Origin: a virus
Virus record (IMG/VR): IMGVR_UViG_3300027920_000641
Reading direction: 5' to 3' (one strand)
DNA: 64,000 nt
This document shows positions 1 to 64,000 of this stretch, one piece after another (position 1 is the stretch's first letter; the number at the start of each line of letters is the position of its first letter). The position numbers and the translations under genes were made by a program. The notes beneath the pieces were generated by a model. The model did not search any database and was not told the origin of the DNA. It saw only the letters and a list, made by a program, of their open reading frames with translations.

Positions 1-140
1 ACACTAATATATGTTTCAACAATAAGGTCACCAGTCAAGATTAAGTTGCCTTCTATGACAAGTTCTCCTCTAATATCGCCTTCTTTTTTGTAATCATTCA
101 TATTTACCTTTCCACATAGTTTTTATACATTTTTACTACT

Positions 141-374
141 TCAATACATCGCATCCCTAGCCTCCTCAGCAGACTTAGTAGCAATGAGGTGGAGTTGCTT
201 TGAAAAAAATGGTTCTACTTTTTTATCAATAAAGTCCTTAATAGCCTGACACTCGTCACACATATCGAACTCAATATTATCCATATCATGCCAACCACCA
301 CAATAAGTACCATGATTTGATCTAATTTTTTTTAACATCAACGATGCTTCCTCAATCATTTGCTCTGTTGTCAT
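141..374 (-). CDS. hypothetical small Cys/His-containing protein
   Basis: ORF track 77 aa; CGGWH..CDEC motif; part of head-to-tail minus-strand array. Confidence 0.5.
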   Translation of the reverse strand: MTTEQMIEEASLMLKKIRSNHGTYCGGWHDMDNIEFDMCDECQAIKDFIDKKVEPFFSKQLHLIATKSAEEARDAMY

Positions 375-387
375 TCTGTCCTCCCTG

Positions 388-633
388 CTAACTTTTTACT
401 TTAGCCCCTCGCTCCATTCTTTCAATATACCTGTACTCATGCATCCTCAAAGATATGACTTTCTCATTTTGTTTACAGTCAAGTTCTACTCTCCTTGTAA
501 TGCCCCAATGCATTCCATGATGATAATTATCTGCATCAGACTCGTTTGGGAAAATAGCACGAGGTGTTTTTGAATTACCAGAGTTGTAAACAGCCCACAT
601 TATTACTTTCATAACGTATTTCCTGCTAACCAT
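388..633 (-). CDS. hypothetical protein
   Basis: ORF track 81 aa; overlaps next gene start by 8 nt, as is typical for this array. Confidence 0.45.
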
Positions 634-1150
634 CTACTATTACTCCAAGTGCTTTGAAAAAGTCATCAACTTGGCTTTTGTTAATCCTAGTTGTTCCACC
701 CTTGCCGTAAAACTTTACATGCCAAAAGTCAGCACTTCCCAAGTCAGCACCTCTCAAGTTAGCACCTCCCAAGTAAGCACTTCCCAAGTCAGCACCTCTC
801 AAGTTAGCACCTCCCAAGTCAGCACCTTCCAAGTCAGCACTTCCCAAGTAAGCACTTCCCAAGTAAGCACTTCCCAAGTCAGCACCTCTCAAGTTAGCAC
901 CTCCCAAGTTAGCACCTCTCAAGTTAGCACTTCCCAAGTCAGCACTTACCAAGTCAGCACTTCCCAAGTTAGCACCTTCGCTTACAGCTTCCTCAACAGC
1001 TTCTTTTATAGTTGTTTTCTCACTCTCGTATAAAACTTCTCCAGCAAGTGTCTTAATCTGGATTTTAGTTTTACTGGTATTTTTATCCTTCTCCACTTGT
1101 TCTTTTATCAAGGCGTAAGTTTCGTCGCTTATTGTTATTGTTTTAGACAT
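626..1150 (-). CDS. pentapeptide-repeat protein
   Basis: About 20 tandem A(D/N)LxX pentapeptides ([28 protein letters not shown]...); the opposite-strand ORF 671..1033 is its shadow. Confidence 0.85.
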
Positions 1151-1364
1151 TCTGTCCTCCTTTGCCTACTAACCATCTAAATAATACTGATGCAAATACT
1201 GTATCTTCAATAACTTCTAAATCCTCCCACCACTGATTGTCAAAGAACATACCCCAATGGTCACGTAGAGTTTTGGCGAGTTCTTCCCGTAGTGATTCGG
1301 GGAGTTGGTTGTATTCAGCTTCGGTTTGTTCAATCATAGTTTTTTTAACCTTTGGTTTTATCAA
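1143..1364 (-). CDS. hypothetical protein
   Basis: ORF track 73 aa, overlapping starts/stops with neighbours. Confidence 0.45.
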
Positions 1365-1539
1365 TTATTTCAGAGATACATTTGCCACATATATCAAACG
1401 TTCTATCTATGGTATCTGAGTTTGGAGGGTCATATTTTATAGATATTGTTCCATATTTTCGTAAAATATGGCCCTCTGACATTGGGTATAACCGTTCTGT
1501 TTCTTTACAAAAATCACACTTGAAGATATTTGCAATCAT
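1345..1539 (-). CDS. hypothetical zinc-ribbon protein
   Basis: CDFC...CGKC two CxxC pairs, 64 aa. Confidence 0.45.
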   Translation of the reverse strand: MIANIFKCDFCKETERLYPMSEGHILRKYGTISIKYDPPNSDTIDRTFDICGKCISEIIDKTKG

Positions 1540-1694
1540 AGTTGTGCCCTATCGACATTTAATAAATCTCGCAGCTCTGCTTGAAGTTGTTTGCGGCCAA
1601 TCTTAACTCCATATTCAAAGATTTTTTTCAGTTCCTCTTTGTGTTTTTTTTTGTTTTCTTTTTCTTGTTTAGTTAGTTTCATAAAATCTTTTCG

Positions 1695-1913
1695 TCAACC
1701 AACTCTTACTAAGGAACCATTGAATATTTCGTATTTACCTTCTTTGCTTTCTATTCTTTTCTTTCCGCATTCACATTCGCTGCAGATCGCTGTTCCATCA
1801 ACCAGCTGGTAAGAACCAGAGTAGCTACTGTAACTTTGCGTTTTGATCGGATATTTAAGCTTTTTTACCGCGAAGTGGTGCGTATGAAACAGCTTTTTGA
1901 TAAAATTGTTCAT
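1695..1913 (-). CDS. hypothetical Cys-containing protein
   Basis: ORF track 72 aa; CSECECGKK; GGAGAAACAAA-ATG RBS. Confidence 0.45.
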   Translation of the reverse strand: MNNFIKKLFHTHHFAVKKLKYPIKTQSYSSYSGSYQLVDGTAICSECECGKKRIESKEGKYEIFNGSLVRVG

Positions 1914-2179
1914 TTTGTTTCTCCAGCCAGTTTTTTATTTATCTTTGTTTTATCAATCCAGTTAAGCTTCCTGTACATCTGTTTAAAATTATTGAACAGC
2001 CTACTATCAAAAATACCCTCTTTTTTCTGCTTATTACGATGTTGCTTGATTCTTTTCATTTATTGTCTCTCCTTGAATATTTTTACTACTTTCATCTTCA
2101 TCATATTGTGACTCATACATTCCAGTTAGATAGTCAGTAACTAGTTCGTCAAATATTTTGTCATTAATGTCGTCTAGGT

Positions 2180-2920
2180 TCATGTATCTTTTTTCCCGCA
2201 AACAACGCACTCTTTGTATGTGGATAACTTATTTGATGTTGCTTCGCATTCTAGCCAGTAGGGTCGAGCTACTCTAACCATTTTCCATTGATGCCGATGA
2301 TCAACTCTTGCGTGCATTACTGCGTGTTTGCGATACTTGAAAGCAGTTAGTACGTCCTCTAGTGAAACTGGTTTGAATCTTTGGGGGTCTGCTCCAACAT
2401 CAAAGTGGTTTTCTGTTGTGAGAATACCCCTGTGATCGTTTCCATGAAGATGGCCGTGTATGTTGTACCACCCGACGGGCAGATCAGTAACTGGCTCATG
2501 GGTAAATAAAAGATGGAATCTATACTTAATATCTATACCTTTAGCGAAGTCTATCTCTAGAAGCTTGTAGCAATCTGGAATAACCGTAAATCCGCAGTCA
2601 GCATACCACCCAACCGAGTGTTTGTCATGATTCCCGAGAACCAGATACTTCTTACCCATAAGCTTCCTAGTCCACTTAATTGTTTCCTGTTTATTAACCA
2701 TCGTTAGGTCTCCCAGGTGTAGCACCGTGTCCTGGTCATTAACTACTTTGTTCCACGCTGAAACAATCTCTTCGTTAAATGATTCAGTTCTTTCTCCAAT
2801 TTCAAATAGTTTTGAGTGGCCAAAGTGTGTGTCTGCAGTTAAGTATGTAGAGGTGGTAATTTTCATAAGAATAAAATTAATAGTCCAGTAATCCAGCTTA
2901 TTCCCATACAGACCGCGCAA
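2180..2920 (-). CDS. calcineurin-like metallophosphoesterase
   Basis: Motifs DTHFGH ... LGDL ... GNHD ... HGHLHG in canonical order; alternative start at 2866 (MKITT). Confidence 0.8.
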   Translation of the reverse strand: MRGLYGNKLDYWTINFILMKITTSTYLTADTHFGHSKLFEIGERTESFNEEIVSAWNKVVNDQDTVLHLGDLTMVNKQETIKWTRKLMGKKYLVLGNHDKHSVGWYADCGFTVIPDCYKLLEIDFAKGIDIKYRFHLLFTHEPVTDLPVGWYNIHGHLHGNDHRGILTTENHFDVGADPQRFKPVSLEDVLTAFKYRKHAVMHARVDHRHQWKMVRVARPYWLECEATSNKLSTYKECVVCGKKDT

Positions 2921-2984
2921 AACGCGAAGAAACGGCGTTTTATTGTTTCGATGCTACTTTCCACGTTCTCTCCTAGTCCACTTT

Positions 2985-3302
2985 CTATTTACACTCTACG
3001 TTATACTGACCAGACAACAGCATTGGTTTGTCTGTTTTAGGCATTGTGCTGGATGACGAATATCCACTATGTCCCCCGCTACTCCAGTCATACCAAGGGT
3101 ATCTTGGGTAAGTTGGATAGGTCTTAATTAGCTCAATGACGACTGGTCTATTCCAGTTGTTTATCACGGTGTTTGTCTCAAGCGTAAATTGTTTCCACTC
3201 GTTATTGGGGAATAGTTGCTTGAGAGTTTTGATCAGACTATCTAGTTTAACCGACTCCTCTAACTTGATGGTTTTTTTACTTGTGTCGATTTGTAGTTTC
3301 AT
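2985..3302 (-). CDS. hypothetical protein
   Basis: ORF track 105 aa. Confidence 0.5.
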   Translation of the reverse strand: MKLQIDTSKKTIKLEESVKLDSLIKTLKQLFPNNEWKQFTLETNTVINNWNRPVVIELIKTYPTYPRYPWYDWSSGGHSGYSSSSTMPKTDKPMLLSGQYNVECK

Positions 3303-3335
3303 TTTTCCTTTTGTTAACTTTTTATAAACCTCATG

Positions 3336-3782
3336 CTATTCAACAAAGAGATCAAGACAGGCGTAAGCAGCATTCCTCATTGGTTTAGGCATAGCGTCAT
3401 TTTCATCCATTTCTAGAATATCTGCCGCCATCTGATAAATTGACTCCCTTGTGTTGTTTGACTCTAGGTGTTTTAAAGTACAGTTACAGTATTCTTCCTG
3501 TAATCCGTCGGAGTTGCAGGCCTCAACGAATCCAATTTCAAAATCTTGCCACTGGGAGTTACTGATACCAGTTCTACCTCTTTCTTCGGCATATTCCTGG
3601 ATTTCGGTTAAGCTGTATTTTTTCTCTCCCACATCTGGTTTTACAATCCATGCTATTATGATAAACCCAGCGATCGCCAGTCCTACAAGGACGAGGGCAT
3701 TTTTTGTTTGTTCTTTCATTTTGACCTTTTTAACTAATTTGTACTTGTCACTAAGGGGCTTCGTAAAGCCCCCTAGTCGCAA
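3336..3782 (-). CDS. membrane protein (single TM), possible NfeD-like partner of SPFH protein
   Basis: Hydrophobic segment ALVLVGLAIAGFIIIAWIV; immediately downstream of the SPFH gene. Confidence 0.5.
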   Translation of the reverse strand: MRLGGFTKPLSDKYKLVKKVKMKEQTKNALVLVGLAIAGFIIIAWIVKPDVGEKKYSLTEIQEYAEERGRTGISNSQWQDFEIGFVEACNSDGLQEEYCNCTLKHLESNNTRESIYQMAADILEMDENDAMPKPMRNAAYACLDLFVE

Positions 3783-3783
3783 G

Positions 3784-4614
3784 TCATTGCCCCGTGATGT
3801 TCATTAGGAGCTGGTTGTCTCCACTAATTACATTTGGCAACACTCCATTCCATTTCTCATAGAACTTGTTTTGGAGTACCTGAGAGGAGAGTGATTCTTG
3901 TAGCAATCTCTGCTTTTCAGCTTCAGCCTCGGCCTCGGTGATCGTCTGATCTTTCTTAAACTTGGCTGCTTCTGCCTGATTTTTAGCTGTTTCAATCTTC
4001 ACAGCCTCAATCTGCTTGGCTTCAATGGCGTTGATATAGTCCTCTTTGAACTTGATTTCCCTGATACCAACCGAGTCAAGAATGATTCCATTTTCCTCAA
4101 ATGTGCTTCTGAGTGAATCAGCAATCTTGTTTTGCACTTCTACTACGTTGCCAGTGTAGAGTTGATTAGCTTCAAACTCTCTAGGTATGTTTCTAGCCCA
4201 AATCCTAGACTCAGTTTTGACTATCTTTTCTACCAAGGCATTCTCCCCACCAATGTTTTGAGCCACGTAGGTAGCCATTGTTGGGTCAACTGAGAACCGA
4301 ATGGTGTAATACACATCTACCTGCTGGCCATCGCTGGTATTGGTGTCCACTGGGTAGTCTTTGTAGTCTGCCTCAGAGCCTTTTTGCTTTTCCTCAGGGG
4401 TGGTTTCATACGTTACTTTTTTGGTTGAGTAACTGATTGTTCCCTGAATGAACGGAGTAATAAAGTGTGCTCCAGGCTCAAGCACTCGACCAGTTACTTT
4501 CCCAAACTGGGTTACTACTTTAACCTCTCCAGTGCTGACTGTTTTGAATGAGAGAAAAAAAACAAGTATTGCTATTCCCCCCAGTGTTCCAAGCGCATAG
4601 AGTATCTTCTCCAT
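3784..4614 (-). CDS. SPFH/band-7 (stomatin/prohibitin/HflC-like) membrane protein
   Basis: N-terminal TM then GEVKVVTQFGKVTGRVLEPGAHFITPF SPFH core; Glu/Ala/Lys-rich coiled-coil C-terminus. Confidence 0.8.
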   Translation of the reverse strand: MEKILYALGTLGGIAILVFFLSFKTVSTGEVKVVTQFGKVTGRVLEPGAHFITPFIQGTISYSTKKVTYETTPEEKQKGSEADYKDYPVDTNTSDGQQVDVYYTIRFSVDPTMATYVAQNIGGENALVEKIVKTESRIWARNIPREFEANQLYTGNVVEVQNKIADSLRSTFEENGIILDSVGIREIKFKEDYINAIEAKQIEAVKIETAKNQAEAAKFKKDQTITEAEAEAEKQRLLQESLSSQVLQNKFYEKWNGVLPNVISGDNQLLMNITGQ

Positions 4615-4634
4615 AATTCTCCTTTATTATTTTA

Positions 4635-5048
4635 CTACTTTACTACTTCTCTGAAAATAAAAGTTCCCTTAGTATCCTGTTTTTGTCTGCGCCTAGTCCT
4701 AACGGCCGATGAGGTTGCTTCTAAGTTCGGGAAGATTTCCTGCAATTTGCGCCTAGCCCTAGCTACAGTTTCATAACTTGGCAGATCTCCAGAGATTAGA
4801 TCTTCAAGTAAAATCGCTTCTTTATCTCCGAACCAAACCCTCTCTGTCCAGTTGTGCTCGTTCACAATCTTGCCCATTTGTCTGAAGACTTCAGTGAGCA
4901 ATAGTTTGTCTGAGTTCCTGGTTTCAGGCTTATTGATGAGTATATTCTTGATTAAGTCGTATGTTTTCATTTTGCTCCATAAAAATACATGGTAAAGAGT
5001 ATGTAAATTACTGTTGTAATAATAAAAATAAAGACCAAGTTTATCCAT
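4635..5048 (-). CDS. hypothetical protein
   Basis: ORF track 137 aa. Confidence 0.5.
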   Translation of the reverse strand: MDKLGLYFYYYNSNLHTLYHVFLWSKMKTYDLIKNILINKPETRNSDKLLLTEVFRQMGKIVNEHNWTERVWFGDKEAILLEDLISGDLPSYETVARARRKLQEIFPNLEATSSAVRTRRRQKQDTKGTFIFREVVK

Positions 5049-5058
5049 CGATTAAATG

Positions 5059-5265
5059 TCATGCTGTTTTTTCCTTTCTGTCTTCTCGATATTTATCCCA
5101 TCGTTTTTTTGCACTGATCTTCCCCATATTGGAAAAATACTCTCGACCCTTTTCCTTGTTTTTAGCCCCACCAGCACGTCCTAGGGAAGCCATGTATTCC
5201 GATATGATGGGATTTACTGTTGATTTTGTCATATTACTTTCTAAGACTGATCCCCCAAGGGACAC
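5059..5265 (-). CDS. small KGG-motif stress-protein-like peptide
   Basis: GRAGGAKNKEKGREYFSNMGKISAKKRW resembles the KGG-repeat general stress proteins (YciG-like). Confidence 0.4.
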   Translation of the reverse strand: MSLGGSVLESNMTKSTVNPIISEYMASLGRAGGAKNKEKGREYFSNMGKISAKKRWDKYREDRKEKTA

Positions 5266-5458
5266 TCTTATTTCTTTTTTTAACGGCGCTAGCTAACTTT
5301 AGCGCCTTTAGTACGATCTCAGTTCTTTTCCCATTATTTAAGTAGAGATCTTCTACGAAAGCAATGGTTAGTGCGTGGATTAAATCACTATCTTCCCCAA
5401 TAGTTTTTACCTTGATTGTATTGGTATTTTTCTCAATGGAGAAAACAGTTTTGCTCAT
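5234..5458 (-). CDS. hypothetical protein
   Basis: ORF track 74 aa. Confidence 0.45.
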   Translation of the reverse strand: MSKTVFSIEKNTNTIKVKTIGEDSDLIHALTIAFVEDLYLNNGKRTEIVLKALKLASAVKKRNKSVPWGISLRK

Positions 5459-5580
5459 ATAATTTCCTTAATTACCATTTCTAACATTGAGTAAGTGAAA
5501 AACAATGCAAATGCTATTACTAGAATTGTTGCTGATCCAAAGAACAGGATCAAATAGGTTGCTGGGAATATATTCTTCAT
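5455..5580 (-). CDS. small hydrophobic membrane peptide (41 aa)
   Basis: Self-translated MKNIFPATYLILFFGSATILVIAFALFF...; stop overlaps downstream ATG (ATGA); sigma70-like promoter just upstream; coordinates approximate. Confidence 0.3.
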   Translation of the reverse strand: MKNIFPATYLILFFGSATILVIAFALFFTYSMLEMVIKEII

Positions 5581-5618
5581 ATTTTTCTTTCTAATAGTAT
5601 CATATTATGCCATGTTTG

Positions 5619-5795
5619 TCAATGACTCTTTATACACAGGGGGTTCTCTTTATCTTGGTTTATCAACATAGTTTTCATTTTGCAGACAGCAAGTATATCT
5701 CCAGATGGCTCATAAAGTCTCCCAGACAAAAAGAATAGACTGGACGAAGCTATCATGCATAACAAAATTACAATTTTCAAAGTTGTTTTTTTCAT
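5619..5795 (-). CDS. small secreted peptide (58 aa) with signal-peptide-like N-terminus
   Basis: Self-translated MKKTTLKIVILLCMIASSSLFF...; GAGGGG RBS; coordinates approximate. Confidence 0.3.
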   Translation of the reverse strand: MKKTTLKIVILLCMIASSSLFFLSGRLYEPSGDILAVCKMKTMLINQDKENPLCIKSH

Positions 5796-5870
5796 AAGTT
5801 CCCCTCTAGCTCGGGGGATCTTCTCGCTAGTTTTACAACCACCGAGAGATCTCCCCTTTATTGACTAGCA

Positions 5871-6116
5871 TTATTTGCCAGACTCCAATACTGCTTCTAG
5901 TACCACGGCGTACTTATTGCCGTCTTTGTCGAAGATTGTGTCTACCAAGAATGCTTCCTCTACCTTGCACCCAGTTTCTTCGATATTGACTGCTCGATAA
6001 ATCTTGCAAACCTCTCTGTTTGCCGACTCAACTGCTTCCTCTGGGCTATTCGCCGCGACTGAAACCGAGTCCTCTTCCGCTGTTTCTGTTACATACCTTA
6101 CGTCGTAAAATTGCAT
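5871..6116 (-). CDS. hypothetical protein
   Basis: ORF track 81 aa. Confidence 0.5.
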   Translation of the reverse strand: MQFYDVRYVTETAEEDSVSVAANSPEEAVESANREVCKIYRAVNIEETGCKVEEAFLVDTIFDKDGNKYAVVLEAVLESGK

Positions 6117-6316
6117 ATATTTTCTTTCTATTTTTACTAATTACTACTTGACTTTTTTTCTCTAGTCATATAGAGTTATTTTAATCTTTTTTTACATAGC
6201 TTTGTTCCTTAAAATAAGCGCTTAGTAAGAGGGTTCTGGCTATAAGTTTAAACCTGTTATGACTTAGCTCAGTTTCGGTTACCTGCCAAGGAGTGAGTAA
6301 CTGAGTACCAGACTTT

Positions 6317-6775
6317 TTATCTTTCAAACTCTAAGCCTTCTTTTGCAATCACACTAATCCCTCTAGTTTTTGCCCATTTCAGCGCTCCTTGCCACTCTGT
6401 GTCAGTGAAGTCTCCATCGCTAGACACCCTAATTGATGGTATGAAGTTCCCCAAAACTAAGTACACCTTCATCACATATTCGTCATATGGTTTAAACGCA
6501 GTTTTACAACAAGTAAAGTACTCATTGTCTACCGTAAAATACCAACCGCTGTCTTTTGGGTTTGATGAGTACCAGCAGGTTTCGTGTCCATCTTCTCCCT
6601 TACCATTAAACCTGATTTCCTCTTTTGTTACCAGCGGTTTACTTGGGTCGTTATATTCGAGTTGCAGTATTTCCTTTTCCCAACCCTCCTCAATTACTTC
6701 CTTGAGTATCTCCAGTGCTTTATCTGGAATATCCTCTGGTTTCTTAGTGTTGTATAGATAGTGTGTGTAGCCCAT
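6317..6775 (-). CDS. hypothetical protein
   Basis: ORF track 152 aa. Confidence 0.55.
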   Translation of the reverse strand: MGYTHYLYNTKKPEDIPDKALEILKEVIEEGWEKEILQLEYNDPSKPLVTKEEIRFNGKGEDGHETCWYSSNPKDSGWYFTVDNEYFTCCKTAFKPYDEYVMKVYLVLGNFIPSIRVSSDGDFTDTEWQGALKWAKTRGISVIAKEGLEFER

Positions 6776-6784
6776 ATATTCTCC

Positions 6785-7087
6785 TTATTTAATTATTGTT
6801 TTGATACCGACCTCTGTCCAGTGCATGTCCCGCTCTATTCCTAGCCCAAACCGCCCGCGGTACGATTGCAATTCTTCTAGTGCGAATGATCCCCACTCAT
6901 CGTTATGATCTTTGAAGATAGATACATATCCAAAAAAGATTTGATCTTTTGGGTCATATTCGGTTGCATACCAGTCTCCAGCCCCAGTGGGGTTGAAAAA
7001 GTGAGCCACCACAATGGGGTTCTCTTTTCCTTCTTGATTACCGATCTTAGCAAATCTTTCTTCCAAGCCTTTTGTCATTAGTTTCAT
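6785..7087 (-). CDS. hypothetical protein
   Basis: ORF track 100 aa. Confidence 0.5.
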   Translation of the reverse strand: MKLMTKGLEERFAKIGNQEGKENPIVVAHFFNPTGAGDWYATEYDPKDQIFFGYVSIFKDHNDEWGSFALEELQSYRGRFGLGIERDMHWTEVGIKTIIK

Positions 7088-7380
7088 AAGACTCCTATCT
7101 TTTTTAATAGCCCTTGCTCCACAAAAGCTATGTGCCTACTTGGTACTTCTTTGTCAAATATCCTCTTGAAAGCAGATGTTTTAATCACTGCAATTGACCC
7201 AGTATTTTCTTCGATTAATAACACCCCCTTAGTCAAGTACTGTTCCCTACACTCATCGCGTGGTTCGGGTGTAACGGTGTGCATTTCGAAGGTTGGTTTT
7301 AATCTTCGATCCATGAGTAGCGTGCCAGTATCTTTTCTGCAAATCGGGCAAACCGCTAGTGTTACATAAGATTTCTCCAT
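7084..7380 (-). CDS. hypothetical protein
   Basis: ORF track 98 aa; GGGGGGAAGT-ATG RBS; promoter TTGACA-16-TATAGT upstream. Confidence 0.5.
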   Translation of the reverse strand: MEKSYVTLAVCPICRKDTGTLLMDRRLKPTFEMHTVTPEPRDECREQYLTKGVLLIEENTGSIAVIKTSAFKRIFDKEVPSRHIAFVEQGLLKKIGVL

Positions 7381-7400
7381 ACTTCCCCCCTTATTACTAT

Positions 7401-7428
7401 ACTATACTATATTCTCCACAATTGTCAA
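7401..7428 (-). promoter_or_regulatory. sigma70-type promoter (TTGACA-16-TATAGT)
   Basis: Reverse complement reads TTGACAattgtggagaatatagTATAGT; about 14-nt leader to the ATG at 7380. Confidence 0.5.
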
Positions 7429-7453
7429 TATATCTTTCTATATCAAACTATTC

Positions 7454-7624
7454 CTACAACAAATTGATGATGCTGTATTCCTCATTAATGTATTCGATAT
7501 TTGCAACATCTTCTGGGTGTATCTCTGCAAACTTATTTTTTGCATCTTCCAGATCGATTGCTTCTATGACTGCGAGTTCAAAGTCATGTTTATCGGTTTC
7601 CTTAACTCCAAAATAGTAGTTCAT
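7454..7624 (-). CDS. hypothetical small protein (56 aa)
   Basis: Self-translated MNYYFGVKETDKHDFELAV...; GGGGG RBS 5 nt before ATG; ATGA overlap with upstream gene. Confidence 0.4.
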   Translation of the reverse strand: MNYYFGVKETDKHDFELAVIEAIDLEDAKNKFAEIHPEDVANIEYINEEYSIINLL

Positions 7625-7788
7625 AGAACCCCCTTTGCTTCCTCAATTATTTTCATTACTATTGCCTGAGCAACTCCCTGCAAATCACTGGTGGTGTACT
7701 CATCTCGTTTATAAACTAAGTCGAGTATTTCATCTGTGTACTTCAATTCGATCATTACTTTTTTCAGTGCTTTTTCTTCTATTGTCAT
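7621..7788 (-). CDS. hypothetical small protein (55 aa)
   Basis: Self-translated MTIEEKALKKVMIELKY...; GGGGGGAATT-ATG motif. Confidence 0.4.
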   Translation of the reverse strand: MTIEEKALKKVMIELKYTDEILDLVYKRDEYTTSDLQGVAQAIVMKIIEEAKGVL

Positions 7789-7812
7789 AATTCCCCCCTT
7801 GTACTAACTTCT

Positions 7813-7841
7813 ATTATAGCACACTGAGTGTTATATGTCAA
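7813..7841 (-). promoter_or_regulatory. consensus sigma70 promoter (TTGACA-17-TATAAT)
   Basis: Reverse complement TTGACAtataacactcagtgtgcTATAAT; member of a repeated roughly 30-nt promoter family. Confidence 0.65.
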
Positions 7842-7844
7842 TAG

Positions 7845-8054
7845 TTATTTTCCCCCCATCTCGGTCGCTTCTACCAAATGGTTATAAGTACGCTTTTTTT
7901 CAATAGTAAACTCAAACCCGTTTATCATCTGCATAATTGTTGACACTGGTAGGCGGTACTCGTTGCCCTCATCATCAAAAACCCTCAATTGATTATTTGC
8001 GTACATTGTATTCAGTGTTTCAATAACAACTATTTTCTGACCCGCTATTTTCAT
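7845..8054 (-). CDS. hypothetical protein
   Basis: ORF track 69 aa. Confidence 0.45.
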   Translation of the reverse strand: MKIAGQKIVVIETLNTMYANNQLRVFDDEGNEYRLPVSTIMQMINGFEFTIEKKRTYNHLVEATEMGGK

Positions 8055-8056
8055 AA

Positions 8057-8215
8057 TTACTCCTCTTTATACTCCTCATACTCCTCTACTTCTTTTTTGA
8101 ATAGTTCTGGCTTATATGTGCCATTTGCTATATCAACCAGTGTTTCAATCGCATCAACCTCTGGGCTACTTGTACCCAACCATTTTTCTACCATTTCAAA
8201 AGTAACTTTGGTCAT
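8057..8215 (-). CDS. hypothetical small acidic protein (52 aa)
   Basis: Self-translated MTKVTFEMVEKWLG...; GGGGGAATT-ATG motif. Confidence 0.4.
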   Translation of the reverse strand: MTKVTFEMVEKWLGTSSPEVDAIETLVDIANGTYKPELFKKEVEEYEEYKEE

Positions 8216-8224
8216 AATTCCCCC

Positions 8225-8383
8225 TTATTCACTATCTTTATACGCTTCTGGCGAGGTAACTACTTCATGTTCAGTACTATCAACCTCCCCACTCATAACT
8301 AACTCGATTGCTCCTGCTTCATCTTTGGCTTCTACTCGTTCTGCTCTCATCTGGCAATCATAAACAACTGTAAAAAATGGCAT
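8225..8383 (-). CDS. hypothetical small protein (52 aa)
   Basis: Self-translated MPFFTVVYDCQMRAERVEAKDEAG...; AAAGGAAATT-ATG. Confidence 0.35.
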   Translation of the reverse strand: MPFFTVVYDCQMRAERVEAKDEAGAIELVMSGEVDSTEHEVVTSPEAYKDSE

Positions 8384-8397
8384 AATTTCCTTTCTAA

Positions 8398-8556
8398 TTA
8401 ACTATTGGCATTTAATATGTTCAACTCTTTTCTTATTTTTTCAACTAACTCATCTACCTCGTCTCCGTCTAGTGGTTCATTATCATTAAATGATAAGACT
8501 AATTTGTGTATTTTTTCTGCCGATGTCTTTGCGATCCAACTCTTGATATTCTTCAT
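8398..8556 (-). CDS. hypothetical small protein (52 aa)
   Basis: Self-translated MKNIKSWIAKTSAEK...; GGAGGAGGT-ATG RBS. Confidence 0.4.
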   Translation of the reverse strand: MKNIKSWIAKTSAEKIHKLVLSFNDNEPLDGDEVDELVEKIRKELNILNANS

Positions 8557-8702
8557 ACCTCCTCCGTATCGTATATTTCTACCGCGTACAGTCCGTTCTT
8601 GATTGCGAAGTCAACTCTCTTTAGTGCTTCTGCTTCATTTTCCGCTTCTGGGTGTTCATCAAGCGTGATATCGATAAAGTATCTGATCATTTTTTTCTTC
8701 AT
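8553..8702 (-). CDS. hypothetical small protein (49 aa)
   Basis: Self-translated MKKKMIRYFIDITLDEHPEAE...; G6 RBS; ATGA overlap. Confidence 0.35.
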   Translation of the reverse strand: MKKKMIRYFIDITLDEHPEAENEAEALKRVDFAIKNGLYAVEIYDTEEV

Positions 8703-8728
8703 ATTTTCTGCCCCCCTTTATATCTTCT

Positions 8729-8757
8729 ATTATAACATACTGTCTGTTATATGTCAA
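8729..8757 (-). promoter_or_regulatory. consensus sigma70 promoter (TTGACA-17-TATAAT)
   Basis: Reverse complement TTGACAtataacagacagtatgtTATAAT. Confidence 0.65.
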
Positions 8758-8766
8758 GCATCATTT

Positions 8767-8946
8767 CTAAGTAACTTTTTTTGTTTTTTCCCTATCAATT
8801 AATAATTCCGAGTCAACTAGCTTGTAGACTTGCTCCATAATTCCATCGACTGTTTGATCTGCTAACTCGTGCTGTAAAGTCTTAATAAGTCTTGACCTGA
8901 TCACGATGTTTCTAGACAATAGTTTCTGCATTTCTGGCGTGTTCAT
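8767..8946 (-). CDS. hypothetical small protein (59 aa)
   Basis: Internal start MNTPEM of track ORF 8767..9018; GGGAGATT-ATG; ATGA overlap with upstream gene stop. Confidence 0.4.
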   Translation of the reverse strand: MNTPEMQKLLSRNIVIRSRLIKTLQHELADQTVDGIMEQVYKLVDSELLIDREKTKKVT

Positions 8947-9263
8947 AATCTCCCATCTCCCAAGTCCTCCCAGATCTCCGCTAGTAAATCCATATCTGGG
9001 TACTCGGTACACTTGCAAACTACTTTGCCCGTCTGTTGTCTATATCCCCCGTATGGGTATCTGTTCTCTTGCCAGAATGGTACAATCTCGTGGTATTTCC
9101 CCGTATTTAGTACAATCAACCCTCCCCAATCTCCCGCACTACTCATGGTGTCCATGTACTCGACTCTTACAACCGCTTTATACTTTCCAAATATGTCCTT
9201 AGCATCGTACCAACCAAGCCCTCCCTGTTCCCATTTTCTGTCTAGTAGGTGTTTAATTGTCAT
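8943..9263 (-). CDS. hypothetical protein
   Basis: ORF track 106 aa. Confidence 0.5.
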   Translation of the reverse strand: MTIKHLLDRKWEQGGLGWYDAKDIFGKYKAVVRVEYMDTMSSAGDWGGLIVLNTGKYHEIVPFWQENRYPYGGYRQQTGKVVCKCTEYPDMDLLAEIWEDLGDGRL

Positions 9264-9337
9264 AGTCCTCCCGTGCTACTTGATACTATTCGTTCCAATT
9301 TCCAATAACTTTATTTACAGCTCCCATATATTCCCCC

Positions 9338-9514
9338 TTATGCTACTAAGCTTTTTACAATTTCAATTGCGTCTGCATCTTGTTCTAACCATTGTTGGAG
9401 TAGCAATAGCATTTCAAACTTGGCTAGCTTCTTCACTTGTGCTTGTGCATCGCTCCAGTTCCCGTTGACATAGTTATCTATGATTGCTTGCCATTTTTCA
9501 TATCTTGTTGGCAT
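9338..9514 (-). CDS. hypothetical small protein (58 aa)
   Basis: Internal ATG (MPTRYEKW) of the track ORF, preceded by GGGGGAATT-ATG. Confidence 0.45.
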   Translation of the reverse strand: MPTRYEKWQAIIDNYVNGNWSDAQAQVKKLAKFEMLLLLQQWLEQDADAIEIVKSLVA

Positions 9515-9524
9515 AATTCCCCCT

Positions 9525-9701
9525 TTATATTTCAAAATACGTATATCCTAAAAGACCATTTTCTACTTTTTTAAAGTGTTTTTTTAACTCGACAATATAT
9601 TCTTGACTTAATCCTCCTGTACAGATACTTATATTATTTCCACCCGCTCTTTTAATTGAGTTCTTAACATACCTGACTGTTTTTTTAATTCCTAGCTTCA
9701 T
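9525..9701 (-). CDS. hypothetical small basic protein (58 aa)
   Basis: Self-translated MKLGIKKTVRYVKNSIKRAGG...; G8 run upstream of ATG; coordinates approximate. Confidence 0.3.
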   Translation of the reverse strand: MKLGIKKTVRYVKNSIKRAGGNNISICTGGLSQEYIVELKKHFKKVENGLLGYTYFEI

Positions 9702-9713
9702 GCCCCCCCCTTA

Positions 9714-9926
9714 TTACACAATACAATTGTCTGCTACTTTGGTCTTGTTGATTGCTCCCCCTTTGTTTAACCAACCATCTGAGATTAGAGCCTGAGCAGT
9801 TCTCCCGTAACTACCTTGGAGTTCCCAAGCACGTCCACTTTTTACTAAGAATGAAAAAAGCTTGAGTGTCTGGAGGTCTGATAGTTCCCCCGCTTCATAT
9901 GCTATTATTTGATCTAGTAGTGTCAT
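9714..9926 (-). CDS. hypothetical protein (70 aa)
   Basis: Internal start MTLLDQ of the track ORF, preceded by GGGGGGCAAGTT-ATG; the longer form would overlap the upstream gene. Confidence 0.45.
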   Translation of the reverse strand: MTLLDQIIAYEAGELSDLQTLKLFSFLVKSGRAWELQGSYGRTAQALISDGWLNKGGAINKTKVADNCIV

Positions 9927-9951
9927 AACTTGCCCCCCTTTATTACTTATT

Positions 9952-9980
9952 ATTATAACATACCGTGTGCTATATGTCAA
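9952..9980 (-). promoter_or_regulatory. consensus sigma70 promoter (TTGACA-17-TATAAT)
   Basis: Reverse complement TTGACAtatagcacacggtatgtTATAAT. Confidence 0.65.
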
Positions 9981-9987
9981 GTCCAAT

Positions 9988-10638
9988 TTAGCCCGCAAAC
10001 CTGTATTGGAGTGGTACACCTGATTTGATGTATTTCTTAGCTTGTTCCAGATGCTTTTTGTGTTTCTCCTCGATGTCATAATCGACCACCGACTGTGCTT
10101 CTTTTAGGGTATCGTCATACCCGTAATACCCCCAACACGAGTCGACACTTTTCCCCTCTGGATCATTTACCATGTAACCATATACATCGCCACTGATATA
10201 TTGATCGAACGTCTTGACCTCGTTCTCGGCTATTCTCTTAGCATCTGCAATCAGTTTCTTTGTTACCCTCTTGGTGTTCCAATTCTTGCGTATGTCCTCT
10301 TTGGTAACTACAATCCAACCCACTTGCCCACTATCCCATCGATCCGAAAACGGGTAACATCTCATCGTGATCCCGCTATGTTCATAGACAAAAAGTGGTA
10401 AAATAACTGCAATCTCCCCAACCGTCTCAGTGATCCAACCCACGAATGAGTCGTAATCGTCGACATACATGGTGTCCCCGTGTTTATCGCTGTAATAACT
10501 CTCTGGTATGATCGTATCGCCAAGTGTCCAGTTTCTTGACCTGTAATACATTGTTGCCAAGTTATCCCAGTCTCTCGGCGTCATATCGCTAGTATCTTGT
10601 TTAATCTCTATGGTATAACCTCTGTATTCTTCTTGCAT
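9988..10638 (-). CDS. hypothetical protein
   Basis: ORF track 216 aa; GGGGGGAATT-ATG. Confidence 0.55.
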   Translation of the reverse strand: MQEEYRGYTIEIKQDTSDMTPRDWDNLATMYYRSRNWTLGDTIIPESYYSDKHGDTMYVDDYDSFVGWITETVGEIAVILPLFVYEHSGITMRCYPFSDRWDSGQVGWIVVTKEDIRKNWNTKRVTKKLIADAKRIAENEVKTFDQYISGDVYGYMVNDPEGKSVDSCWGYYGYDDTLKEAQSVVDYDIEEKHKKHLEQAKKYIKSGVPLQYRFAG

Positions 10639-10647
10639 AATTCCCCC

Positions 10648-10998
10648 CTATTTAATTTTTACTTGTGAAGACTCAATATACTCAATTTCTTTGATTGCAT
10701 CTTGTAAAGCGTCCTCTTTGTTTGCCCTAGCTATATTTAGTGTGTTTTGCCACAAAAAACTCCCCTTACTATCCGTGCATCTAACTATTGCTTGATACAC
10801 TGGTTTACCTATTCCAATTGCTCTGGTGTGTGGTGTTAGCATGTCCCCCCCCTGCTTGGTGCAGTACTCTACCGCATCAACTATGTTACTAAAATACTTT
10901 GGTATTACTAAATCCAGCCCGTACACGGCGTAAAACTTTTCTGTTCCCTCTACCCCCATGAACAGCTTATAATCTTTGATGAAGTCAATTAGTATCAT
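10648..10998 (-). CDS. hypothetical protein
   Basis: ORF track 116 aa; preceded by the conserved leader element ggtagcaagtag..agggggacatc-ATG. Confidence 0.5.
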   Translation of the reverse strand: MILIDFIKDYKLFMGVEGTEKFYAVYGLDLVIPKYFSNIVDAVEYCTKQGGDMLTPHTRAIGIGKPVYQAIVRCTDSKGSFLWQNTLNIARANKEDALQDAIKEIEYIESSQVKIK

Positions 10999-11014
10999 GA
11001 TGTCCCCCTCTTTA

Positions 11015-11066
11015 CTACTTGCTACCGTGAGCGGGTCATTACAACCCGCCCCCGCTAGTAACTAGC
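11015..11066 (-). promoter_or_regulatory. conserved double-hairpin leader element, copy 1
   Basis: The palindrome gctagtaactagc plus the hairpin gcgggt-N7-acccgc plus a conserved ctacttgctacc leader; a near-identical copy lies at 12709-12758. Confidence 0.45.
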
Positions 11067-11613
11067 CTATTTGGTAGTGTCTAACCGTGAACGGGTTATA
11101 TCCCTCAACCTTGGTACTATTCAGCTTTTCAACATCTAGATTGACTTGATCGAACGTGTTGACGTCTGGATTTTTGATCCCCGCAACTGCTAGCTTAATT
11201 GTCTCATCAAGTATCGGCAAAACTTCATCTGGTTTCGCCCCGCAATAGGTGCAAATTGCCGTTGCTTCAATTCTCATGAATTGATATAACCTACTGTATA
11301 AATACTTGCGTTGCTCGGTTGTGAATAATTCCCAGTTATCGGATATCCAACTACACAACCCGCCCAAGTCCTCGACCTTGTAAAAACTCCTGACTTTAAA
11401 CTTGCAGAACCCATCGGTTTGATCGAGTAACATAATGTCGTGATATGTTCCCGCGTGTGGTTTATTTAATTTCCCCGTTTTTGGATTGATCGATTGAGTA
11501 ACCCCGCGAAAACCCTTGTTGGCTTTAAACTCGACCCAGAAAAACATACTAGTTCGTAATCGCCCGTATGGGTAGTCAGTTACCTCTACTTTTTTTGTAC
11601 TATGCTGTAGCAT
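11062..11613 (-). CDS. hypothetical protein
   Basis: ORF track 183 aa; GGGGGAAATT-ATG. Confidence 0.55.
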   Translation of the reverse strand: MLQHSTKKVEVTDYPYGRLRTSMFFWVEFKANKGFRGVTQSINPKTGKLNKPHAGTYHDIMLLDQTDGFCKFKVRSFYKVEDLGGLCSWISDNWELFTTEQRKYLYSRLYQFMRIEATAICTYCGAKPDEVLPILDETIKLAVAGIKNPDVNTFDQVNLDVEKLNSTKVEGYNPFTVRHYQIG

Positions 11614-11660
11614 AATTTCCCCCTTGCTATTTTATTACTATTCTTGACTAATTATCTCTA

Positions 11661-11689
11661 ATTCTAGCATACCGAGTGTTATAAGTCAA
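11661..11689 (-). promoter_or_regulatory. sigma70-type promoter (TTGACT-17-TAGAAT)
   Basis: Reverse complement TTGACTtataacactcggtatgcTAGAAT, the same family as 7813/8729/9952. Confidence 0.5.
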
Positions 11690-11708
11690 TAGGTATTTCT
11701 ATATCAAA

Positions 11709-12191
11709 CTATCTCATTTCAAAAATGATTTCTACATCACACAACCCACCGCAACCCAAATTGTCCCGCGTTTTTCTTGACAAATCCGCCACCCTACCAT
11801 GGCGTGCAAATCCGCCTGTATCAGTTACTATCGCCGTCGTGGTTGCCCCCGTTTCCGTGTTTTTGATAGTAACCTGCTTGTTGAGTAGCTTGTACTTGCG
11901 TACCGTCTCGGGTACAAGTGCAATTGTAGCCTTGTTGTCATCTAGTTTTTCCCCGTTCGCCATGATCAACCCATCATTGCAACCCAAACAGCCACCAGTC
12001 CAGTAGTAGGACGCTTGACCCCTGACAGTCAATGGTGCAATGGTAGGCGTCGGCGTAGGTGTAGCCGTTGGCGTTGGCGTAACCTCTACGGTCTCAGCTT
12101 GTGCCACTTGTGCCATTGGTTCGCGTTCCCGTGCAACCTGCAGACCACCAAGGCACAACCCCACCCCAACCAGTACAATTTCTATTTTCAT
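11709..12191 (-). CDS. secreted 3D-domain (MltA/YabE/Rpf-type) protein with TPTP linker
   Basis: Signal peptide MKIEIVLVGVGLCLGGLQVA, (TP)n linker, C-terminal KATIALVPETV...TDTGGFARHGRVADLS matching the 3D-domain pattern. Confidence 0.5.
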   Translation of the reverse strand: MKIEIVLVGVGLCLGGLQVAREREPMAQVAQAETVEVTPTPTATPTPTPTIAPLTVRGQASYYWTGGCLGCNDGLIMANGEKLDDNKATIALVPETVRKYKLLNKQVTIKNTETGATTTAIVTDTGGFARHGRVADLSRKTRDNLGCGGLCDVEIIFEMR

Positions 12192-12265
12192 ACATTCTTT
12201 GCTACTTGCTCGAGTAGTTTTGTGGCTTTTTTAACTTGCATAAGTTCCCCCCTTTATACTTGATA

Positions 12266-12466
12266 CTAGATTGATACATTTAACCCAAACCGCCCCGCCG
12301 TTACTATCTGGACGCCGTCATACCCGTTATCGCTTGCGTACTGTTTCCAGTCTGCTAGCGTCCCGACAGGTGCAAACCCGCCCGCCCCCGCCAATTGATA
12401 CTCTCGATCAACTTCTGGCGTACTATCTTTGCTATAGCTTGCCCGCTTGATGTATAGCGTGGTCAT
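12266..12466 (-). CDS. hypothetical protein (66 aa)
   Basis: Internal start MTTLYIK of the track ORF, preceded by GGGGGAATT-ATG. Confidence 0.4.
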   Translation of the reverse strand: MTTLYIKRASYSKDSTPEVDREYQLAGAGGFAPVGTLADWKQYASDNGYDGVQIVTAGRFGLNVSI

Positions 12467-12498
12467 AATTCCCCCTTGATACTTTATACTATAGGTCG

Positions 12499-12693
12499 TT
12501 ACTTGCCTACTAGATCCCAATTATGAGTTACACCCAGAGATTGCCAATATGCGATACTCTCACACTCGTATATCTGTTTCTTGAGCGTGCATATATCGCG
12601 GTTATTCGCCAACCACGTATTACGTTGATTGATTGGATCAAACCCGCCAAGCTTGCATAGTTCTGCAACCGTTAGCCGTGTATAGTGTCTCAT
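12499..12693 (-). CDS. hypothetical protein
   Basis: ORF track 64 aa; preceded by the conserved leader element copy 2. Confidence 0.45.
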   Translation of the reverse strand: MRHYTRLTVAELCKLGGFDPINQRNTWLANNRDICTLKKQIYECESIAYWQSLGVTHNWDLVGK

Positions 12694-12708
12694 GATGTCC
12701 CCCTTCTG

Positions 12709-12758
12709 CTACTTGCTACCATAAGCGGGTACGGATACCCGCCTAGCTAGTAACTAGC
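12709..12758 (-). promoter_or_regulatory. conserved double-hairpin leader element, copy 2
   Basis: ctacttgctacc + gcgggta-cgga-tacccgc hairpin + gctagtaactagc palindrome. Confidence 0.45.
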
Positions 12759-13119
12759 GTTCTATAAAGTGCATTTTACCGTCTACTTCGAGCGTAATAG
12801 CTTCTTGTCCCCACTCTCGAGCCTTTGCAAGTGTGAAGTTCAATACATTCTCGGCGTGCTTCTCTAGATCCTCGGTGGTCATGTTAACCGTAACTTTGAT
12901 GATGTTTTCAGTTACAATATCCCCCGCGTTACTCTTGTAATATCCCAAGCTTCTCTGGCTTGAGTTCGCCCCGCCTACTAAACCCGTGAAAAATAATGAT
13001 ACCTCGGACGCTCTAGCGTTGTGCTGGTCTCTGGTTATCTTGGTTCGTACCTCTTGTGTGCTAGGCACTTGAAAAGTGATACTGTGATCTAGTGTGAACA
13101 TGTTGTCAAATACTGTCAT
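12754..13119 (-). CDS. hypothetical protein
   Basis: ORF track 121 aa. Confidence 0.5.
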   Translation of the reverse strand: MTVFDNMFTLDHSITFQVPSTQEVRTKITRDQHNARASEVSLFFTGLVGGANSSQRSLGYYKSNAGDIVTENIIKVTVNMTTEDLEKHAENVLNFTLAKAREWGQEAITLEVDGKMHFIER

Positions 13120-13129
13120 ATAGTCCTCT

Positions 13130-13321
13130 CTATTGGTTTATACTTTGATACAGTTCTATATCGATCTTCTCTAGTTCCCCGAGTACCTCTGGAGAAAAAC
13201 TGTCAATCTCTTCTCTGGCTTGATCTGGATCGAAGAAAAACTCGGTTGTCTCCTCGAGTCTCTCGACTTCAGCCCGTAGGTTTTCAGATCTGGTGTGATC
13301 TGGTCGGTTGTGTTCTGTCAT
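13130..13321 (-). CDS. hypothetical acidic protein
   Basis: Track ORF 13130..13369; likely start at the internal MTEHNRP, preceded by GGGGGGACAGC-ATG. Confidence 0.45.
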   Translation of the reverse strand: MTEHNRPDHTRSENLRAEVERLEETTEFFFDPDQAREEIDSFSPEVLGELEKIDIELYQSINQ

Positions 13322-13432
13322 GCTGTCCCCCCTCTTGTAATTATTACGTAAGCCGTTGTAGTGGCTCATTTTAGGCTTTTTACTTGTTTGATATCTTATA
13401 CTGCTAGTTTTAAATTGTAAGCCGTTCTGGTG

Positions 13433-13486
13433 CTATCTAGTAGCTATCTAGTACTTGTCTAGTGTTATCTAGTACTTTGCTAGTGG
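13433..13486. repeat. iteron-like array: 5 direct repeats YTRTCTAGTRS at 10-11-bp phasing
   Basis: ctatctagtag / ctatctagtac / ttgtctagtg / ttatctagtac / tttgctagtgg in tandem; a further ctgctagtt copy at about 13401. Confidence 0.6.
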
Positions 13487-13770
13487 CTTAGATGTACACC
13501 AGTTCCCGCCTATCTGGGTTGTCTGGGTTTTTTTGTGAATGTGCGTGTCTGCTGTCTATTATGGGGATAACAAGCAGATTGTAAACTAGATCTTACTGTA
13601 TCAAACTGTATCATTTGTAGTCAGTTTTCAATTACTTATGCTATTCAGTCGTGCAATTGATAATTATTAAGCCGTTATAGATACGCACTCGAGGTGGATT
13701 GGATCGTATAAGATATATTATGCGACGTAGTGTGCATAGTACTACATACGCGACATGGGTATATATTACT

Positions 13771-13964
13771 TGCGTGCGTGCGTGCATGCCCCTGCTACAG
13801 GGGGGAGGGGGGGTACTACCTCGAGCGTCCAGAGGAAACTATATCTATCTATATCAGAATATATCACCCCCCGCACAGGGGGAAGGGGGTAAAGCCCAAG
13901 CTTATTGTATAAGTCCTGGACGGGATATGTGTCACATCTGGATATGGGGGGGCACCCCCCCATG
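13771..13964. promoter_or_regulatory. GC-rich structured island: (TGCG)3 tract plus three C-run/G-run hairpins with flanking G-runs
   Basis: tgcgtgcgtgcgtgc; CCCCTGctaCAGGGGGgaGGGGGGG; CCCCCCgcacaGGGGGaaGGGGG; GGGGGGGcaCCCCCCC; predicted ORFs in this region are probably spurious. Confidence 0.55.
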
Positions 13965-14014
13965 GTACAAAAAGCCTAAATATTATTGAACTCAAAAAAT
14001 TTTTTGAAAAATTT

Positions 14015-15016
14015 CTACAATTTCAGGTCAGAACCATCATAGGGCCTGTTGCAGTTGCACTCGGCGCAAATGTATCTGAGGTTAGATTGAGCATGTGCTC
14101 CTCCCGCTGCAAGGGGAAGAATATGATCGAGGTGTTTTCCATCTGGGTAATGAGAGTTATCAGCCATTAGTTTTCCACAAACTGGACAGTTAATGGTGTT
14201 TTGTTTTAAATCAATTAACCATTGTGAACTAACTCTCTCTACACCATTCTTTCTCTTTAGAGCTCTTCTCTTACCCTCTTTATTTCTTGAATCAGCACTT
14301 CCCTCTGGGGAGGAATAATAACACTTCTTGCAATATCCATGCCCTTTGTGTGGATATCTTTGGCTGTGACAATTACGACAGTTTTGATAAGACTCACTCC
14401 ACCTTCTAAGCACACATTCATGGGAACAATAGTGAGTTCTTTTTGATGGACATACCAAATAATTTGTTCCGCATGTCCAACAAGTTCTGCTTTCTTTAAT
14501 TGTATTAGCAAGTTTAAATTTTTTAGCGTAAAAAAGACCAACACATCTTCTAGAACAAAACCTACCTTCACCATCGCGAGGATTCTTTTCTTTAAAAAAT
14601 TGTGTTCCGCATACTTCGCAGTGACCTATCTCTCGTTTTTTGTGACACATCTTACACAGACCATTGCCAACATGTTTTCTTTTAGTAGTTCCGCACCTAA
14701 CGCATTGAGGGTATTCCCTAGACCAGGTAAGAAGTTTTTTGTAGGTATAGGGAGAAGATGGACTTTTCCGCAAAGCATGATAGTTTTTCATTTGACAGGA
14801 ACGCGAACAATATTTCCCCGCCCCATTACGTCGCTGAGAAGGACAGTTAACATACGCGATGGGAACATACTCCTTTTTGCAAAACTGGCAGATTCTAGAA
14901 AGAACTGGCTTTATTCTACTTTTACTAGAACAACTGCGAGAACAATAGAGTCCTTTAGATGACCCTTTGGGTAGAAATAGCTCGTGACAGAATAAACACT
15001 CGGCAGGCTGGCGCAC
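14015..15016 (-). CDS. Cys-rich multi-zinc-ribbon HNH endonuclease
   Basis: At least 6 CxxC...(F/Y)CSRxC ribbons followed by the C-terminal HLDHILPLAAGGAHAQSNLRYICAECNCNR HNH motif. Confidence 0.7.
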   Translation of the reverse strand: MRQPAECLFCHELFLPKGSSKGLYCSRSCSSKSRIKPVLSRICQFCKKEYVPIAYVNCPSQRRNGAGKYCSRSCQMKNYHALRKSPSSPYTYKKLLTWSREYPQCVRCGTTKRKHVGNGLCKMCHKKREIGHCEVCGTQFFKEKNPRDGEGRFCSRRCVGLFYAKKFKLANTIKESRTCWTCGTNYLVCPSKRTHYCSHECVLRRWSESYQNCRNCHSQRYPHKGHGYCKKCYYSSPEGSADSRNKEGKRRALKRKNGVERVSSQWLIDLKQNTINCPVCGKLMADNSHYPDGKHLDHILPLAAGGAHAQSNLRYICAECNCNRPYDGSDLKL

Positions 15017-15050
15017 TTGGTCAGTATAACAGAATATTCCATGTCTATCA

Positions 15051-15079
15051 TTGACATTTGCGACATTGTCTGTTATAAT
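15051..15079 (+). promoter_or_regulatory. consensus sigma70 promoter (TTGACA-17-TATAAT)
   Basis: TTGACAtttgcgacattgtctgtTATAAT; the predicted TSS coincides with the ATG at 15087 (leaderless). Confidence 0.6.
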
Positions 15080-15086
15080 TACTGGT

Positions 15087-15524
15087 ATGATTAAAATATT
15101 TCCTCAAGTAGAACAGAAAATAGTAACTCTATATGTTAAAAAGAAGCTTTCTTGTAGAGAAATTAAGGAAGAACTTGGTTTAAACATCTCTGTTCGCCAG
15201 ATACAGAGGCGTTTGGGGAAACTAGGAGTGATTCGCAAGCCTGGAGAGGCATTTGCACTAGCTGTTGCCCAGGGAAAAGTGACTTATTACCGCAAGCCGA
15301 AGTCTTTAAATGCCCCAAAAACGGTTCTTTCTACTCTACAGCGGCACAGAGTACTTAGTAGAGATGAATTCAGGTGTCAAGACTGTGGAAATAAGGTTGA
15401 AGATGGTATTCGACTAGAAGTTGTTTTTAAAAATGGGAATATATTGGATAAGCGAGATGAGAATCTTCATTCTTTGTGTAATTTGTGTAGACTTGGTAGA
15501 CAACGGAGTGAAACTGCCTATTGA
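15087..15524 (+). CDS. HTH-domain protein with degenerate HNH-like zinc finger
   Basis: LSCREIKEELGLNISVRQIQRRL HTH; C-terminal CQDCGN...LHSLCNLCR; track ORF trimmed to the first ATG downstream of the promoter. Confidence 0.45.
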   Translation: MIKIFPQVEQKIVTLYVKKKLSCREIKEELGLNISVRQIQRRLGKLGVIRKPGEAFALAVAQGKVTYYRKPKSLNAPKTVLSTLQRHRVLSRDEFRCQDCGNKVEDGIRLEVVFKNGNILDKRDENLHSLCNLCRLGRQRSETAY

Positions 15525-15662
15525 CTTTTGGCTTTTAGCTAGTTACGCTCTGTACGACGTCGCAACGCGAGTGTTCGCGTCGCTAGTACGAGCGTAAAAG
15601 TTCGAAAAAAAGGGAAAAGCACCATATTTATCTTTAGGATTACTAAGGATTTTAACGAAAGG

Positions 15663-15851
15663 GTGAATATGATTGGGATTTTGATAACTATAGTTATCTT
15701 TTTGGTAATTTTTTATATTGCTAAGTTGATTATTGCCAGTCTCGGCTTGCCTGCGAATATTGTGCAAATTATCTACCTGGTAATGGGCCTACTAGCACTG
15801 CTCTACTTGCTAAGCCTGTTTGGTTTGTTCTCATTTCCTGGAGTAAGGTAG
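15663..15851 (+). CDS. small membrane protein (2 TM)
   Basis: ORF track 62 aa, almost entirely hydrophobic. Confidence 0.45.
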   Translation: MNMIGILITIVIFLVIFYIAKLIIASLGLPANIVQIIYLVMGLLALLYLLSLFGLFSFPGVR

Positions 15852-16231
15852 AGACTGCTGACCTTAAGAATGGTCTTGACAAATCTTCGTTACTTGAGTA
15901 ATATATAGGTGTCTTAGTTCTATTTGGTTTACAAGAAAACACTCAAACTCTGGGTGTTTTTTTGTTACTAAGCGCTTATTCTGAGTATTGACTTCATGTA
16001 GTAAAGATGATATACTGTTGTCATCAAAAGCACAGTTAATAAATTGAGTATTTACTCGTGTTCTTGTCGCAAGCCACCTTGCTAGTGGTCTATGTCAAAA
16101 CAGAGTTGCCTCGAGTGAGAACCAAAGGAGGACAAGAGTGGTGAATAATCTCACGAACTGCAGTTTGCTACCATATAGACTGATCTATCTAGTCATGGTG
16201 GCACGAGTAAGTACTTAATAAGAAAGGGAAT

Positions 16232-16648
16232 ATGAAGCCAGAAGAAGTTACACAATACATGAATGCTCTAAATCAGGGAATTGCTGATCTAGCAACCAAA
16301 CTGCAACAACCAGCAGAAAAAATATTCGAGTTGTTTCTAAGACAAAACTATGTCAAAGGAGTGGTGGGTATTTTCCAAATTATTGCAATTATCATAGGCA
16401 CAGTATTTCTTGTTAAGTTTTTTCAATGGGGAACTAAAAAAGATAAAGACTGTTGTGGTGGCAATAAGTTCTCAGATCCAGATTATTTTCCCCATATAAT
16501 GCTTTGTATAGGAATGGCTATTGTTATTTTGATTTCTTGGATTGCAGTTCTTTTTGGTGGATTTGAAGACGTCATATCTCGATTCATTAATCCAGACTAC
16601 ATGGTTATCAAAGATATTGTCTATTTAATACAACATAATACAAATTAA
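16232..16648 (+). CDS. membrane protein (2 TM)
   Basis: ORF track 138 aa with two long hydrophobic helices; AAGAAAGGGAAT-ATG. Confidence 0.5.
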   Translation: MKPEEVTQYMNALNQGIADLATKLQQPAEKIFELFLRQNYVKGVVGIFQIIAIIIGTVFLVKFFQWGTKKDKDCCGGNKFSDPDYFPHIMLCIGMAIVILISWIAVLFGGFEDVISRFINPDYMVIKDIVYLIQHNTN

Positions 16649-16658
16649 AAAGGAGCTT

Positions 16659-16886
16659 ATGCCAACAGATACATTTCGAAAAGCGTACACGGAGTTAACC
16701 GATTTACAGAAAGAAAACGTGGCTGTTATTAAGGAAGCCGCTGTTATCTTGGAGGAGGAATTCAACCATGCCGTTCCAACTGATGAAAGAAGTGAGCGAA
16801 GCCGCTGCATGGCCATTGCTAGAACTAATTTAGAACAAGCTATTATGTGGGCAATCAAGGGTGTTACTACTCCAAGTGAAAAATAA
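16659..16886 (+). CDS. hypothetical protein
   Basis: ORF track 75 aa; AAAGGAGCTT-ATG. Confidence 0.5.
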   Translation: MPTDTFRKAYTELTDLQKENVAVIKEAAVILEEEFNHAVPTDERSERSRCMAIARTNLEQAIMWAIKGVTTPSEK

Positions 16887-17046
16887 GCTCATTAAACTAC
16901 TAGGTGGGTATACTGAGGAAGAGGTAGAAAAAATGATCTTTTCCGCTCTTTGTAAATACAAGTTAATCAAAATGCTCAAGAAAAACAACGGAACTGATAA
17001 ATTACCAGACTACGATACTTTTACTGATGGAATGAGGGAGAGATGA
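16861..17046 (+). CDS. hypothetical small protein
   Basis: ORF track 61 aa; possible start at the internal Met (16933) after GAGGAAGAGG. Confidence 0.35.
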   Translation: MLLLQVKNKLIKLLGGYTEEEVEKMIFSALCKYKLIKMLKKNNGTDKLPDYDTFTDGMRER

Positions 17047-18260
17047 AAACATTTTGTTTTGGAACACCAGACGAGGGAGCTTTAACCCAAGCACGTAATT
17101 GCGAAGCGGAAGCAGAAAAGATAATTCTAATGGCTGATAACCATAAAGGCTATGGTATGCCAGTTGGAGGCGTGGCTGTCTACAAAAATAAGGTAAGTCC
17201 AGCAGGTGTGGGATTTGATATATCTTGTGGTAATAAAGCGGTCAAGCTCGATATTGATTATGATTCTATTAAAGACAGATTACCAGAATTAGCAGGTCAG
17301 ATATGGGAAAATCTCTCATTTGGCATTGGTAGAAAGAATGAAACCCCAGTATCACACGACTTATTTAACGACCCATCGTGGCAAGAGGTTGACTTTTTGA
17401 GAGAAAGACCTGAGTTAAAATTAAAAGCAGAACAACAGTTAGGTACAATCGGTTCAGGCAATCATTATGTAGATGTGTTTAGGGATGAAAACAATCAAGT
17501 TTGGGTTGGTGTTCATTTTGGTAGTAGGGGATTCGGACACACTATTGCTTCTCATTTTATGCAGTTAGCTGGTGACAATCCAAATATTATGGATGAGACA
17601 CCCCACACACTGTCTCTCGATACAAAAGAGGGGCAAGACTATTTTAGGGCTATGGAGTTAGCAGGTAGATACGCTTATGCTGGGCGTGATTGGGTATGTG
17701 AAACAGTTGCTAATATCTTGGGTGGAAAGATAGTTGATGAGGTTCACAATCATCACAACTACGCTTGGAAAGAAACACATGGTGGAATTGAGTATGTGGT
17801 TGTGAGAAAAGGTGCTACTCCTGCATTTCCTGGTCAAAAGGGATTTGTTGGTTCAACTATGGGTGGTGTTTCAGTAATTATTGAGGGAGTGGATAGTGAG
17901 AGATCAAAAGAAGCATTTTATTCTGCTATGCACGGGGCTGGTAGGGTTATGAGTCGAACTCAGGCTGCTGGCAAGTGGAAAAAATCAGTTGAAACTAGAA
18001 CTAAGCCAGATGGAACTGAATATCAGTTTAAGAAAAGAGTGAGAACTCAAGGGCTGGTCGATTGGGATAAAGTAAAAGCTGAATTGATTGGAAAAGGGAT
18101 TATTCTCAAAGGTGGTGGGGTAGATGAAGCCCCAGAAGCATATAAGAATCTTGAGGAAGTCTTAGAGTTACATAAAGGAACTATCAACATTTTACACAGA
18201 TTAACACCACTAATTGTGTGTATGGCTGGTAGTGACGAGTTTGACCCGTACCAAGACTAG
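17043..18260 (+). CDS. rtcB: RtcB RNA 3'-phosphate/2',3'-cyclic-phosphate ligase
   Basis: GTIGSGNHYVDVFRDENNQVWVGVHFGSRGFG and SAMHGAGRVMSRT are near-identical to E. coli RtcB motifs (GTLGTGNHFIEI...HSGSRGIG; HGAGRVMSRT); 405 aa versus 408 aa. Confidence 0.9.
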   Translation: MKTFCFGTPDEGALTQARNCEAEAEKIILMADNHKGYGMPVGGVAVYKNKVSPAGVGFDISCGNKAVKLDIDYDSIKDRLPELAGQIWENLSFGIGRKNETPVSHDLFNDPSWQEVDFLRERPELKLKAEQQLGTIGSGNHYVDVFRDENNQVWVGVHFGSRGFGHTIASHFMQLAGDNPNIMDETPHTLSLDTKEGQDYFRAMELAGRYAYAGRDWVCETVANILGGKIVDEVHNHHNYAWKETHGGIEYVVVRKGATPAFPGQKGFVGSTMGGVSVIIEGVDSERSKEAFYSAMHGAGRVMSRTQAAGKWKKSVETRTKPDGTEYQFKKRVRTQGLVDWDKVKAELIGKGIILKGGGVDEAPEAYKNLEEVLELHKGTINILHRLTPLIVCMAGSDEFDPYQD

Positions 18261-18292
18261 TCTTTATATAGTAATTGTGATACCATACATAC

Positions 18293-18766
18293 ATGGTTAA
18301 AGGATTCAAACATAGTGAGGAAACAAAACAGTTAATTTCAAAAGCTGCAAAAGGAAAAGGGAAGGGCGGCTTTAATGTTAAAATTAATTGTCCTAGTTGC
18401 CAATTAATAATGTCCCCCGCCAATTTAGCAAAACATCTTGGTAGGTGCGAGAAGACAAGGGGGCTCTTTCTTATGGGTAAAGAATTAAGTGTCAAAGAAC
18501 AAAAAATACTCAGAATGATTTTGAAGCCAACAGGATGGACTTTAGAAAATTATATATATCAACATAACAAACAAAATGATAGGTGTTATATTTGTGGAGA
18601 ATTGACCAAGAAAAGACTCTATGCAGACCATTGCCACAAAGAAAACAAACCTAGAAAACTACTTTGCGTCTTGTGCAATACAGGACTTGGGGCTTTTAGA
18701 GATGACAAACAAATACTATTAAAGGCTGTATCATATTTAACGGAGTTTGACCCGTATAAAGATTAA
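18293..18766 (+). CDS. Endonuclease VII-like (T4 gp49 family) HNH nuclease
   Basis: N-terminal CPSC..C zinc ribbon; DHCHKENKPRKLLCVLCNTGLG matches the DHxH..RGLLC..CN..G Endo VII signature. Confidence 0.7.
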   Translation: MVKGFKHSEETKQLISKAAKGKGKGGFNVKINCPSCQLIMSPANLAKHLGRCEKTRGLFLMGKELSVKEQKILRMILKPTGWTLENYIYQHNKQNDRCYICGELTKKRLYADHCHKENKPRKLLCVLCNTGLGAFRDDKQILLKAVSYLTEFDPYKD

Positions 18767-18779
18767 ATAGGAGGAAGAA

Positions 18780-18875
18780 ATGTCAGAAATCGAAATACTA
18801 AGGGGAAAAACACTTACTGAAATAACTGGTAAAGCTGGTGACGATGAACTTTTAGGAGTGGGGGACAAGGAATGA
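18780..18875 (+). CDS. hypothetical small protein (about 31 aa)
   Basis: AGGAGGAAGAA-ATG RBS; self-translated MSEIEILRGKTLTEITGKAGDDELLGVGDKE; coordinates approximate. Confidence 0.3.
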   Translation: MSEIEILRGKTLTEITGKAGDDELLGVGDKE

Positions 18876-18950
18876 CCCCTCTCACTCCGATTTCGAAAGA
18901 AATTCCCCTACTGCCAGGTGTTTATAAAGTAGTAATTATTAGGAGAAAAT

Positions 18951-19343
18951 ATGTTCAACTTCAACCAACCCCAGCCAGTTACTAAGGAAAGCAAGAGTAC
19001 TCTCGAATTGATCAAGCGCAGGCATGACATGGAGAGAGAGGAAGATAGGCGCAGACATGAAATGGAAATCAGGGAGATCGCGGCTAGGCATGCAATTGAG
19101 CTAGAAAAAAAAGACTTCGAGATCAAACATTTTAAAGATGAAGAAATTAAAAAGTTAGAAGGCAAGCTTCAAGAAGCGTCAATAACTATTGCTGTTTTGC
19201 AAAAAGAAAATAAGATGCTAGATAAAATTGTTGATCTAAATGGAGATATTGTCGATGTTAAAAACCTAGTAACGAAGTTGATTGATAAACTCCCTCAAAT
19301 AGATTTAAAAAGTCTGACGGTAAACAACAATGGCAACAGTTAA
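18951..19343 (+). CDS. coiled-coil protein
   Basis: ORF track 130 aa; Glu/Lys/Arg-rich heptads; AGGAGAAAAT-ATG. Confidence 0.5.
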   Translation: MFNFNQPQPVTKESKSTLELIKRRHDMEREEDRRRHEMEIREIAARHAIELEKKDFEIKHFKDEEIKKLEGKLQEASITIAVLQKENKMLDKIVDLNGDIVDVKNLVTKLIDKLPQIDLKSLTVNNNGNS

Positions 19344-19665
19344 TAACCCATGGGGATTGTTTCCCAGGGGGGGTGTTCCATACGGAAATGCTTGGCTTGA
19401 ATATCAAGCTGGGTTAATTGCAGCGGACTTCGGCAGGGAGTACCTAATGGAGTACGGTATTTCCCCAACAGTTGTGGCCAATCAGAATCTGCAGCCAATC
19501 TCTCTTGCCAGCATGGAGCGGGCAGTCCGTGAATTACCGAGGTGGGTGGAGGAACCGCCTGGTCAAGTGTGTCGGGAATTCCAACATCCCGATGAATGTG
19601 AGGAGCTCACTATAAAGAAAAACAAGACTTTGCACAAGCTGTATTTCGAAAGGTTTAGAAAGTAG
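19330..19665 (+). CDS. hypothetical protein
   Basis: ORF track 111 aa. Confidence 0.5.
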   Translation: MATVNNPWGLFPRGGVPYGNAWLEYQAGLIAADFGREYLMEYGISPTVVANQNLQPISLASMERAVRELPRWVEEPPGQVCREFQHPDECEELTIKKNKTLHKLYFERFRK

Positions 19666-19667
19666 CG

Positions 19668-19895
19668 ATGAACAAAAAATCGTCACCAGACCATCCAGAG
19701 GGATATATATTCTTCCATAATAGAAAGGGAATTAGGGTATTTGAATCCGAATTCGCAATGGGCAGCACTGTCCCTGTTTCTCACAAGATGACTTTCCTAG
19801 AGAGGTTTATTGAAGAACTTAAACAGCGCTGGCTGTGGTTTAAACTCAACCGTCGGCTTCGCAAGGCATGGAAAGCTAGTTCCTCAAAAAAATGA
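19668..19895 (+). CDS. hypothetical protein
   Basis: ORF track 75 aa. Confidence 0.45.
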   Translation: MNKKSSPDHPEGYIFFHNRKGIRVFESEFAMGSTVPVSHKMTFLERFIEELKQRWLWFKLNRRLRKAWKASSSKK

Positions 19896-19929
19896 GGTAT
19901 GATAGAATGCTATTTTTGTAAGAACAATC

Positions 19930-20304
19930 ATGAGAAAAGCAGAGTTCAAAGACTATATTTTCACCGCACAAATACTGATTACCTTTGGGAGCATGAAGGA
20001 AATTAGTGAGTATATTGAAAAAAAATATAAAGTTAAATTTGACTTACATCCACAATGGGGTGCATTTTCTGGAGAACTAGATGGCAAGTATCACATGCAT
20101 TTTGAAGAATACGGGTTTAAGCCAATAGTACACGAGACTAATCATGCTGCTTTTGACATACTCAATGACAGGGGAATCAGGCTAACTCCTCACACTAAAG
20201 AGGTGTTCGCATATTATCAATCATGGCTGGCTAGTAAGTGTCGAGATTATTTGGAACAGTGGACTCAGTCCAAAGTAGATAGATATAGAAAGGGGAAATC
20301 ATGA
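19930..20304 (+). CDS. hypothetical protein
   Basis: ORF track 124 aa. Confidence 0.5.
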   Translation: MRKAEFKDYIFTAQILITFGSMKEISEYIEKKYKVKFDLHPQWGAFSGELDGKYHMHFEEYGFKPIVHETNHAAFDILNDRGIRLTPHTKEVFAYYQSWLASKCRDYLEQWTQSKVDRYRKGKS

Positions 20305-20513
20305 GTGGAGGATTTTGCGATGTTTGTGGAAAGCCTACTCAGGCAGTACCGAGTAACCCGAACCGTTTTCGAAGAACTTGTTCTGAGGAGTGTTTGGGAA
20401 AACTAAGAACCATGAATGCCAGGAAGAGTCCGTTGAGGCTCATGACATATAGCAAGAAATACAAACTACCATCTGATATGGGCAACTCAAGAAAAGAGAT
20501 ATTATATGAATGA
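20301..20513 (+). CDS. zinc-ribbon protein
   Basis: CDVCGK...CSEEC. Confidence 0.45.
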   Translation: MSGGFCDVCGKPTQAVPSNPNRFRRTCSEECLGKLRTMNARKSPLRLMTYSKKYKLPSDMGNSRKEILYE

Positions 20514-20694
20514 TGATTTAGACGACTTATCGCCGACAGATAGTGAGGAATTGGACAGACTACTTAGCCCAGATGTCTTCTTCTGCAGATTTTGTGGAGA
20601 AGAGCTAGTTGGAGAAATGGTGCTTTTTAATCATGAGAAATGGTGCGGTAAGCCAGATGAGCTACCGAAAAAGACACTTGACAAAGATGTATAA
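20506..20694 (+). CDS. small zinc-finger protein
   Basis: CRFCGE...HEKWC C2HC pattern. Confidence 0.45.
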   Translation: MNDDLDDLSPTDSEELDRLLSPDVFFCRFCGEELVGEMVLFNHEKWCGKPDELPKKTLDKDV

Positions 20695-20714
20695 TATGGT
20701 ATAGTATAGAGAAT

Positions 20715-20915
20715 ATGGGAGTTCACAAAAGCGACTCATTTCCTTCATATAACATGTCTCCAACATCGGAGATAACAGAAATAATTTTGTTTGTTACGAT
20801 TTACGCAGGAGTTACGATTTGGTCTTTACTATCGGGGTATTTTATGCTTTTTTTCTGGATGCTAATTCCTCCAATTCTTTTCTTCTCCTGGTTATATAAA
20901 ATCCGCCATCCGTAG
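20715..20915 (+). CDS. small membrane protein
   Basis: ORF track 66 aa, 2 hydrophobic helices. Confidence 0.4.
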   Translation: MGVHKSDSFPSYNMSPTSEITEIILFVTIYAGVTIWSLLSGYFMLFFWMLIPPILFFSWLYKIRHP

Positions 20916-20961
20916 CGATGGTATTGACAGTCATCATTTAGTCATATAGTGTATAACTATA

Positions 20962-21180
20962 ATGGCGAGAATTATCATTTCCCTTACGGACGAACTTTTA
21001 GAAGAGCTTAACGAGTATACTCAGCGTAGATCTTATAATCGTTCAGAGTGTATTCGTCATGCTATTAGGAATCTTATTCAGGAAGGAGTAATGTATGCAG
21101 TTCCTCAAAAAAATATTTCAGAAAAAGCTAACAATGTCAGATCTTTCAATTCAGAGGGATTGGGAGTTAGTAACTCGTAG
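20962..21180 (+). CDS. ribbon-helix-helix (CopG/Arc-like) DNA-binding protein
   Basis: MARIIISLTDELLEELNEYTQRRSYNRSECIRHAIRNLIQEG is a typical RHH fold signature. Confidence 0.6.
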   Translation: MARIIISLTDELLEELNEYTQRRSYNRSECIRHAIRNLIQEGVMYAVPQKNISEKANNVRSFNSEGLGVSNS

Positions 21181-21451
21181 CTACGCACCGCCTCGCAAAG
21201 ACCTAGCTGGTCTTAACTTGTCTGAGGAGTTAGCTCAAAAGGCTATTTGTGGAGTAACTACCTACCTATGGCAAGACAGAAACTCAGGCGATTTACGCAA
21301 GGAAGAAATGCTCGGGAATGATTCAGACGAACTTGCTGAACTTGTAGAGAAGGTTGAGAGATCTGGAATGCAGTATATCAAACTCAATGGCAATGTATAT
21401 GCTATTGCTAAATGGGTGCCGTCTAACGATCAGACAGTTCCTTTGAAATAA
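21134..21451 (+). CDS. hypothetical protein
   Basis: Track ORF 21095..21451; start moved to the internal Met to limit overlap with the RHH gene. Confidence 0.4.
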   Translation: MSDLSIQRDWELVTRSYAPPRKDLAGLNLSEELAQKAICGVTTYLWQDRNSGDLRKEEMLGNDSDELAELVEKVERSGMQYIKLNGNVYAIAKWVPSNDQTVPLK

Positions 21452-21455
21452 CATT

Positions 21456-22004
21456 ATGGGAGAACCAGTTGTACTAGATGTAACTGATAGTCATAAGCTT
21501 GTTAAAACTGACGTGCCTACGCGCAAGGGTGGTAAGAAGCCGAAGACGATGACCATGACCTCAAAAGATGGCAAGATTATCGAGGTTGAAGTAACCGAGT
21601 TATTCATGCGCGAATATCTTAAAAATGGTGGAAACGCTACCGCCGCCATAAGGAAAATCTTGCCAGAAACTCAGGCCGCTACCGCTGCCCAGCTGGGTTC
21701 GCATTATCTTGGCCAGGCTAAAAAAAGAGGTCTTTTTAGGGTTATTATCGAAAAGAAGGGCTATCATCTTGGGAAGCTAATGGATGTGGCGCTTGAGAAA
21801 ATGGATGAGTCTAAAAGACCAGACTGGTGGGACCGCATTATGAAGCTAGGCGGATATGAGGACTTCACTCCAGCTGGGGGGAATCAGACGGCCGTTACAG
21901 TGACCGCTAATATCTTTGAGGCCCACAGAAAAATCAAATCAGACTATGTTGATGGAGAAGTAGAAGATATTGAAAATCCTGCCGATAATGAAGATAAATT
22001 ATAA
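21456..22004 (+). CDS. terS: terminase small subunit
   Basis: FMREYLKNGGNATAAIRK matches the TerS (Terminase_2) helix-turn-helix signature; immediately upstream of TerL. Confidence 0.65.
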   Translation: MGEPVVLDVTDSHKLVKTDVPTRKGGKKPKTMTMTSKDGKIIEVEVTELFMREYLKNGGNATAAIRKILPETQAATAAQLGSHYLGQAKKRGLFRVIIEKKGYHLGKLMDVALEKMDESKRPDWWDRIMKLGGYEDFTPAGGNQTAVTVTANIFEAHRKIKSDYVDGEVEDIENPADNEDKL

Positions 22005-23577
22005 GAAATTTATTTTAGAGAATTTCAAGGTTTTAGACAAAGAGACGCAGATACCAGTTCCTTTTGAGCTTAATGTTGTCCAGGAAAAGTATTATGATAT
22101 TTTGCAGGAACAGTATGGCGCAGAGATGGAGGGAGTACGAGAAATTGTGCTTAAGGCTCGTCAGGAGGGTATGTCTAGTTTTATCCTTGCCCTTTTTACT
22201 GTCGATTTTTTGCTTCGTCCATATTCAGTTTCCATCTGTATTTCTCACAGAAAAGATGCTACTGATATTCTATTCAAGAAAGTTAAATTCTACATTCATT
22301 GCTATCTAGAGAATCTTGCCAAGAAGCTTGACGTTCCAGTTGAGAAGATTGAGAAGGAGTGGTTGTTATCAGATAACAAGTCTTTAATTGAAAACGCTGA
22401 GAATCATGCTACTTTCTACATTGGTACTGCTGGAGCCAAGGTTGGTGGTCGAGGTGGATCTGCTCGGAACATACTTTTCTCAGAAACTGCTTTCTATCAG
22501 GATACAGAACTGGTGACTGCACAAGAAATCGTGGTAGGTACAGCGCAGCAGGTTCCTCAGGGCAGAGGTATGATTTTCCTAGAATCAACGGCTAATGGTG
22601 AGGGTAATTATTACCAGGCAGAGTGGGAGCGTTCTAATTTGCCAGCTAGACCAGACGGTACTAAGCATAGTATCTACTACCCAAGGTTTTTTGGCTGGGA
22701 GGATTTCTATACTGAGGAATGGGTTAACCAGAAACGAGGAGAATTTCCTACCGAAAAGCTATGGAAGCAGGAATATCCGCGTACAAGTGAGGAGGCGTTT
22801 ATTACCTCTGGTACCCCATATTTCAATAATGAAATTCTTGACGCTATGATGAAGGCTGCGCCAGATCCCGTCCTACAAGGCAAGTTTTCTCCAGATGGAT
22901 CATTAGACCTTTTGACTGATGATGAAAACCCACTGGTTCGTATTTATAGACAACCAAAGTATGGAGAGCAATTCGTCATCTTTGCCGATCCAGCTGATTC
23001 CCAGGACTTTTGTGCCGCGGTAGCTTGTTCGAAGAAGGAGTATGATTTTCCCATTGTCTTTAACGCAGTACTGGCTTCATCTCAGTTTGGTTATGAATTA
23101 TACGCAATGGCAAAATATGTGTTCAATCTTACGGGATTATGGCCAAAGCTAGCTGTCGAGAGAAACACTGGTCAGGCTACTATCTATGTTCTCAAGACGC
23201 TGAACTATCCAGATCTTTTTAGAATGGTTGACTTTGCTTCTACCGCAGGTACGTATGAAAAAGGAGAAATCGGTTGGGTTACTACTGGGCAACTGTCTGG
23301 TGGAGAACTACAGGGAACAAGAAGAAAAATGCTAGATGACTTTGCTCTGGCAATTGGCCAGAAGATGCCTCGAATTTATGATAAACAGCAAATTAAGCAA
23401 ATGAAGGGGTTCCAGATTTATAAGGGTAGAGCTCGAGCAAAGTCAAATATGAAAGATGACCTTGTTATGGCTAGTTGTGGAGCATGGCAGGTACAAATTT
23501 TAACTCCCTCTCTTGATTGGGGAGATTATGACGCGGAGGCAATGAAACAAAATCGCGAGAAATGGAGATTTAAGTAA
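21970..23577 (+). CDS. terL: terminase large subunit
   Basis: Deviant Walker A LKARQEGMSSF, acidic nuclease-domain residues (FADPADSQDF), 535 aa, between TerS and portal; alternative start 21988. Confidence 0.8.
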   Translation: MKILPIMKINYKKFILENFKVLDKETQIPVPFELNVVQEKYYDILQEQYGAEMEGVREIVLKARQEGMSSFILALFTVDFLLRPYSVSICISHRKDATDILFKKVKFYIHCYLENLAKKLDVPVEKIEKEWLLSDNKSLIENAENHATFYIGTAGAKVGGRGGSARNILFSETAFYQDTELVTAQEIVVGTAQQVPQGRGMIFLESTANGEGNYYQAEWERSNLPARPDGTKHSIYYPRFFGWEDFYTEEWVNQKRGEFPTEKLWKQEYPRTSEEAFITSGTPYFNNEILDAMMKAAPDPVLQGKFSPDGSLDLLTDDENPLVRIYRQPKYGEQFVIFADPADSQDFCAAVACSKKEYDFPIVFNAVLASSQFGYELYAMAKYVFNLTGLWPKLAVERNTGQATIYVLKTLNYPDLFRMVDFASTAGTYEKGEIGWVTTGQLSGGELQGTRRKMLDDFALAIGQKMPRIYDKQQIKQMKGFQIYKGRARAKSNMKDDLVMASCGAWQVQILTPSLDWGDYDAEAMKQNREKWRFK

Positions 23578-23578
23578 T

Positions 23579-23911
23579 ATGCAAAATATACCAAACACAG
23601 ACTATTACGAGTCAAGAAAATACAATAACCAGAAATTTATGGAACTAATAAAGGTCAATATGCCAGAGTTCTATATTCTGGCAGATATGGTAACAAAGTG
23701 TCAGGCAAATCCTTCCATACTTTTCCATGTTATTAAGCATATGGGCGAAATTGCTAACGGCACTGGTTTTGGTCAGGTGCACATTGTTATTGAAGAAGGG
23801 GTAGCGAGATTTGTTCGCGGAGAACACTCTACCAGGCTAAATGAACCAGTTATTTTTAATTTAGGTGAGTCTTCAACCGATGAAATAGGGCCGTCGGAGA
23901 AGATGGGATAA
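23579..23911 (+). CDS. hypothetical protein
   Basis: ORF track 110 aa. Confidence 0.5.
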   Translation: MQNIPNTDYYESRKYNNQKFMELIKVNMPEFYILADMVTKCQANPSILFHVIKHMGEIANGTGFGQVHIVIEEGVARFVRGEHSTRLNEPVIFNLGESSTDEIGPSEKMG

Positions 23912-23993
23912 AATAATTTAGGTTGTTGACATGTTGAATTGTAGTATGATAGTGTCCTTTGACATAGGTTGATCAGAGAAACAATCTCGGTTT

Positions 23994-24047
23994 ACCGACC
24001 AATACAACTCTCAAGAATAGTAGGGTTTTCCGTGGTCGGTTTTTTTG
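23994..24047 (+). terminator. putative intrinsic terminator (8-bp stem, long loop, T7 tract)
   Basis: accgacca ... tggtcggttttttt upstream of the portal gene; coordinates approximate. Confidence 0.35.
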
Positions 24048-24063
24048 TACCTATAGGTTTTTT

Positions 24064-26217
24064 ATGGCTGTAGCTGACAAAAGTAAATCAAAAAACAAAG
24101 AAGGTCAAATATTCACTGACGTTAAACGTCATATGGAACTTGGCTTTCAGGAGACTGATAGGCGAACCACGGGTAAGAACCGTATCGGAGCTATTTCATT
24201 TAACGAAGCAGATGAGCTTTTCCGCTCATGGTTAGATGAGGCCTCCTGGCCATACGACGCCCTGTTATTTGATCCTCGCATTTTTACTTTCATTTTCGAA
24301 AAGACTTCAAGATTAATTTCTAATAAACCAAAGGGCAAGCTGACTCCTAGAGAGGGCTCAGATATGCTTTCTGCCAAAATTAATAATTCTCTTCTGGATT
24401 TCCAATGGGATAATTCTAATATTGGTGGCACCATGCTTTCAAAATGGTCATTAATGGATATTAATGCCCGCAAGTATGGTTCATCTTTCGCGCTTGTTCC
24501 ATGGAGATATGAGACGGATGATAGAGACCGCACTGTTTTCGATGGTCCAGACATGAAGGTTCTGAACAACAGAGATATAGCTCATGACCTTTCTGCCACC
24601 GCTATCGAGAACTGTAACTGGTTCCAGGTTCGCCAATATGTAACGTTCCAAGACTTGCAAAATGTTAACGATGCTGCCCGCACTGGTCCAGTGTACAAGA
24701 ATCTAGATGTCCTTAAGGAGAAGGTTTCTACCGCAGAAGTCCATGGTGGAGAGAATGGTGGAGATACTAGATCAGTCAACTGGTTATCAAGGAATCGATC
24801 CATCTCTGGTTTGGAATTAGATCCAGTCGGCAAAGATCCTGTTTTCAGGACAATTGAAATAGTAACCGAGTATCGTAGAAATCGCTGGATAACTATTGCT
24901 CCAAAACACGGAGTGGTTATTAGAGATATCGAGAACCCATACCAGAATAATGAAATCCCTATTGTCATGTTGCGTTACTATCAAATAGATGATGACCTTT
25001 ATGGTCTAAGTGAGATAGAGCCAATTAAGGGGTTACAGAAAGCTATTAACGCTCTTCTATGCCAGTATGTTGATGAGATCAATCAGAAACTCTATTCCCC
25101 TATTGCCATTGGGCCAGGAGTTCGACAACACACTCTGGAGTGGGGAAAAGGCGCTCGTTGGATAATGAACAACCCAATGCAGGATTTCAGAATTGTTGAG
25201 TCTAGATCAGATGCTGCTCAGTACTTCAACAATACCTATGGAGTTTTAGTTAATGCCATGATGACTGCCCTTGGGGAATCATCACTTGGAGTTTCTAACA
25301 CACAACCATACCAGACAGATAAGACTGCTACCGAGGTTAAGGCTCTTCAACTTCAGCGTAACGCCAGAGACAATTATAACCAGATTTTCTTGGGTGAGGC
25401 AATCAAACGCCAATATATGCTATGGCATTCAATGAACCAAGCTCTTTTATTCTCTGATCCAAAAACTGCTCACTATATTATCAGAATTAGTGGAAGTGAC
25501 GCACTTAGATATTTCCAAGAACGTGGTTTAGATAAGATGTCTTTCGATGCAGACATTGCTGGAACTCAATTCGAGACAGAGAACATCCTCGGTATTAGAA
25601 AAGACCCAGAGAAGGTGCTGTCAAACAGTATGCTTCCAGTCTATCCTATTGCCATTGAGGAAGAAGGAACAACCCGCTTTGAGCCAAAGTTGAAGCTAGA
25701 GCAGGGAACCAGCAGAAGCGGACAATTATATGTTACGCCAGATGATCTGAAGGGTGTTTTTGACTTTTCGATTGACGTTCAATCTATGCAGGTTTCTGCT
25801 GATGAAGAGCAAAAGCAGGGAAGACAGCAGGCTATCCAAATGATCAGCACTAATCCAAATGTAATTCAAATGCTTCAATCAGAAGGTGTCAAGCCGAAGT
25901 TCAAAGACTTATTTGTCCAATGGTTAGAAGACCTGGGATTCCCAGATGCCGATAGGTTTTTTGAGAGTGCTGGTCAAGGCGCTGCTGAGGGCGGTGACCC
26001 AATGGCTGCTATCAAAGAAGCAATGGCTAAGGCGGGTGGCGGCGCAGAGGAAGCTGGGGCACCACCAACAGATACTGTCCCCTCTGGTATACCAGGAGGA
26101 ACTAATCCTAACGCAGGTGGGGAAGCTCCACAAGCAACTCCATTTGCAGTAAATAGGGATTCTGGGCAAGGGCTAGGTCCGATAAGTCCAAAGTCATTAG
26201 GAGAAATGGGAGCATAA
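24064..26217 (+). CDS. putative portal protein
   Basis: 717 aa, position directly after the terminase genes, Gly/Ala/Pro-rich acidic C-terminal tail; no motif verification possible. Confidence 0.55.
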   Translation: MAVADKSKSKNKEGQIFTDVKRHMELGFQETDRRTTGKNRIGAISFNEADELFRSWLDEASWPYDALLFDPRIFTFIFEKTSRLISNKPKGKLTPREGSDMLSAKINNSLLDFQWDNSNIGGTMLSKWSLMDINARKYGSSFALVPWRYETDDRDRTVFDGPDMKVLNNRDIAHDLSATAIENCNWFQVRQYVTFQDLQNVNDAARTGPVYKNLDVLKEKVSTAEVHGGENGGDTRSVNWLSRNRSISGLELDPVGKDPVFRTIEIVTEYRRNRWITIAPKHGVVIRDIENPYQNNEIPIVMLRYYQIDDDLYGLSEIEPIKGLQKAINALLCQYVDEINQKLYSPIAIGPGVRQHTLEWGKGARWIMNNPMQDFRIVESRSDAAQYFNNTYGVLVNAMMTALGESSLGVSNTQPYQTDKTATEVKALQLQRNARDNYNQIFLGEAIKRQYMLWHSMNQALLFSDPKTAHYIIRISGSDALRYFQERGLDKMSFDADIAGTQFETENILGIRKDPEKVLSNSMLPVYPIAIEEEGTTRFEPKLKLEQGTSRSGQLYVTPDDLKGVFDFSIDVQSMQVSADEEQKQGRQQAIQMISTNPNVIQMLQSEGVKPKFKDLFVQWLEDLGFPDADRFFESAGQGAAEGGDPMAAIKEAMAKAGGGAEEAGAPPTDTVPSGIPGGTNPNAGGEAPQATPFAVNRDSGQGLGPISPKSLGEMGA

Positions 26218-26218
26218 T

Positions 26219-26557
26219 ATGGCAGAAACTAATCAAGTCAAAACCAACCTTACTGAGGAAGAAGAGAGAGAGTTACGCCAAGGGCAAGATCTCTACGCTA
26301 TGACTAAATCAGCTGGCTGGGCAACTATAGAGGCATGGTTAAGGGACCTTTCTTTTCACTCTTGGGTTGATCCAAGAGATATCGAAAACAGCCCTAACTC
26401 TGAGAAGGAGTATCTGTGGAGAGAGTTAAACGCATTTTATGCCGCTAACAACGCTAGGGAGTTAATGGAGAGAGTACAAAAAGCCATTAACCAAAGTGAG
26501 TATCTCAGCAAGGTAAAGACTGGAGATATAAAGCGCGGTGTAGGAATGAAAATATAA
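26219..26557 (+). CDS. hypothetical head-morphogenesis protein
   Basis: ORF track 112 aa, between portal and scaffold. Confidence 0.45.
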   Translation: MAETNQVKTNLTEEEERELRQGQDLYAMTKSAGWATIEAWLRDLSFHSWVDPRDIENSPNSEKEYLWRELNAFYAANNARELMERVQKAINQSEYLSKVKTGDIKRGVGMKI

Positions 26558-26559
26558 TT

Positions 26560-26841
26560 ATGACAAATATAGGGTTACTGCCACCTTTACCACCAAGTGA
26601 CAGAGACTCTCTTGATCAGAACAGATATGACGGATTCTATAAAGTTAAGGCAAGAGATTTTTGGGGAGAGAATGAGATCCACCACCTGGATGGCTCCCCA
26701 ACAAAGAGCTGTAAGCACGAGTTTACATCTCAGAAAGGAGGAGTCAGGTGCACTAAGTGCAACTTTGGGCTTCTTGGAGTAGGGCTTTCCGCTAAAGACG
26801 GAGTGGCCTTAGTCCAAGGAGAGCCAATCAGCTTTCCTTAA
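26560..26841 (+). CDS. hypothetical protein
   Basis: ORF track 93 aa. Confidence 0.45.
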   Translation: MTNIGLLPPLPPSDRDSLDQNRYDGFYKVKARDFWGENEIHHLDGSPTKSCKHEFTSQKGGVRCTKCNFGLLGVGLSAKDGVALVQGEPISFP

Positions 26842-26928
26842 GAATGTTGGCAATTCCAGCCACACACACTCAGACGCGGATGCACGCGCGTCATATCATT
26901 AACTAGTGCATGAAAGGAGGTGAGTGAT

Positions 26929-27786
26929 ATGGAACCAAACACATCTAGTGCCCAAGCAGCACAGCCTAACACTCAGGTGGCAGAACCAGTAACAGCGCCA
27001 GTACAACCTGTACAAATACAGGCGCCGATTACGGAACCATCGCAGGATGCAGTAGCTGGTCGAACGAGAGAGCAGTTTGACAAACTACTAGAGAGCAACA
27101 GTCGTCTCTATGAGCAGAACGAACTGATGCGAAAGGAAATGCAGGACAGACTCGGTGGTTTACCACAGAGTGCTCCAGCAGCTCCGCAACCTGATCGGTC
27201 AAAGGCTCCAGCGGCTAATACTGATTACGACTTCTATGAAGTTGATCCGACCTCGGGAGAGACATTTATCAACCGAGAAAAGCTCAACAAATATATGAAG
27301 GACATTCAGGAAAAAGCTAACAGAGCCGAAGTAACAGTGCAAAACATTGTTAAGACGACCGAAGAGAGAGAAATTGAGCGACAAAATACCGAAGCATACG
27401 CTGTCTACCCAGAGCTCAAACTGGGAGCAGAAAAGTTCGATGCAAGCTTCTACCGTCAGGTAAGAGGCACGCTGACAGACTCAATGCTAAACGCAGGTGA
27501 ATACGGTGGTCGCCCATTAACCTTTAAAGAGGCTGCTGATTTTGTGAGGGGCATAGCTCCTGGTGCAACTCCAGTAGCAGATCAAGGAACTTCTTCAGCG
27601 AATGAAGGAGCGGCTTTGAAAGAGGCGGGGTCAGCCCAAGTGTCGTCCCAGCATCAACAGCAGATACCACTGCAAGATGCTGATGAGCTCAGAGCTCTAC
27701 AGGTAGCGACGCGATATGGAAGCACTGAAGCCCTAGCTGAACGCATTAAGCACTCTCCGCATATTAAGGCTGGAGAGCAAGCCTAG
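26929..27786 (+). CDS. putative scaffolding protein
   Basis: AAAGGAGG RBS 7 nt before the ATG at 26929; acidic, Ala/Gln/Pro-rich, coiled-coil (REQFDKLLESNSRLYEQNELMRKEMQDRL); position between portal and capsid. Confidence 0.5.
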   Translation: MEPNTSSAQAAQPNTQVAEPVTAPVQPVQIQAPITEPSQDAVAGRTREQFDKLLESNSRLYEQNELMRKEMQDRLGGLPQSAPAAPQPDRSKAPAANTDYDFYEVDPTSGETFINREKLNKYMKDIQEKANRAEVTVQNIVKTTEEREIERQNTEAYAVYPELKLGAEKFDASFYRQVRGTLTDSMLNAGEYGGRPLTFKEAADFVRGIAPGATPVADQGTSSANEGAALKEAGSAQVSSQHQQQIPLQDADELRALQVATRYGSTEALAERIKHSPHIKAGEQA

Positions 27787-27910
27787 TAATGGTTGATACC
27801 ACTTCTACCATTACTGGAAATTAGCAGTGGTAGAAAGGACAAAAAAATATGGCCTGGGGTTGATTAAACGGCCCCATATAATGAAGCCAAATGCTGGAAC
27901 ACCCTAAAGC

Positions 27911-27938
27911 TTGACTTACTTAAATTATGGCGTATAAT
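27911..27938 (+). promoter_or_regulatory. sigma70-type promoter (TTGACT-16-TATAAT) for the LAGLIDADG gene
   Basis: TTGACTtacttaaattatggcgTATAAT; the ATG at 27949 sits at the predicted TSS. Confidence 0.55.
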
Positions 27939-27948
27939 AGTAGCCATA

Positions 27949-28464
27949 ATGAGTGACAATAGTCAAGATATTACAATGGGCAATCAGCAGGAAAGACTGC
28001 TCTTTAAGATTGGATACCTCATAGGTATCATCGATGGAGAAGGATCTTGCCAGTTTGGATATAAATATCTTTATAAAGGATGTAAGGTTTTTACTCCTAA
28101 AATAACTATTTATAATACCAACCCAGCAATCATTCTTCAAACGAAAACATTCTTGGACGAATTGGGTTTTTCTTATTACTGTTACGCCACAAAAATGCAT
28201 GGGAAAGAACAGTGGCTAGGATGGAGAGTAGAATTAATAGGTTTGAAAAGAATCAAAGAATTGACAGATCTATTGCTACCATATCCAAGCGGTAAAAAAG
28301 AAAGATTGCAGGTGCTGAATGATTTTTGCACCTACAGATTGTCTAAGAATAAAGAAAAATATGCAGAAGAGGACCAAAAATATTTTATAAAGTTGCGCGA
28401 TTTGAATCGACTTTATAGGGGAAAAAGAGCAGAATCCTCAGAGACTACACGCTTCACGGTTTAG
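27949..28464 (+). CDS. LAGLIDADG homing endonuclease (single-motif)
   Basis: KIGYLIGIIDGEGSC is a LAGLIDADG motif; 171 aa; alternative start 27976. Confidence 0.75.
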   Translation: MSDNSQDITMGNQQERLLFKIGYLIGIIDGEGSCQFGYKYLYKGCKVFTPKITIYNTNPAIILQTKTFLDELGFSYYCYATKMHGKEQWLGWRVELIGLKRIKELTDLLLPYPSGKKERLQVLNDFCTYRLSKNKEKYAEEDQKYFIKLRDLNRLYRGKRAESSETTRFTV

Positions 28465-28659
28465 CGCCGATGATATAGTCCGAACTCCATCGAAATATGG
28501 AGACTGAACAAGAAATTAGTTCAGAGTATCAAATAACATTGATATATCAACAATTTTGCTTATCACTTATCAGGACGCTGCAAGACGCGAGGATTTACTT
28601 GACGTTATTGGAGATGTTTCACCAGATAAAGTTTAGTCTGGCACTAGGTTTAATTATGA

Positions 28660-28688
28660 TTGACAAGTTAATAGGGCAGTGATACACT
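28660..28688 (+). promoter_or_regulatory. sigma70-type promoter (TTGACA-17-TACACT) for the HNH gene
   Basis: TTGACAagttaatagggcagtgaTACACT; ATG 28695 at the predicted TSS. Confidence 0.5.
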
Positions 28689-28694
28689 ACACAA

Positions 28695-29201
28695 ATGACT
28701 ACTGTCTCAGGTGTATGTGCACAATGCGGAGTTTTTTTTACGGCTTTTAATCGTAAGGAATCTAAGAATTCTTTTTGTAATCAAAAATGTTATTTTGCAT
28801 TCAAAAGATTACACAGACCAGAAGCAAACTGTATTTGTGAATGGTGTCAAGAAAAATTCTATAGAAAACAATCCGCTATCAAGAATGGAGAAGGAAAATT
28901 CTGTTCAAGAAAATGCAAACATACAGCACAAAGAGAAGGTATAATTATTAGGGGAGAGTCATACAACGATAGACACTTGATTAGGCAATCATCAGCTTAT
29001 AAGAGCTGGAGAGCAGCAGCTAAGAAACTTAAAGGTAATCGTTGTGAAAAGTGCGGTGCAGAGGAAGGTAAAAAGTGTGATTGTTGCGGATATATAATTT
29101 ATCTGCATGTTCATCACATTAAACCATTCTCAACATACCCAGAACTTAGATTCGATCCATCTAATGCTTCTGTATTGTGTCCTAAATGTCATCATAATTG
29201 A
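28695..29201 (+). CDS. HNH homing endonuclease
   Basis: Zinc ribbons (FCNQKC, GKFCSRKC) followed by the HVHHIKPFSTYPELRFDPSNASVLCPKCHH HNH motif. Confidence 0.8.
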   Translation: MTTVSGVCAQCGVFFTAFNRKESKNSFCNQKCYFAFKRLHRPEANCICEWCQEKFYRKQSAIKNGEGKFCSRKCKHTAQREGIIIRGESYNDRHLIRQSSAYKSWRAAAKKLKGNRCEKCGAEEGKKCDCCGYIIYLHVHHIKPFSTYPELRFDPSNASVLCPKCHHN

Positions 29202-29416
29202 GCGGGTGAAAAATAATTAGAGGTGAATTGCTGGAAAGTCCAGAAAGGATAATCAGCAGCCAAGCCAAGGAATTGCGAAAGGTTCTTGGAAGGTTCGACG
29301 GTCAGGACTGAGGAAACAATAATGTCCACAAGTGCCTCTCCCGAAAGGGAAGATATGACCTGAACTATACGGTTGAACGCATAGAAGCAAGAAATAGAAA
29401 ACTTGCGATAACACAA

Positions 29417-30247
29417 TTGGAAACACCTTTGATGACTCTCTTTGGTACATCAACAGTAGCAAACACTCTACACGAGTGGTTGAAACTAAACGTTAGTCGC
29501 CCAGTATCTGTTACGGCAGATATTGAAGGAGCTGACACTACTTTTGGTGACTTGACACAACCTTCAAGAGAAAGTAACGTAACTCACATCATCAAGCAAG
29601 CAGTTCAAGTTTCACGCACAGAACGACGTGTTAATGTCGCAGCTATGGGTGATCCTTATGCTTTCCAAAAAGCAGAGGCTCTTCGAGAGCTTAAAATGAA
29701 GATGGAATATGCCCTTCTTAACTCTACTAAAGCATCTGGTTCATCTGGTGTTGCTCGTTACATGACGGGTATTGATGCCTTCATCACTTCTATCGTAACA
29801 GCTCGTAACTCTGGTACTTCGTACTCAGAAACCGAACTTAACGATATGTCTGCTGATGGGTATCTCGCTGTGAGATCTGACAAAGTGTTCGACATGTTGC
29901 TATGTACTGTCAAAATCAAGCAAGCAATTGCTGGTTTCGGTGGTAACTCAACACGTTACATCGACGCATCTGAACGACGTTTAACCAAGGATATCTTGGT
30001 TTACGATTCAGCCGTTGGTTCACACAAAATCATGCATCACAGAGATGTTAGAAACACTGCTGGGTCTGTAACCGTTTATGGTCTTCGCGAGGAGATGCAT
30101 AAAGTTGCTTATCTCGACAAACCTATGTTTGAAGAGTTAGCAAAAGTTGGAGACGCAGATCGTGGACATTGGGTAACTGAGTTCACGGCAGAAGTGCTTG
30201 AGGAAAAAGCTGACATGAAGCGTACTGGTTATAATCAAAACGGATAA
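29417..30247 (+). CDS. putative major capsid protein
   Basis: First large ORF after scaffold; 276 aa; positional inference only, no motif confirmation. Confidence 0.45.
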   Translation: METPLMTLFGTSTVANTLHEWLKLNVSRPVSVTADIEGADTTFGDLTQPSRESNVTHIIKQAVQVSRTERRVNVAAMGDPYAFQKAEALRELKMKMEYALLNSTKASGSSGVARYMTGIDAFITSIVTARNSGTSYSETELNDMSADGYLAVRSDKVFDMLLCTVKIKQAIAGFGGNSTRYIDASERRLTKDILVYDSAVGSHKIMHHRDVRNTAGSVTVYGLREEMHKVAYLDKPMFEELAKVGDADRGHWVTEFTAEVLEEKADMKRTGYNQNG

Positions 30248-30425
30248 GTTTTTTGATTAGTAACTATAGTCCAACGACAGATTAAAACGGAGGGTATCTA
30301 TCACGCTCCTAGTCGTTGAAAAGATAGACATTAAGTATTTCTCCTGACAAGGTTTGAATACTTAAATCAATATAAACTGGGGCCTCTGTGTTTTGCAAAC
30401 CTCACGGGGGCTCCAGTAGATACAT

Positions 30426-30812
30426 ATGCAACCAATTGTTATTAACGAAAACGGTAAAATAAGAGAAGTCGAGAAAGTAGAACTCGCTGAAAAGATTGTG
30501 GAGATGCGCGGCAAGAAAGACCCGTGGGAAGTTATAGATAAACTTTTGGGGGTCTGGGCCACAACTACTCCAGATGAAGTCGAGGCAGTTCTGATCAATG
30601 TGGACCAGTACAGAGAGTCACAGCATGATCAAGAATTTGGCCAGACGGATAATGGGAAAGATTTTGAAAGAAGATTCAAACTGGCTTTTCCTAGAAATTT
30701 AATGTTAATGATTCGTACTCAGTATAAGGCAGATGAGCTGCCAATGGACCAGAAGTTTTTTGAAGAATTTGGGAAGAGGTACCCGATATTCAAAGTTAGC
30801 CAGAAAGATTAA
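30426..30812 (+). CDS. hypothetical protein
   Basis: ORF track 128 aa. Confidence 0.5.
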   Translation: MQPIVINENGKIREVEKVELAEKIVEMRGKKDPWEVIDKLLGVWATTTPDEVEAVLINVDQYRESQHDQEFGQTDNGKDFERRFKLAFPRNLMLMIRTQYKADELPMDQKFFEEFGKRYPIFKVSQKD

Positions 30813-30814
30813 TT

Positions 30815-31126
30815 ATGCCAGCAACAAGAATCAACGAGATCGAGCGAGCCTACTTCATTCGAAAGCTTGGTGGGACTAATCTTCCCAGCAAACCATTTAA
30901 CCAGATAAAAAGAGAATATATAGCTGCTTTTGTAGGTGGAGCCAGTGGGAAAATTAGTATGAGTGAGCTTGAGACCCTCTGGCTAAGAAAGATTGCTGCA
31001 GACTTTGGTTATACTCCAGAAGAAAGCACTCCTGGTTTATGGAAGCAGGCAGTTATGAGCATAGCTCAAGTTCCATCTAGGTTTGTCGAAGAGAACAGAA
31101 TGATATTTTTTATTAACGCTAGTTGA
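30815..31126 (+). CDS. hypothetical protein
   Basis: ORF track 103 aa. Confidence 0.5.
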   Translation: MPATRINEIERAYFIRKLGGTNLPSKPFNQIKREYIAAFVGGASGKISMSELETLWLRKIAADFGYTPEESTPGLWKQAVMSIAQVPSRFVEENRMIFFINAS

Positions 31127-31173
31127 CAAAACAATGGTTAGTGACATAGCGTATGCATTAACAAGGAGTTTAT

Positions 31174-31350
31174 ATGAGAACATCTGCACCGAAATCAACA
31201 ACATCTGGAAGCAAGTCGGCTGCCCCTTTTGGCAAAGACGCAATGCCTACTAATGCTGCCAAACTAGGTACATTAGGTACTATGTTAAAGGCCATTAGAC
31301 ACATTGGGCGTCCAGAAAAAAGTGCGACGAAACCACCGTTCGCAAAGTAA
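31174..31350 (+). CDS. small basic Lys/Ala-rich protein (58 aa)
   Basis: AAGGAG RBS 5 nt before the ATG; self-translated MRTSAPKSTTSGSKSAAPFGKDAMPTNAAKLGTLGTMLKAIRHIGRPEKSATKPPFAK; the minus-strand ORFs overlapping it are probably shadows. Confidence 0.4.
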   Translation: MRTSAPKSTTSGSKSAAPFGKDAMPTNAAKLGTLGTMLKAIRHIGRPEKSATKPPFAK

Positions 31351-31415
31351 AAATAAGCGCTTATTACTATAGAGTGGAGTGTTATGAAGCAGCTTTTGCG
31401 CACTAACACCGACTT

Positions 31416-33890
31416 ATGAAAGATAGCTTGTCGAAAATACACCTCAACATGATCGTCGGTGACTTCGAGTCACCAGAAACTCTTGATAGATCCATAAACT
31501 CAGTGAAAAAGTACGTAGACGATATCTACGTTACTGTCACTTACTCAGACAAAATCCCTACTAAAAAGTCCAAATTAATTATTCTGCTCAAGAAGCATAA
31601 GGCTCATATATCATATTTCAAATGGGTATACGATTTTTCTGCTGCTCGGCAGTTTGCTCTAGATCAAGTTCCTGTTGCTCCAGACAGCTTAGTTTACTGG
31701 CAAGACACAGATGACGTCCTAGCCAATGGTGAGTCTTTAAGAAGCATTGCCGATGAAATGGTTGAGCGCCAAGTTTCTGCCACATACTTTGACTACTGGT
31801 ACCAGGTTGAGCTCGATGAAAAAGGAGAAGTTGCTGAGATTTTAGTTAAGCATAGAAGAGAGCGCATTATTCGTCACGATAATACTTGGAAATGGGTGGG
31901 CGCTCTTCACGAGACCCTAATAGAGCAGAAGCAAGAGAATCTTATCAGGGAATTCAGGCCAGAGTGTTATGTGGTTCATCTACCAGCAAATACTCATGCC
32001 GATGTTAATATTGAGAGAAACATTGAAATATTAGAAGAGACCGCGAAAAAACAAGAGGGCAAGGATCCAAGAACTCTTATTTATCTGGCTAAGGCATACT
32101 TTGACAAAGCCAAGATGTCTGTAGGCGATGATAGGAAGATCTATTCGAATCTAGCCCTAACACTTTTCCATGACTATTTAGAGGGAAGCGGTAAGCCTGG
32201 AACAGAAGATTATCGACCTGCCTCTGGTTGGAAAGAGGAGCGATCTAGTGCCTATTCCTATGTTGCGGAAATAGCGCTGTTGTCTCAGTCTCCAGAGATT
32301 GCTATTCAGGCGTATCTTTCTGCTATCACGGAAGCTCCAGAGTTTCCAAACTACTATGTTGATCTAGCAATGGCTTACCTAGCTACTAATGACTATAAGA
32401 AAGCAAAACACTGGCTTAGGGTTTCAACCGCTGTTCCTCAGCCATCGACAACTATGATCACATTCCCAAGAGAGTTGAAGACTAGGGCTCTCGAGGTTTC
32501 TTTCCAGATTAACCTACATGAAGGAAAATTTGATGAAGCGGTACAAGACTGCGAAATGCTTGCTAAGATACTTCCTAAAGATGAGGTTATAAAAGATAGG
32601 CTCAAGACAGTGATTGCCCTTGGAAACCTAAACAAGGCTTGCCAGTCTGCTGTCTTTCTTGGAAAATATCTAGAGTCAGTCGGAGAACCAGAGAAAGTTC
32701 CTCATCTGATCAAGTCGTTCTCTAAAGATATGGAAAAAGAGAAGTTTGCCTCAGAGATGAGACATCGCTTCAATCCAGTTAGAAGATGGGAAGAAGATGA
32801 ACTAGCTATTCTTTGTGGCCCTGGCTATGAGGAGTGGACTCCAGATTCAATAAAAACTGGTCTTGGTGGTAGCGAGGAGGCAGTTGTTTATCTCTCCAAT
32901 GAGTTGAAGAAGCTCGGTTGGAAAGTGACTGTCTATGCTAACCCAGGTGGTAAGGCTGGAGATTTCGATGGCGTCAAATATGAACCATGGTATAACCTTA
33001 ATCCTCTGGATTCCTTCAATGCATTAGTCTTGTGGAGAGCTATTGGGTTTGTAGACGTTAACCCAAGAGCAAAGTTCACTATGCTATGGCTCCACGATGT
33101 TCCAAACAATCCAGATTTTACTCAAGAAAGAGTCGACAAGGTTGACAAAATAGCTGTATTATCAGAGTACCACCGATCGCTACTTCGCGTGTATAAGGAT
33201 GGAGAGTATATCCCTATGCCTGATGATAAAGTTTTCTTGACAGGTAATGGAATTCCCGAACTTGGACTAGAAACCTGGCATGGCAACCCTAAGAAAATTA
33301 TCTATGCCTCATCTATTGACAGGGGCCTAGTTTATTTGCTGAACAATTGGAAGAGGGTCATTGCAGAAGTTCCAGAGGCAGAGTTACATGTCTACTATGG
33401 TTTCGAGATTTTTGATATTATGCACCGAGACAACCCAGAGAGAATGAGGTGGAAAGAGCAAGTTCTTGGGCTAATGAACCAGCCTGGTATTATCTACCAC
33501 GGTAGAGTTGGACACGAGGAGCTGAATAAGGCATATAATAGTAGCGGTGTATGGGCGTACTCTACCGACTTTACGGAGATCAGCTGTATTTCCGCGATGA
33601 AAGCTCAGGCGCTGGGTGCTATCCCAGTAACAATGACTTTGGCTGCTCTCGATGAGACAGTTAAGAATGGTGTCAAAATTGATGCAGATATCACTTTGCC
33701 AGAGGTACAGGCGGAATATGCTGATGCTCTGATCAAGGTTTTGAAAGATGAAAAATATCAAGAAAGAATTAGAAAAAACATGATGGTCTGGGCTCGCAAA
33801 CAGTTTGCTTGGAGTAATGTTGCTGCAATTTGGGATGAGACTATGCGCGTCTGGGTTCAGAATCCAAATAAACATTGGGAGTTTAAGTAA
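31416..33890 (+). CDS. multidomain glycosyltransferase: N-terminal GT-A (GT2-like, DxD) + central TPR repeats + C-terminal GT-B (GT4-like)
   Basis: N-terminus YVTVTYSDK...WQDTDD; TPR-like LIYLAKAYFDKAKM / YVDLAMAYLATNDYKKAKHWL; C-terminus GHEELNKAYNSSGVWAYSTDFTEISCISAMKAQALGAIPV, a GT-B EX7E-type motif. Confidence 0.65.
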   Translation: MKDSLSKIHLNMIVGDFESPETLDRSINSVKKYVDDIYVTVTYSDKIPTKKSKLIILLKKHKAHISYFKWVYDFSAARQFALDQVPVAPDSLVYWQDTDDVLANGESLRSIADEMVERQVSATYFDYWYQVELDEKGEVAEILVKHRRERIIRHDNTWKWVGALHETLIEQKQENLIREFRPECYVVHLPANTHADVNIERNIEILEETAKKQEGKDPRTLIYLAKAYFDKAKMSVGDDRKIYSNLALTLFHDYLEGSGKPGTEDYRPASGWKEERSSAYSYVAEIALLSQSPEIAIQAYLSAITEAPEFPNYYVDLAMAYLATNDYKKAKHWLRVSTAVPQPSTTMITFPRELKTRALEVSFQINLHEGKFDEAVQDCEMLAKILPKDEVIKDRLKTVIALGNLNKACQSAVFLGKYLESVGEPEKVPHLIKSFSKDMEKEKFASEMRHRFNPVRRWEEDELAILCGPGYEEWTPDSIKTGLGGSEEAVVYLSNELKKLGWKVTVYANPGGKAGDFDGVKYEPWYNLNPLDSFNALVLWRAIGFVDVNPRAKFTMLWLHDVPNNPDFTQERVDKVDKIAVLSEYHRSLLRVYKDGEYIPMPDDKVFLTGNGIPELGLETWHGNPKKIIYASSIDRGLVYLLNNWKRVIAEVPEAELHVYYGFEIFDIMHRDNPERMRWKEQVLGLMNQPGIIYHGRVGHEELNKAYNSSGVWAYSTDFTEISCISAMKAQALGAIPVTMTLAALDETVKNGVKIDADITLPEVQAEYADALIKVLKDEKYQERIRKNMMVWARKQFAWSNVAAIWDETMRVWVQNPNKHWEFK

Positions 33891-33901
33891 AAGGAGGTTA
33901 T

Positions 33902-34102
33902 ATGCAATTTAATGAACCAAAATCTACAACGGGGGAATGTCCTGTTTGTCATAAGCCAGTGATTAGAAGAACAACTAGGGGTGGAGTAAACTTCTGCTCT
34001 AGGGTGTGTGCTAGTGCCCCAAAGTATGCACAGCGCTACCGCGGAAGCTCGTCTGGTCCACTGGATAGACCAACAATGGTATCAAAAACTAAATTAGTAT
34101 AA
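33902..34102 (+). CDS. zinc-ribbon protein
   Basis: CPVCHK...FCSRVC; AAGGAGG RBS. Confidence 0.5.
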   Translation: MQFNEPKSTTGECPVCHKPVIRRTTRGGVNFCSRVCASAPKYAQRYRGSSSGPLDRPTMVSKTKLV

Positions 34103-34114
34103 AGAAAGGACTGT

Positions 34115-34333
34115 ATGCCCGATAATAACCCAGTAACAGTAAGCGAGGAGATTGCAGACTTATTAAATCTATCTCTAGCTCTAGCTAACGCCGTAGAGTA
34201 TCGCTTCATGGCTCCAGATCATGGGGCGATCATATGGAAGAAGTTTTTACGCTCTTCCTCTATTGACGTACAAAAAGTAGAAGTCGTAAAAGAAGATAAG
34301 AAAGCCTTGAAAGGAGGAGTCTATGTTAGTTAA
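34115..34333 (+). CDS. hypothetical protein
   Basis: ORF track 72 aa. Confidence 0.45.
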   Translation: MPDNNPVTVSEEIADLLNLSLALANAVEYRFMAPDHGAIIWKKFLRSSSIDVQKVEVVKEDKKALKGGVYVS

Positions 34334-34817
34334 AAAAGTTAACCCAGATTGGATGCCGTCTGAGAATCCAGGTATCAAAGTTGGAGAGACCATTGAAATT
34401 ACCAATCCGAGACAACTTGTACTAGATGGTACTGTAGTTGCCGTTGGTGAACATGGTGAGGAGCAAAGTCCATATGAGTTGTATGGTGTGTTAGTAGATG
34501 CCGAACTTGAAGAGTTTAAAGAATTCGCTAAGATGAAGCAAGCAAACGCTTTAAAGAAGAGGTTGGAATCAGAACAAGAGGATTTGCAAAAACTCTCCGC
34601 TGAGTTAGATAAAAAAGAAGCTATGGTTACTCCAGCTGCGCCTGCCCCTGCGCCAGTAGCTGCCCCAGCTACGGTAGAACCAGTCGCTCCAGCTACTAGT
34701 GAGCCAGTTAGATATACCGATGCTACAGCATGGTCAGAGCTTGTAAAAGCTGGTAATGCCCGTGGTATATATAAAGTCGGTATGAACAAAAAAGAGCTTG
34801 TTGCTGCTCTAAACTAG
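34323..34817 (+). CDS. hypothetical protein with Ala/Pro linker
   Basis: ORF track 164 aa; AAGGAGGAGTCT-ATG; the opposite-strand 180-aa ORF is a low-complexity shadow. Confidence 0.5.
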   Translation: MLVKKVNPDWMPSENPGIKVGETIEITNPRQLVLDGTVVAVGEHGEEQSPYELYGVLVDAELEEFKEFAKMKQANALKKRLESEQEDLQKLSAELDKKEAMVTPAAPAPAPVAAPATVEPVAPATSEPVRYTDATAWSELVKAGNARGIYKVGMNKKELVAALN

Positions 34818-34830
34818 AAAGGAGGGGACT

Positions 34831-35712
34831 ATGGCGATAAAGAATCGTCAAACGATCCTTTTTATCTATGACATGGAACCAGAAATGGTTCCGCTATGGA
34901 AAGACGGCTTGTGGGCCGCTCTTCAGATTCTCAGGAAAGATTTCAGCGTAGTAATGGTGAATCTGCAAGAAAAACCTGGTTTTGATTCCCTGGCCACCAC
35001 AAATGGTTCGAAGATATTTGCGCTTGCCTGGGGGGCATTTGGTAGTAGACCAGAACAGTTCTTGTTTGGTCGCCCGAATCAGTTCTATGCAGCTCGCGGT
35101 TTGTGTCTAGCTGGTTATTCTCTTCCATCGCTTGGGTTAACTAATAACTACGATGTCGTATTCTACGAAAACAACTGGGCGCTGGAGTGGTTGAAATCTC
35201 CCCAAGTAAGTCGGGTGTTTAAAAACGAGCCAGCCTTGGTTCATGCCTTTGGAGTTAATACCAATATTTTTAAACCAGACGATGCTTTAAAATACGGAGC
35301 TAATGCACCAGTTTTAGATTATCTCTCAGTTGGTAGCTTTTCATACTGGAAACGTCATCAGAACTTAATTCAGAAAAAAGGAGTTAGACTGGCTGTTGGA
35401 CAAGTTCAGAAAAACAACCTTGTTGAATCGGTAGATATAATGGGTCAGCTTATGTTGAACGGTGTGGGTGTGATGGATTCCATTGAACCGTGCAAGCTGC
35501 AAGCACTTTACAATTTGGCTAACGTTGTTTATATTGGTGCTGAACTAATGGGCGGTGGTGAGAGAGCAGTTTTAGAAGCTAGGGCTTGTGGCAGAAACGT
35601 AGAGATAGAAAAAGACAACCTAAAATTAGCAGAATTGCTTCATTCTCCCATTTGGGATGAGGAATATTATGCGTATAGTCTTCGAGAGGCTATAACAAGT
35701 GCCATTTTGTAA
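34831..35712 (+). CDS. glycosyltransferase-like protein (GT-B C-terminal-like)
   Basis: AAAGGAGGGGACT-ATG; NLANVVYIGAELMGGGERAVLEARACGRNVEI resembles the GT-B donor-binding motif. Confidence 0.4.
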   Translation: MAIKNRQTILFIYDMEPEMVPLWKDGLWAALQILRKDFSVVMVNLQEKPGFDSLATTNGSKIFALAWGAFGSRPEQFLFGRPNQFYAARGLCLAGYSLPSLGLTNNYDVVFYENNWALEWLKSPQVSRVFKNEPALVHAFGVNTNIFKPDDALKYGANAPVLDYLSVGSFSYWKRHQNLIQKKGVRLAVGQVQKNNLVESVDIMGQLMLNGVGVMDSIEPCKLQALYNLANVVYIGAELMGGGERAVLEARACGRNVEIEKDNLKLAELLHSPIWDEEYYAYSLREAITSAIL

Positions 35713-35769
35713 TAAAAAGCCGTTTTTGAGCCTTACACGGGCTCGTCTCGAGTAAAAAAGTATGAAAAT

Positions 35770-36363
35770 ATGTTATCTATAGTCATTCCGACCTATACAT
35801 TGAATAAAGAGCTAGAGGAACTAGCAATAAGATGCCTTCTCAGTTACAAAGACTATGCCGACGAAGTGATTGTAACGGAAGATGGCGGAATGTTTTCTCC
35901 AATGTTAATGGAAATGTCCGATCATTATATTTATAACAAAAAGAATGTCGGGTTTACACGAAACGTGAACACTGGTTGGAGATTTTCTAGTGGCGACTAT
36001 ACTGCCATCATTAACTCCGACACAGAGTTAACTAGTGGCAATTTGGCTGATTTGTGTATTCCTGGAAAAGTAACGAGCCCACATATTTCTAACCAATATA
36101 TTGATAGACTAGCTGGACCGTTTTTTGTAGTTCCTGAAACGGTGAAAGAAGAGCGTGGTCTTTTGATCGAAGATATGAAAACCTATTCATCAGATTCTGA
36201 GTTTGACGCGAGGGTAGCTGACATCTTTATGAAGGTTCCTTCTGTAGTTATTTACCACGAGCAGGCACAAACAGTAAAAGCGGCTGGGGTTGAGGGTGGT
36301 GCAGAACAAGCTAGGGATAGGGAAATTTATGCTCAGCTCATAAGGGACGGAAAGGCAAAATGA
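35770..36363 (+). CDS. family-2 glycosyltransferase
   Basis: MLSIVIPTYT N-terminus, VTEDGG, NVGFTRNVNTGW, as in the GT-A fold. Confidence 0.65.
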   Translation: MLSIVIPTYTLNKELEELAIRCLLSYKDYADEVIVTEDGGMFSPMLMEMSDHYIYNKKNVGFTRNVNTGWRFSSGDYTAIINSDTELTSGNLADLCIPGKVTSPHISNQYIDRLAGPFFVVPETVKEERGLLIEDMKTYSSDSEFDARVADIFMKVPSVVIYHEQAQTVKAAGVEGGAEQARDREIYAQLIRDGKAK

Positions 36364-37025
36364 GAAAGCCCACTGCTCATTGCATTGATTGCGATAAGCT
36401 AATCTGGACATCACACAACCAGCTTCGTTGCAAATCTTGCTCTTTGAAAGGATCATTAAACCCTAATTGGAATCCACATCGAATTAGAACTTGCAAACTA
36501 TGTGGGTCTAAGGTCAGTAAAAATAGTAGCGGTTTATGTCAGCCTTGTTATAGGAGAAATATCCCAACTAAATTAGAAAATCCGTTGTCAAAGGGGAGAT
36601 ATCAGCCCTGTTTAGTCTGTGATCAACCAGTCTGGGTTCCTCCTTGTTATTTTGGGATTAAAAAGTTATGTAGCTCGAAATGTAAAAGCATATACTGGTC
36701 ACAAAAAACAGGTGATAAGAATTTTAACTGGAGGGGCGGTTCCTCCTTTGGCAATTACCCATCTGGATTTAATCGAATCTTAAAAGAAATTATCAGGAAA
36801 AGGTGCGGCAGAGTATGTTTGGGGTGTGGGAAAATGGAAGAGGATGAGTTAAGATCATTAAATAAGAAATTATCAGTTCATCACGTTGATTATAATAAAG
36901 ATAATTTAAATTTAAACAACTTAATATTGTTGTGCTCTTCTTGTAACAGTAAGGCCAATGCTAACAGACCGAGTTGGACATATTATTATCAAGTAAGATA
37001 TGGATTATTACAATATGAAAATTAA
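36360..37025 (+). CDS. HNH endonuclease with multiple zinc ribbons
   Basis: CIDC..CKSC, CKLCG..CQPCY, then LSVHHVDYNKDNLNLNNLILLCSSCNSKAN as the HNH motif. Confidence 0.75.
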   Translation: MRKPTAHCIDCDKLIWTSHNQLRCKSCSLKGSLNPNWNPHRIRTCKLCGSKVSKNSSGLCQPCYRRNIPTKLENPLSKGRYQPCLVCDQPVWVPPCYFGIKKLCSSKCKSIYWSQKTGDKNFNWRGGSSFGNYPSGFNRILKEIIRKRCGRVCLGCGKMEEDELRSLNKKLSVHHVDYNKDNLNLNNLILLCSSCNSKANANRPSWTYYYQVRYGLLQYEN

Positions 37026-37449
37026 TTTAGGAAGTGGAACAGATTACAGAAAGGGATGGATTAATATTGAGGTGTCTAAAGATGTAAAGGCAGATTATTA
37101 TCTTGACGTTGCGAAAGAAGTGTTGCCGTTTGCCGATGGTTCTATCGATCATATAGAAGCTATAGACTTGTTTGAACATATTTTATATCCTATTTTCACA
37201 TTCAATGAATGTTGGAGAGTTTTAAGAAAGAATGGGACAATGTATATTGAAGTACCCTATGGAGGTACAGAGGATTACTATAAAGATCCAACTCACGTGA
37301 GACCTTTTATCCCAAAAACATTCAAATATTTTGCGGAGTGGAATACCTCTCCAGCTTATGGAATCAAAACATGGGAAATTATTAGAATCCACTCAACATT
37401 GGGCGGAGAAAATCAAAATAGAATTTATGTCACCATGAGAAAACCATGA
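37000..37449 (+). CDS. class I SAM-dependent methyltransferase (Methyltransf_11-like)
   Basis: INLGSG (motif I), LPFADGSIDHIEAIDLFEHI, VLRKNGTMYIEVP (post-II/III). Confidence 0.65.
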   Translation: MDYYNMKINLGSGTDYRKGWINIEVSKDVKADYYLDVAKEVLPFADGSIDHIEAIDLFEHILYPIFTFNECWRVLRKNGTMYIEVPYGGTEDYYKDPTHVRPFIPKTFKYFAEWNTSPAYGIKTWEIIRIHSTLGGENQNRIYVTMRKP

Positions 37450-38270
37450 CAATCTATCTTAATTGTGAAGATAACAAGATCACGCTAAATAAGAAAAACT
37501 ACCTGATGAGGGCAGCTGAGCAGATGGGTATTAACGTTTTTTTCCAGTGGACTCCTCCCTGTGAAGCTGAATTTGTTCTTAATATTGAGCCATACTCCAC
37601 TCTAAGAACTGGAACCAAATGGACTGGGGCATGGTGGATAGACACGCTCTTAGACAATGTTAGATTCAATACTGAGTTTTCTTATATAGATACAATCTTT
37701 CTCGCAGGCAATTCCCATAGGATAGAGCCCAGAGATAATCATCGGCTGCTTTTCCAAGCTGCGGATTCTGAGATTCATAGACCAGTGGCAGTAGAAAAAG
37801 ACTGTGACTTCATTTTAGCTGGGTCTATGGGTCTAGACATTTATAGGGAAAGAGAGGCCGCAATCAAAGCACTTAGAAGTGAGGGTTTTGTTTTTGTAGG
37901 AGCGGGGAAAGACTTTGCTCCCAATGAATATGTTAAACAATTGAATAGGGCAAAAGTCCAGTTTATTCGTTCAATGGATGTTGATGGCCATGGTGAAGTT
38001 GCTCAAAGATTTTTTGAATGCCTAGCTATTGGCCCAGTGCTTACTAATTGGACGGATGACTTAGTCCACACTGGCCTAGTTGAGGGAGTTGATTACTTAG
38101 CATATCGTACTATTGATGAGCTTGTGCAAAAAATGCACATGTTGGTAGATGATCATAGTTATGCTCAGAAAATTGCAGAAAATGGTAGATACAAGTCGAG
38201 GCTATATCATACATACCAACATAGGGTTCTAACCATTATGGAAGTAATAAGGGAATATTCTTTGCCATGA
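37446..38270 (+). CDS. glycosyltransferase, GT-B fold (Glycos_transf_1-like C-terminal domain)
   Basis: RFFECLAIGPVLTNWTDDLVHTGLVEGVDYLAYRTIDELVQKMHMLVDD matches the E..A.G.PV...DG GT1/GT4 signature. Confidence 0.5.
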   Translation: MTIYLNCEDNKITLNKKNYLMRAAEQMGINVFFQWTPPCEAEFVLNIEPYSTLRTGTKWTGAWWIDTLLDNVRFNTEFSYIDTIFLAGNSHRIEPRDNHRLLFQAADSEIHRPVAVEKDCDFILAGSMGLDIYREREAAIKALRSEGFVFVGAGKDFAPNEYVKQLNRAKVQFIRSMDVDGHGEVAQRFFECLAIGPVLTNWTDDLVHTGLVEGVDYLAYRTIDELVQKMHMLVDDHSYAQKIAENGRYKSRLYHTYQHRVLTIMEVIREYSLP

Positions 38271-38815
38271 TAGATAGTGACCACTCTAAAAAACAAGATC
38301 TTTTCTGGGAGCATTGGGTTGGCCCAATGAACCATTCGGTTAGAAACAAGCGTTTCTTCTGGTGTCTTGAGAAAATGAAGGAGCAAAAGATTAAAACAGT
38401 GATGGATGTTGGGTGTGGTCCAGGATGGCACACAAAGATACTTTTTGATTCTGGCTATGATGTAACTGGCAGCGATATAAGTATCGAGGCAATAAAAATA
38501 GCTAGAGAGAATTTTCCAGATTTGAAATTTCTAGAAATATCTGCTGAGGCCATCGATGGAAGATTCGATGCCATTATTTGTTTGGCAGTACTTAGCATGG
38601 TTGAAGATGACGACAGGGCTGTTCGCCAGCTGGCAAGACATGCACAACTAGGCTACTTTTCTTTACCTACCTACGCAGACCACGAGTTGCACTTGAGGAA
38701 ATATGATCTAGAAAGTGCTAAGAGGCTAATGGAGAAGTATGGAGAAATTATCAATATCGAGATTATGGGTGACCAAGTAATGGTAGAGATAAGATTCTAT
38801 GATAAAACTATTTGA
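38267..38815 (+). CDS. class I SAM-dependent methyltransferase
   Basis: VMDVGCGPGWHTKILFDSGYDVTGSDIS (motif I plus acidic loop), FDAIICLAVL. Confidence 0.8.
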   Translation: MIDSDHSKKQDLFWEHWVGPMNHSVRNKRFFWCLEKMKEQKIKTVMDVGCGPGWHTKILFDSGYDVTGSDISIEAIKIARENFPDLKFLEISAEAIDGRFDAIICLAVLSMVEDDDRAVRQLARHAQLGYFSLPTYADHELHLRKYDLESAKRLMEKYGEIINIEIMGDQVMVEIRFYDKTI

Positions 38816-39647
38816 ACTATACCAGCCACCAGAAGTAGAGATTGCGATCTCGCAAGTTTTAAAGAGTGGCAGATATGTGAAGGGTCCACTTGCTATAGAG
38901 TTCGCTCGGGTTTGGGCAGCTCGGTGTGGAATGAAATACGGAGTATCTGTTGGAAGTGGCGCCCAGGCGCTAGAACTGGCTATACGGGCAGTTTTTGGAG
39001 ATGGGAGATCAACTATTACCTATACTCCCCATACCTTTAAGGCAGTTCCTAACGCAATCAGATTAATGGGTCACATCGCTATCGGACAGCTTTATGAACC
39101 GATGTTATATGCACACCATATCCATGATCACAAACTGGACTATGTTCCATTTCTTGAGGATTGCTCTCATTGTCATGGAGTTGAGCCAGTTGCTGAGACG
39201 GCTATTTTTTCCTTATTTCCAGCAAAAATACTGGGAGCCGTTGGAGAAGCTGGGGTGATTGTAACTAACAACATAAATGTTTTCAAGTTTTGTTCCCAAC
39301 TGGCAGATCATGCTGAACCAGATGGTACAAATGCCAGAATGGATGAAATTCAGGCGGCAGCCCTACTGGCTAAGTTACCGTATTTAGATAGATGGACACA
39401 AAGAAGAAAAGAAATAGTCAAAATGTATGATGCTGGACTTGGGATGCATACCCCTGGGGAGTATCACTACATGTACTGTATCGATGGAAACCAGGGTATG
39501 GTTGATAAGTTATTGTCATTTGAAATTGAATCCAAACTAGTCTATAATGAACCATACGTAGCCCTGCCATTCTACCCAGAATTGACTAATGAACAGGTGC
39601 GAGAAATCATAAGATGCGTCACTCAATTATCGGAAACGGCTTTATAG
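38799..39647 (+). CDS. DegT/DnrJ/EryC1/ArnB-family sugar aminotransferase (short form)
   Basis: VLKSGRYVKGPLAIEFARVWAARCGMKYGVSVGSGAQALELAIRA is the DegT N-terminal signature; FSLFPAKILGAVGEAGVIVTNN is the PLP-Lys region; 282 aa versus about 370 typical. Confidence 0.6.
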   Translation: MIKLFELYQPPEVEIAISQVLKSGRYVKGPLAIEFARVWAARCGMKYGVSVGSGAQALELAIRAVFGDGRSTITYTPHTFKAVPNAIRLMGHIAIGQLYEPMLYAHHIHDHKLDYVPFLEDCSHCHGVEPVAETAIFSLFPAKILGAVGEAGVIVTNNINVFKFCSQLADHAEPDGTNARMDEIQAAALLAKLPYLDRWTQRRKEIVKMYDAGLGMHTPGEYHYMYCIDGNQGMVDKLLSFEIESKLVYNEPYVALPFYPELTNEQVREIIRCVTQLSETAL

Positions 39648-40423
39648 CCGAGAAACACGCTGAAGCGATTAAGCAGTATGGTGGAGAGCTCTACGGTAGT
39701 TATGATACTATTCCCTCCAGAGCAAAATACGGAATTCCTTTTTCTAACCCAGAAGAGCTAATTGAGAAAAGTGACGTTATTCATATTTGTGCCCCAAATG
39801 TTTTTCATATTCCCTATCTCAATATGTGTAAGGGTAAAAAGGTGATTGTTGAGAAACCTATCGGGATTAGTGTTGAGCAGACTAAGTTGATTACCAATAA
39901 TAATGCGGCCGTGTGCTACCAGAGGAGATTCAATAAACAGTGTCAAGAAATAAAAATGATGTGTGGCATAGAGAAGCCTACCCATATTTTTGCTAACATT
40001 TTCGTACAAAGAGATCCTCAATACTGGGAGTGTTGGAGGGGGGACAAAGATTATTCTGGTGGTGGAGCATTCATGAATATTGGTATTCACTATCTTGATT
40101 TAATGCAGTGGTGGACTGGAGAAGCTGGTAGGGTAGAAAAAGCCGAAATAGGGGTGTTTGACAGGGCTGTAGATGAGGGTGGTTCTGCTGAGCTGGTTTT
40201 TGGAGAGACTAAGGCAAGAATGCTCTTATCGTCACGATTCCATAAGAGGGAAATAGAGGTAATGGTAGTTTGGAAAAATAGGACTTTTATATACGATGTT
40301 GATGATGCCACTCATCTAGATGTTATGCGGGATTATCTGGGAAATGGAATTTCTTTTGTTACTCCAAGAGAAGCAATCCCCAGTCTCAAATTAGCAGAAG
40401 AGATATATAAAATAAGCGCTTAG
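39614..40423 (+). CDS. Gfo/Idh/MocA-family NAD-dependent sugar oxidoreductase (WbpB-like)
   Basis: IIGNGFIAEKHAEAI Rossmann motif, VIHICAPNVFH, EKPIGISVEQ, the classic family motifs. Confidence 0.75.
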   Translation: MRHSIIGNGFIAEKHAEAIKQYGGELYGSYDTIPSRAKYGIPFSNPEELIEKSDVIHICAPNVFHIPYLNMCKGKKVIVEKPIGISVEQTKLITNNNAAVCYQRRFNKQCQEIKMMCGIEKPTHIFANIFVQRDPQYWECWRGDKDYSGGGAFMNIGIHYLDLMQWWTGEAGRVEKAEIGVFDRAVDEGGSAELVFGETKARMLLSSRFHKREIEVMVVWKNRTFIYDVDDATHLDVMRDYLGNGISFVTPREAIPSLKLAEEIYKISA

Positions 40424-40425
40424 TA

Positions 40426-41169
40426 ATGAAAATAAGTGTAGTAACACCAAGTATAAGAAAGGAAGGACTTTATGTCGTCAAAGAAGCTCTCAAAAGGCAA
40501 ACAAACCAGGACTTCGAATGGCTCATTGGGAGCTCGTTCGATCCAAAAATACCAGATGGGATCTGGGTTAGAGACGATTTTCTGGGTGGGTATTGGTCTC
40601 TTAACCGTATTTACAATCGGCTTTTTAGCAGGGTATCAGGTGAAATTGTGGTTTCCTGGCAAGATTGGATATACGCCGATAGAGAAGCCCTTGATAAATT
40701 CTTGTTCAATGTCTCCAGAGTATCAGCAGTGGTATCAGGAGTCGGTGATCAATATGAAAGAGTCGGACAGTTCGGCAAACCTGAAATAAAAATATGGTCT
40801 GATCCAAGAAAGACCGACAAATATGGCAGTTTCTATGAATGCAATCCGAGTGATGCCGAGTGGAATTTCTGTGCTTTCCCCACTTCATTTATCTATGATG
40901 TGGGGGGTTTTTGTGAAAAGTTAGATTGGACTGGGTTTGGAATGGATGGATATCAGGTTAATGAGAGATGGGATCTTTTGGGTTATAAATTTTATCTTGA
41001 CCAAGCTAATGAGTCTTATACTATTAGGCATGATAGAAGTGCCCATGGAGGAAAGGAAAACTGGAATCAAAATAATAATCTTTCAAATGGTCAATATGAA
41101 AAGGTTCGTCAGGAGTTTATTAATAAGGGAGAATGGCCAAGAATGAAATATTTAGGCATTAATAAATAG
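40426..41169 (+). CDS. family-2-like glycosyltransferase
   Basis: MKISVVTPSIRKEG N-terminus of GT-A type; 247 aa. Confidence 0.5.
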   Translation: MKISVVTPSIRKEGLYVVKEALKRQTNQDFEWLIGSSFDPKIPDGIWVRDDFLGGYWSLNRIYNRLFSRVSGEIVVSWQDWIYADREALDKFLFNVSRVSAVVSGVGDQYERVGQFGKPEIKIWSDPRKTDKYGSFYECNPSDAEWNFCAFPTSFIYDVGGFCEKLDWTGFGMDGYQVNERWDLLGYKFYLDQANESYTIRHDRSAHGGKENWNQNNNLSNGQYEKVRQEFINKGEWPRMKYLGINK

Positions 41170-41174
41170 TTGCT

Positions 41175-41909
41175 ATGTCATACAAAAATAAAGCAGATGC
41201 CTTGTTATATTATAAAAAATGGTATCAAAAAGTAAAACATCGTTATTCCAAGTTGTGTATTCATTGTCAAAATAGTTTTCAAACAAGATATAAACAACAA
41301 TCATGCTGTTCACTGGCCTGTGCTGGAGCACATAGAAAAAATACAGTTATTTGTTTACAATGTGGTAGAGCTTTTTATGCACCTCCTTCAAAGAAAAGAA
41401 GATTCTGTTCACAAAAGTGTTTTATGTCGTCTCCAGCTCAAAAAGAGGTAATGAGAATACGCATGCAACAGCGATGGGCAGATGGGGAATTTAAAGATTT
41501 TAAGTGGCCTGGACCCTCCGCCGAATACAGAGAGTGTTGTAGAGCGAGATTCAGAAAACTAACGGGAAATAGAAATCATATGTGGAAGGGCGGTATCTCA
41601 AAGGTAAAAAATCAAGTCAGAAAAATGCCAGAATATAAAAAGTGGAGAAATAGTATTTTTGAACGTGACAACTACACATGTTTACTATGTGGTGGGAGAA
41701 GCAAAAAGGGTTGTCATCAGGATATAAATGCAGATCATCACCCAATTGCTTTTGCTAAAATTATTGCAGAAAACAATATCGAGAATATACGGAATGCTTC
41801 TGTTTGTACGTTATTATGGGATATTAACAATGGGAGAACTCTTTGTCTCAATTGTCATAAAGATGTGACTTTTAAAAACCTGGCCAGTCTTGGACTTTCT
41901 AAAACGTAG
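41175..41909 (+). CDS. HNH endonuclease with multiple zinc ribbons
   Basis: CIHC..CCSLAC, CLQCG..FCSQKC, CLLCGG...HHPIAFAKII...LCLNCHKD. Confidence 0.75.
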   Translation: MSYKNKADALLYYKKWYQKVKHRYSKLCIHCQNSFQTRYKQQSCCSLACAGAHRKNTVICLQCGRAFYAPPSKKRRFCSQKCFMSSPAQKEVMRIRMQQRWADGEFKDFKWPGPSAEYRECCRARFRKLTGNRNHMWKGGISKVKNQVRKMPEYKKWRNSIFERDNYTCLLCGGRSKKGCHQDINADHHPIAFAKIIAENNIENIRNASVCTLLWDINNGRTLCLNCHKDVTFKNLASLGLSKT

Positions 41910-41924
41910 TTAGTGTGATATGAC

Positions 41925-42404
41925 ATGTGTATGACAGAAAAAGTGGTAGCGCCAGTCTCTGCACCAGTAGTTGCACCAGTTGCTGCACAATCTCCCACTG
42001 TTCAAATTACTGTTCAGAATCCAACCCAGACAGCTCCAGTAGAAACTCCTAAAGAAGTTCCACCGTTATCTGGACCAGATACGGATACTATTATTCCTAA
42101 AGAACCATACTACATGGACCCTATGTTTTATGAGGTGGCTAATTACTTTGGAATTAAGCAAGAAGAATATTCTGCCGCGAAACTTAAATTGTCAGATATA
42201 GTTGACTACATTATCCAGGAAAAGAAATCTAATAAAACTGAAGACATTATCATTGGCCTTAGAGAGCTAGAAGACTCAGTGCAACCCCCAGCTTGGGGAG
42301 AACGCAGGTATACCAACGTACATCGCTATGTTCGTTTAGCGAGTAAAAAGAATGCTATTGAGCAGGCTATGGGCGCGTTTAAAAAAGGAGGTTTCAGTGG
42401 GTAA
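41925..42404 (+). CDS. hypothetical protein with Pro/Val/Ala-rich N-terminus
   Basis: ORF track 159 aa. Confidence 0.5.
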   Translation: MCMTEKVVAPVSAPVVAPVAAQSPTVQITVQNPTQTAPVETPKEVPPLSGPDTDTIIPKEPYYMDPMFYEVANYFGIKQEEYSAAKLKLSDIVDYIIQEKKSNKTEDIIIGLRELEDSVQPPAWGERRYTNVHRYVRLASKKNAIEQAMGAFKKGGFSG

Positions 42405-42768
42405 TCTATCTGGCAGAATGCCAACCCAAGCATTGGACAAGGAACAATCGGACAGGGTAGAACGCCGAAGAAGAGTGGCCACATACGTTGACGGGAATGT
42501 AATTGCGTATGAGTCTGTGAATTTCACTGTCTCAGAAGACCAGTCTGTTTTGAATGTTATTACGGACTTGGGGCGTAAATGCCACACTGGTTATTTCATC
42601 AATGATGGACCAGGAGATATCAAGGTTGAGTTCAGCATCGATGGGACAAACTATGGTGGTCTTCACGTATTGCGTGGCGGAGATGCCATTTCCTTAGATG
42701 ATCTGAATATTAGTAAAATACGGCTAACTTACGTAGATGACTGTGAGTTTCGCTGTCTAGTGGGGTAA
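42397..42768 (+). CDS. hypothetical protein
   Basis: GTG start 5 nt after AAGGAGG; track ORF 42352..42768 trimmed. Confidence 0.45.
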   Translation: MGNLSGRMPTQALDKEQSDRVERRRRVATYVDGNVIAYESVNFTVSEDQSVLNVITDLGRKCHTGYFINDGPGDIKVEFSIDGTNYGGLHVLRGGDAISLDDLNISKIRLTYVDDCEFRCLVG

Positions 42769-42769
42769 T

Positions 42770-43006
42770 ATGAGCACAATTATACCGAGAAGAAGTTCTG
42801 GGGAAGTAACTACTTTAATTGATGACGCGGGCGGTGACACGACCTATTTTGGGCGAGCTAAACTCGGGACTGCCACCAATGTCTCAAAATGGCAAATACT
42901 GCGCATATCAGTGGACGGAACAGTAGTTATGTTCCAGTACGCAAATGGTAGTCGAAGATACAACCAAAAGTGGGATGATAGGGCAGATTTAACATATTCT
43001 AATTAG
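42770..43006 (+). CDS. hypothetical protein
   Basis: ORF track 78 aa. Confidence 0.45.
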   Translation: MSTIIPRRSSGEVTTLIDDAGGDTTYFGRAKLGTATNVSKWQILRISVDGTVVMFQYANGSRRYNQKWDDRADLTYSN

Positions 43007-43027
43007 TAATTTTTCGGAATAACCAGA

Positions 43028-43885
43028 GTGGCATTGTTAACAATCATAATTCCATCGAAAACTGAGCGTTTTTTAGAAAAGACGATTCGTGATGTTCTGC
43101 TCAACGCAACTGGTGATATTGAGATTTTACCTATTCTAGATGGTTACAGTGTCCCAAAAGAGGAGTTTGTTGATGACGCTCGAGTCAGGTATCTTTCGAT
43201 GCCTCCATCAAAACATACTCAAAAACGACAGGGTATTAATCTTGGAGTTGCAGAGGCAACTGGTGAGTATGTGATGTCTCTTGATGCGCACTGTTTGGTG
43301 GCCAGAGGTTTTGATGAACAATTAATTAAGGACCACCAACCAAACTGGGTGCAAATCCCTCGTAGACACAGGCTTGACGCAGAAAAATGGGACTTACAAC
43401 CACAGGGGGATAAAAGACCGCCTATTGATTATGAATATATTATGTTTCGTCCACTAATTTCAAAAGATCAAATGGGTTTGCACGGTTTCAAGTGGGAATC
43501 AAAGACCATTGAAAAAATGGATATACCCATCGATGACACAATCACTTTCCAGGGTTCCTGCTGGTTCATGACTAAAGACTGGTTTAATAAAATGGGTTTC
43601 ATGGATCTTGCCTACACGGGTTGGGGTCAAGAGGCAGAGGAAATCAGTTTTACTACCTGGAAGAATGGCGGTAGAGTAGTGACTAACAAGAATACTTACT
43701 ACGCTCACCTTCACAAGGGGGCTAAGTATGGGCGCATGTACTGGATGAGTCGAGATGAAAATCGTAAGAGCTATGCATATTCTTCCGATTTCTGGTTGAA
43801 TAAAAACAGGGACTTTTTTATTAGTTTAGTAGAAAAATTTATGCCCATGCCAGGGTGGCCAAAGGATTGGAGAAAGTTATTATGA
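43028..43885 (+). CDS. family-2 glycosyltransferase (DAH-motif type)
   Basis: LLTIIIPSKTERFL, ILPILDG, MSLDAHC, QGSCWFMTKDWF; paralogous to the N-terminal domain of 45930..47534. Confidence 0.65.
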   Translation: MALLTIIIPSKTERFLEKTIRDVLLNATGDIEILPILDGYSVPKEEFVDDARVRYLSMPPSKHTQKRQGINLGVAEATGEYVMSLDAHCLVARGFDEQLIKDHQPNWVQIPRRHRLDAEKWDLQPQGDKRPPIDYEYIMFRPLISKDQMGLHGFKWESKTIEKMDIPIDDTITFQGSCWFMTKDWFNKMGFMDLAYTGWGQEAEEISFTTWKNGGRVVTNKNTYYAHLHKGAKYGRMYWMSRDENRKSYAYSSDFWLNKNRDFFISLVEKFMPMPGWPKDWRKLL

Positions 43886-44490
43886 ATGCACTAGATTATT
43901 TTGTTGACAAATATAAAATAGATTTGAGTCAGCCTTCTCCTATTTTTGTTCCAATCGGTAGGTTCAAGGATATCCCAAAACTTTTTGCAGAGCTTGGATA
44001 TACTGAAGGCGCCGAGATTGGGGTATATCGAGGTAGTTATAGTGAAACTCTACTTAAAAGAATCCCTAATTTGCACCTTATTGGAGTCGATTTGTGGGAG
44101 ACTTATCGGGGTTATAAAGATTTCTCTTCAACAGATATAGTTGATGCCGAATCAGAAGCCAGAGAACGTACCAAAAAATACAATTGTCAGATGGTTAAGG
44201 GGTGGAGTGACGAAGTTGCAAAAACAATTCCCGACGAAAGTTTGGACTTTGTTTTTATTGATGGCAATCATAACTACGAATGGTGTGTATGGGATCTTGC
44301 TAACTGGTCGAGAAAAGTTAAAAAAGGCGGTATTATTTATGGGCATGATTACGATGACTATTCTAGGTCGAAACGGTGGGCAGAGATGCAAGTTATTCCA
44401 GCGGTAAACGGATGGATGGAGGCGAAAAAAATTAGTCCCTGGTTTGTAATTACAAACAATAAGAATCGTTGCTGGATGTATGTTAAATAG
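43855..44490 (+). CDS. class I SAM-dependent O-methyltransferase (Methyltransf_24/TylF-like)
   Basis: GAEIGVYRGSYS, LIGVDLWE, DFVFIDGNHNYEWCVWDL, GGIIYGHDY. Confidence 0.65.
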   Translation: MAKGLEKVIMNALDYFVDKYKIDLSQPSPIFVPIGRFKDIPKLFAELGYTEGAEIGVYRGSYSETLLKRIPNLHLIGVDLWETYRGYKDFSSTDIVDAESEARERTKKYNCQMVKGWSDEVAKTIPDESLDFVFIDGNHNYEWCVWDLANWSRKVKKGGIIYGHDYDDYSRSKRWAEMQVIPAVNGWMEAKKISPWFVITNNKNRCWMYVK

Positions 44491-45166
44491 GGTTTCAATC
44501 ATTATCCCAGTTTATCAAAGTCACGAAATCGTAAGAAGGCAGTTGCTTTATTTGGATCGACTAAGTCTTCCGATCGAAGTAATTATAGTTGATGACAATT
44601 CAACTCCGCCTATTGACGGGGCAACATTACGGATGAACAACGATTTAGCATGGACACAGGGACTTGCCCGTAATGCTGGAGCAGAGTATGCATCTGGGAA
44701 TTATTTGTTTATGACAGATATAGACCATATTCTTTCGAAAGAAGCCATTGAGGATGCCCTAGTTTTCACGGGAAATAAAATGATATTTAGAAGACAAATA
44801 GCCATACTCGATGAAAACGGAGAAATTAGACAAGACAGTACCACCCTGGAGGATTGGGGTTACGAGAATAAAAACCTAGGCGCCTCTGTTCATGGAAATA
44901 CGTTTGTAATTAAGAAGACGGTTTTTGATGAACTTGGTGGCTATGACGAGCATGCTTGTACTAGAGGGTATCACCCTGTTTCTAGGAGTGGCGATGATTG
45001 TTTTTTTAACTCTAAATGGAATAAGAAATATAGGGGGGAAGCTCCAGCCGTTGGAAGAGATATTTATATGTTTCCCATCGGTCGATTTCATAAAAATGGC
45101 GATCTAAATCCGAAGGGCCTATTCCATAATTTAAGTCAAAGCAAGCAAGAAAGGATGTACAAATGA
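44480..45166 (+). CDS. family-2 glycosyltransferase
   Basis: VSIIIPVYQS, EVIIVDDNS, GLARNAGAEYASGNYLFMTDIDHIL (DxD). Confidence 0.8.
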   Translation: MLNRVSIIIPVYQSHEIVRRQLLYLDRLSLPIEVIIVDDNSTPPIDGATLRMNNDLAWTQGLARNAGAEYASGNYLFMTDIDHILSKEAIEDALVFTGNKMIFRRQIAILDENGEIRQDSTTLEDWGYENKNLGASVHGNTFVIKKTVFDELGGYDEHACTRGYHPVSRSGDDCFFNSKWNKKYRGEAPAVGRDIYMFPIGRFHKNGDLNPKGLFHNLSQSKQERMYK

Positions 45167-45948
45167 ACAAAGCGATAATTGGCTATGGCTGGGTTGGAAA
45201 GGCGATGAGCGTCCTTTTCCCAGATGCTTTTATTTATGACCCATATTATTTTGACGATTCTGGTTCTGTTTTTTTGAGTGATCAAAATGTCGTTAATGAA
45301 TGTGATGTTGCTTTTATATGTGTTCCGACTCCAAGTATTGACGGAGGGAAACTGGATGTCTCTATTGTGGAAGAAATTGTTGGCTGGTGCAAATGCCCAC
45401 TGATTGTTATCCGCTCTACTGTCAACCCAGGAACCTGTGATTATCTTGCAAAAAAGTATAATAAGCGCTTAGTGATGCAACCAGAGTATTTAGGAGAAAC
45501 CATTAACCACCCGATGACCGACCAAAAAACTCGTCCATTTCTAATCATCGGTGGTGAACCCGATGACCGAAGAATGCTGATTGATCTTTACACATCAGCT
45601 TATAACGCTAACATCAACATCCGACAAGTAACTGCTTATGAAGCAGAAGTTATCAAACTCTCTGAGAACAGAGCTATAGCCTTCAAAATTGCTGAGTGTC
45701 AGGAGTTATATGATGTCTGTATGGCCTCAGGCGTTGATTACTATGTTATAAGAGAGGCGGTTTATTCTGACGACCCGCGCTTTAACCTATGGTGGACATT
45801 CATTTATCCAGAAAGAAGGGGGTTCAATTCCAAGTGTTTGCCAAAGGATGTATACGCTTGGGCAGCTTGGGCAGAATCAGTCGGTTATAAACCAGCGGTA
45901 ACAAGAGCATTGCTTGAAAGGAACAAACAATGGACCTCTCAATTTTAA
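45163..45948 (+). CDS. UDP-glucose/GDP-mannose dehydrogenase-family protein (short, WbpA-like)
   Basis: IIGYGWVGKA NAD motif, CDVAFICVPTPS, catalytic-Cys motif FNSKCLPKDV; 261 aa, so the C-terminal UDP-binding domain is absent. Confidence 0.6.
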   Translation: MNKAIIGYGWVGKAMSVLFPDAFIYDPYYFDDSGSVFLSDQNVVNECDVAFICVPTPSIDGGKLDVSIVEEIVGWCKCPLIVIRSTVNPGTCDYLAKKYNKRLVMQPEYLGETINHPMTDQKTRPFLIIGGEPDDRRMLIDLYTSAYNANINIRQVTAYEAEVIKLSENRAIAFKIAECQELYDVCMASGVDYYVIREAVYSDDPRFNLWWTFIYPERRGFNSKCLPKDVYAWAAWAESVGYKPAVTRALLERNKQWTSQF

Positions 45949-47534
45949 TTCCAGCAAGATCAGAAATGTTCTTAGCAAGAACAATACAGGATTTATTAGA
46001 ACACATCGAGGGTAATACCGAGATACTGGTCGGCCTCGATGGAGCTTGGGCTGACCCTCCTATTACCGACAACCCGAAAGTTACTATAGTCCATGTCTCA
46101 GAGGCTATTGGTCAAAGAGCCATGACTAATCAGTTGTGTCGCCTTTCTAAGGCAAAGTATGTGATGAAGGTAGATGCTCATTGTGCGTTTGATCAGGGGT
46201 TCGATGTCAAGATGATAGCGGATATGCAAGATAACTGGACAATGGTTCCAATTATGCGCAATCTTCACGCGTTTAACTGGGTTTGTTCTGAAGGGCACAC
46301 TCGTTACCAGGGACCCTCTGGTGCCTGTGAAAAATGTGGAAAAGAAACAACTAGAGATATAGTATGGATTCCTAAAACCAATCCTAGTAGTACCTCATAT
46401 TGTTTTGATCCAGAGCCGCATTTTCAATATTTCGGTGAATTCAAAAATAGACCAGAGGGAAAAGGGGATTTAACTGAAACAATGAGCCTCCAGGGTTCAT
46501 GTTTTATGATGACTAGAGATAAGTATTGGGAGTTGAATATCAGCGACGAGGAGTTTGGTTCATGGGGCAGTCAAGGAATAGAAGTAGCCTGTAAAACATG
46601 GCTGTCTGGCGGTCGCGTCGTAGTTAATCATAAAACATGGTACGCTCACCTGTTCAGAACACAAGGTGGTGATTTTTCGTTTCCTTATCCCCAGTCTGGG
46701 AAAGCTGTCAGTAATGCCAAGAAGAAAGCAAAAGATCTCTTTTTTAATAATAAATGGGATAAACAGATTCATCCCCTATCATGGTTAGTAGAAAAATTCT
46801 GGCCAGTACCAGGTTGGACTGAAAATGATCTCAAATCTCTTAAGAAAGAGCCAACCAAAGGGGTTCTTTATTACTCAGACAACGCCCTCAATATGCGCTT
46901 AGCCAGTAGAGTACGTCAACAAATTCAGAAATCAGGACTACCAGTCACCTCGGTCACTCTCAAACCGACTCCTTTTGGTAAGAATATAGTTATTAAAGAA
47001 CCAAGGGGTTACTTGACTATGTTTAAGCAAATTCTTGCTGGTCTTGAAGCAATGACTGAAAACATTGTCTATTTCTGCGAACATGATGTCCTATACCATC
47101 CAGATCATTTTAAGTTTACACCAGAAGATCAGTATAAGTTTTATTACAATGGCAACTACTGGTTTGTCAGATTGAAGGATGGCTTTGCTATTCACTATGA
47201 TGTCAGTCCTCTTTCTGGCCTTGTTGGTTATCGAGAGCAACTTATTGTCCATTTCAAAGAACGCGTTAGTATGATAGAAAAATTAGGAGACGAGTATAAA
47301 CCGCTTCATATGGGTTTTGAACCAATGACCCATAAGCGAATCAAGTGGAATAACTGGTTTGAGTATGAGATATTTATGCCAGAGAATCCGAATATAGACT
47401 TGGCGCACGAAGGCAATTCTACTTGGAAGCGGTGGAAACAAAAAGACTTTATTAAAAAACCAGCATTTTGGGAAGAAGGCACAATAGATACTATCCCAGG
47501 ATGGGAAAGCATAAAAGAAATTTTGAAACAATAA
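45930..47534 (+). CDS. family-2 glycosyltransferase (DAH-motif type) with large C-terminal extension
   Basis: LSILIPARSEMFL, ILVGLDG, MKVDAHCAF, QGSCFMMTRDKYW; 534 aa. Confidence 0.6.
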   Translation: MDLSILIPARSEMFLARTIQDLLEHIEGNTEILVGLDGAWADPPITDNPKVTIVHVSEAIGQRAMTNQLCRLSKAKYVMKVDAHCAFDQGFDVKMIADMQDNWTMVPIMRNLHAFNWVCSEGHTRYQGPSGACEKCGKETTRDIVWIPKTNPSSTSYCFDPEPHFQYFGEFKNRPEGKGDLTETMSLQGSCFMMTRDKYWELNISDEEFGSWGSQGIEVACKTWLSGGRVVVNHKTWYAHLFRTQGGDFSFPYPQSGKAVSNAKKKAKDLFFNNKWDKQIHPLSWLVEKFWPVPGWTENDLKSLKKEPTKGVLYYSDNALNMRLASRVRQQIQKSGLPVTSVTLKPTPFGKNIVIKEPRGYLTMFKQILAGLEAMTENIVYFCEHDVLYHPDHFKFTPEDQYKFYYNGNYWFVRLKDGFAIHYDVSPLSGLVGYREQLIVHFKERVSMIEKLGDEYKPLHMGFEPMTHKRIKWNNWFEYEIFMPENPNIDLAHEGNSTWKRWKQKDFIKKPAFWEEGTIDTIPGWESIKEILKQ

Positions 47535-47535
47535 C

Positions 47536-47922
47536 ATGTATAATGCAGAAATAAAAGCATCAATTTTAAGTTTTTGTATACTCTTAATTATAAGTCCATT
47601 AGCAGTACATAATCAAGTGAATGATTATCGTATAGAAAATAAGTTACAACCGTTAGTATTTAATAAGAGTTTGTGTAAAGTAGCAGAAGTACGAGCGAAT
47701 CAGATACAAACAGATTGGTCACACAAAAGTTTTTTTAAAGAAGTAAAAAAAATTAAATATGCACAAGCTGGTGAAAATTTAGCAAAAGATTTTAATAATG
47801 AAGAAGATTTAGTAAATGCATGGATAAACTCAAAAGCGCATAGACAAAATTTATTAAGACCATATACACGGCATTGTATAGCTTGTGTTAATAATCATTG
47901 TGTACAAATACTTATAAGGTAG
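47536..47922 (+). CDS. secreted CAP/SCP/PR-1-like (YkwD-type) protein
   Basis: Signal peptide, then GENLAKDFNNEEDLVNAWINSKAHRQNLLRPYTRHC matching the SCP-like GEN...W..S.gHr.N.L pattern; strongly AT-rich codon usage. Confidence 0.55.
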   Translation: MYNAEIKASILSFCILLIISPLAVHNQVNDYRIENKLQPLVFNKSLCKVAEVRANQIQTDWSHKSFFKEVKKIKYAQAGENLAKDFNNEEDLVNAWINSKAHRQNLLRPYTRHCIACVNNHCVQILIR

Positions 47923-47942
47923 CAAATTAATAAAATTATTTT

Positions 47943-48617
47943 ATGAAAAAAACAATTTTCACTTTAAATGTTAATAGTTACTCACCAGAAATAACAACAC
48001 TTACATATCCTCTTATTCATAAGTATGCTGAAAAAATAGGTGCTGATTTTTATGTTATTTCAAAACGTAAATATCCAGATATGCCTGTAACATATGAAAA
48101 ATTGCAAATTTATGATTTAGCAAGAGAAATGGGCAATGATTGGAATATTTATCTTGATTCAGATACATTAGTACATCCAGATACAGTTGATTTTACATCT
48201 TTAATTTCTAAAGATACAGTTATGCACAATGGTGCAGACATGGCAAGCATTCGCTGGAGATATGATAATGTATTTTTGCGAGATGGTAGAGATATTGGAT
48301 CATGTAACTGGATGGCAATTGCTTCTGATTGGTGTTTAGATCTTTGGAGTCCACTTGATATTCCGCTTCAAGAAGCGTTAAATAATATTTTTCCTACAGC
48401 AAATGAATTGCAAACAAATATTACTAAAGAACATTTAATCGATGACTATACTTTGTCAAGAAATATCGCGCGATATGGATTAAAATTTATTACAGCAAAG
48501 GATGTAATGAAACAAAAGGGTATTGAGGCTGCTAATTTTTTCTGGCATCAATACACATTACCAACAGATGAAAAGGTGGTGGAAATTAGAAAAATAATTA
48601 AAGCGTGGGGGATATAA
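47943..48617 (+). CDS. putative GT-A-fold glycosyltransferase-like protein
   Basis: YLDSDTLV DxD-like motif; AT-rich like the preceding gene. Confidence 0.35.
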   Translation: MKKTIFTLNVNSYSPEITTLTYPLIHKYAEKIGADFYVISKRKYPDMPVTYEKLQIYDLAREMGNDWNIYLDSDTLVHPDTVDFTSLISKDTVMHNGADMASIRWRYDNVFLRDGRDIGSCNWMAIASDWCLDLWSPLDIPLQEALNNIFPTANELQTNITKEHLIDDYTLSRNIARYGLKFITAKDVMKQKGIEAANFFWHQYTLPTDEKVVEIRKIIKAWGI

Positions 48618-48618
48618 A

Positions 48619-49533
48619 ATGGCCGCAAATTCAATCTCATTTAATAATAATAATACTTGGACAGCACCTAATAATGATATTGTAATGGTTGAGTGTTGGG
48701 GCGCAGGCGGTGGTGGAGGTTCAACAACATCTGCATCTATAGCTTCTGGTGGTGGAGGTGGTGGAGCGTATGCTAGAGCCAATGTGCAAGTGGTAGCAGG
48801 TAGAACATACAGTATACAAGCTCCTCCTGGTGGTGCTAATGGTGCTGCCAATGCCAACGGTGTAAGTGGTGTATATTCACAATTTGCATGGAATAACACA
48901 AATAACTGGACAACTTATGTCAGAGCAGCTGGTGGATTATTTGGTAGAGCTACTACTACTAGAGGTGCTGGTGGAACAGTCGCTAATAGTTTTGGTGATA
49001 TTGCTTTTGCTGGAGGAGTCGGAGCTAATGGTGTAAATGCTACAGGTATAGGAGGCGGTGGTGGTGCAGCAGCAGGAAATGCAAATGCTGGTGCGGCTGC
49101 TTCAGGTGCAACTGGTGGTACTGGTGCGAATGGTGGAGGAAATGGAGCGACTGGTGGAGCAAGTGGAGCTAATGCTACGGACAACGCTGAAGCACCAGGT
49201 GGAGGTGGAGCTGGAGCTGGAAATAATACTGGAACTGGTAGATGGGGTAGTCCTGGCAAAAATGGCACTGTAAAAATCACATTTAATGACAACGCTACAA
49301 TAAGTGGAAAAGTTACAACGGTCGGAGCAAACCAAGCTGATGCAAGAGTAATGGTTATAGCATCAACTGATAATAATGCAGCAAATAGTTTTCTAGTAGG
49401 AGTAGCCACAGCAAATGCCGAAGGAAACTGGACTATGACAGTACCATCGGCAAAAGTAATATCAGCCGTAGCCCAACACAACAATGCCACAGCACAATAT
49501 ACAAGCAAGGCTGCCCCGTTTGTAGCAAGTTAA
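48619..49533 (+). CDS. glycine-rich domain protein (minor-tail/fibre-like)
   Basis: WTAPNNDIVMVECWGAGGGGGS...GGGGGGAYARANV resembles the conserved Gly-rich domain of phage minor tail proteins; the 197-aa minus-strand ORF opposite is a shadow. Confidence 0.5.
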   Translation: MAANSISFNNNNTWTAPNNDIVMVECWGAGGGGGSTTSASIASGGGGGGAYARANVQVVAGRTYSIQAPPGGANGAANANGVSGVYSQFAWNNTNNWTTYVRAAGGLFGRATTTRGAGGTVANSFGDIAFAGGVGANGVNATGIGGGGGAAAGNANAGAAASGATGGTGANGGGNGATGGASGANATDNAEAPGGGGAGAGNNTGTGRWGSPGKNGTVKITFNDNATISGKVTTVGANQADARVMVIASTDNNAANSFLVGVATANAEGNWTMTVPSAKVISAVAQHNNATAQYTSKAAPFVAS

Positions 49534-49534
49534 T

Positions 49535-52500
49535 ATGGCATATACCGTACCAGCTACTAATGCAATGAATTTTGCGTTAGAGGTACATACTCCACCAGCT
49601 ACCAATGCAATGAATTTTGAGATTGCCGATGGGACAGCTCCAACGGTTGCTTTGAACACACCAGCGGATAGCTCAGGCATAAATGATACAACTCCAACAT
49701 TAAATTTTACTGGAACAGATGAAGAAGAAGATGATGTTGAATATCAAGTACAAATATCGCCAGCAAAAACAACGCTTGCATTAGAACTCAGAGAAAACTC
49801 AAACGATTTTCATAATAACTTTGACGGAACTGATACAAATATTTCCTATGGAATGACTACCACAAAATTATCAGCAATATTTAATGGAACATCGTCAAAA
49901 ATACTAATTACCAATACAATAGCAAGTCTGAGCGTTTTTTCTATTGGTTTGTATGTTTACACAACGGACAATGTGTCTGAGAGAAAGTATTTTGTTAGAG
50001 ATGCGACTAGTGGTACAGATTGGGCATTTTATGTGGGGCAGTATGACGGAAAATATTATTGGGGTATGCAAACAGATACTTGGCATACATACTATACATT
50101 AACTACTGTAGGACTAAATGAGTGGAAGTCAATCATATTCACTTATGATGGTACAACTGCAAAACTTTATGTAAATACAAGTTTGATTGATACACAAACG
50201 CCTGGCAGTATTGTCAGCCAAACTAGCAAACCATTCAAGCTAGGCTATTTAGATACGCAACAATTTCATTCTGGTTCTTTATTTAATTTTTTTGTATTTG
50301 ATTATGTTATATCAGAGGATGAAAGAAATGCTCTGTTTGCTTGTGGTGGGGTTGGATTAAATTATCCCTTTTTTGTTGAACCACCTGGGGCAGAAACATA
50401 TAGTTTCCCCTATGCTCTCAGTTATCAATCAACATTAGATAGTGGTTTTACATCTGGACATCCATTCGGCTCTGGTGATGCGATAGATTTTACTATACCG
50501 ATTACCGATGAGCTTGATGTTGGCACTGAGTATTTCTGGCAAGTAAGAGCTAAAGATCCGCTTGGGAGCACTATATATGGAGATTGGAGTGCAATGAGGT
50601 CATTTGAGGTATTATCTTCATCTAGTCAAAGTCCAAGTCAAAGTCCAAGCCTTAGTCCATCAAGTTCTGTTTCACCAAGTGAAGCGTCAACATGGTACAA
50701 CGCAAGCTGGTTATATAGAGTAAAAGTTACTGTTTTGGCCACAGAAGTTGATGTAGATTGCACAAATTTTCCAGTTTATTGTGACTTATCTGATTTACCT
50801 GCTGATTTTCATACTAATGTAAAAGCAAATGGCGCAGATATTAGAATAACAAAAGCAGATGGCACAACAGAAATTCCAAGAGAAGTAGTTTTCTATGATC
50901 AGGCTACTGATACTGGAGAACTTCATTTTAAAGGTGATATAGATTCTGATACAGATACTGATTTTTATGTTTATTATGGAAATTCTGGTGCCACTGAGCC
51001 AGCCATAGATTCTACTTATGGTGCAGAAAATGTCTGGTCATCAGATTATGAGGTTGTTGCGCATATGCAGCAAGATCCTAGTGGAGGTGCACCTCAGATA
51101 TTAGATAGTACTACTAATGATGTAGATGGCACAACAAATGGTTCGATGGCATCAGGTGATTTAGTTGCTGGGCAGTTGGCAGGTAATGCTTTAGATTTAG
51201 ATAGTGATGATTGGATAAATTTTGGTGATAATGGTGATTATAGAACTTATGATAAAACAGTGTCGATATGGGTAAGTACGAGTGATACAGATGCTTATAT
51301 AGTGGCAAAATCAAAGTATGGTGCAGAATCAGGTAGATGGGCAATAGGTACTCCAACAACTCCAACATCTTTTGTTAATGTAGGTGGCACAGATTCTGTG
51401 ATGTCATCAGCTTCGGCAATAAATAGCAGTTGGCACTTATTGACAATGGTTGTTGATAGAAACAGTTATCACAAAATGTATGTTGATGGTCAACAAGTTG
51501 CATCAAATACAGGAACAAATATTACTAATTATTCTGCTTCAGATTTGAATACAGCAAATATACTTCTTGTAGGTGGTTATAATGATGCCGCAGGAACAAG
51601 TATACACGCTTCTGCTTTTAAATATGTTGGAAAAGTAGATGAACTAAGAGTAAAGAAAGCAGCAGATTCAGCAGAATGGATCTCGACTGAATATAACAAT
51701 CAATCAAGCCCAAGTACTTTTTATGATGTAGGAATACAAGAAGAAAATACAGCTGCTTCTTCATCAGTATCTCCTAGTCAAAGTCCAAGCTTAAGTCCTA
51801 GTTCAAGTATAAGTCCTTCGCAAAGTCCTAGCCAAAGTCCAAGTCTTAGTCCTAGTTCAAGTGTTTCTCCATCATTTCCTCCAGATGTAAATACGTATTA
51901 TTTTGATGAAAGTGATGAAGGAGTAACAGATCCAAATAATGTTTGGACGAATGATGCAAATGCTTTTGACAGTGATGCGACTCCTTCAACGTATGCTAGT
52001 ACATCAACAGTTGGTTCTGTCTCTAGTAATTATCTAAAGGCTGAAGGAACTTCTGCTCCAAGTTCAGCTACAACAACTATTACTCAGGTTAGAGCTAGAA
52101 TGTATGGCAGGAGTGGTTGGGGTAGTTATCTTACTCTTACCGCACCGACAGGAGGATGGGATTGGGGACATGTCGCTGCATTAGAAATTAAATGTTATTC
52201 TACAAGTTCAGAAACTGGCAATGTTAGTGCTACTGTTTATACTGATGGTTTAGGAGAATCACTTGGAGAAATTTCGAGCAATAGTGCTTTGCCTGGATCT
52301 AGAGTTTATAAAATTGAAATCGAAGTTACTTCTGATCCTGTTGATGAATCGTCATCTATTAGTCCAAGTGTAAGTCCAAGTTTAAGTCCTAGCCAAAGTC
52401 CTTCACTTAGTCCATCATCTAGTGTAAGTCCTAGCCAAAGTCCTTCACTTAGTCCATCATCTAGTGTAAGTCCAAGTCAAAGTCCTAGTCAAAGTCCAAG

Positions 52501-54157
52501 CTTAAGTCCTAGCTCAAGTGTAAGCCCTAGTCAGAGTCCTAGTCAAAGTCCTAGTCTTAGTCCATCATCTAGTGTAAGTCCTAGTCAAAGTCCTAGCCAA
52601 AGTCCTAGTCTTAGTCCTAGCTCAAGTGTAAGTCCTAGTCAAAGTCCTAGTCAAAGCCCTAGTCTTAGTCCATCATCTAGTGTAAGTCCTAGTCAAAGTC
52701 CTAGTCAAAGTCCTTCACTTAGTCCTAGCTCAAGCATAAGTCCTAGTCAAAGTCCTAGTCAAAGCCCTAGCCTTAGTCCATCATCTAGTGCAAGCCCTAG
52801 TCAAAGCCCTAGTCAAAGTCCAAGCCTTAGTCCTAGCTCAAGCGTAAGTCCTAGCCAAAGTCCTAGTCAAAGCCCAAGTCTTAGTCCTAGTTCAAGTGTA
52901 AGTCCTTCACAAAGTCCTAGTCAAAGTCCAAGTCTTAGTCCTAGTTCAAGCGCAAGTCCTTCACAAAGCCCTAGTCAAAGTCCAAGTTTAAGTCCTAGTT
53001 CAAGTGTAAGTCCTTCACAAAGTCCTAGTCAAAGTCCTTCACTTAGTCCATCATCTAGTGTAAGTCCTAGTCAAAGTCCTAGTCAAAGCCCTAGTCTTAG
53101 TCCATCATCTAGTGTAAGTCCTAGTCAAAGTCCTAGCCAAAGCCCTAGCCGCAGTCCTAGTAGCTCTGTCAGTCCATCCGAAATATCGTCTGAGTCTTCA
53201 TCGATATCACCATCTAGTTCACTTTCTCCAAGTGTTTCTCCATCACTTAGTGCCAGTCAAAGTCCTTCACTTAGTCCAAGCAGTTCAGTTAGTTCATCTC
53301 TCAGTCCTAGTTCCAGCAAATCACCTAGTGAAAGTCTTTCCCTCAGTCCTTCAGCAAGTCAGAGCCCAAGTAAATCTCCAAGTCAATCCCCCTCCCTTAG
53401 TCCAAGTAGTTCTGCTAGTCCCAGTCAATCTCCGAGTGCAAGTCCTTCTATTTCTCCAAGTTCAAGTAAGTCACCTAGCCAGTCACCTTCGGTTAGTCCA
53501 AGTCTTTCTCCCTCTAGTTCAAAAAGTCCAAGTCAAAGCCCTTCAGAGTCTCCTAGTTTAAGTCCCTCAAGTAGTGAAAGCCCTTCTCAATCTCCATCAG
53601 GGTCACCATCTTTTTCACCAAGTGCCTCGATCAGTCCATCAGTCTCTCCTTCCCAATCTCCTAGTTTAAGTCCATCTACTTCTCAGTCACCAAGTCAATC
53701 ACCCTCCATCTCTCCTAGCCTATCACCAAGCAGTTCAAAAAGTCCAAGTCAAAGCCCCAGTCAAAGTCCCTCACTTAGTCCTTCCTCAAGTGCAAGTCCT
53801 AGTCAAAGTCCTTCCTCAAGTCAATCTCCAAGCATAAGCCCATCTGTATCCCCAAGTAGCAGTGTTTCTCCATCCACAAGTCCAAGTTCGTCTCAATCAC
53901 CCAGTCAGTCTCCATCTGTTTCAGAAAGTGAATCTCCATCTATCTCGCCATCTCCTAGCCTTAGTCCTAGCTCTAGTGTAAGTCCAAGTCAGAGCCCTAG
54001 TTTGTCTCCATCAAGTAGTGAATCTGCATCTGTATCTCCTTCGCCATCCCCACCTTTTTCTTCTGGCTATTCAAAACTGGCATATTTTGATAATGAAGTT
54101 GGTTATTATATTCGTATGATTGGTCATATCCCTTACTACAAAAAAGTTATTGAATAA
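49535..54157 (+). CDS. giant fibre/adhesin-like protein: LamG/ConA-like domains + DUF2341-like domain + about 15 tandem 18-aa Ser-Pro repeats
   Basis: WHLLTMVVDRNSYHKMYVDGQQVA and NEWKSIIFTYDGTTAKLYVN match the LamG pattern; WYNASWLYRVKVTV..NFPVY...DIRIT..DGTTEIP...FYVYYGN matches the DUF2341 pattern; (SPSQSPSQSPSLSPSSSV)n. Confidence 0.75.
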   Translation: MAYTVPATNAMNFALEVHTPPATNAMNFEIADGTAPTVALNTPADSSGINDTTPTLNFTGTDEEEDDVEYQVQISPAKTTLALELRENSNDFHNNFDGTDTNISYGMTTTKLSAIFNGTSSKILITNTIASLSVFSIGLYVYTTDNVSERKYFVRDATSGTDWAFYVGQYDGKYYWGMQTDTWHTYYTLTTVGLNEWKSIIFTYDGTTAKLYVNTSLIDTQTPGSIVSQTSKPFKLGYLDTQQFHSGSLFNFFVFDYVISEDERNALFACGGVGLNYPFFVEPPGAETYSFPYALSYQSTLDSGFTSGHPFGSGDAIDFTIPITDELDVGTEYFWQVRAKDPLGSTIYGDWSAMRSFEVLSSSSQSPSQSPSLSPSSSVSPSEASTWYNASWLYRVKVTVLATEVDVDCTNFPVYCDLSDLPADFHTNVKANGADIRITKADGTTEIPREVVFYDQATDTGELHFKGDIDSDTDTDFYVYYGNSGATEPAIDSTYGAENVWSSDYEVVAHMQQDPSGGAPQILDSTTNDVDGTTNGSMASGDLVAGQLAGNALDLDSDDWINFGDNGDYRTYDKTVSIWVSTSDTDAYIVAKSKYGAESGRWAIGTPTTPTSFVNVGGTDSVMSSASAINSSWHLLTMVVDRNSYHKMYVDGQQVASNTGTNITNYSASDLNTANILLVGGYNDAAGTSIHASAFKYVGKVDELRVKKAADSAEWISTEYNNQSSPSTFYDVGIQEENTAASSSVSPSQSPSLSPSSSISPSQSPSQSPSLSPSSSVSPSFPPDVNTYYFDESDEGVTDPNNVWTNDANAFDSDATPSTYASTSTVGSVSSNYLKAEGTSAPSSATTTITQVRARMYGRSGWGSYLTLTAPTGGWDWGHVAALEIKCYSTSSETGNVSATVYTDGLGESLGEISSNSALPGSRVYKIEIEVTSDPVDESSSISPSVSPSLSPSQSPSLSPSSSVSPSQSPSLSPSSSVSPSQSPSQSPSLSPSSSVSPSQSPSQSPSLSPSSSVSPSQSPSQSPSLSPSSSVSPSQSPSQSPSLSPSSSVSPSQSPSQSPSLSPSSSISPSQSPSQSPSLSPSSSASPSQSPSQSPSLSPSSSVSPSQSPSQSPSLSPSSSVSPSQSPSQSPSLSPSSSASPSQSPSQSPSLSPSSSVSPSQSPSQSPSLSPSSSVSPSQSPSQSPSLSPSSSVSPSQSPSQSPSRSPSSSVSPSEISSESSSISPSSSLSPSVSPSLSASQSPSLSPSSSVSSSLSPSSSKSPSESLSLSPSASQSPSKSPSQSPSLSPSSSASPSQSPSASPSISPSSSKSPSQSPSVSPSLSPSSSKSPSQSPSESPSLSPSSSESPSQSPSGSPSFSPSASISPSVSPSQSPSLSPSTSQSPSQSPSISPSLSPSSSKSPSQSPSQSPSLSPSSSASPSQSPSSSQSPSISPSVSPSSSVSPSTSPSSSQSPSQSPSVSESESPSISPSPSLSPSSSVSPSQSPSLSPSSSESASVSPSPSPPFSSGYSKLAYFDNEVGYYIRMIGHIPYYKKVIE
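52351..53170 (+). repeat. tandem 54-nt coding repeat (about 15 copies) encoding SPSQSPSQSPSLSPSSSV
   Basis: Near-identical units with synonymous variation; continues as degenerate Ser-Pro repeats to about 54060. Confidence 0.85.
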
Positions 54158-54240
54158 TGACTGATTATCTAGTTGACTAAATTATTTTAGTTAGATATAG
54201 TGACAAGAAAATAGTTAGATAGCAAAGCAATTGCGTTTAA

Positions 54241-54268
54241 CCACCTAATAAAAGAGGTGGTTTTTTTT
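54241..54268 (+). terminator. rho-independent terminator
   Basis: ccacct-aataaaag-aggtgg followed by T8. Confidence 0.75.
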
Positions 54269-54298
54269 ATTACTAAGCGCTTATTACAAGGAAATTCT

Positions 54299-54982
54299 AT
54301 GTCAAGACTAACAGTTGAATCCATCATGCAAGCTATTGCCGCTACTGTTAATCAGGAGTCTGCGGCTCCTAGTTCTGGATCTAGTGAGTGGAGTTTGTGG
54401 CTTCAATATATTAATCGATCTTATAGCGAGTGGGTTCAAGCAAACGACTGGGAATCGTTAAGAAAAACTTATTTTCCTAGCATTACAGGGTCGTCAATGG
54501 CTTCGGTCCCGCTTCCTCTTGATTTCAGGAAACTAGCTGCTAGTCCGATTTTGTATGGAGGTACCACTAGTGGAGAAGAAGTCCCAGAGGTTCTGCTAGA
54601 ACAAAGACGACAGTTTAATGAGACAGACAAGTTTTTTTCTACTATTGGAAATCACTCAGACGGCTTTACTCTTTTATTCCATCCAGCCACTCTTGCTTCT
54701 GGAGCCTCATTGGAAGTGCAGTACTACTCAACTCCTACGTCGCTTGCCTCTCCATTGGAAGTACCGATTACTAGTGATCCTCAGTACCTGATTGATAGGT
54801 CAATAGCATATATTCTGGAAGCTCGCTCAGATCCTAGATTTCAACTAGAGGAGAATAAGGCAAGAGATAGGCTGATGGCTATGATAGAAAATGTGAATGC
54901 GGCTAAATATAATTCTTATGCTGGAAGCGCACCTGTTTTGACTACTTTAAGAAAATCTGGTTTCCGTTTAGGAAGAAACTAG
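54299..54982 (+). CDS. hypothetical structural protein
   Basis: Track ORF 54257..54982 trimmed to the first ATG after the terminator and palindrome. Confidence 0.5.
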   Translation: MSRLTVESIMQAIAATVNQESAAPSSGSSEWSLWLQYINRSYSEWVQANDWESLRKTYFPSITGSSMASVPLPLDFRKLAASPILYGGTTSGEEVPEVLLEQRRQFNETDKFFSTIGNHSDGFTLLFHPATLASGASLEVQYYSTPTSLASPLEVPITSDPQYLIDRSIAYILEARSDPRFQLEENKARDRLMAMIENVNAAKYNSYAGSAPVLTTLRKSGFRLGRN

Positions 54983-55135
54983 GAAAGGATTACTACGCCA
55001 ATAGTTCGGTTAAAACCACCAGTCTTCAATCCACCAAAGGAGAGTATTGTCACATATGATACTTGGAGAAAAGGCTTAAATCTTCTACTCAGAGAGAATG
55101 AGATAGAAAAGTCAGAGGCAGTAAATCTTACTAAT

Positions 55136-56947
55136 TTGTTGTTAATTGGATCTGGGGTTCCAACAAAAAGATGGGGTTCCCATGATCATTTTGTTGGTTC
55201 TCCAACCCTTAGTTTGTCAACTCGATTTATTTTGCCAGTTAAGGATGTTGATGAATCTAGGCAGGTTTTATCATTTACAGACTGGGGGAACCTGGTCAAA
55301 AAATCTGGTGCCTCATACACAAAATTGACTGGAGCTTCTTGGGCGTCTGGGTCTCAGTTAGAGGGAACCCAGCTTGGTGGAAATGTTTATTTAGTTAGTC
55401 CTGGAAGAGAAATGGTTAGATATGATTTCGAAAACCTAATATCTTTTCCAACTCTTTCCACTCCAGAGACCCCACTGGCCAGTAACGTTTCTGGAGCAAC
55501 TGGGGCATATACTTGGTCTTGGAGAGTCACTGCAGTATCAAAATCTGGTGGAGAAACAATAGGATCAACTCCTATTTCTTTGGCCTCTATGCCACAAAAT
55601 CTGGCTGATACTCTTATCAGAGTTGCTTGGACAGCAGTTTCCGCAGCTTCTGGAGATCTGACTGGATACAATATTTATCGAGGAGACCCAGGAGACGAGA
55701 AGTGGATTGGAGGAGTGGGTCCAGCAATTACTGCTTTCTTTGATAGTGGGGCGGCGGCCAATGATCCTTTCAGAACAGTCCCAGTTACAAACTCCACTGG
55801 TGGTCCAAAGGCAAAATATATTATTCGCTTCCAAGATAGGCTAATTATCGCAGGGATCCCTGGAGAGCCAACTAAGATTCTTATTTCTGGTCGTTATCCA
55901 GACCAAGAACGTTTCGACTGGTATGCTGGTGGTGGATATGTCCTGATAGAACCAGATTCTGGTGAGCACATTACTGGGCTGGGTATTCACCAAGAGAAAC
56001 TAGTTGTTTTCAAAGAGAACTCCGTGTGGCAACTCAGCTTGAACCAGATCCAGTTTGGTCAATACTTGATTCTAGATCCACAATATAAGTTGTTGACCGC
56101 CTCTCAAGGCTGTTCTTCTCACAGGTCAATTGTTGCCGTAGAGAATGATTTGATGTTTTCTAACCGCAAGGGTATCTATATTTTACGATATGAGCCTCAA
56201 TTATTGACTGTTTTGAATGCTAATGAAATTTCTGCAAAAATCAAACCATTTTTTGAGGGTTTATCAGACGCAGACCTAGTTTCTTCAGCAGGTGGCTATA
56301 TAGATAAAAAATACGTTCTTTCATTTCCAAATAGCAAAAAAACAATTGTGTTCGATAGAGAAAGACTTTCTTTTACTGGACCATGGACTACTCCATTTGG
56401 TATTAGCCAGTGGGCTAAGTATGTTGATGTAGCTGGGGAAGAAAAATGGATAGCGGCAGATTCAACAGATGCTTACGTTACTGAGTTTTCGAAAATATAT
56501 CCAGATGATAAAAATACTGCCATTCGCACTATTTTCAAGTCTAAAAAAGAGGACTTCGGAGATTGGACAATTTTTAAAACCATTAATGAAGTGTTTATGA
56601 ACTTCCGTTCGCTCAGGGGATCTGTCGATATAAACATTTATCTCGAGGAGAGAAGTGGAAATACGGTAGCCGCCAAATCGTTTACGCTCACATCCGCTGG
56701 TTCCTCTGGTACCTCTGGTTTCGGAACAGATATGTTTGGTTCTACTCCCTTTGGGCTTACAGAAAATGACCCAGAGTTTAGCGATGATGAGTTTCCTCGC
56801 AAAGCTTTTATTTATAAGTCTTCTCGTATTTTCCAGATTGAAGTTCGTACTATTGGAAAAACGGATATTTACGAATTACTGGGAATAAAAGTAGTTGCTA
56901 TTCCCCAATCTAGAGGAAATTCGCCCAGTGCATGGAACGTATCTTAG
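55136..56947 (+). CDS. hypothetical tail/structural protein (603 aa)
   Basis: Long ORF in the tail module; the 5' end is uncertain (TTG at 55136, the first in-frame ATG is much later). Confidence 0.5.
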   Translation: MLLIGSGVPTKRWGSHDHFVGSPTLSLSTRFILPVKDVDESRQVLSFTDWGNLVKKSGASYTKLTGASWASGSQLEGTQLGGNVYLVSPGREMVRYDFENLISFPTLSTPETPLASNVSGATGAYTWSWRVTAVSKSGGETIGSTPISLASMPQNLADTLIRVAWTAVSAASGDLTGYNIYRGDPGDEKWIGGVGPAITAFFDSGAAANDPFRTVPVTNSTGGPKAKYIIRFQDRLIIAGIPGEPTKILISGRYPDQERFDWYAGGGYVLIEPDSGEHITGLGIHQEKLVVFKENSVWQLSLNQIQFGQYLILDPQYKLLTASQGCSSHRSIVAVENDLMFSNRKGIYILRYEPQLLTVLNANEISAKIKPFFEGLSDADLVSSAGGYIDKKYVLSFPNSKKTIVFDRERLSFTGPWTTPFGISQWAKYVDVAGEEKWIAADSTDAYVTEFSKIYPDDKNTAIRTIFKSKKEDFGDWTIFKTINEVFMNFRSLRGSVDINIYLEERSGNTVAAKSFTLTSAGSSGTSGFGTDMFGSTPFGLTENDPEFSDDEFPRKAFIYKSSRIFQIEVRTIGKTDIYELLGIKVVAIPQSRGNSPSAWNVS

Positions 56948-56964
56948 TTTAAAAGGATAAAAAT

Positions 56965-57642
56965 ATGACAGAAAAACTTTGGAAAGCAGCAACAACAAAT
57001 GCTTTCTCAACAACTCTTGATGGAAGTATCACGCTCTCTGACCAAACCATAACTCTTACGTCGGTGGTTGGGCTAGAGGCTCCAGGGATTCTAGTTATCG
57101 ATAGACAAGACGGCAACGAACTTAACACCCCTGGTTTACGCGAGTACATTTCTTTTGAGGGTATCTCTGGAAATGATCTTACAGATGTTACTAGAGGAGT
57201 AGGCAACTCAACTGCCCAATCTCACTCTTCTGGAGCCTTGGTAGAAGAAGCTTTATCAGTGACCCATTGGAACGACGCAGTAACTTACAATACGGCTTCT
57301 CGTACAAGAATAGCTCAACTAGAGGCTGACAAACTTTTATTTTCTGAAACAGATGGGGCAACTGTAACTTTTGATTTAGACGAATCTAAGATTCAGACGG
57401 TTGTACTAGGTGGGAATAGAACCTTAGTCGTAAGCAATGCAGCGATTGGAGAAGTTTTTGTCATTCGTTTAAAGCAGGGAGCTGGCGGAAGTAAGGCGGT
57501 AACTTGGTGGGACACTATCGCATGGCCAGGAGGTTCTGCCCCATCTCTTTCTACAGCTGAGGATGCAGTAGATACTTTCGGGTTTATTTGCACAGCAGAA
57601 AATATGTATGACGGTTATTTTATAGGATTTGCGTTAGCATAA
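56965..57642 (+). CDS. tail fibre-like protein, paralogue A (shared N-terminal anchor domain)
   Basis: About 105 N-terminal aa roughly 75% identical to 59095..59874 (KLWKAATTNAFSTTLDGSIT...STAQSHSSGALVEEALSVTHWND); AAAAGGATAAAAAT-ATG. Confidence 0.55.
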   Translation: MTEKLWKAATTNAFSTTLDGSITLSDQTITLTSVVGLEAPGILVIDRQDGNELNTPGLREYISFEGISGNDLTDVTRGVGNSTAQSHSSGALVEEALSVTHWNDAVTYNTASRTRIAQLEADKLLFSETDGATVTFDLDESKIQTVVLGGNRTLVVSNAAIGEVFVIRLKQGAGGSKAVTWWDTIAWPGGSAPSLSTAEDAVDTFGFICTAENMYDGYFIGFALA

Positions 57643-57653
57643 AAGGAGTCTTT

Positions 57654-57842
57654 ATGACAGAAACAGTTTTTAGAATCGTTGGATTTGAGATCAAAACTCC
57701 AGAGGGAAACTTCATGGAGAGTTGCACCTTTTGGATATATGCCAAGAAGGAAGATGAAGCTATGAAAATAGCCAAGTCTAAAGGAATCAAGAAAAAATAC
57801 TGGCAGACAATAGAAGTAATAGAGAAAAAAGAAAATGCTTAG
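57654..57842 (+). CDS. hypothetical small protein
   Basis: ORF track 62 aa; AAAGGAGTCTTT-ATG. Confidence 0.45.
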   Translation: MTETVFRIVGFEIKTPEGNFMESCTFWIYAKKEDEAMKIAKSKGIKKKYWQTIEVIEKKENA

Positions 57843-59076
57843 TCCTAACGTTATTATTCCGTTTTCTGGAAATCACGCTGATGTTCCCTCTGGTTTTGCT
57901 AGAGTTACCGATCTAGACGGCAAGTACCCAAAAGGGTATGGTGCGGAAGTAATTAATACTTCTGGTGGAGCTGCAACACATACTCATACTAGTCCTGGTC
58001 ACACTCACTCACTTGCCCCCCATACTCATACTGCTACCTTACCATCTCCTGGGACAAGTGGCGGTACTAGATCTTCTGGGGGAGATTTGCCTGTTTTGAA
58101 TCATACGCACTCGGTTACTACTGATAACCCGAGCTCAACAACATCTTCTTCGACAGCAGTAACCTATGGTTCTTGCTCGAATGATCCTCCATACTACACT
58201 GTTATTTTTATCAAATCTAATGGCTATAGTTTTATTCCTCCGAATGGCATGGTTATAAGAGAGTCTACTACTAGACCTGGGATGACATTCCACTCTGCTT
58301 CTGCTGGAAAATATCTCAAGGGAGCTGGGACTGGGGCCAATGCTGGTGGGACTGGTGGCTCTGTTACCAATGTTCACAATATTACGCATGGTCATACGAT
58401 TGGCGCCCATACACATACTTTTACCTCATCAACTTTATCTCCAACAATAACTTCTCCAGATACGTGGGAGATGGTGAGGGGTGCTCATAATCACTCTGGG
58501 ACTACTGGAAATAGCTCGTCTGATACGGTAAATAATAATACTGATGACTTAACGACTACGGAAACTGTTGAACCATCTCACAGAAAACTTAATCCATTTA
58601 TAAACGATGGAGCCAGTGGTGTTCAGGCTGATGTTGGAGACATAGCTCTCTGGCTAGATTCAGTTAGCACCATCCCCCCCAACTGGTTAATTTGCGATGG
58701 AACTAATGATACTCCTAACATGACCGATGTTTTCTTAAAAAATAACACCACTGCTACGAGTACATCTACTGGTGGTAGTAACACTCATACTCATGCTGCG
58801 CAGGGTCATACTCACACTGGAGCATCTCATACGCACTCTGTTCCATCAGTATCACATACGGCTGGCAATGGTAATTCTCCTGGAGGATCAGTCGGAGATG
58901 GTATGCTTGCTCCTTCCCCACACGCTTCGACCACAACAAGTTCTACGGCATTATCTCTGTCTTCAGCCAATACAACGGCCGATAGTTCTGGTAATCAACC
59001 AGCTTATTTAACAGTTGCGTATATTCAGATGAAATTTTCTATTATAGGAGGTGGATTTTTATTCAATCTACTTTAA
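57835..59076 (+). CDS. tail-collar-domain fibre protein (three tandem collar-like modules)
   Basis: Three occurrences of the (F/Y)LKG..GG...H.H..GHTH..HTH motif, with PNWLICDGT and PPNGMVI starts, matching the phage tail-collar pattern. Confidence 0.6.
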   Translation: MLSPNVIIPFSGNHADVPSGFARVTDLDGKYPKGYGAEVINTSGGAATHTHTSPGHTHSLAPHTHTATLPSPGTSGGTRSSGGDLPVLNHTHSVTTDNPSSTTSSSTAVTYGSCSNDPPYYTVIFIKSNGYSFIPPNGMVIRESTTRPGMTFHSASAGKYLKGAGTGANAGGTGGSVTNVHNITHGHTIGAHTHTFTSSTLSPTITSPDTWEMVRGAHNHSGTTGNSSSDTVNNNTDDLTTTETVEPSHRKLNPFINDGASGVQADVGDIALWLDSVSTIPPNWLICDGTNDTPNMTDVFLKNNTTATSTSTGGSNTHTHAAQGHTHTGASHTHSVPSVSHTAGNGNSPGGSVGDGMLAPSPHASTTTSSTALSLSSANTTADSSGNQPAYLTVAYIQMKFSIIGGGFLFNLL

Positions 59077-59094
59077 TATTTAACAAGGAGCAAT

Positions 59095-59874
59095 ATGGCA
59101 AATAAACTTTGGAAAGCAGCAACAACAAATGCTTTCTCAACAACTCTTGATGGAAGTATCACTGACTCAAGTAGTAGTATTGTTTTAACTTCTACGACTG
59201 GGCTTCAGGCCCCTGGTGTCTTGGTTATAGATAGGCAGGATGGGAATGGAGAGAATACTACTGCTATTCGAGAGTACGTTACATTTACGAGCATTAGCGA
59301 TAAGACCCTAAACTTGGTAGGAAGGGGAGCAGCTGGGTCAACTGCCCAATCTCACTCTTCTGGCGCCCTAGTTGAGGAAGCTCTATCAGTTACTCACTGG
59401 AATGACTTATTATCTTTTTTAGAAATTTCTCATAATTCGCTAGGTGGGATTGCTAGTACTTCTCTAGCTAGTCTTTCCGCACTTAGGGTACACAACCACC
59501 TAGACGCGTCAGGAGCCTCCATTTCGGGCATATTCCCGATCCACCCAGGCTGGCTAGTGGGCAGGGGTGTTTCTTTACCAACTACAACTGTTGGCAAGCC
59601 ACTGCCAGTGCCACAATCTGGAACAATCAGGTTCTTCAGCGCAGTTCTTCGTTCTCCTGCCTCTGGATCAGACTTGATTATTGATATCAACAAAAACTTT
59701 TCGACTATTTTCACAGATCAGGGAACTCGTTTAACTATTCCTGGAGGAGGAACATACGCATCTACCGCATCTATCGCAGTTACCAGTATCGTTTCTGGAG
59801 ATATTTTATCTATGGATATTGACCAAGGGGGTGGATCAGCACAAGACTTAACAGTTCTAGGGAGAATAGAGTAA
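59095..59874 (+). CDS. tail fibre-like protein, paralogue B
   Basis: N-terminal domain homologous to 56965..57642; divergent C-terminus; AAGGAGCAAT-ATG. Confidence 0.55.
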   Translation: MANKLWKAATTNAFSTTLDGSITDSSSSIVLTSTTGLQAPGVLVIDRQDGNGENTTAIREYVTFTSISDKTLNLVGRGAAGSTAQSHSSGALVEEALSVTHWNDLLSFLEISHNSLGGIASTSLASLSALRVHNHLDASGASISGIFPIHPGWLVGRGVSLPTTTVGKPLPVPQSGTIRFFSAVLRSPASGSDLIIDINKNFSTIFTDQGTRLTIPGGGTYASTASIAVTSIVSGDILSMDIDQGGGSAQDLTVLGRIE

Positions 59875-60401
59875 TGGCGAAAATCACGTTTTGTACCAGT
59901 GGGAAAAATTGTGCTGAAAAACTCCAAAAAACATACATCAAAAATTTGTTAACAGGAAAAGACTTTGGATGCGACTTCGTTCTAGTTGATCAAAGCGCAG
60001 ACGGCAATATATCCGAGTGGATTAAGGATAATTTATCTGGACACATAGATTCTGGCCTCTTATTTTACGATAGGGTTTCTATGGAATATAGCTATGGGGG
60101 TATCATGAACTTCGCTCATCGTTTGGGCAAGCAAGAACTACTTTGCAACTTACCTCCCGAAGCTGAGTTAAATAGTGATTTTATTGACTGGGTTATGACT
60201 CAATATTCCGTCAATGATAATGTTATTATAAAAAATATAGCTAACTCAAAGATGGTCCTGGTTAAAAGAAGTGACTTCACTGCGGTTAATGGTTACAACA
60301 CTGGCTTAACAAATCCAAAAGAAAGCCGCGATGATTTTATAAACAGAATTTTATCACTTGGAAGGAAAGTTTTAGAATATAAACTAATCATCAATACATA
60401 A
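59874..60401 (+). CDS. putative GT-A-like glycosyltransferase fragment
   Basis: MVLVKRSDFTAVNGYNTGL resembles the galactosyltransferase C-terminal (..vNGf.N.f.GWG) region; weak. Confidence 0.3.
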   Translation: MAKITFCTSGKNCAEKLQKTYIKNLLTGKDFGCDFVLVDQSADGNISEWIKDNLSGHIDSGLLFYDRVSMEYSYGGIMNFAHRLGKQELLCNLPPEAELNSDFIDWVMTQYSVNDNVIIKNIANSKMVLVKRSDFTAVNGYNTGLTNPKESRDDFINRILSLGRKVLEYKLIINT

Positions 60402-60403
60402 AT

Positions 60404-62002
60404 ATGTCCTACGCATATAAAGCCACAATAACAATTGACCACACAAAAGTCTCTGGTTCTGGTGATTTGACTGATTTTCCAGTCTTGATTTCTGGTACAT
60501 ATGATGGAACTGGCAGCGAGCCAGATTTAAGGGTGGGAACTAGCGGTGGCAATGTAACTTCTACGAGTGGGTACGATATTATTTTTACCTCTGACTCTGA
60601 TGGAAATACTCAACTTGACCACGAAATTGAAACCTATGTTTCAACTACTGGTGCGGTTTGTTTTTGGGTTAGATTACCGACACTTGACGGTGATGCAAGC
60701 ACAACTATCTATATGTGGTATGGCGATTCTGGTGTTACAACTTCTCAAGAAGATGTCGCTGGTGTATGGGATGCTGACTACGTTGGTGTATATCACTTAA
60801 AAGAAACCCCAGACCATACAGCGGATGAAGTAAAAGACTCTAGTGGTAATAATCATGGTACTGGAGCGGGAACCCTAACTTCAGTTACTGGCGCATTTGG
60901 TGGTAAAGCCATCAACTTTGGAGGAGCTGGTTATGTAGACTTAGGTGCTAGATCAGACCATAATTTTAGTGGCAACTTTACTGTATCGGCATGGGCATAT
61001 AACGCCAGCGGGGGAATAAGTAACTGTAACGTAGTTGCTCATGATCAAAGTACGGGCAGGCAGTGGGATATACATGTATCAGGGGATACAACTTTTTGGG
61101 CTGATGTTGCTAAGTCTGGCAGTTATAAAGTGGCAGAGGTTTCAAGTGGTTTTGCGAATGGGGCTTGGAAACATCTGGTGGGTAGATATAACGGCAGTAA
61201 TATTGAGGCATTTACTAATGGTTCAAAAACTACTGGAGAAGCCGTAACAGGCGCACCAGATAGTCACCCGACAACTCACTCATCAATCGGAACTTATTAC
61301 ACTTTTGGCTCTTATGTTTTTCCTGGATATATTGATGAAGTTAGGTTATCGAAGATTGCTCGGAGTGATGACTATCTGATTACTGAATACAATAATGGTA
61401 GCTCACCATCTACATTCTACACAATGGGAGATGAGACAGAGGCTGGCGGTCCATCATCTAGTCAAAGTCCAAGTGTAAGCCCCAGTCAGAGCCCCAGTCA
61501 AAGCCCCTCACTTAGTCCTAGCTCAAGCCAGAGTCCCAGTCAAAGCCCTTCACAGAGTCCAAGTCTTAGTCCTTCCTCAAGCATAAGTCCTAGCCAAAGT
61601 CCTAGTCAAAGCCCTAGCCGCAGTCCTAGTAGCTCTGTCAGTCCATCCGAAATATCGTCTGAGTCTTCATCGATATCACCATCTAGTTCACTTTCTCCAA
61701 GTGTTTCTCCATCACTTAGTGCCAGTCAAAGTCCTTCGCTTAGTCCAAGCTCAAGCCAGAGTCCCAGTCAGAGCCCTAGTCAATCCCCTTCACTTAGTCC
61801 TTCATCAAGTGTAAGCCCTAGCCAGAGCCCCAGTCAAAGTCCCTCACTTAGTCCTAGCCCAAGTCAAAGTCCTAGCCTTAGTCCTTCATCAAGTGTAAGC
61901 CCTAGCCAAAGCCCTAGCCAAAGCCCTAGTAGCTCAATTAGTCCGAGCGTTAGTCCATCACCATCTCCAGAAGATGATGAAAGTTACTGCTTTCTACTTT
62001 GA
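60404..62002 (+). CDS. DUF2341/LamG-domain protein with C-terminal Ser-Pro repeats
   Basis: N-terminus YKATITIDHTKVSG..DLTDFPVLIS...DIIFTSDSDGNTQLDHEIETYV...IYMWYGD matches DUF2341; NCNVVAHD...WKHLVGRYNGSNIEAFTNG matches LamG; C-terminal (SPSQSPSLSPSSS)n. Confidence 0.7.
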   Translation: MSYAYKATITIDHTKVSGSGDLTDFPVLISGTYDGTGSEPDLRVGTSGGNVTSTSGYDIIFTSDSDGNTQLDHEIETYVSTTGAVCFWVRLPTLDGDASTTIYMWYGDSGVTTSQEDVAGVWDADYVGVYHLKETPDHTADEVKDSSGNNHGTGAGTLTSVTGAFGGKAINFGGAGYVDLGARSDHNFSGNFTVSAWAYNASGGISNCNVVAHDQSTGRQWDIHVSGDTTFWADVAKSGSYKVAEVSSGFANGAWKHLVGRYNGSNIEAFTNGSKTTGEAVTGAPDSHPTTHSSIGTYYTFGSYVFPGYIDEVRLSKIARSDDYLITEYNNGSSPSTFYTMGDETEAGGPSSSQSPSVSPSQSPSQSPSLSPSSSQSPSQSPSQSPSLSPSSSISPSQSPSQSPSRSPSSSVSPSEISSESSSISPSSSLSPSVSPSLSASQSPSLSPSSSQSPSQSPSQSPSLSPSSSVSPSQSPSQSPSLSPSPSQSPSLSPSSSVSPSQSPSQSPSSSISPSVSPSPSPEDDESYCFLL

Positions 62003-62073
62003 TGCTTGACAACAGTGTCGTTAGCGTGATTGTATACACACACATAGTTATTCAGCCGAGAAACGGCGCTTAA

Positions 62074-62101
62074 CCACCCAGATAAAAAGGGTGGTTTTTT
62101 A
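62074..62101 (+). terminator. rho-independent terminator
   Basis: accaccc-agataaaaa-gggtggt followed by T6. Confidence 0.75.
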
Positions 62102-62118
62102 TTATAAAAGGAGAACAT

Positions 62119-63246
62119 ATGGCAGAATTTAATCTTAATAACTTAAGCCAAGCTGCTAGAGACGCAATGTTTAATCAGCTCAATAGTATCGCCAACGGGG
62201 GAGAGGTAATCGCAACGGCGGAAATCGAAGATGGTGCAGTTACTGAGGATAAAATAGCGACGGGGGCAGTAAGTGCTGGAAAATTAGCTAGCACTATTGA
62301 TCTGGCGTCAGTTGCTCTCACAAGTTTGAGAATTGAGTCTGGAACTCCAGTTAATGCTGTTGCGGCAACACAAACTCTAACTCTTACTGGAGTAATTGTC
62401 CCTGGATCTCATGCTGAAAGTGTTTTGACTAGTAATGGTACAAATGTTTCTGACACTAATACGGTAACAATTGGAACCACGGTTTATCGATTTAAAGACA
62501 CAATGGCTGCTGCCTATGATGTTAAGATTGGTGCAAGCGCAGCTATTTCTTTAGATAATTTGAAGGCCGCGATCAATGGGACTGGGACTGCTGGGGTAGA
62601 ATGGTTTGCTGGTACAGTTGCTCACCCAACAGTGGTAGCGACTGATAATGCCGATACAACTCAAAAGATTATTGCTCGAGTTCCTGGCACCGCTGCTAAT
62701 ACTGCGCCTACAACTATATCGGCCGCTACTCTCTCATGGCCAGATACTACACTGGGAGGAGGAACTGGAGATAGTAATCCAGGGGTGGCCACAGAAACAG
62801 TTACTATTGACACAGTAACTTACAGTTTCGTAAATGTCTTATCAGAGACCAATGGGGCAGCAGCAATAGCCAATCAGGTCCTGTTTGGCAATGACTCGGC
62901 AGCAGCTCTTGACAATCTTAAACTAGCCATTGATGCTGGCGCAACTATCGGTACTAATTATAGTACTGGAACTGTCGTGCACCCTACAGTTACAGCAACT
63001 ACAAACGCAAATGATTCTCAGATAGTAGCAGCGAGAACAAAGGGAGTTGCTGGCAATTCTATTGCTACCACAGCCACACTCGCTAATGGAGCCTGGGGAG
63101 ACACAACATTAGAAGGCGGTATCAACGGCACCGTTGGTCTTGCCAAAGAGATCCTTCTTGATGCCAGTTTTCTTTATGTCGCAATTGCGGCTAACACTAT
63201 TGCTGACGCCAACTGGAGAAGATTTACTGTAGGAAATGTTTATTAA
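62119..63246 (+). CDS. hypothetical structural protein with internal roughly 110-aa duplication
   Basis: AAAGGAGAACAT-ATG; the repeats NLKAAINGTGTAGVEWFAGTVAHPTVVATDNADTTQKIIARVPGTAANT and NLKLAIDAGATIGTNYSTGTVVHPTVTATTNANDSQIVAARTKGVAGNS. Confidence 0.55.
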   Translation: MAEFNLNNLSQAARDAMFNQLNSIANGGEVIATAEIEDGAVTEDKIATGAVSAGKLASTIDLASVALTSLRIESGTPVNAVAATQTLTLTGVIVPGSHAESVLTSNGTNVSDTNTVTIGTTVYRFKDTMAAAYDVKIGASAAISLDNLKAAINGTGTAGVEWFAGTVAHPTVVATDNADTTQKIIARVPGTAANTAPTTISAATLSWPDTTLGGGTGDSNPGVATETVTIDTVTYSFVNVLSETNGAAAIANQVLFGNDSAAALDNLKLAIDAGATIGTNYSTGTVVHPTVTATTNANDSQIVAARTKGVAGNSIATTATLANGAWGDTTLEGGINGTVGLAKEILLDASFLYVAIAANTIADANWRRFTVGNVY

Positions 63247-63256
63247 GGAGTAATTT

Positions 63257-63634
63257 ATGCCAGACCAACCTAATCTAGATAGTCTAAACTTCGACAAGAA
63301 TCCATTTATGGAAATGCTTGGCGGAGGGCTACAAGCTGCTCAACAAATGCCTCAAGAAGGTGGAGATGAGCAAGCAATGACAATGACTCAGCAGGGTGGC
63401 GGTGGTCAAGGCGCTCCACAAGTGGGGGCGGTTGGCGGGGCTGGTAAACCAAATCAGCTAGAGTATGGTCAAAATCCAGATAGAACAGGATTCCTTGTCT
63501 CTGCTATTCAACAACTAGAAAATTATATTAAGAATTCTACTCAGAAAGATGAGATTTCAACAGTCCGCGGACTGATTTCACTACTTTCTCAATTAGTAAA
63601 TAAAGACCAGCAGTCAATGGCTGCCGAGCTATAA
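63257..63634 (+). CDS. hypothetical protein (Gly/Gln-rich centre)
   Basis: ORF track 125 aa; AAGGAGTAATTT-ATG. Confidence 0.5.
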   Translation: MPDQPNLDSLNFDKNPFMEMLGGGLQAAQQMPQEGGDEQAMTMTQQGGGGQGAPQVGAVGGAGKPNQLEYGQNPDRTGFLVSAIQQLENYIKNSTQKDEISTVRGLISLLSQLVNKDQQSMAAEL

Positions 63635-63643
63635 AGGAGATAT

Positions 63644-63853
63644 ATGCCAATTGGAGTAAAAGGATTAGGATGGGATGTAGAAAAAAGTAGTTCTAAAAGG
63701 GGCCGCGATATTAAGAGTATGAAAAATACTAAAGTGGTTAGGCCATCTGCCACCCCAACCTCAAGACCTACCCTTACCCCACAGCAGATAAGATCAATCA
63801 AGCAATCGCCAAAGGGGAAGTTACCAAGTTTTTTAAATAAGTATTTAGCTTAA
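63644..63853 (+). CDS. hypothetical small basic protein
   Basis: ORF track 69 aa; TAAAGGAGATATAT-ATG. Confidence 0.45.
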   Translation: MPIGVKGLGWDVEKSSSKRGRDIKSMKNTKVVRPSATPTSRPTLTPQQIRSIKQSPKGKLPSFLNKYLA

Positions 63854-63864
63854 AGGAGATATAT

Positions 63865-64000
63865 ATGCCATCTTATGCAATGTCTAGTTCAACCAACCCG
63901 TGGGCTTTAAATTATAACCCATCCATGTCTGGTTTTAATAAGCTTCCGATGTCCAGTGAATCTAATCCAGCAGCTGCTGTTTATAGACCACGCACTGGAG
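63865..64000 (+). CDS. hypothetical protein (5' partial, runs off window)
   Basis: Same TAAAGGAGATATAT-ATG initiation context as the preceding gene; MPSYAMSSSTNPWALNYNPS... Confidence 0.4.
   Translation, partial: MPSYAMSSSTNPWALNYNPSMSGFNKLPMSSESNPAAAVYRPRTG

Follow-up and report, generated by a model that had tools for sequence, protein, structure and literature searches.

The window analysed here (64,000 nucleotides, IMG/VR record IMGVR_UViG_3300027920_000641) belongs to an uncultivated tailed phage; enzymes that add sugars are encoded there in a 17-kb block (31416-48617) within the virion-gene module. From sequence, predicted structure and gene context, this island is read, with a probability of about 0.65, as a phage-encoded cytoplasmic protein O-glycosylation system of two modules that would be expressed with the late (virion) genes. 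The island consists of a core (31416 to ~42768), which stands after the capsid gene across the whole phage clade, and a mobile cassette (43028-47534). The features are listed below; family assignments are from Pfam unless otherwise named, and PHROG, NCBIfam and PDB were also searched.

29417..30247, +, major capsid protein, upstream boundary (SU10_MCP, E 3e-57)
31416..33890, +, 824-aa GT-A/TPR-like/GT-B fusion, lead gene of the core (TPR, Glycos_transf_1)
34323..34817, +, 164-aa protein with partial homologs in relatives (no match in Pfam, PHROG or NCBIfam)
34831..35712, +, divergent GT-B glycosyltransferase of the core, assigned through orthologs
35770..36363, +, GT2 glycosyltransferase of the core (Glycos_transf_2, E 3.5e-10)
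36360..37025, +, HNH homing endonuclease (HNH, E 3.4e-6)
37000..37449, +, small SAM-methyltransferase-like protein (Methyltransf_11, C-terminal half only)
37446..38270, +, GT-B-type glycosyltransferase (Glyco_trans_1_2, E 1.6e-14)
38267..38815, +, SAM methyltransferase (Methyltransf_11, _25 and _23)
38799..39647, +, compact DegT-type sugar aminotransferase (DegT_DnrJ_EryC1, E 1.3e-32)
39614..40423, +, GFO/IDH/MocA sugar oxidoreductase (N- and C-terminal domains)
40426..41169, +, divergent GT2 (GT-A) glycosyltransferase of the core, assigned through orthologs and a profile
41175..41909, +, HNH homing endonuclease (phrog_1271, E 4.5e-19)
41925-42404 and 42352-42768, +, two small ORFs with homologs in L039 and L041 (no family match in Pfam, PHROG or NCBIfam)
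43028..43885, +, ppGalNAc-transferase-like (GT27-like) GT-A protein, first cassette gene (GT2, weak Glyco_transf_7C)
43855..44490, +, Methyltransf_24 protein of the sugar O-methyltransferase type (E 2.2e-17)
44480..45166, +, GT2 glycosyltransferase (Glyco_tranf_2_2, Glycos_transf_2)
45163..45948, +, short NDP-sugar dehydrogenase-like protein (UDPG_MGDP_dh N-terminal and central domains)
45930..47534, +, 534-aa two-domain glycosyltransferase, ppGalNAc-T-like N-domain and second GT-A-like domain (Pfam GT2, AlphaFold2, Foldseek)
47536..47922, +, CAP/SCP-domain protein (CAP, E 4e-12)
47943..48617, +, 224-aa protein, GT-A-like candidate (sole match Glyco_transf_21, E 0.004, below cut-off)
48619..49533, +, Gly_rich_2 domain protein (Gly_rich_2, E 4.8e-10; phrog_863)
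49535..54157, +, 1540-aa protein with LamG and DUF2341 domains, Ser-Pro linkers and a Ser-Pro tail of 572 aa; the adaptor gene lies downstream
54257..54982, +, adaptor, downstream boundary of the head block (SU10_adaptor; phrog_6013, tail protein)
60404..62002, +, 532-aa protein with DUF2341 and LamG domains and a Ser-Pro tail of 174 aa, in the tail-fibre block

The block is flanked by the SU10-type major capsid gene and then by the adaptor and tail genes. An SU10_portal gene lies at 24064, the capsid protein has 20 relatives in IMG/VR (72-84% identity), and tail and tail-fibre PHROG families follow the adaptor. The position between capsid and fibre genes, as given in a sequence-only reading of this DNA, was confirmed (SU10_MCP at 29417 upstream, the Ser-Pro protein at 49535 downstream). 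Between 31416 and 48617, every ORF of 100 aa or more lies on the + strand once those nested in longer ORFs are set aside, in agreement with the co-directionality described there; 21 such ORFs were counted, with about 3 small ones in addition, against the 19 genes given there. Eight glycosyltransferase proteins were verified where at least nine had been counted: 31416, 35770, 37446, 43028, 44480 and 45930 match Pfam directly, 34831 and 40426 match via their orthologs, and 47943 is at most a candidate, its one match falling below the cut-off (PDB and NCBIfam gave none). The three methyltransferases (37000, 38267, 43855) and the nucleotide-sugar tailoring set (DegT at 38799, GFO/IDH/MocA at 39614, short dehydrogenase at 45163) were all recovered by Pfam. 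No transmembrane segment was found in any island enzyme, and no Wzx, Wzy, phosphoglycosyl-transferase-like protein or ABC exporter in the island. Promoter and terminator scans gave no signal above chance. Two HNH endonuclease genes (36360, 41175) and the CAP-domain gene (47536), absent from the earlier gene list, also lie inside the island; the HNH gene at 36360 is a selfish insert outside the pathway.

Homologs of 31416, 34831, 35770 and 40426 are retained between the capsid and adaptor genes, even in relatives with 38% nozzle identity. The fusion predicted for 31416 is borne out by Pfam and by an AlphaFold2 model (pLDDT 86.7) with GT-A at residues 1-190, a helical TPR-like region at 195-455 and GT-B at 460-815. 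The top Foldseek matches of this model in PDB are SPINDLY (E 1e-16), SunS/ThuS (target-normalised TM-score 0.57-0.69) and OGTs. SPINDLY, OGT and SunS are protein or peptide glycosyltransferases and the model resembles them, although the likeness to OGT/SPINDLY is partly architectural, as Pfam places the GT-B half in the GT1/GT4 families and not in GT41. Among 20 relatives, 15 have a homolog after the capsid gene. Full-length homologs number more than 120, and some contain inteins, which suggests that the gene is under strong constraint. The protein at 34831, itself without a Pfam match, is conserved in 13-16 relatives, and its orthologs match Glyco_trans_1_4 (7/15) or Glycos_transf_1 (6/15). 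Orthologs of 35770 measure 180-204 aa. The protein at 40426 also lacks a Pfam match of its own; GT2 is matched by 3 of 7 orthologs and the family profile matches SpsA (E 0.018), with conservation extending to distant relatives (L047, L049, L051). Among the tailoring enzymes, the partial Methyltransf_11 pattern of 37000 recurs in an ortholog (L043). The DegT protein is unusually short (282 aa), but its Asp/His/Lys positions align with those of a 398-aa DegT and activity is predicted; its nearest NCBIfam model is PseC, below the cut-off of that model.

The two cassette paralogs 43028 and 45930 resemble ppGalNAc-transferases, the animal enzymes that initiate mucin glycosylation. The family profile of 43028 matches, among PDB sequences, almost nothing but ppGalNAc-Ts, over their catalytic domains (positions 5-262, E 1.7e-10), and the protein carries the motifs SLDAHC and WGQEAEEISF...YAHLHK. 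For 45930, ppGalNAc-Ts account for 48 of the top 50 Foldseek matches of the AlphaFold2 model (pLDDT 87.5) in PDB and for 15 of 16 profile matches there, in which the DxH and Gal/GalNAc-T motifs align. Both window proteins contain DxH and WG..E...W..GG...H.FR. As GT-A folds are mutually alike, the term ppGalNAc-T-like fixes neither donor nor acceptor. The dehydrogenase at 45163 is also unusually short (261 aa): GxGxxG and the catalytic Cys of SKCLPKD are present and the C-terminal domain is absent. Activity is predicted from the sequence, and the short form is conserved; it was found in 28 of 79 viral loci. Methyltransf_24 accompanies the 45930 homolog in 60/80 genomic and 54/79 viral loci.

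The gene at 45930 is the signature gene linked to Ser-Pro proteins. Of 69 viral loci that could be evaluated, 66 (96%) have an ORF with SxSPS repeats beside the 45930 homolog on the same strand, mostly less than 1 kb downstream; of 58 such genomic loci, mostly from Patescibacteria, 46 have one. In control clade loci without a 45930-type glycosyltransferase, such an ORF occurred in 3 of 35 (Fisher, p 6e-20 for the viral and 1e-11 for the genomic loci). The pairing of enzyme and Ser-Pro tail is recurrent: phage contigs that have it number in the hundreds, and many genomes of ultra-small (CPR) bacteria have it too. In three phages of ~34-45 kb (L152, L183, L198) the order is portal, scaffold, capsid protein, two small genes, cassette and Ser-Pro fibre; in L024 it is portal, cassette, Ser-Pro fibre and adaptor. 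In a Collierbacteria contig, a fusion of Gly_rich_2 with SPS repeats lies downstream of a 45930 homolog.

In the window itself, the Ser-Pro repeat fibres announced downstream of the island are real. In both proteins, 49535 and 60404, LamG_3 and DUF2341 domains are joined to tails of 56% Ser and 21% Pro. The protein at 49535 contains 445 Ser, and a 54-bp unit is repeated 14.7 times in its tail; a 296-bp stretch of the 60404 tail is 87.5% identical to it. Gene order and one weak PHROG match suggest that 49535 is in the virion, as a head-side fibre, and we propose both proteins as acceptors. Core islands also occur in relatives without a Ser-Pro protein in the regions sampled (contig 3300025018_000141 has a large one, and its 42 kb of sampled sequence contain no Ser-Pro protein). 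Acceptors other than the Ser-Pro fibres must therefore exist, and the core possibly does not act on these fibres at all.

The earlier proposal of virion-protein glycosylation with Ser-Pro acceptors is supported at the level of sequence and models by the ppGalNAc-T-like enzymes, the SxSPS adjacency, the likeness of 31416 to protein glycosyltransferases and the lack of transmembrane segments. Module A would be the ancestral clade core, the SPINDLY/OGT/SunS-like 31416 with GT-B and GT2 enzymes, joined in this phage by methyltransferases and the DegT/GFO pair tailoring nucleotide sugars; it may start and build up glycans on at least one virion protein. In Module B, glycosylation would begin at serines within the SxSPS repeats, where the initial sugar would be attached by 43028 and by the N-domain of 45930. 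Elongation of the glycan would fall to the other GT-A domain of 45930 together with the GT2 at 44480, and its O-methylation to the Methyltransf_24 enzyme (43855); the short dehydrogenase (45163) would yield an oxidised sugar donor. Putative acceptors are the tails and linkers of Ser-Pro type in the head-side protein 49535 and the tail-side protein 60404, which, once glycosylated, could stand out from the virion as stiff brushes resembling mucin.

Cellular loci of Patescibacteria genomes show synteny with the cassette. Synteny with a host capsule or LPS locus, together with virion proteins free of glycans, had been named as evidence against virion glycosylation; the cellular synteny exists, but the loci adjoin giant Ser-Pro proteins and not capsule or LPS genes, and in this form it strengthens the virion-glycosylation reading. 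Since the unit of cassette and Ser-Pro protein is found in Patescibacteria (CPR), the phage probably infects such a host and probably displays a host-like surface glycoprotein.

The same homologous clusters of glycosyltransferases and methyltransferases with giant Ser-Pro proteins, on cellular Patescibacteria contigs of 168-455 kb, would also fit auxiliary metabolic genes that act on host surface glycoproteins or envelope glycans, with the LamG/Ser-Pro proteins as host-surface adhesins rather than virion parts and the effect of altering attachment or excluding other phages. A groundwater virome paper reads the glycosyltransferases and ConA/LamG proteins of CPR phages so (PMC11310336), and the CAP-domain protein inside the island has a hydrophobic N-terminus (hydropathy maximum 2.26 at residue 6). 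We consider this unlikely, as the phage's own Ser-Pro proteins adjoin the cassette within the head-to-tail block, as in many phage contigs, and lack a signal peptide or membrane anchor. Ser-Pro tails are moreover borne by a nozzle homolog in L177 and, in L088/L167, by a protein one of whose domains is related to 59095, a protein of the tail region; export, flippase and polymerase genes are missing from the island, and no integrase was found within the window.

Synthesis of a free glycan (exopolysaccharide, capsule-like or lipid-linked), with the Ser-Pro repeats as flexible unmodified linkers, is quite improbable. O-antigen and capsule loci typically contain sets of GT2, GT4, aminotransferase and dehydrogenase genes, the K4CP chondroitin polymerase aligns across both 45930 domains, and the NCBIfam matches are at superfamily level only. 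However, the transmembrane proteins, initiating phosphoglycosyltransferase, flippase, polymerase and ABC exporter of such a pathway are all absent from the island, the 96% adjacency in viral loci is left unexplained, and the top structural neighbours of 31416 and 45930 are protein glycosyltransferases. Glycosylation of modified DNA bases to evade restriction, the classical role of phage glycosyltransferases, for which diverse DNA-glycan systems are cited in PMC12619734, is very improbable here, as no base-hydroxymethylase or related gene was seen among the larger ORFs scanned in this part of the genome, the island stands among the late structural genes rather than in the replication block, and the TPR protein-glycosyltransferase architecture, ppGalNAc-T-like enzymes and Ser-Pro linkage are ill-suited to DNA substrates.

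The statement that the locus has no close precedent in tailed phages was too strong. Virion glycosylation has been described for mycobacteriophages in work cited in PMC12619734, and a cyanomyovirus carries 13 glycosyltransferases (PMC12801897). The one Manatee Springs paper found does not discuss the core layout, but GenBank MW202524 already has the same one.

The window is a fragment of a tailed-phage genome, with minus-strand genes at about 1-15 kb and a plus-strand block from about 15 kb to the end. Portal, major capsid protein (MCP) and adaptor were identified by Pfam in the order of an SU10-like podovirus structural module:

24064-26217, plus strand, portal of the SU10 type (Pfam SU10_portal)
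29417-30247, plus strand, MCP (Pfam SU10_MCP, E 3e-57)
54257-54982, plus strand, adaptor (Pfam SU10_adaptor)

The proteins encoded downstream of the adaptor have PHROG matches to tail and tail-fibre families, and a search of the window for tRNA genes gave none. The closest cultured phages are distant (~30% MCP identity to Pelagibacter phage HTVC106P and Bruynoghevirus), and 20 IMG/VR contigs (<=100 kb) have an MCP that is 72-84% identical to that of the window. A near-identical phage (L039) was reached in run SRR32414321 via the protein homolog P0001. Pattern searches with the adaptor and with the N-terminal 360 aa of the fibre protein 49535 (genes and proteins are named by their start positions) did not find viral relatives, these sequences being too variable for such a search. 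A scan for promoters and terminators gave counts at chance level.

The sequence-only reading had placed within this module, at 31416-48617, an island for the glycosylation of virion proteins. Its co-directional layout was borne out: every non-nested ORF of at least 100 aa in this interval is on the plus strand, and the genes are tightly packed or overlapping. Megablast of the island against deposited phages gave no nucleotide match. At least nine glycosyltransferases (GTs) had been counted; eight are supported by Pfam or by their orthologs, and the remaining one, 47943, found no confirmation in Pfam, PDB or NCBIfam. Pfam matches were obtained for the following genes:

31416, plus strand, GT (Pfam TPR and Glycos_transf_1)
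35770, plus strand, GT (Pfam GT2)
37446, plus strand, GT (Pfam Glyco_trans_1_2)
43028, 44480 and 45930, plus strand, GTs (a direct match of each to Pfam GT2)

The proteins 34831 and 40426 have no direct match themselves, and their families were placed by a Pfam scan of each ortholog. Glyco_trans_1_4 or Glycos_transf_1 was found in 7 of 15 members of the 34831 family; GT2 was found in 3 of 7 members of the 40426 family, the profile of which weakly matches SpsA. Comparing the profiles of both families with those of the window's GT2 and GT-B families was uninformative. The three methyltransferases (37000, 38267 and 43855) and the sugar-tailoring set (DegT aminotransferase 38799, GFO/IDH/MocA oxidoreductase 39614 and UDP-sugar-dehydrogenase-like 45163) were recovered as proposed. 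Two HNH endonuclease genes (36360 and 41175) and a CAP-domain gene (47536) had not been listed.

The DegT protein (282 aa) and the dehydrogenase (261 aa) are both short. In the alignment the former keeps the Asp, His and Schiff-base Lys positions, and the latter keeps GxGxxG and the catalytic Cys and lacks the C-terminal domain. A pseudogene reading was rejected because catalytic residues are retained in both and because the short form of the dehydrogenase (252-265 aa) recurs in many other contigs. Such 'half' NDP-sugar dehydrogenases constitute a conserved family of ~255 aa with the Rossmann motif and no C-terminal nucleotide-sugar-binding domain (45163-45948, plus strand; orthologs at the loci L021, L022, L024, L025, L027, L036, L152, L183 and L198), and the family is present at 28 of 79 viral cassette loci. 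All NCBIfam matches of the dehydrogenase, GFO and DegT trio were far below the cut-offs, and a WbpA/B/E pathway label was therefore dropped.

Since no transmembrane segment was found in any island enzyme (19-residue hydropathy maximum <1.6), and no flippase, polymerase or initiating phosphoglycosyltransferase in the island, the chemistry would most simply be cytoplasmic and act on soluble acceptors. The island differs in this respect from O-antigen, serotype-conversion or capsule loci of phages, as it is devoid of GtrA/GtrB/Gtr*, Wzx and Wzy. It lies between the capsid and adaptor genes, and the window ORFs scanned included no integrase. The CAP/SCP/PR-1-domain protein (47536-47922) is the only island protein with a hydrophobic N-terminus (a possible signal peptide or membrane anchor); a 37% identical copy is found elsewhere, on the opposite strand, in the relative L043.

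Five genes of the island (43028-47534) form a cassette with the order GT2, Methyltransf_24, GT2, short dehydrogenase and a 534-aa GT2. An identical cassette is present on contigs from SRR8204323 and SRR8204324. The cassette genes also occur as a group in 18 viral contigs, in which no further window gene was found within 10 kb except for one distant portal match (L024) and scattered weak partial matches. Because it recurs as a whole in contigs otherwise without window genes nearby, the cassette behaves as a mobile unit.

Polypeptide GalNAc-transferases (ppGalNAc-Ts) are the initiators of mucin-type O-glycosylation, and two cassette enzymes resemble them. The AlphaFold2 model of 45930 (pLDDT 87.5) has two GT-A-like domains, the second of which is the C-terminal half of the protein. 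Its top 50 PDB neighbours in Foldseek comprise 48 ppGalNAc-Ts, the remaining two being K4CP, a two-GT-A polymerase. Likewise, 15 of the 16 PDB matches of the 45930 family profile are ppGalNAc-Ts, and the 43028 family profile covers the whole ppGalNAc-T catalytic domain (E 1.7e-10). The DxH motif (KVDAHC in 45930, SLDAHC in 43028) does not vary within either family alignment and lines up with LDAHC of GalNAc-T1. In the 45930 family profile this motif and the Gal/GalNAc-T motif (WGGEN.E...W.CGG ... H.FR) both align with those of the ppGalNAc-Ts; here WGSQGIEVACKTWLSGGRVVVNHKTWYAHLFR of 45930 aligns to the GalNAc-T1 counterpart, and the pattern WG...E...W..GG...AH.FR/HK is present in 43028 as well as in 45930. 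Thus, 43028 and the N-terminal domain of 45930 share with the mucin-type GT27 enzymes the GT-A catalytic domain and both motifs. They differ in that neither has a ricin-type lectin domain (Pfam), a type II membrane anchor or a Golgi context; 45930 carries the second GT-A domain in place of the lectin domain, and the identity to 45930 in the Foldseek alignments is only ~15-17%.

The putative acceptors are the Ser-Pro fibre proteins 49535 (1540 aa) and 60404 (532 aa), which bear LamG_3 and DUF2341 domains and agree with their earlier description. Their tails consist of 56% Ser and 21% Pro. In the 49535 tail a 54-bp unit, present 14.7 times, encodes SPSQSPSQSPSLSPSSSV; no other window protein has comparable repeats. 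As in mucin-type O-glycosylation, the putative acceptor is a Pro-containing tandem repeat rich in hydroxy-amino acids, but the window repeats consist almost entirely of Ser (Thr 0.3%). A 296-bp stretch of the two tails (52991-53281 versus 61460-61750) is 87.5% identical at the DNA level, which suggests recombination or gene conversion between the fibre genes. In many of the cellular and viral proteins the C-terminus after the Ser-Pro tail is one of a few short conserved modules, for example ...KTVNGL...VNGL.W.. and ...G..GFN.ET..LE.YDG..W...., seen at both cellular and viral loci (L066, L078 and L124; L097, L106, L137, L148 and L169); 49535 ends in ...YSKLAYFDNEVGYYIRMIGHIPYYKKVIE, like L140. 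These modules could be attachment or receptor-binding tips.

The association between cassette and Ser-Pro proteins was assessed by retrieving 45930 homologs without any repeat information and then searching for a nearby ORF with SxSPS repeats. Loci with a contig end within 2 kb were counted as non-evaluable.

Same-strand SxSPS ORFs at loci with a 45930 homolog and at control loci.
Viral loci (n=79): 66 of 69 evaluable, mostly <1 kb downstream; 10 non-evaluable
Genomic loci (n=80): 46 of 58 evaluable (45 downstream; median gap 705 bp); 22 non-evaluable
Control, clade loci without a 45930-type GT (n=35): 3 of 35

Fisher p values against the control were 6e-20 for the viral and 1e-11 for the genomic set. 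The Ser-Pro ORFs of the genomic set reach 2609 aa, and many contigs probably break at the repeat, which would account for the non-evaluable loci. Several phages of ~34-45 kb have the portal, scaffold, MCP, two small genes and a minimal cassette, followed by a Ser-Pro protein of 843-1112 aa; at L024 the order is portal, cassette, Ser-Pro fibre, adaptor. A nozzle homolog likewise bears a Ser-Pro tail, as does a protein with a domain in common with the tail-region protein 59095 of the window. Taken together, the linkage counts and these phage layouts argue strongly, from context, for a joint function of cassette and Ser-Pro segments and for a structural role of the Ser-Pro proteins. The signature GT 45930 occurs in 219 IMG/VR contigs, and no gene of its family was found in 50,697 deposited phage records.

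The great majority of the genomic loci come from MAGs of Patescibacteria (CPR), with a few from DPANN archaea, on contigs of up to 455 kb. The CPR lineages include Woesebacteria, Saccharibacteria, Paceibacterota, Zambryskibacteria, WWE3, Levybacteria and Collierbacteria. One contig of 168 kb carries a GT/methyltransferase/epimerase island (at least 12 kb) and, after it, a Ser-Pro protein that is at least 2660 aa long and continues to the contig end. In Collierbacteria, one contig has next to the 45930 homolog, on its downstream side, a Gly_rich_2-like domain, common to 48619 of the window, fused to SPS repeats. Synteny with cellular loci was thus found, the counterpart being a Ser-Pro protein locus and not the capsule or LPS locus that had been considered. 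At two CPR loci (L057, 304-1615; L066, 1213-1986) the GT/methyltransferase cluster ahead of the Ser-Pro protein has TatC immediately upstream, accompanied in L057 by TatA-type genes; an obvious signal peptide was not seen in the cellular Ser-Pro proteins. Over the region of overlap, two IMG/VR contigs (44,615 and 21,821 bp) show 100% identity to sequences deposited inside a Paceibacterota MAG and a Woesebacteria MAG (L088 = L167 and L103 = L206); these are phage genomes binned with CPR, and they call for caution about MAG purity. They hint weakly at a CPR host, which we consider plausible.

The homologs in cellular genomes are also what would be expected if the island enzymes remodelled the surface of the host, which is the main alternative. 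A groundwater virome study reported GTs and ConA/LamG proteins to be frequent in CPR phages and read these as aids to host adhesion (PMC11310336). Such remodelling is less compatible with the position of the island in the structural module, with putative acceptor genes encoded by the phage itself and with the absence of export signals. Synthesis of a free polysaccharide would leave the Ser-Pro linkage unexplained and would have to proceed without membrane machinery, and we regard it as unlikely. DNA glycosylation, for which the larger window ORFs scanned gave no support, is highly improbable.

The upstream part of the island (31416 to ~42768) forms a core with a different distribution. In 15 of the 20 IMG/VR relatives an ortholog of 31416 follows the MCP and two small genes, the order being that of the window. 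Orthologs of 31416, 34831, 35770 and 40426 are kept between MCP and adaptor down to 38% nozzle identity. The accessory content of the core varies among the relatives; in one of 74 kb it includes a full-length DegT, a GT of the TOD1/MUCI70 type, an additional GT1 and different methyltransferases, and the island of this relative extends right up to the adaptor. The core also occurs in relatives without a Ser-Pro protein in the regions sampled.

The 824-aa protein 31416, whose recorded gene start is 11 codons later than that of the ORF, has more than 120 full-length homologs at >=50% identity, several with inteins. Among them are the orthologs P0018, P0070 and P0081 (homologs of 31416-33890), of ~1170 aa with intein and LAGLIDADG domains (PF14890, PF14528); an intein inside a phage GT is unusual and suggests a highly conserved site. 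The AlphaFold2 model of 31416 (pLDDT 86.7) shows a GT-A domain, a long helical TPR-like region (residues 195-455) and a GT-B domain (460-815), and Pfam places TPR_2 and TPR_19 at residues 296-335 and GT-B at 484-788. A TPR array followed by a GT-B catalytic domain is the arrangement of OGT and SPINDLY. The best PDB neighbours (Foldseek) are all protein or peptide glycosyltransferases: Arabidopsis SPINDLY (E 1e-16), OGTs from human, fly, Thermobaculum and Xanthomonas, and the glycocin S-glycosyltransferases SunS and ThuS (target-normalised TM-score 0.57-0.69). The protein joins a SunS-like GT-A domain and helical repeats to the TPR and GT-B arrangement, and unlike any of these enzymes it has two catalytic domains per chain; whole-chain TM-scores are low (0.24-0.32 normalised to the 31416 query). 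Pfam found no GT41 catalytic model and assigned Glycos_transf_1, Glyco_trans_1_4 and Glyco_transf_4 instead. We say that 31416 may work like the SPINDLY, OGT and SunS enzymes, and not that it belongs to their family, because the similarity is partly architectural and the GT-B half is GT1/GT4-like in Pfam.

From the sequence we infer the following mechanism. The ppGalNAc-T-like enzymes 43028 and 45930 would attach the initial sugar to SxSPS-repeat serines, after which the second domain of 45930 and the GT2 44480 would lengthen the glycan and the Methyltransf_24 43855 would O-methylate it. Dehydrogenase, oxidoreductase and aminotransferase would diversify the nucleotide-sugar donors, and the core, led by 31416, would glycosylate one or more virion proteins. 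By gene order 49535, before the adaptor, would be a head-side fibre; 60404 is within the tail-fibre block. A densely glycosylated mucin-type chain extends by ~0.25 nm per residue, at which a glycosylated Ser-Pro tail of 572 residues would form an extended brush of more than 100 nm. In the broader reading, to which we assign a probability of about 0.35, CPR phages and their hosts share a prokaryotic mucin-type O-glycosylation, in which soluble ppGalNAc-T-like initiators act on giant SxSPS repeats to start a dense O-glycan cover, and mucin-like brushes on capsid and tail copy the surface glycoprotein coat of the host. The 43028/45930 family would then be a prokaryotic and viral relative of GT27, a family studied mainly in eukaryotes.

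Should the Ser-Pro fibres prove to be glycosylated, no other virion-glycosylation system of tailed phages would come near this one in size, and it would also be widespread; a glycan brush on the virion would affect adsorption, antibody recognition and particle stability. A soluble enzyme and a simple repeat acceptor would make a testable pair and possibly a tool for producing mucin-like glycoproteins in bacteria. The system would also be a marker for phages of CPR bacteria, a pointer to unexplored surface glycoproteins of these bacteria, which depend on attachment to other cells, and a data point on the origin of mucin-type O-glycosylation.

Among known systems, the serine-rich repeat proteins of Gram-positive bacteria (GtfA/GtfB, accessory Sec) offer a parallel: long Ser-rich repeats are O-glycosylated in the cytoplasm by several GTs encoded beside them, as is predicted for the window. 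GalT1 of this pathway in S. pneumoniae is the sole non-ppGalNAc-T among the 16 PDB matches of the 45930 profile. The differences are the repeat (SxSP versus SAS[A/T]) and the setting in a virion module; no GtfA/GtfB-type initiator and no SecA2/SecY2 were identified in the island. Giant viruses encode the glycosylation of their own fibrils or capsid (Mimivirus fibril clusters; chlorovirus Vp54). The island resembles these in being a multi-gene cluster for nucleotide-sugar tailoring, glycosyl transfer and methylation, proposed to coat external fibrils independently of the host, but the viruses, hosts and enzymes are unrelated, the present one being a tailed phage of ~65-100 kb.

To our knowledge, the only experimentally shown precedent in tailed phages is virion glycosylation in mycobacteriophages. 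Their virion proteins are modified by phage-encoded GTs (Freeman et al. 2023, as cited in PMC12619734 and PMC12801897), with glycans at the C-termini of capsid and tail-tube subunits (Freeman et al. 2023, as cited in PMC12619734), and one announced F1-cluster genome has two GTs (PMC11256854). The GTs of the window are likewise phage-encoded, and modification of virion proteins is predicted; the window differs in having 8-9 GT proteins, sugar-tailoring enzymes, putative dedicated Ser-Pro acceptor domains and other enzyme families. The cyanomyovirus S-SCSM2R encodes 13 GTs, read as serving cell-wall or DNA modification (PMC12801897).

A deposited genome with a similar layout is MW202524 (Podoviridae sp. 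ctKR88, Manatee Spring; 42.6 kb, circular; L219), in which the MCP is followed by a homolog of the 824-aa GT (32% identity over 98% of the query) and then by GT and methyltransferase genes before the tail genes, although its island is smaller (~9 kb). At 1656-11978 of MW202524.1 are the MCP, a small gene, the GT fusion and further GTs and methyltransferases, with automatic names such as 'beta4glucosyltransferase', 'gtA', 'yqgM-like' and 'has synthase'. The Manatee Springs publication found by literature search does not mention glycosyltransferases. Literature searches yielded no published description of the 45930 family and, for phages and CPR bacteria, nothing specific on GT27-like enzymes or on Ser-Pro fibres. 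Virus-encoded virion glycosylation (mycobacteriophages and giant viruses) and large cyanomyovirus GT sets are thus already known. What appears new is the scale of the island, the enzyme families (soluble ppGalNAc-T-like initiators and the dual-domain TPR GT), the dedicated putative Ser-Pro acceptor domains, and the recurrence of cassette and Ser-Pro unit in hundreds of phage contigs and in CPR genomes.

The window further contains free-standing homing-endonuclease genes (one LAGLIDADG, four HNH and one EndoVII/NUMOD3), two of them between the scaffold and MCP genes and two within the island, and, in or near the early region, genes for three other proteins:

27949-28464, 28695-29201, 36360-37025, 41175-41909 and 18293-18766, plus strand, homing endonucleases
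14015-15016, minus strand, homing endonuclease
17043-18260, plus strand, RtcB RNA ligase
3784-4614, minus strand, SPFH/Band-7 protein
626-1150, minus strand, pentapeptide-repeat protein

The set of homing endonucleases differs in the near-identical phage L039, which has HNH_3 genes at other positions. The RtcB, SPFH/Band-7 and pentapeptide-repeat proteins may have counter-defence functions.

Follow-up and report, generated by a model that had tools for sequence, protein, structure and literature searches.

The window analyzed here is a 64,000-nucleotide stretch of viral DNA (IMG/VR record IMGVR_UViG_3300027920_000641), and the phage it represents is an uncultured, tailed, SU10-like phage that carries a hypervariable glycan-biosynthesis island between its capsid and adaptor genes (Table 1). 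The ORFs of the island lie on the + strand throughout, overlap or abut one another, and include at least nine glycosyltransferase-like genes, four methyltransferase genes, a pair encoding a DegT-family aminotransferase and a Gfo/Idh/MocA oxidoreductase (hereafter DegT and GFO), and a gene of the UDP-glucose/GDP-mannose dehydrogenase family (UGDH-like), together with genes for a CAP-domain protein and a Gly-rich protein and two HNH insertions. The initial annotation of this DNA had placed DegT, Gfo/Idh/MocA, and dehydrogenase genes here, the last beginning at 45163, and both coordinates and families were confirmed by Pfam matches. One of the two HNH genes, immediately downstream of u247, is a homing-endonuclease-like insertion outside the pathway and has no counterpart at the same position in three related loci (L001, L003, and L010).

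Table 1. Features of the island and its flanks, with positions in the 64,000-nucleotide window.
Feature	Position	Strand	Basis or remark
SU10_MCP	29417-30247		One flank of the island
Glycan-biosynthesis island	31416..49533	+	~18 kb
Class I SAM methyltransferase, 182 aa	38267..38815	+	Methyltransf_11/25/23
Short DegT-family PLP sugar aminotransferase, probable 3-aminotransferase, 282 aa	38799..39647	+	
Short WbpB-like Gfo/Idh/MocA NAD-dependent sugar 3-dehydrogenase (predicted), 269 aa	39614..40423	+	
u247, predicted GT-A fold glycosyltransferase	40426..41169	+	AF2 and Foldseek
HNH homing-endonuclease-like insertion	41175..41909	+	phrog_1271 HNH endonuclease, E = 4.5e-19
Methyltransf_24 methyltransferase	43855-44490	+	Pfam; upstream of the UGDH-like gene
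GT2	44480-45166	+	Pfam; between the Methyltransf_24 and UGDH-like genes
Two-domain UGDH-like dehydrogenase, 261 aa	45163..45948	+	PF03721 and PF00984 only
Two-domain glycosyltransferase (GT2_534), 534 aa	45930..47534	+	PF00535 on residues 4-107
1540-aa protein, candidate glycan acceptor or virion fiber	49535..54157	+	Pfam
SU10_adaptor	54257-54982		Other flank of the island

The 1540-aa protein encoded just past the island matches two ConA-like (Laminin_G_3) domains and DUF2341 in Pfam and contains ~600 aa of Ser/Pro repeats, residues 901–1500 being 41–57% Ser and 15–23% Pro per 100 aa. A similar protein of 969 aa with SPS repeats is encoded 3' of the island in the related locus L008. We predict that the island glycosylates the virion, with the Ser/Pro-repeat protein as a candidate acceptor or fiber.

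The DegT protein matches PF01041 (DegT_DnrJ_EryC1) in two stretches (E = 1.3e-32; 113.9 bits, cut-off 19.8) and has only 282 aa, compared with ~360–400 aa in canonical family members. The difference is spread over six deletions of ~90 aa in total, which may cost the enzyme substrate-binding or dimer-interface elements. It belongs to a short clade of ~42 proteins (271–293 aa, 45–91% identity), below which there is an identity gap, the canonical enzymes being at most 30% identical. The predicted Schiff-base lysine, Lys143 in the motif SLFPAKILGA, aligns with Lys185 of WbpE and with the equivalent motif of DesV and 7b0d. This lysine, E120-D121, S138, N178, and R180 are invariant across 42 clade members, and K143 (SLFPAK) and E120-D121 are also kept in five canonical sequences. 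The gene is under purifying selection (dN/dS 0.15), and the AF2 model is compact, with a pLDDT of 94.3 and a TMq of 0.80–0.88 (TMt ~0.65) when compared with 3-aminotransferases. By both sequence profile and predicted fold, the best matches of the clade are sugar 3-aminotransferases (i.e., Archaeoglobus veneficus 7b0d, HCAN_0200, WlaRG, DesV, QdtB, WbpE, and Pcryo_0616), the top match being the archaeal sugar transaminase 7b0d, and 4-aminotransferases rank lower. As a single sequence, the protein has its best NCBIfam match, a weak one, in the 4-aminotransferase PseC. Taken together, profile and model suggest that the 282-aa protein is probably a sugar 3-aminotransferase; the assignment to C3 would follow from its nearest solved relatives, which are 3-aminotransferases, and from its WbpB-like partner.

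The partner, GFO, scores above the Pfam cut-offs for the GFO_IDH_MocA N- and C-terminal domains (39.5, 41.4, and 34.3 bits). Among solved structures, none of which was of GnnA or GnnB, its profile scores best, over the full length, with WbpB of Thermus thermophilus and Pseudomonas aeruginosa (3o9z and 3oa2; 131.8 and 128.9 bits), followed by DgpA (107), WlbA (101 and 98), and inositol dehydrogenases (~78 bits). Thus, as far as profile scores can tell, no other GFO subfamily is as near to GFO as WbpB. At 269 aa, it is also shorter than WbpB (~312–318 aa), through multiple deletions, and its two-domain fold retains the Rossmann GxGxxA/G, EKP, and NxGxH motifs. The elements GxG, PNxxH, EKP, YQRR, and SGGG..NIGIHYLDL are kept in 12 orthologs (28–75% identity), and in A5, G7, G9, E80-K81-P82, N155, and H159 never vary and are aligned with 3o9z and 3oa2. 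Purifying selection is again evident (dN/dS 0.09). Judged from these alignments and predicted folds, both proteins are trimmed yet keep their catalytic residues and core fold.

The DegT and GFO genes overlap, as the initial annotation had noted, and do so by 34 nt, though the aminotransferase gene precedes the oxidoreductase gene, opposite to the order of the reactions. GFO lies directly downstream of DegT in all 13 distinct related loci, and u247 is the next gene in all nine distinct loci that reach far enough; the ORFs from the methyltransferase through u247 overlap or abut. Among 148 canonical DegT loci from metagenomes and genomes, a GFO gene was found within 3 kb in only three, and no cellular source of the cassette stood out clearly in that set. 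The cassette was seen only in one lineage of uncultured SU10-like phages. When the region was compared by blastn with 50,697 phage records, nothing matched, and tblastn searches with the GFO and UGDH-like proteins gave only distant matches (identity ≤32%). There is no cultured relative to lend annotation; a scan of viral contigs with the single DegT protein yielded nothing that was confirmed. None of the NCBIfam equivalog models passed for the DegT, GFO, or UGDH-like proteins, with scores that lay far under the cut-offs and did not discriminate, and therefore no decision on the substrate is drawn from NCBIfam.

The 182-aa methyltransferase overlaps the start of DegT by 17 nt, and homologs precede the pair in L001, L013, and L171, with a short SDR instead in L003. 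It is possibly a glycan or amino-sugar methylase. We also considered a TylM1/DesVI-like N-methylase of the new amine, which is possible; in the PDB, the protein matches class I methyltransferases of a generic kind, TylM1 (E ~9e-5) being one among many, and the gene is replaced by the SDR in L003. Downstream, u247 begins 2 nt past the GFO stop and has no match in a Pfam search. Its AF2 model (pLDDT 93.1) retrieves ppGalNAc-T2/T10, K4CP, RmlT, SpsA, and TarS at the top of a Foldseek search (E ~1e-10), and u247 is a predicted core transferase of the island. Homologs of u247 also occur in L176 and L177, islands that lack the pair. This weakens a role as the dedicated transferase of the amino sugar, and we therefore do not regard u247 as dedicated to that product.

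C3 oxidation followed by transamination, which had been the central proposal of the initial annotation, is supported by the WbpB-like profile of GFO, the 3-aminotransferase matches of DegT, and the adjacency of the two genes in 13 of 13 loci. No 4,6-dehydratase or 3,4-ketoisomerase was found among the island ORFs or, by Pfam, among ORFs of 150 aa or more in the window; therefore, the keto group must arise by direct oxidation. We consider it most likely, with moderate confidence, that the pair makes a 3-amino sugar from a sugar nucleotide of the host, for use in a phage-built glycan, and that the UGDH-like gene is separate from this conversion. In the proposed pathway, the WbpB-type NAD-dependent dehydrogenase would oxidize C3 of a host-supplied nucleotide hexose. 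The simplest choices for this hexose would be UDP-GlcNAc and UDP-Glc; UDP-GlcNAcA is another possibility. The DegT PLP aminotransferase would then aminate the 3-keto intermediate with glutamate to give a 3-amino-3-deoxy sugar nucleotide, and the 2-oxoglutarate released may re-oxidize the dehydrogenase-bound NADH, by analogy with WbpB/WbpE. The island transferases would probably incorporate the amino sugar into a glycan that is made late in infection; virion proteins, among them the adjoining Ser/Pro-repeat, fiber-like protein, would be its most plausible carriers.

The UGDH-like protein matches the UDPG_MGDP_dh_N domain (PF03721, 45.8 bits) and the central domain (PF00984, 51.8 bits), both over the cut-off, and scores 102.5 bits with the NCBIfam nucleotide-sugar dehydrogenase model TIGR03026, under its cut-off of 189.8. 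The protein ends six residues past the central domain, and its alignment to 3gg2 spans residues 74–298 of 450. The entire C-terminal UDP-binding domain is missing, and the ORF on the 3' side overlaps the UGDH-like stop codon. Pfam and tblastn gave no support to the idea that the missing domain is encoded elsewhere or forms the C-terminal part of the 534-aa protein; tblastn with a canonical C-terminal UDP-binding domain returned nothing from the rest of the window. The initial annotation had called this dehydrogenase unusually short; at 261 aa it is, and so is its conserved family, yet it is not merely short, having lost a whole domain. Of 2,360 homologs, the top 120 are all 250–311 aa long with two domains only (66–79% identity), and a short form of 319 aa is annotated in cyanophage C48C1. 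The catalytic residues are intact: Cys225, K228, and D229 (GFNSKCLPKD) align with GGSCFPKD of 3gg2 and 3vtf, K165, N169, C225, and D229 are invariant in 27 sequences, and K228 is invariant as well. Both catalytic residues that the initial annotation had singled out for checking, the DegT lysine and the dehydrogenase cysteine, are therefore present and invariant.

The constant companion of the UGDH-like gene is a transferase. GT2_534, an N-terminal GT2 joined to a second domain of ~230 aa, overlaps the UGDH-like stop by 19 nt and comes after the UGDH-like gene in six of six contexts. The C-terminal domain of the transferase has a gene of its own in L008 and L175, which lies right before the UGDH-like gene, and a Methyltransf_24 homolog lies upstream of the UGDH-like gene in L005, L008, L173, and L175.

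These observations bear on the fuller route of the initial annotation, in which the UGDH-like protein would act as WbpA (UDP-GlcNAc to UDP-GlcNAcA) and the pair as WbpB and WbpE, yielding UDP-GlcNAc3NA, a 3-amino uronic sugar. In favor of the route, GFO comes closest to WbpB, which acts on UDP-GlcNAcA in the Wbp pathway; WbpE and Pcryo_0616 (which forms UDP-GlcNAc3NA) are among the top structural matches of DegT; the catalytic Cys, Lys, Asn, and Asp of the UGDH-like protein are retained; and L171, the closest relative, has both modules, as does the window. However, L171 is the sole other locus with the pair and a UGDH-like gene within 10 kb; the gene is missing within that distance in 12 of the 13 other pair loci, including three complete islands (L001, L003, and L016). 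Even in L171, identities to the window differ sharply between the two modules (91–94% for the pair and 78% for the UGDH-like module), which points to independent exchange. The UGDH-like family is, moreover, ~50 times the size of the DegT clade and tied to a different gene, the protein lacks the UDP-binding domain, and neither a WbpD-type N-acetyltransferase (LbH or GNAT) nor a WbpI-type 2-epimerase was detected among island ORFs or, by Pfam, among ORFs of 150 aa or more in the window. By its genomic context, the UGDH-like gene is a module separate from the pair, and the tie between the two that the initial annotation had drawn is not borne out. We thus consider the WbpA-type route unlikely: of the 3-amino (uronic) donor originally envisaged, the 3-amino part stands as likely, and the uronic part, with an unlinked UGDH-like gene and no WbpD or WbpI, is only a possibility.

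Less probable is a substrate that is not a nucleotide sugar at all. Enzymes of the NtdC/NtdA or KabC/KabA type make kanosamine-6-phosphate from glucose-6-phosphate, and an inositol dehydrogenase with an inosose aminotransferase would give an aminocyclitol. NtdA and KabA are significant matches of the DegT profile (94 and 85 bits), the best NCBIfam match of GFO as a single sequence is myo-inositol 2-dehydrogenase (weak), and no nucleotidyltransferase is encoded in the window, as judged from the island ORFs and a Pfam search of window ORFs of at least 150 aa. Yet NtdA, KabA, and BtrR all score well under the NDP-sugar 3-aminotransferases, the lead of WbpB (131.8 bits) over inositol dehydrogenases (~78) in the GFO profile points the same way, an NtdB-type phosphatase is absent, and the cassette sits amid glycosyltransferases, which require activated donors. 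We regard both variants as improbable.

The lost UDP-binding domain raises the idea of chemistry on sugars that have already been transferred. In a broad form, to which we give comparably little weight, the UGDH-like protein may work in complex with its transferase, or may modify sugars that the mucin-like Ser/Pro-repeat virion protein already carries, rather than free UDP-sugars, and the pair would aminate the same glycan at C3, amounting to autonomous O-glycosylation with post-transfer editing. In a narrower form, the trimmed enzymes would all edit sugars already on the glycan or protein, through post-transfer oxidation and amination by the pair and oxidation at C6 by the UGDH-like protein. 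Consistent with the narrower form, more than 2,000 UGDH-like homologs have lost the nucleotide-binding domain while keeping all catalytic residues, their gene always overlaps a transferase or is flanked by the halves of one, and both DegT and GFO carry multiple deletions. Nonetheless, the predicted DegT fold superposes on NDP-sugar enzymes (TMq 0.85), and we know of no precedent for DegT, GFO, or UGDH families acting on polymer-bound sugars, which makes this form very doubtful. Finally, that the genes are decaying, functionless remnants is scarcely credible in spite of their being 15–40% shorter than canonical family members: both proteins of the pair belong to conserved short clades with invariant catalytic residues and purifying selection (dN/dS 0.09–0.15) and are therefore not dead fragments, as the initial annotation had allowed for the short DegT, and confident, compact models and strict synteny in 13 of 13 loci agree.

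If the pair proves active, its members would be the smallest known DegT aminotransferase and WbpB-type dehydrogenase, and thus a minimal scaffold for 3-amino sugars. An active pair would also mean that an uncultured SU10-like lineage makes rare amino sugars itself, beyond transferring those of the host. The position of the island beside Ser/Pro-repeat and lectin-domain proteins suggests that elaborate virion glycosylation occurs in phages far outside the mycobacteriophages. The UGDH-like family, with over 2,300 members, no UDP-binding domain, and a constant transferase partner, raises the question of which substrate is oxidized without a nucleotide-binding domain.

The closest known counterpart of the cassette is WbpB/WbpE (WlbA/WlbC) of the UDP-ManNAc3NAcA pathway in Pseudomonas aeruginosa, Bordetella pertussis, and Thermus thermophilus, likewise a Gfo/Idh/MocA 3-dehydrogenase with a DegT 3-aminotransferase, whose chemistry and 2-oxoglutarate ping-pong mechanism have been described (PMC10622841). 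In comparison, the phage GFO is ~45 aa and the phage DegT ~80 aa shorter, the two genes come in the opposite order and overlap, WbpD and WbpI are lacking, and the WbpA-like gene is separate and domain-deficient. The same two steps, with no prior C6 oxidation, are carried out by GnnA/GnnB in lipid A biosynthesis and by an archaeal UDP-GlcNAc 3-dehydrogenase and aminotransferase, which convert UDP-GlcNAc to UDP-GlcNAc3N; here the comparison is one of chemistry rather than of solved structure. A UDP-GlcNAc-type route fits the phage pair because the UGDH-like gene is missing in most pair-bearing phages. The NCBIfam model NF040723, which we take to be linked to the archaeal UDP-GlcNAc 3-dehydrogenase, is matched weakly by 13 of 14 GFO clade members (23–60 bits, far under the equivalog cut-off of 450).

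The dTDP-sugar 3-aminotransferases DesV, QdtB, WlaRG, and HCAN_0200, top matches of the phage DegT clade in profile and fold, use 3-keto-6-deoxy sugars generated by a 4,6-dehydratase and a 3,4-ketoisomerase. Unlike these, the phage aminotransferase is partnered with a GFO oxidoreductase, in a window that lacks both of those enzymes. The UGDH-like protein shares with the UDP-glucose/GDP-mannose dehydrogenases WbpA, Ugd, and AlgD the NAD domain, the central domain, the cysteine of GxxxC(L/F)PKD, and the lysine and asparagine of ExxKxxxN, but it lacks their C-terminal UDP-binding domain (~150 aa), and its gene is coupled to a two-domain GT2.

Virion glycosylation by phage-encoded clusters is known from mycobacteriophages (Freeman et al. 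2023, cited in PMC12619734), and giant viruses possess autonomous glycosylation machinery (PMC4691112, PMC9614988). DegT-type aminotransferases for rare amino sugars are likewise encoded by giant viruses. As in these clusters, virus-encoded glycosyltransferases and methyltransferases here adjoin structural genes. What sets the present island apart is its home in an SU10-like tailed phage, its extent of ~18 kb, and its oxidoreductase–aminotransferase cassette.

The window belongs to a tailed phage, encoding SU10-type portal, major capsid, and adaptor proteins together with tail proteins; no tRNA genes were found in it. In the glycan-biosynthesis island, which has the capsid gene on one side and the adaptor gene on the other, a pair formed by short DegT aminotransferase and Gfo/Idh/MocA (GFO) oxidoreductase genes lies among nine or more glycosyltransferase-like genes, four methyltransferases, one CAP-domain and one glycine-rich protein, and two HNH insertions. 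The load of homing-endonuclease-like genes is unusually high (four HNH, one LAGLIDADG, and one NUMOD3 plus endonuclease VII), and two of them break into the island; at the 41175 position, the closest relative, locus L171, carries a different, shorter HNH.

Features of the phage genome and its glycan island
Feature	Position	Strand	Remarks
Pentapeptide-repeat protein	626-1150	-	
SPFH/Band7 protein	3784-4614	-	
Homing-endonuclease-like gene	14015-15016	-	
RtcB RNA ligase	17043-18260		
Homing-endonuclease-like gene	18293-18766		
SU10-type portal	24064-26217		
Homing-endonuclease-like genes	27949-28464, 28695-29201		
SU10-type major capsid protein	29417-30247		PF17236, E 3e-57
Glycan island	31416-49533	+	18 kb
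Homing-endonuclease-like gene	36360-37025		
DegT_DnrJ_EryC1 protein	38799-39647		282 aa; Pfam match, 113.9 bits
Gfo/Idh/MocA protein	39614-40423		269 aa; matches to both domains
u247, glycosyltransferase-like	40426-41169		
Homing-endonuclease-like gene	41175-41909		
UGDH-like protein	45163-45948		261 aa; N-terminal and central UDP-glucose/GDP-mannose dehydrogenase domains (Pfam)
GT2_534, two-domain glycosyltransferase	45930-47534		534 aa
CAP/SCP-domain protein	47536-47922		hydrophobic N-terminus; end of island
Glycine-rich protein	48619-49533		304 aa; PF21722; end of island
Ser/Pro-repeat protein	49535-54157		1540 aa; two Laminin_G_3 (ConA-like) domains, DUF2341, SPSxSPS repeats
SU10-type adaptor	54257-54982		

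The DegT, GFO, and WbpA-like (here UGDH-like) dehydrogenase genes named in the initial annotation are all present as described, and Pfam bears out their families. The reported overlap within the pair is real (34 nt), with the aminotransferase gene coming first. Upstream, a methyltransferase gene shares its last 17 nt with the beginning of DegT; downstream, u247 starts 2 nt past the GFO stop codon. The u247 protein has no Pfam match, but its confident model (pLDDT 93) adopts a GT-A transferase fold, nearest to polypeptide GalNAc-transferases, K4CP, RmlT, and SpsA. Its family (374 matches) outnumbers the DegT clade and also has members in islands without the pair.

Because related phages have other cassettes at the same place, the island is hypervariable, a set of sugar-editing cassettes built around conserved core transferases. 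The equivalent place is occupied by a second DegT and a 215-aa SDR in L001; a short SDR (247 aa) and a cytidylyltransferase in L003; a heptose-like set of SIS, GHMP-kinase, nucleotidyltransferase (NTP-transferase), and TAL in L173; and a PIG-L deacetylase with an Asn-synthase-like amidotransferase in L176. TOD1_MUCI70 is also among the cassettes of L001, L003, L173, L176, and L177, where many of the enzymes are shorter than usual. Where the window has its CAP-domain and glycine-rich genes, L003 encodes collagen-like GDTG-repeat and glycine-rich proteins.

A search of 5.8 billion proteins placed the DegT protein in a short clade of ~42 members (271-293 aa, 45-91% identity). A gap separates these from the canonical enzymes, which are 350-400 aa long and no more than 30% identical; relative to canonical enzymes, the clade has six deletions totaling ~90 aa. 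Invariant residues include Lys143 (SLFPAK), aligned with WbpE Lys185, as well as Glu120-Asp121, Ser138, Asn178, and Arg180, and AlphaFold, run on the clade alignment, gives a confident model (pLDDT 94.3, pTM 0.91). The GFO motifs GxG, PNxxH, EKP, YQRR, and SGGG..NIxIHYxDL are kept in 12 orthologs of about 252-280 aa drawn from related loci, at 28-75% identity, and an exhaustive search returned 11 cluster representatives with E < 1e-30, almost all of them 244-300 aa long. The catalytic cysteine of the UGDH-like protein (Cys225) is likewise present, one of 82 invariant alignment columns that include Lys165, Asn169, Lys228, and Asp229. Between the window and L171, dN/dS is 0.15 for DegT, 0.09 for GFO, and 0.25 for u247, whereas the UGDH-like gene has a dN of 0.145 and a saturated dS. 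Given the conserved short clades, invariant catalytic residues, and low dN/dS, the concern that catalytic residues are missing, or that these are inactive fragments, can be set aside.

The GFO-clade profile scored highest, at full length, against WbpB from T. thermophilus (3o9z, 131.8 bits) and P. aeruginosa (3oa2, 128.9), ahead of the C-glycoside 3-oxidase DgpA (107), WlbA (101 and 98), and inositol dehydrogenases (~78). The DegT-clade profile ranked the A. veneficus sugar transaminase 7b0d first (164 bits), then HCAN_0200, WlaRG, DesV, QdtB, WbpE, and Pcryo_0616 (113-140 bits), with NtdA (94), perosamine synthase (84), ArnB (76), and PseC (56) lower; Foldseek with the DegT model gave the same order (TMq 0.80-0.88). 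Nearly all the named top DegT matches are sugar 3-aminotransferases. Since Pfam scans of the island's ORFs and of window ORFs of at least 150 aa found no 4,6-dehydratase or ketoisomerase, the keto group must come from direct oxidation by GFO. C3 oxidation and transamination are thus the best-supported putative chemistry, and we consider it fairly probable that a 3-amino sugar is made via the pair.

The initial annotation had gone further, to a WbpA/B/E-type uronic sugar with the dehydrogenase acting upstream of the pair. Co-residence of the UGDH-like gene in this phage speaks for that addition, but the same scans detected no WbpD-type or WbpI-type genes, and synteny separates the parts. Among 13 distinct short-clade DegT loci (L001, L003, L009-L014, L016, L017, L019, L089, and L171), short GFO directly follows DegT in all, and a u247 homolog comes next in 9/9 that reach far enough; within 10 kb of the pair, the UGDH-like gene is found in L171 only, and the three complete pair-bearing islands (L001, L003, and L016) lack it. 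It instead precedes the N-terminal GT2 domain of GT2_534 in all six contexts (window, L171, L005, L008, L173, and L175), the second domain being either fused to GT2 or encoded directly upstream of the UGDH-like gene. In the split form, the two halves flank the UGDH-like gene. The 19-nt UGDH-like/GT2 overlap is common to the window and L005. Against L171, flanking genes are 100% identical, DegT and GFO 91-94%, UGDH-like 78%, and GT2_534 83%, a sharp mosaic indicative of recent recombination that would have exchanged modules. The fully identical island genes lie at 38267-38815, 37446-38270, and 43028-43885, with neighbors at 78-83% (40426-41169, 45163-47534). Because of its absence from 12 of the loci, its tie to GT2_534, and this mosaic, the dehydrogenase is by inheritance not the upstream partner of the pair, and a uronic product is unlikely.

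Of the whole locus, the UGDH-like protein is understood least. Its alignment to canonical 3gg2 stops at about residue 298 of 450, six residues before the protein ends, and the canonical C-terminal UDP-binding domain had no tblastn match anywhere in the window. The best 120 of 2,360 homologs (E < 1e-5) all span 250-311 aa, with 66-79% identity; members of the family are about 255 aa long and about 70% identical, and the domain loss is family-wide. The cultured cyanophage C48C1 also has an annotated short form, of 319 aa. The full catalytic set is kept, the UDP-binding domain absent, and the transferase partner constant; candidate substrates are a UDP-sugar bound by the transferase or a sugar already transferred. 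The Methyltransf_24, UGDH-like, and GT2_560 module also occurs on a contig named Candidatus Woesebacteria (L005/L006/L007), together with a radical-SAM gene and a UGDH-like fusion of 621 aa; TatA/TatC, Rho, and a LysM-M23 peptidase adjoin it. Some homologs, several in number, are labeled Patescibacteria. This copy may point to the host, or it may be the module in a cellular form.

Glycosylation of virion proteins by phages has precedent (Freeman et al. 2023, cited in PMC12619734). By position and composition, the island may do so here, with the 1540-aa protein as target: it follows the island, and ~600 of its residues are roughly 55% Ser and 20% Pro. Its gene causes a GC-skew dip at 52-54 kb. 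In L008, too, the island is followed by a similar protein, 969 aa long, whose repeats are of the same kind (L008 10262-13171).

The short DegT clade occurs in metagenomes, but among 185,579 species-representative genomes it turns up only once, on a contig of 13 kb; it is absent among 50,697 phage records, and the best viral structural match is an unnamed 316-aa protein at 19% identity. Direct oxidation followed by transamination is shared by GnnA/GnnB, RifL/RifK, and NtdC/NtdA. It is also the pathway logic of WbpB/WbpE (PMC10622841), which the phage pair would resemble in obtaining its keto group through the GFO partner. The chemistry is already known in kind; what is new is the pair's miniaturized, phage-restricted form, its fixed position within a glycan island of the structural module, and a separate dehydrogenase module with a missing domain.

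Follow-up and report, generated by a model that had tools for sequence, protein, structure and literature searches.

The open reading frame at positions 49535 to 54157 (+ strand) of the window, the 64,000-nucleotide stretch of viral DNA analysed here, encodes a 1,540-residue modular fibre-like protein with a long (Ser-X)n tract, and across viral loci tracts of this kind are linked in a near-obligatory manner to a glycosyltransferase (GT) resembling the eukaryotic enzymes that initiate mucin-type O-glycosylation. With fair confidence, we interpret the window as the late-gene region of an uncultured, SU10-like podovirus with a probable Patescibacteria host, and the protein as a head or neck fibre whose (Ser-X)n stalk is glycosylated by a phage-encoded gene cassette.

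Architecture of the 1,540-residue protein

The frame runs from an ATG to a stop codon, as the original prediction had it, and its start codon lies one base past the stop of the gene for a 304-residue Gly-rich protein (48619 to 49533, +; Pfam Gly_rich_2), a domain that in other phages is fused to a LamG or an S/P protein (P0043, P0054, P0119 and L030). No N-terminal signal peptide or transmembrane segment was found in the 1,540-residue protein. The two LamG domains and the Fn3-like YFWQVRAKDP segment proposed earlier were recovered, as was the DUF2341 at a score below threshold. Laminin_G_3 matched two stretches (81 bits against a cut-off of 27.6; E = 1e-22), exceeding the Pfam threshold for the LamG/Concanavalin-A-like lectin superfamily (PF13385, PF02210), and Laminin_G_2 gave a weak Pfam match at residues 619 to 707. 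The first LamG/ConA-like domain (residues ~85 to 293; 49787 to 50413, +; Laminin_G_3 at residues 118 to 263) is inserted in a split Fn3/Ig-like host domain. The N-terminal half of this host (residues 33 to 80; 49631 to 49774, +) was recognized through matches in relatives, in which it aligns with tandem copies of the same domain whose halves are separated by varied inserts, and the C-terminal half (residues 295 to 359; 50417 to 50611, +) carries the YFWQVRAKDP segment.

A Ser/Pro linker (residues 361 to 384; 50615 to 50686, +) leads into the DUF2341 plus second LamG block (residues 385 to 740; 50687 to 51754, +), which is common to 119 database homologues, most of them with a precomputed PF10102 match. 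In the window's protein, DUF2341 (PF10102; residues 432 to 488) scored 20.9 bits, below the gathering cut-off of 23.4; the block is well conserved in an alignment of 17 sequences. The LamG profile of this block matched the LamG of an S-layer protein (4qvs; E = 4e-17), and a relation to the lectin-like Hc domains of toxins was also seen. The ligands of LamG domains are diverse, and the heads of the protein are predicted to be of the lectin type. After a second Ser/Pro linker (residues 741 to 781; 51755 to 51877, +) comes a beta-sandwich domain with no assigned family (residues 782 to 938; 51878 to 52348, +), which in relatives is an insert within the same Fn3-like host domain; PHROGs matched no family in the non-repeat part. 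The protein ends in an aromatic and basic tail of 31 residues (54062 to 54154, +; ...FSSGYSKLAYFDNEVGYYIRMIGHIPYYKKVIE), which is kept in the S/P protein of the L175 phage despite a different head, with similar tails in L163 and L169, and which we propose to be an anchor or oligomerization element. A promoter-like site (54173 to 54201) and, ~80 nt past the stop codon, a terminator-like hairpin with a T-run (54239 to 54272, +) are consensus matches only.

Between the beta-sandwich and the tail lies the main (Ser-X)n tract of ~570 residues (residues 939 to 1509; 52349 to 54061, +), the proposed O-glycosylation acceptor and extended stalk. Its grammar is strict, with Ser at each odd residue, even Pro-Pro spacings only, and Pro at position −1 of every second Ser and often also at +3. 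A uniform block of 13 canonical 18-mers, SPSQSPSQSPS[L/R]SPSSS[V/I/A] (residues 979 to 1212; 52469 to 53170, +), has a 14-mer and a 26-mer variant ahead of it and ~300 residues of degenerate units behind it; the tandem 18-mers are thus real, at 13 canonical copies and not the 15 first counted. The Ser/Pro portion had likewise been overestimated at ~900 residues, as the two linkers and the main tract amount to ~635 to 655 residues, 42% of the protein. An example of a synthetic peptide derived from the tract is (SPSQSPSQSPSLSPSSSV)3.

At the DNA level, TRF reported a 54-nt period with 14.7 copies (scores 879 to 999), a repetition far beyond chance. The 54-nt units are less uniform than the near-identity described at the outset, since their mean pairwise identity is 82% (range, 63 to 100%), and the tract DNA contains a single exact repeat, 60 nt or longer, with copies 432 nt apart. 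Among the 13 units, 470 of 514 differing codon comparisons were synonymous (91%). Selection thus acts on the repeat peptide, and the codon pattern indicates that the exact peptide repeat is under strong purifying selection. A second DUF2341-LamG protein (532 residues; 60404 to 62002, +; DUF2341 at 37.3 bits) is encoded in the tail module and has an SPSx tract of its own (~170 residues); its gene has a 296-nt stretch in common with the main tract at 87.5% identity, which points to past exchange or duplication between the two S/P genes.

No close relative of the fibre gene was found in the collections scanned. A protein-pattern scan of metagenome contigs with residues 1 to 360 returned no relative, an exact 26-nt repeat pattern had no match among viral contigs and a sole, unrelated microsatellite match in metagenomes, and a contig look-up for the protein itself gave no record. 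Megablast of positions 45000 to 62000 against 50,697 deposited phages was also without a match. The L175 phage carries a related tract that is fully degenerate and identical across three metagenome assemblies.

The glycosylation island and its GT27-like enzyme

The fibre had been placed directly downstream of a glycosylation island, and this position was confirmed, the island occupying 31416 to 48617 (~17 kb). Its accessory part (31416 to 42768, +), the products of which are all soluble, encodes a TPR plus GT-B protein (31416 to 33890), a GT2, an HNH endonuclease, a GT1-like protein, a methyltransferase, a DegT-type aminotransferase, a GFO/IDH/MocA oxidoreductase and several products with no assignment. 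It is followed by a conserved five-gene cassette (43028 to 47534, all +) comprising a GT2 (43028 to 43885), a Methyltransf_24 protein (43855 to 44490), a further GT2 (44480 to 45166), a nucleotide-sugar dehydrogenase-like protein (45163 to 45948) and a 534-residue two-domain GT (45930 to 47534); the cassette is collinear with that of L175 at 63 to 80% amino acid identity. Two small open reading frames separating this GT from the fibre (47536 to 48617, +) encode a 128-residue protein with no assignment and a 224-residue protein with a weak GT21-like match, an orthologue of which adjoins the LamG protein of L017.

None of the island reading frames contains a transmembrane-like segment, and family scans of its larger reading frames detected no flippase, polymerase or lipid-carrier enzyme. 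The lack of membrane segments in the island enzymes is consistent with a cytoplasmic protein acceptor. Two other assignments were set aside. The 824-residue TPR plus GT-B protein was considered as an OGT-like tract enzyme, and it has no sequence relative in the PDB and a sole orthologue in a locus devoid of a tract (L057). A WbpA/B/E-like 2,3-diamino-uronic-acid pathway (dehydrogenase, oxidoreductase, aminotransferase) is kept as a lead only, its reading frames being short and scoring far below the NCBIfam cut-offs.

Pfam assigned only PF00535 to the 534-residue GT. Its N-terminal domain has a GT-A fold and a DxH metal-binding motif, both characteristic of CAZy family GT27, and ppGalNAc-transferases were its two best structural matches. 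The stretches W212-G-S-Q-G-I-E218 and H240-M-F-R243 align with WGGENLE and GHVFR, that is, with the Gal/GalNAc-T motif and with the third metal-ligand His in its HxFR context; W212, Q215, G216, H240, F242 and R243 are invariant, and G213, S214 and E218 occur in at least 90% of sequences. The likeness is limited to the catalytic core, at ~16% identity. The enzyme also carries a Cys/His insertion (C119/H123/C133/C136), and modelling of its C-terminal half gave a second alpha/beta GT-A-like domain, which L001 and L009 encode in a reading frame of its own. Because it has neither a ricin-type (R-type) lectin domain nor type-II membrane topology (no transmembrane segment was found), we describe it as GT27-like and not as a GT27 member. 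Its nearest structural relatives are protein-Ser/Thr O-glycosyltransferases acting on Pro-rich mucin repeats. Donor and acceptor specificity is not readable from a GT fold, and the one pointer to a polypeptide acceptor is the genetic linkage to (Ser-X)n tracts described below. We propose this GT as the initiating enzyme for the tract.

Linkage to (Ser-X)n tracts and genome context

The linkage was surveyed from both sides. Among 58 viral loci chosen for DUF2341-LamG, orthologues of the 534-residue GT, of the GT2 at 43028 and of the Methyltransf_24 protein were found only in three loci with SPSx tracts (L001, L009 and L030), in each case just upstream of the tract protein. From the GT side, 36 viral loci with an orthologue of the enzyme, mutually less than 90% identical, were collected; where at least 2 kb of downstream sequence was available, 22 of 27 had an SPSx-tract reading frame downstream, the median gap being 345 nt. 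Counting both flanks, such a reading frame was present in 26 of 27 GT loci versus 5 of 53 control loci (Fisher p = 5e-15, with loci treated as independent). An initial test of any S-rich tract against any GT had given p = 0.009 to 0.04, so that the family-specific test was far sharper. DUF2341-LamG was present in just 1 of the 22 GT-linked tract proteins, which indicates that the GT tracks the tract and not the globular domains. The GT-linked tracts (15.8 kaa in 40 reading frames) contain 54% Ser, 17.5% Pro and hardly any Thr, and their Pro spacing is even only; loci lacking this GT have Ser-Thr or poly-Ser tracts in place of SPSx. Homologues of the GT number ~6000 in all, and reading frames of tracts are overlooked by standard gene callers, as happened in L175.

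Two poly-Ser loci (L002 and L003) showed no GT in their available flanks, and in the viral loci scored as GT-negative 204 reading frames were checked with Pfam. Locally built GT HMMs detected no GT in ~940 kb of cellular flanks, a result that, given how narrow these HMMs are, is not to be read as absence. Three GT-bearing DUF2341-LamG loci (L006, L033 and L057) have no S-rich tract; thus, phage GT islands are not always in need of tracts. Joint inheritance of cassette and tract as a single block, with no enzyme-substrate relation, could also account for the co-occurrence. The prediction that the repeats are O-glycosylation acceptors has gained strong comparative support, from the GT-SPSx co-occurrence over 36 contigs and from the soluble island, while glycosylation itself is what we infer from them.

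The surrounding genes form an SU10-like (Kuravirus-type) module, with an SU10-type major capsid protein (29417 to 30247, +; SU10_MCP, 3e-57), a head-tail adaptor (54257 to 54982, +; SU10_adaptor, 28.6 bits against a cut-off of 27; true start probably the ATG at 54299) and a portal identified by PHROGs. The capsid gene and the adaptor gene are the upstream and downstream boundaries of a head accessory slot in which the fibre gene lies, and which DUF2341-LamG homologues also fill in L005, L006 and L001. The occupant of this slot in SU10 is gp10, putatively a protein of head decoration or of head-fibre-like type, which itself was not observed on SU10 capsids (PMC9509320). PHROGs gave the neighbouring genes generic tail labels, and gene order is what assigns the fibre to the head rather than the tail; its designation as a fibre and its presumed place in the virion follow from the position of the gene and the context of its family. 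A search for tRNA genes gave none.

The window, with its SU10 capsid and adaptor, has only the cassette and a tract protein in common with L001, which encodes a tape measure, Dit and Mu gp36; its overlap with L175 is confined to the collinear five-gene cassette, the type of tract and the C-terminal tail. The cassette is thus mobile between backbones of podovirus and siphovirus type. The closest cellular homologues come overwhelmingly from Patescibacteria MAGs, and the GT homologues with a named source are from Patescibacteria; the host is probably a Patescibacteria (CPR) bacterium.

Proposed mechanism, alternatives and known systems

We propose that the protein is an appendage of the virion, to judge from the position of its gene most likely a fibre of the head or neck, in which the 570-residue stalk would keep the lectin-type heads (the split Fn3-like domain with its LamG insert, the DUF2341-LamG block and the small beta-sandwich) off the particle, with the conserved tail at the other end; this polarity of attachment is presumptive. 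The stalk would be O-glycosylated on Ser in the host cytoplasm, before or during assembly, by the enzymes of the five-gene cassette, the soluble ppGalNAc-transferase-like GT being the key enzyme. Its second GT-A-like domain, the two GT2s and the methyltransferase may extend or decorate the glycan, and the donor sugars, presumably unusual ones, would come from the island's nucleotide-sugar enzymes. The outcome would be a mucin-like stalk that is protease-resistant, extended and hydrated. A wider and more tentative reading is that widespread uncultured phages, probably of Patescibacteria, carry a portable, self-contained "mucin factory" (a cytoplasmic ppGalNAc-transferase-like enzyme, helper GTs, a methyltransferase and sugar-nucleotide enzymes) that densely O-glycosylates the (Ser-X)n stalks of their own fibres.

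The tracts might instead be unmodified flexible or PPII-like spacers, comparable to the poly-Ser or PT linkers of carbohydrate-active enzymes, with the cassette directed at another virion protein such as the capsid, at phage DNA or at a small molecule. The Ser-Thr and poly-Ser tracts that relatives without the GT27-like enzyme have at equivalent linker positions would fit this, as would the GT islands adjoining tract-less LamG proteins and the mycobacteriophage precedent, in which, according to the summary of Freeman et al. 2023 in PMC12619734, capsid and tail-tube C-termini and not repeat tracts are glycosylated. We consider it rather unlikely in view of the near one-to-one adjacency of GT and SPSx tracts across diverse backbones, the mucin-type activity of the nearest structural relatives of the GT, the purifying selection on the exact peptide, and a major capsid protein that covers profile positions 24 to 288 of 292 and has no C-terminal extension. 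Whatever the modification, slippage or unequal recombination of the 54-nt units could make the gene a contingency locus for fibre length, as had been suggested. The 13 tandem units, the exact repeat 432 nt apart and the stretch in common with the second S/P gene are compatible with this, but units that are ~82% identical with mostly synonymous differences offer fewer slippage substrates, the L175 tract is invariant over its three assemblies, and the collections searched held no length variants of the fibre gene; we regard such a role as unlikely.

Finally, the ConA/LamG protein and the sugar genes could act as auxiliary metabolic genes that alter the host envelope and not the virion, for example in adhesion of the Patescibacteria host to its partner cell or in blocking superinfection. 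ConA-like lectin and O-antigen nucleotide-sugar genes of Patescibacteria phages have been read in this way (PMC12911398), on the cellular side DUF2341-LamG homologues are CPR bacterial surface proteins (PMC11809585), and the cellular relatives P0092 and P0095 bear signal peptides. The phage protein, in contrast, has no signal peptide or anchor, and the island yielded no predicted membrane protein and, in its larger reading frames, no lipid-carrier GT, flippase or polymerase. In several unrelated backbones the genes are also embedded in the late operon for structural proteins, with the capsid gene on one side and the adaptor gene on the other, the GT is linked to the tract and not to the lectin domain, and the second tract-bearing LamG protein is encoded among tail genes, all of which makes remodelling of the host surface improbable relative to glycosylation of the phage's own stalk.

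The proposed stalk glycosylation resembles the eukaryotic mucin-type system (GT27) in the GT-A catalytic core, the DxH, WGGE-like Gal/GalNAc-T and HxFR motifs, and an acceptor proposed to be a long tandem Ser/Pro repeat. Eukaryotic ppGalNAc-transferases are Golgi type-II membrane proteins with a ricin-type lectin domain, whereas the phage GT is soluble, predicted to be cytoplasmic, and has a second GT-A-like domain as its C-terminal half; mucin repeats are rich in Pro, Ser and Thr, whereas the phage tracts are essentially free of Thr. The GtfA/B and SdgA/B enzymes of the Gram-positive serine-rich-repeat (SRR) and the staphylococcal Ser-Asp-repeat (SDR) systems are of the GT-B fold, in contrast to the GT-A, GT27-like phage enzyme. 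As in the SRR adhesins (Fap1, GspB and SraP) and SDR proteins, a long (Ser-X)n-type stalk bears ligand-binding domains and a dedicated GT is encoded nearby. In those systems the repeat is modified in the cytoplasm by soluble GTs whose genes adjoin that of the substrate, and SdgA/SdgB glycosylation guards SDR proteins against proteolysis (PMC3794999, PMC2952246). The proposed carrier here is a phage particle and not a cell wall, the X residues are mainly Pro, Val, Leu, Ile and Gln instead of Asp, Ala and Thr, and the phage system lacks the signal peptide, LPXTG anchor and accessory Sec system; it is thus an analogue of the SRR/SDR systems and not a member.

Closer to phages, mycobacteriophage GTs located with structural genes modify virion proteins and change particle recognition (Freeman et al. 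2023, via PMC12619734), the glycans being reported on capsid and tail-tube subunits at their C-termini. Compared with that account, the acceptor proposed here is a dedicated repeat stalk of 200 to 1,300 residues on putative accessory fibre proteins, the GT belongs to another family, the sugar-biosynthesis island is much larger, and the hosts, probably Patescibacteria, are different. The position of the fibre gene in the MCP-to-adaptor slot recalls the head fibres or decoration proteins of the SU10/Kuravirus gp10 and phi29 gp8.5 type, and gp10 likewise has Ig/Fn3-like modules (PMC9509320). The 1,540-residue protein is ~10 times larger, with LamG, DUF2341 and a Ser-X stalk, and the likeness shown is one of slot and modules.

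To our knowledge, phage virion glycosylation has so far been shown experimentally mainly in mycobacteriophages. The GT at 45930 to 47534 and SPSx peptides form a concrete enzyme-substrate pair for testing, and the linkage gives a rule for finding further pairs; a soluble O-glycosyltransferase from a bacterial system acting on a simple Ser-X repeat would, if confirmed, serve glyco-engineering. The findings also raise the question of how a ppGalNAc-transferase-like catalytic core in phages relates to the mucin-initiating enzymes of eukaryotes. If our interpretation is correct, it would extend phage virion glycosylation to mucin-like stalks, to a GT27-like enzyme class and to the poorly known Patescibacteria hosts, and the mucin factory, should it exist, would be the first counterpart of mucin-type O-glycosylation in prokaryotic viruses. 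The lectin and nucleotide-sugar genes of CPR phages reported as auxiliary metabolic genes for host adhesion may then need to be re-read as structural genes.

Architecture and setting of the repeat-bearing, putative fibre

The window encodes an SU10-type portal, major capsid protein (3e-57) and adaptor, and the interval between the capsid gene (29417-30247) and the adaptor gene (54257-54982) holds a 17-kb island (31416-48617) of glycosyltransferases (GTs), methyltransferases, a DegT-type aminotransferase, a GFO/IDH/MocA oxidoreductase and a nucleotide-sugar dehydrogenase, followed by a Gly_rich_2 protein and the putative fibre ORF (49535-54157, + strand; ATG to stop, 1540 aa). The latter starts 1 base past the stop of the preceding glycine-rich gene and is followed by a terminator-like hairpin; no TM-like segments were found in any island protein. 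In SU10, this slot belongs to gp10, an Ig-like protein likened to head-decoration and head-fibre proteins (PMC9509320). In L005, also an SU10-like contig, a DUF2341-LamG homologue takes this slot too, and in the siphovirus-type contigs L001 and L006 one lies after the capsid gene. We infer both a virion location for the fibre and its head-versus-tail assignment.

Pfam recognized two Laminin_G_3 domains, a weak Laminin_G_2 and a DUF2341 below threshold in the fibre. Local and exhaustive searches revealed that aa 33-80 and aa 295-359 are two halves of a single Fn3/Ig-like domain, which occurs in tandem with varied inserts in relatives and is interrupted in the fibre by the first LamG. The part common to 119 database homologues is the DUF2341-LamG block (aa 385-740) only; relatives of its LamG half include a domain of an S-layer protein (4qvs) and the lectin-like Hc domains of toxins. 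At the C-terminus of the protein is an aromatic/basic tail of 31 aa. Neither a signal peptide nor a TM segment was found in it, and signal peptides are present in the cellular relatives P0092 and P0095.

The original prediction of a 1540-aa ORF with LamG modules and Ser/Pro 18-mer repeats was confirmed in part: its ~900 aa of repeats was an overestimate, as protein parsing located three tracts (aa 361-384, aa 741-781 and aa 939-1509) that sum to ~635-655 aa. Tandem Repeats Finder reported a 54-nt period (14.7 copies, score 879) and a 108-nt super-period (score 999) at 52365-53160. The homogeneous block (aa 979-1212) consists of 13 canonical 18-mers, SPSQSPSQSPS[L/R]SPSSS[V/I/A], with 14-mer and 26-mer variants before it and ~300 aa of degenerate units after it. 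While the units are almost identical as peptides, their mean DNA identity is only 82%, and 470 of 514 differing codon comparisons (91%) are synonymous; thus, the repeats are not near-identical DNA, as had been claimed, and the 18-mer peptide is, as judged from its codons, under purifying selection. A single exact repeat (≥60 nt) is left, at a spacing of 432 nt.

A second DUF2341 and LamG protein (60404-62002, + strand; 532 aa) is encoded among the tail genes and carries its own ~170-aa SPSx tract. Its gene has 296 nt in common with the main fibre tract at 87.5% identity, indicating past duplication or gene conversion between the two genes. The idiosyncratic segment SRSPSSSVSPSEISSESSSISPSSSLSPSVSPSLSASQ was found in both proteins.

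Five homing-endonuclease-type genes (27949-28464, 28695-29201, 36360-37025, 14015-15016 on the - strand, and 18293-18766) comprise one LAGLIDADG, three HNH and one Endonuclease VII with NUMOD3; one lies within the island and two shortly before the capsid gene, and HNH orthologues occur at equivalent positions in four other loci (L006, L009, L011 and L030). The window further encodes an RtcB-like RNA ligase (17043-18260, +; PHROG 8e-75), an SPFH/Band-7 protein (3784-4614, -; 1.7e-29) and a pentapeptide-repeat protein (626-1150, -; Pfam Pentapeptide, 2.6e-24), to which the DNA tandem repeat at ~671-1033 belongs, so that a (QVSTS)n reading in the + frame was rejected. No tRNA genes were detected within the window. 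GC content peaks locally at 26001-28000 (0.47 versus ~0.40), with strong AT skew over ORF 26920-27786 (288 aa), which had no Pfam or PHROG match and may encode a scaffold protein, since it is sited between portal and capsid.

A GT27-like enzyme encoded upstream of the putative fibre

The last of the five cassette genes (43028-47534) encodes a two-domain GT of 534 aa (45930-47534, + strand). In PDB sequence searches, this GT matched essentially only polypeptide GalNAc-transferases (E = 1e-4 with the single sequence, 1.9e-7 with a profile). The phage motifs DAHC, WGsqGiE and aHlFR align with DAHC (the DxH metal motif), WGGENLE and GHVFR of GalNAc-T, and the aligned residues are invariant or nearly so in 30 homologues. 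Unlike GT27 enzymes, the phage GT has neither a ricin-type lectin domain nor a membrane anchor, and it possesses a second GT-A-like domain, encoded by an ORF of its own in L001 and L009. We therefore name it, from sequence, GT27-like and not a GT27 member. The GT-A domain contains an inserted, invariant Cys/His cluster (C119, H123, C133 and C136) that may be a zinc ribbon and is lacking from the aligned region of eukaryotic GalNAc-T.

The island also encodes an 824-aa protein (31416-33890, +) with TPR repeats and a GT-B (GT1/GT4) domain, a layout that recalls protein-directed O-glycosyltransferases. No sequence relative of it was found in PDB, and its sole orthologue among the examined loci is in L057, which has no S-rich tracts.

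Linkage between the GT and (Ser-X)n tracts

S-rich tracts, in SPSx, Ser-Thr or poly-Ser flavours, are rare among fibre relatives: they were present in 3 of 119 homologues of the non-repeat part, 0 of 148 representatives sharing the N-terminal module, 0 of 72 cellular loci (mostly Patescibacteria) and 8 of 57 viral locus clusters retrieved with the DUF2341-LamG profile. A crude test of any upstream GT against any S-rich tract gave 4/6 versus 5/41 (p = 0.009; p = 0.02-0.04 with conservative corrections), and a Pfam scan of 204 ORFs revealed that the GT1 and GT2 families are all but absent from the "GT-negative" loci. What proved decisive was a signal specific to certain enzyme families: for the GT27-like enzyme, the GT2 at 43028 and the Methyltransf_24 protein, orthologues were found solely in three SPSx loci (L001, L009 and L030), where they always lie immediately upstream of the tract protein.

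The GT family, with >120 clusters at 50-80% identity, is large and conserved; a viral-contig scan yielded 36 non-redundant loci, 27 of them with at least 2 kb of downstream sequence. An SPSx-tract ORF lay downstream of the GT in 22 of these 27 (median gap, 345 nt) and anywhere in the flanks in 26, compared with 5 of 53 control clusters (p = 5e-15). This linkage substantially strengthens the original prediction that the tract may be a glycosylation substrate. Just 1 of the 22 downstream tract proteins contains DUF2341-LamG, indicating that the GT tracks the tract and not the lectin modules. L175, with an 80% identical GT, was ruled out as a tract-less exception by an uncalled 689-aa tract ORF beginning at the GT stop codon (11601-13670; also in L176 and L177). 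Public annotations give small antisense ORFs in its place, and Ser-X genes, being of low complexity, are probably missed systematically when metagenomic phages are annotated. Since the window has only the cassette and the tract protein in common with L001, a siphovirus, and with L175, the cassette is mobile between phage backbones.

Statistics on 40 GT-linked tract ORFs (15.8 kaa) revealed 54% Ser, 17.5% Pro and almost no Thr, with Pro-Pro spacings that are even only (4, 6 and 8), and hence a strict (Ser-X)n grammar of alternate serines with Pro at -1 and often at +3. Loci without this GT have Ser-Thr or poly-Ser tracts. Related fibres in L021 (8318-15106), L011 (11396-12541), L002 (1933-5721) and L003 (10001-13225) carry such flavours at equivalent linker positions, as (STS)n of up to ~1000 aa in total or poly-Ser 9-mers. 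Different GT sets lie beside the tracts in L011 and L021, and no GT was found in the available flanks of the tract genes in L002 and L003; several parallel tract-enzyme systems may exist. Tract-protein C-termini display a few recurrent elements, perhaps for anchoring or oligomerisation: W-[ND]-G-x-x-W hairpin-like repeats (L139, L149, L002 and P0002), xNKY/WTKEDK repeats (L141, L143, L152 and L165) and a conserved ~130-aa domain, YLQIYN...WE..DSD...CR[IV]YQ (L147, L167, L173, L174 and L009).

A candidate glycosylated stalk and its alternatives

The tracts could instead be unmodified linkers, with the GTs acting elsewhere, a reading kept alive by certain GT islands that accompany tract-less LamG proteins; we regard it as unlikely, as it leaves the near-obligatory GT-tract adjacency unexplained. 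The synonymous divergence of the units, together with an L175 tract that is identical across three assemblies, makes it quite improbable that the repeats are a slippage-driven contingency locus, and the hypervariable fibre length suggested at first finds no support. For Patescibacteria phages, such genes have been read as auxiliary genes that modify the host surface (PMC12911398). This is very doubtful here: the fibre has no signal peptide, membrane enzymes are missing from the island, the genes belong to a structural operon and the GT is linked to the tract. The nearest cellular DUF2341-LamG homologues are mainly from Patescibacteria MAGs, and where GT homologues have a named source, it is Patescibacteria, a hint of a Patescibacteria host.

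Gram-positive bacteria possess Ser-X repeat glycoproteins with dedicated GTs, and eukaryotes combine GT27 enzymes with mucins. Our literature search found no description of a phage cassette pairing a ppGalNAc-T-like enzyme with (Ser-X)n stalks; phage virion glycosylation itself is already known from mycobacteriophages (summarised in PMC12619734). The staphylococcal Ser-Asp repeats modified by SdgA/SdgB (PMC3794999) and the serine-rich-repeat adhesins (PMC2952246) are parallel cases of glycosylated stalks.

Common to the fibre and the L175 protein are the tract type and a C-terminal tail (YSKL..F...GYY..M.GH.P.Y.KV), whereas their N-terminal heads are unrelated. Thus, the tail would be the constant end, for anchoring or oligomerisation, and the N-terminal lectin-type modules the variable distal end, a polarity that we infer. 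We propose that the cassette would O-glycosylate the (Ser-X)n tract in the cytoplasm and that the glycosylated tract would form a stiff, hydrated and protease-resistant stalk.
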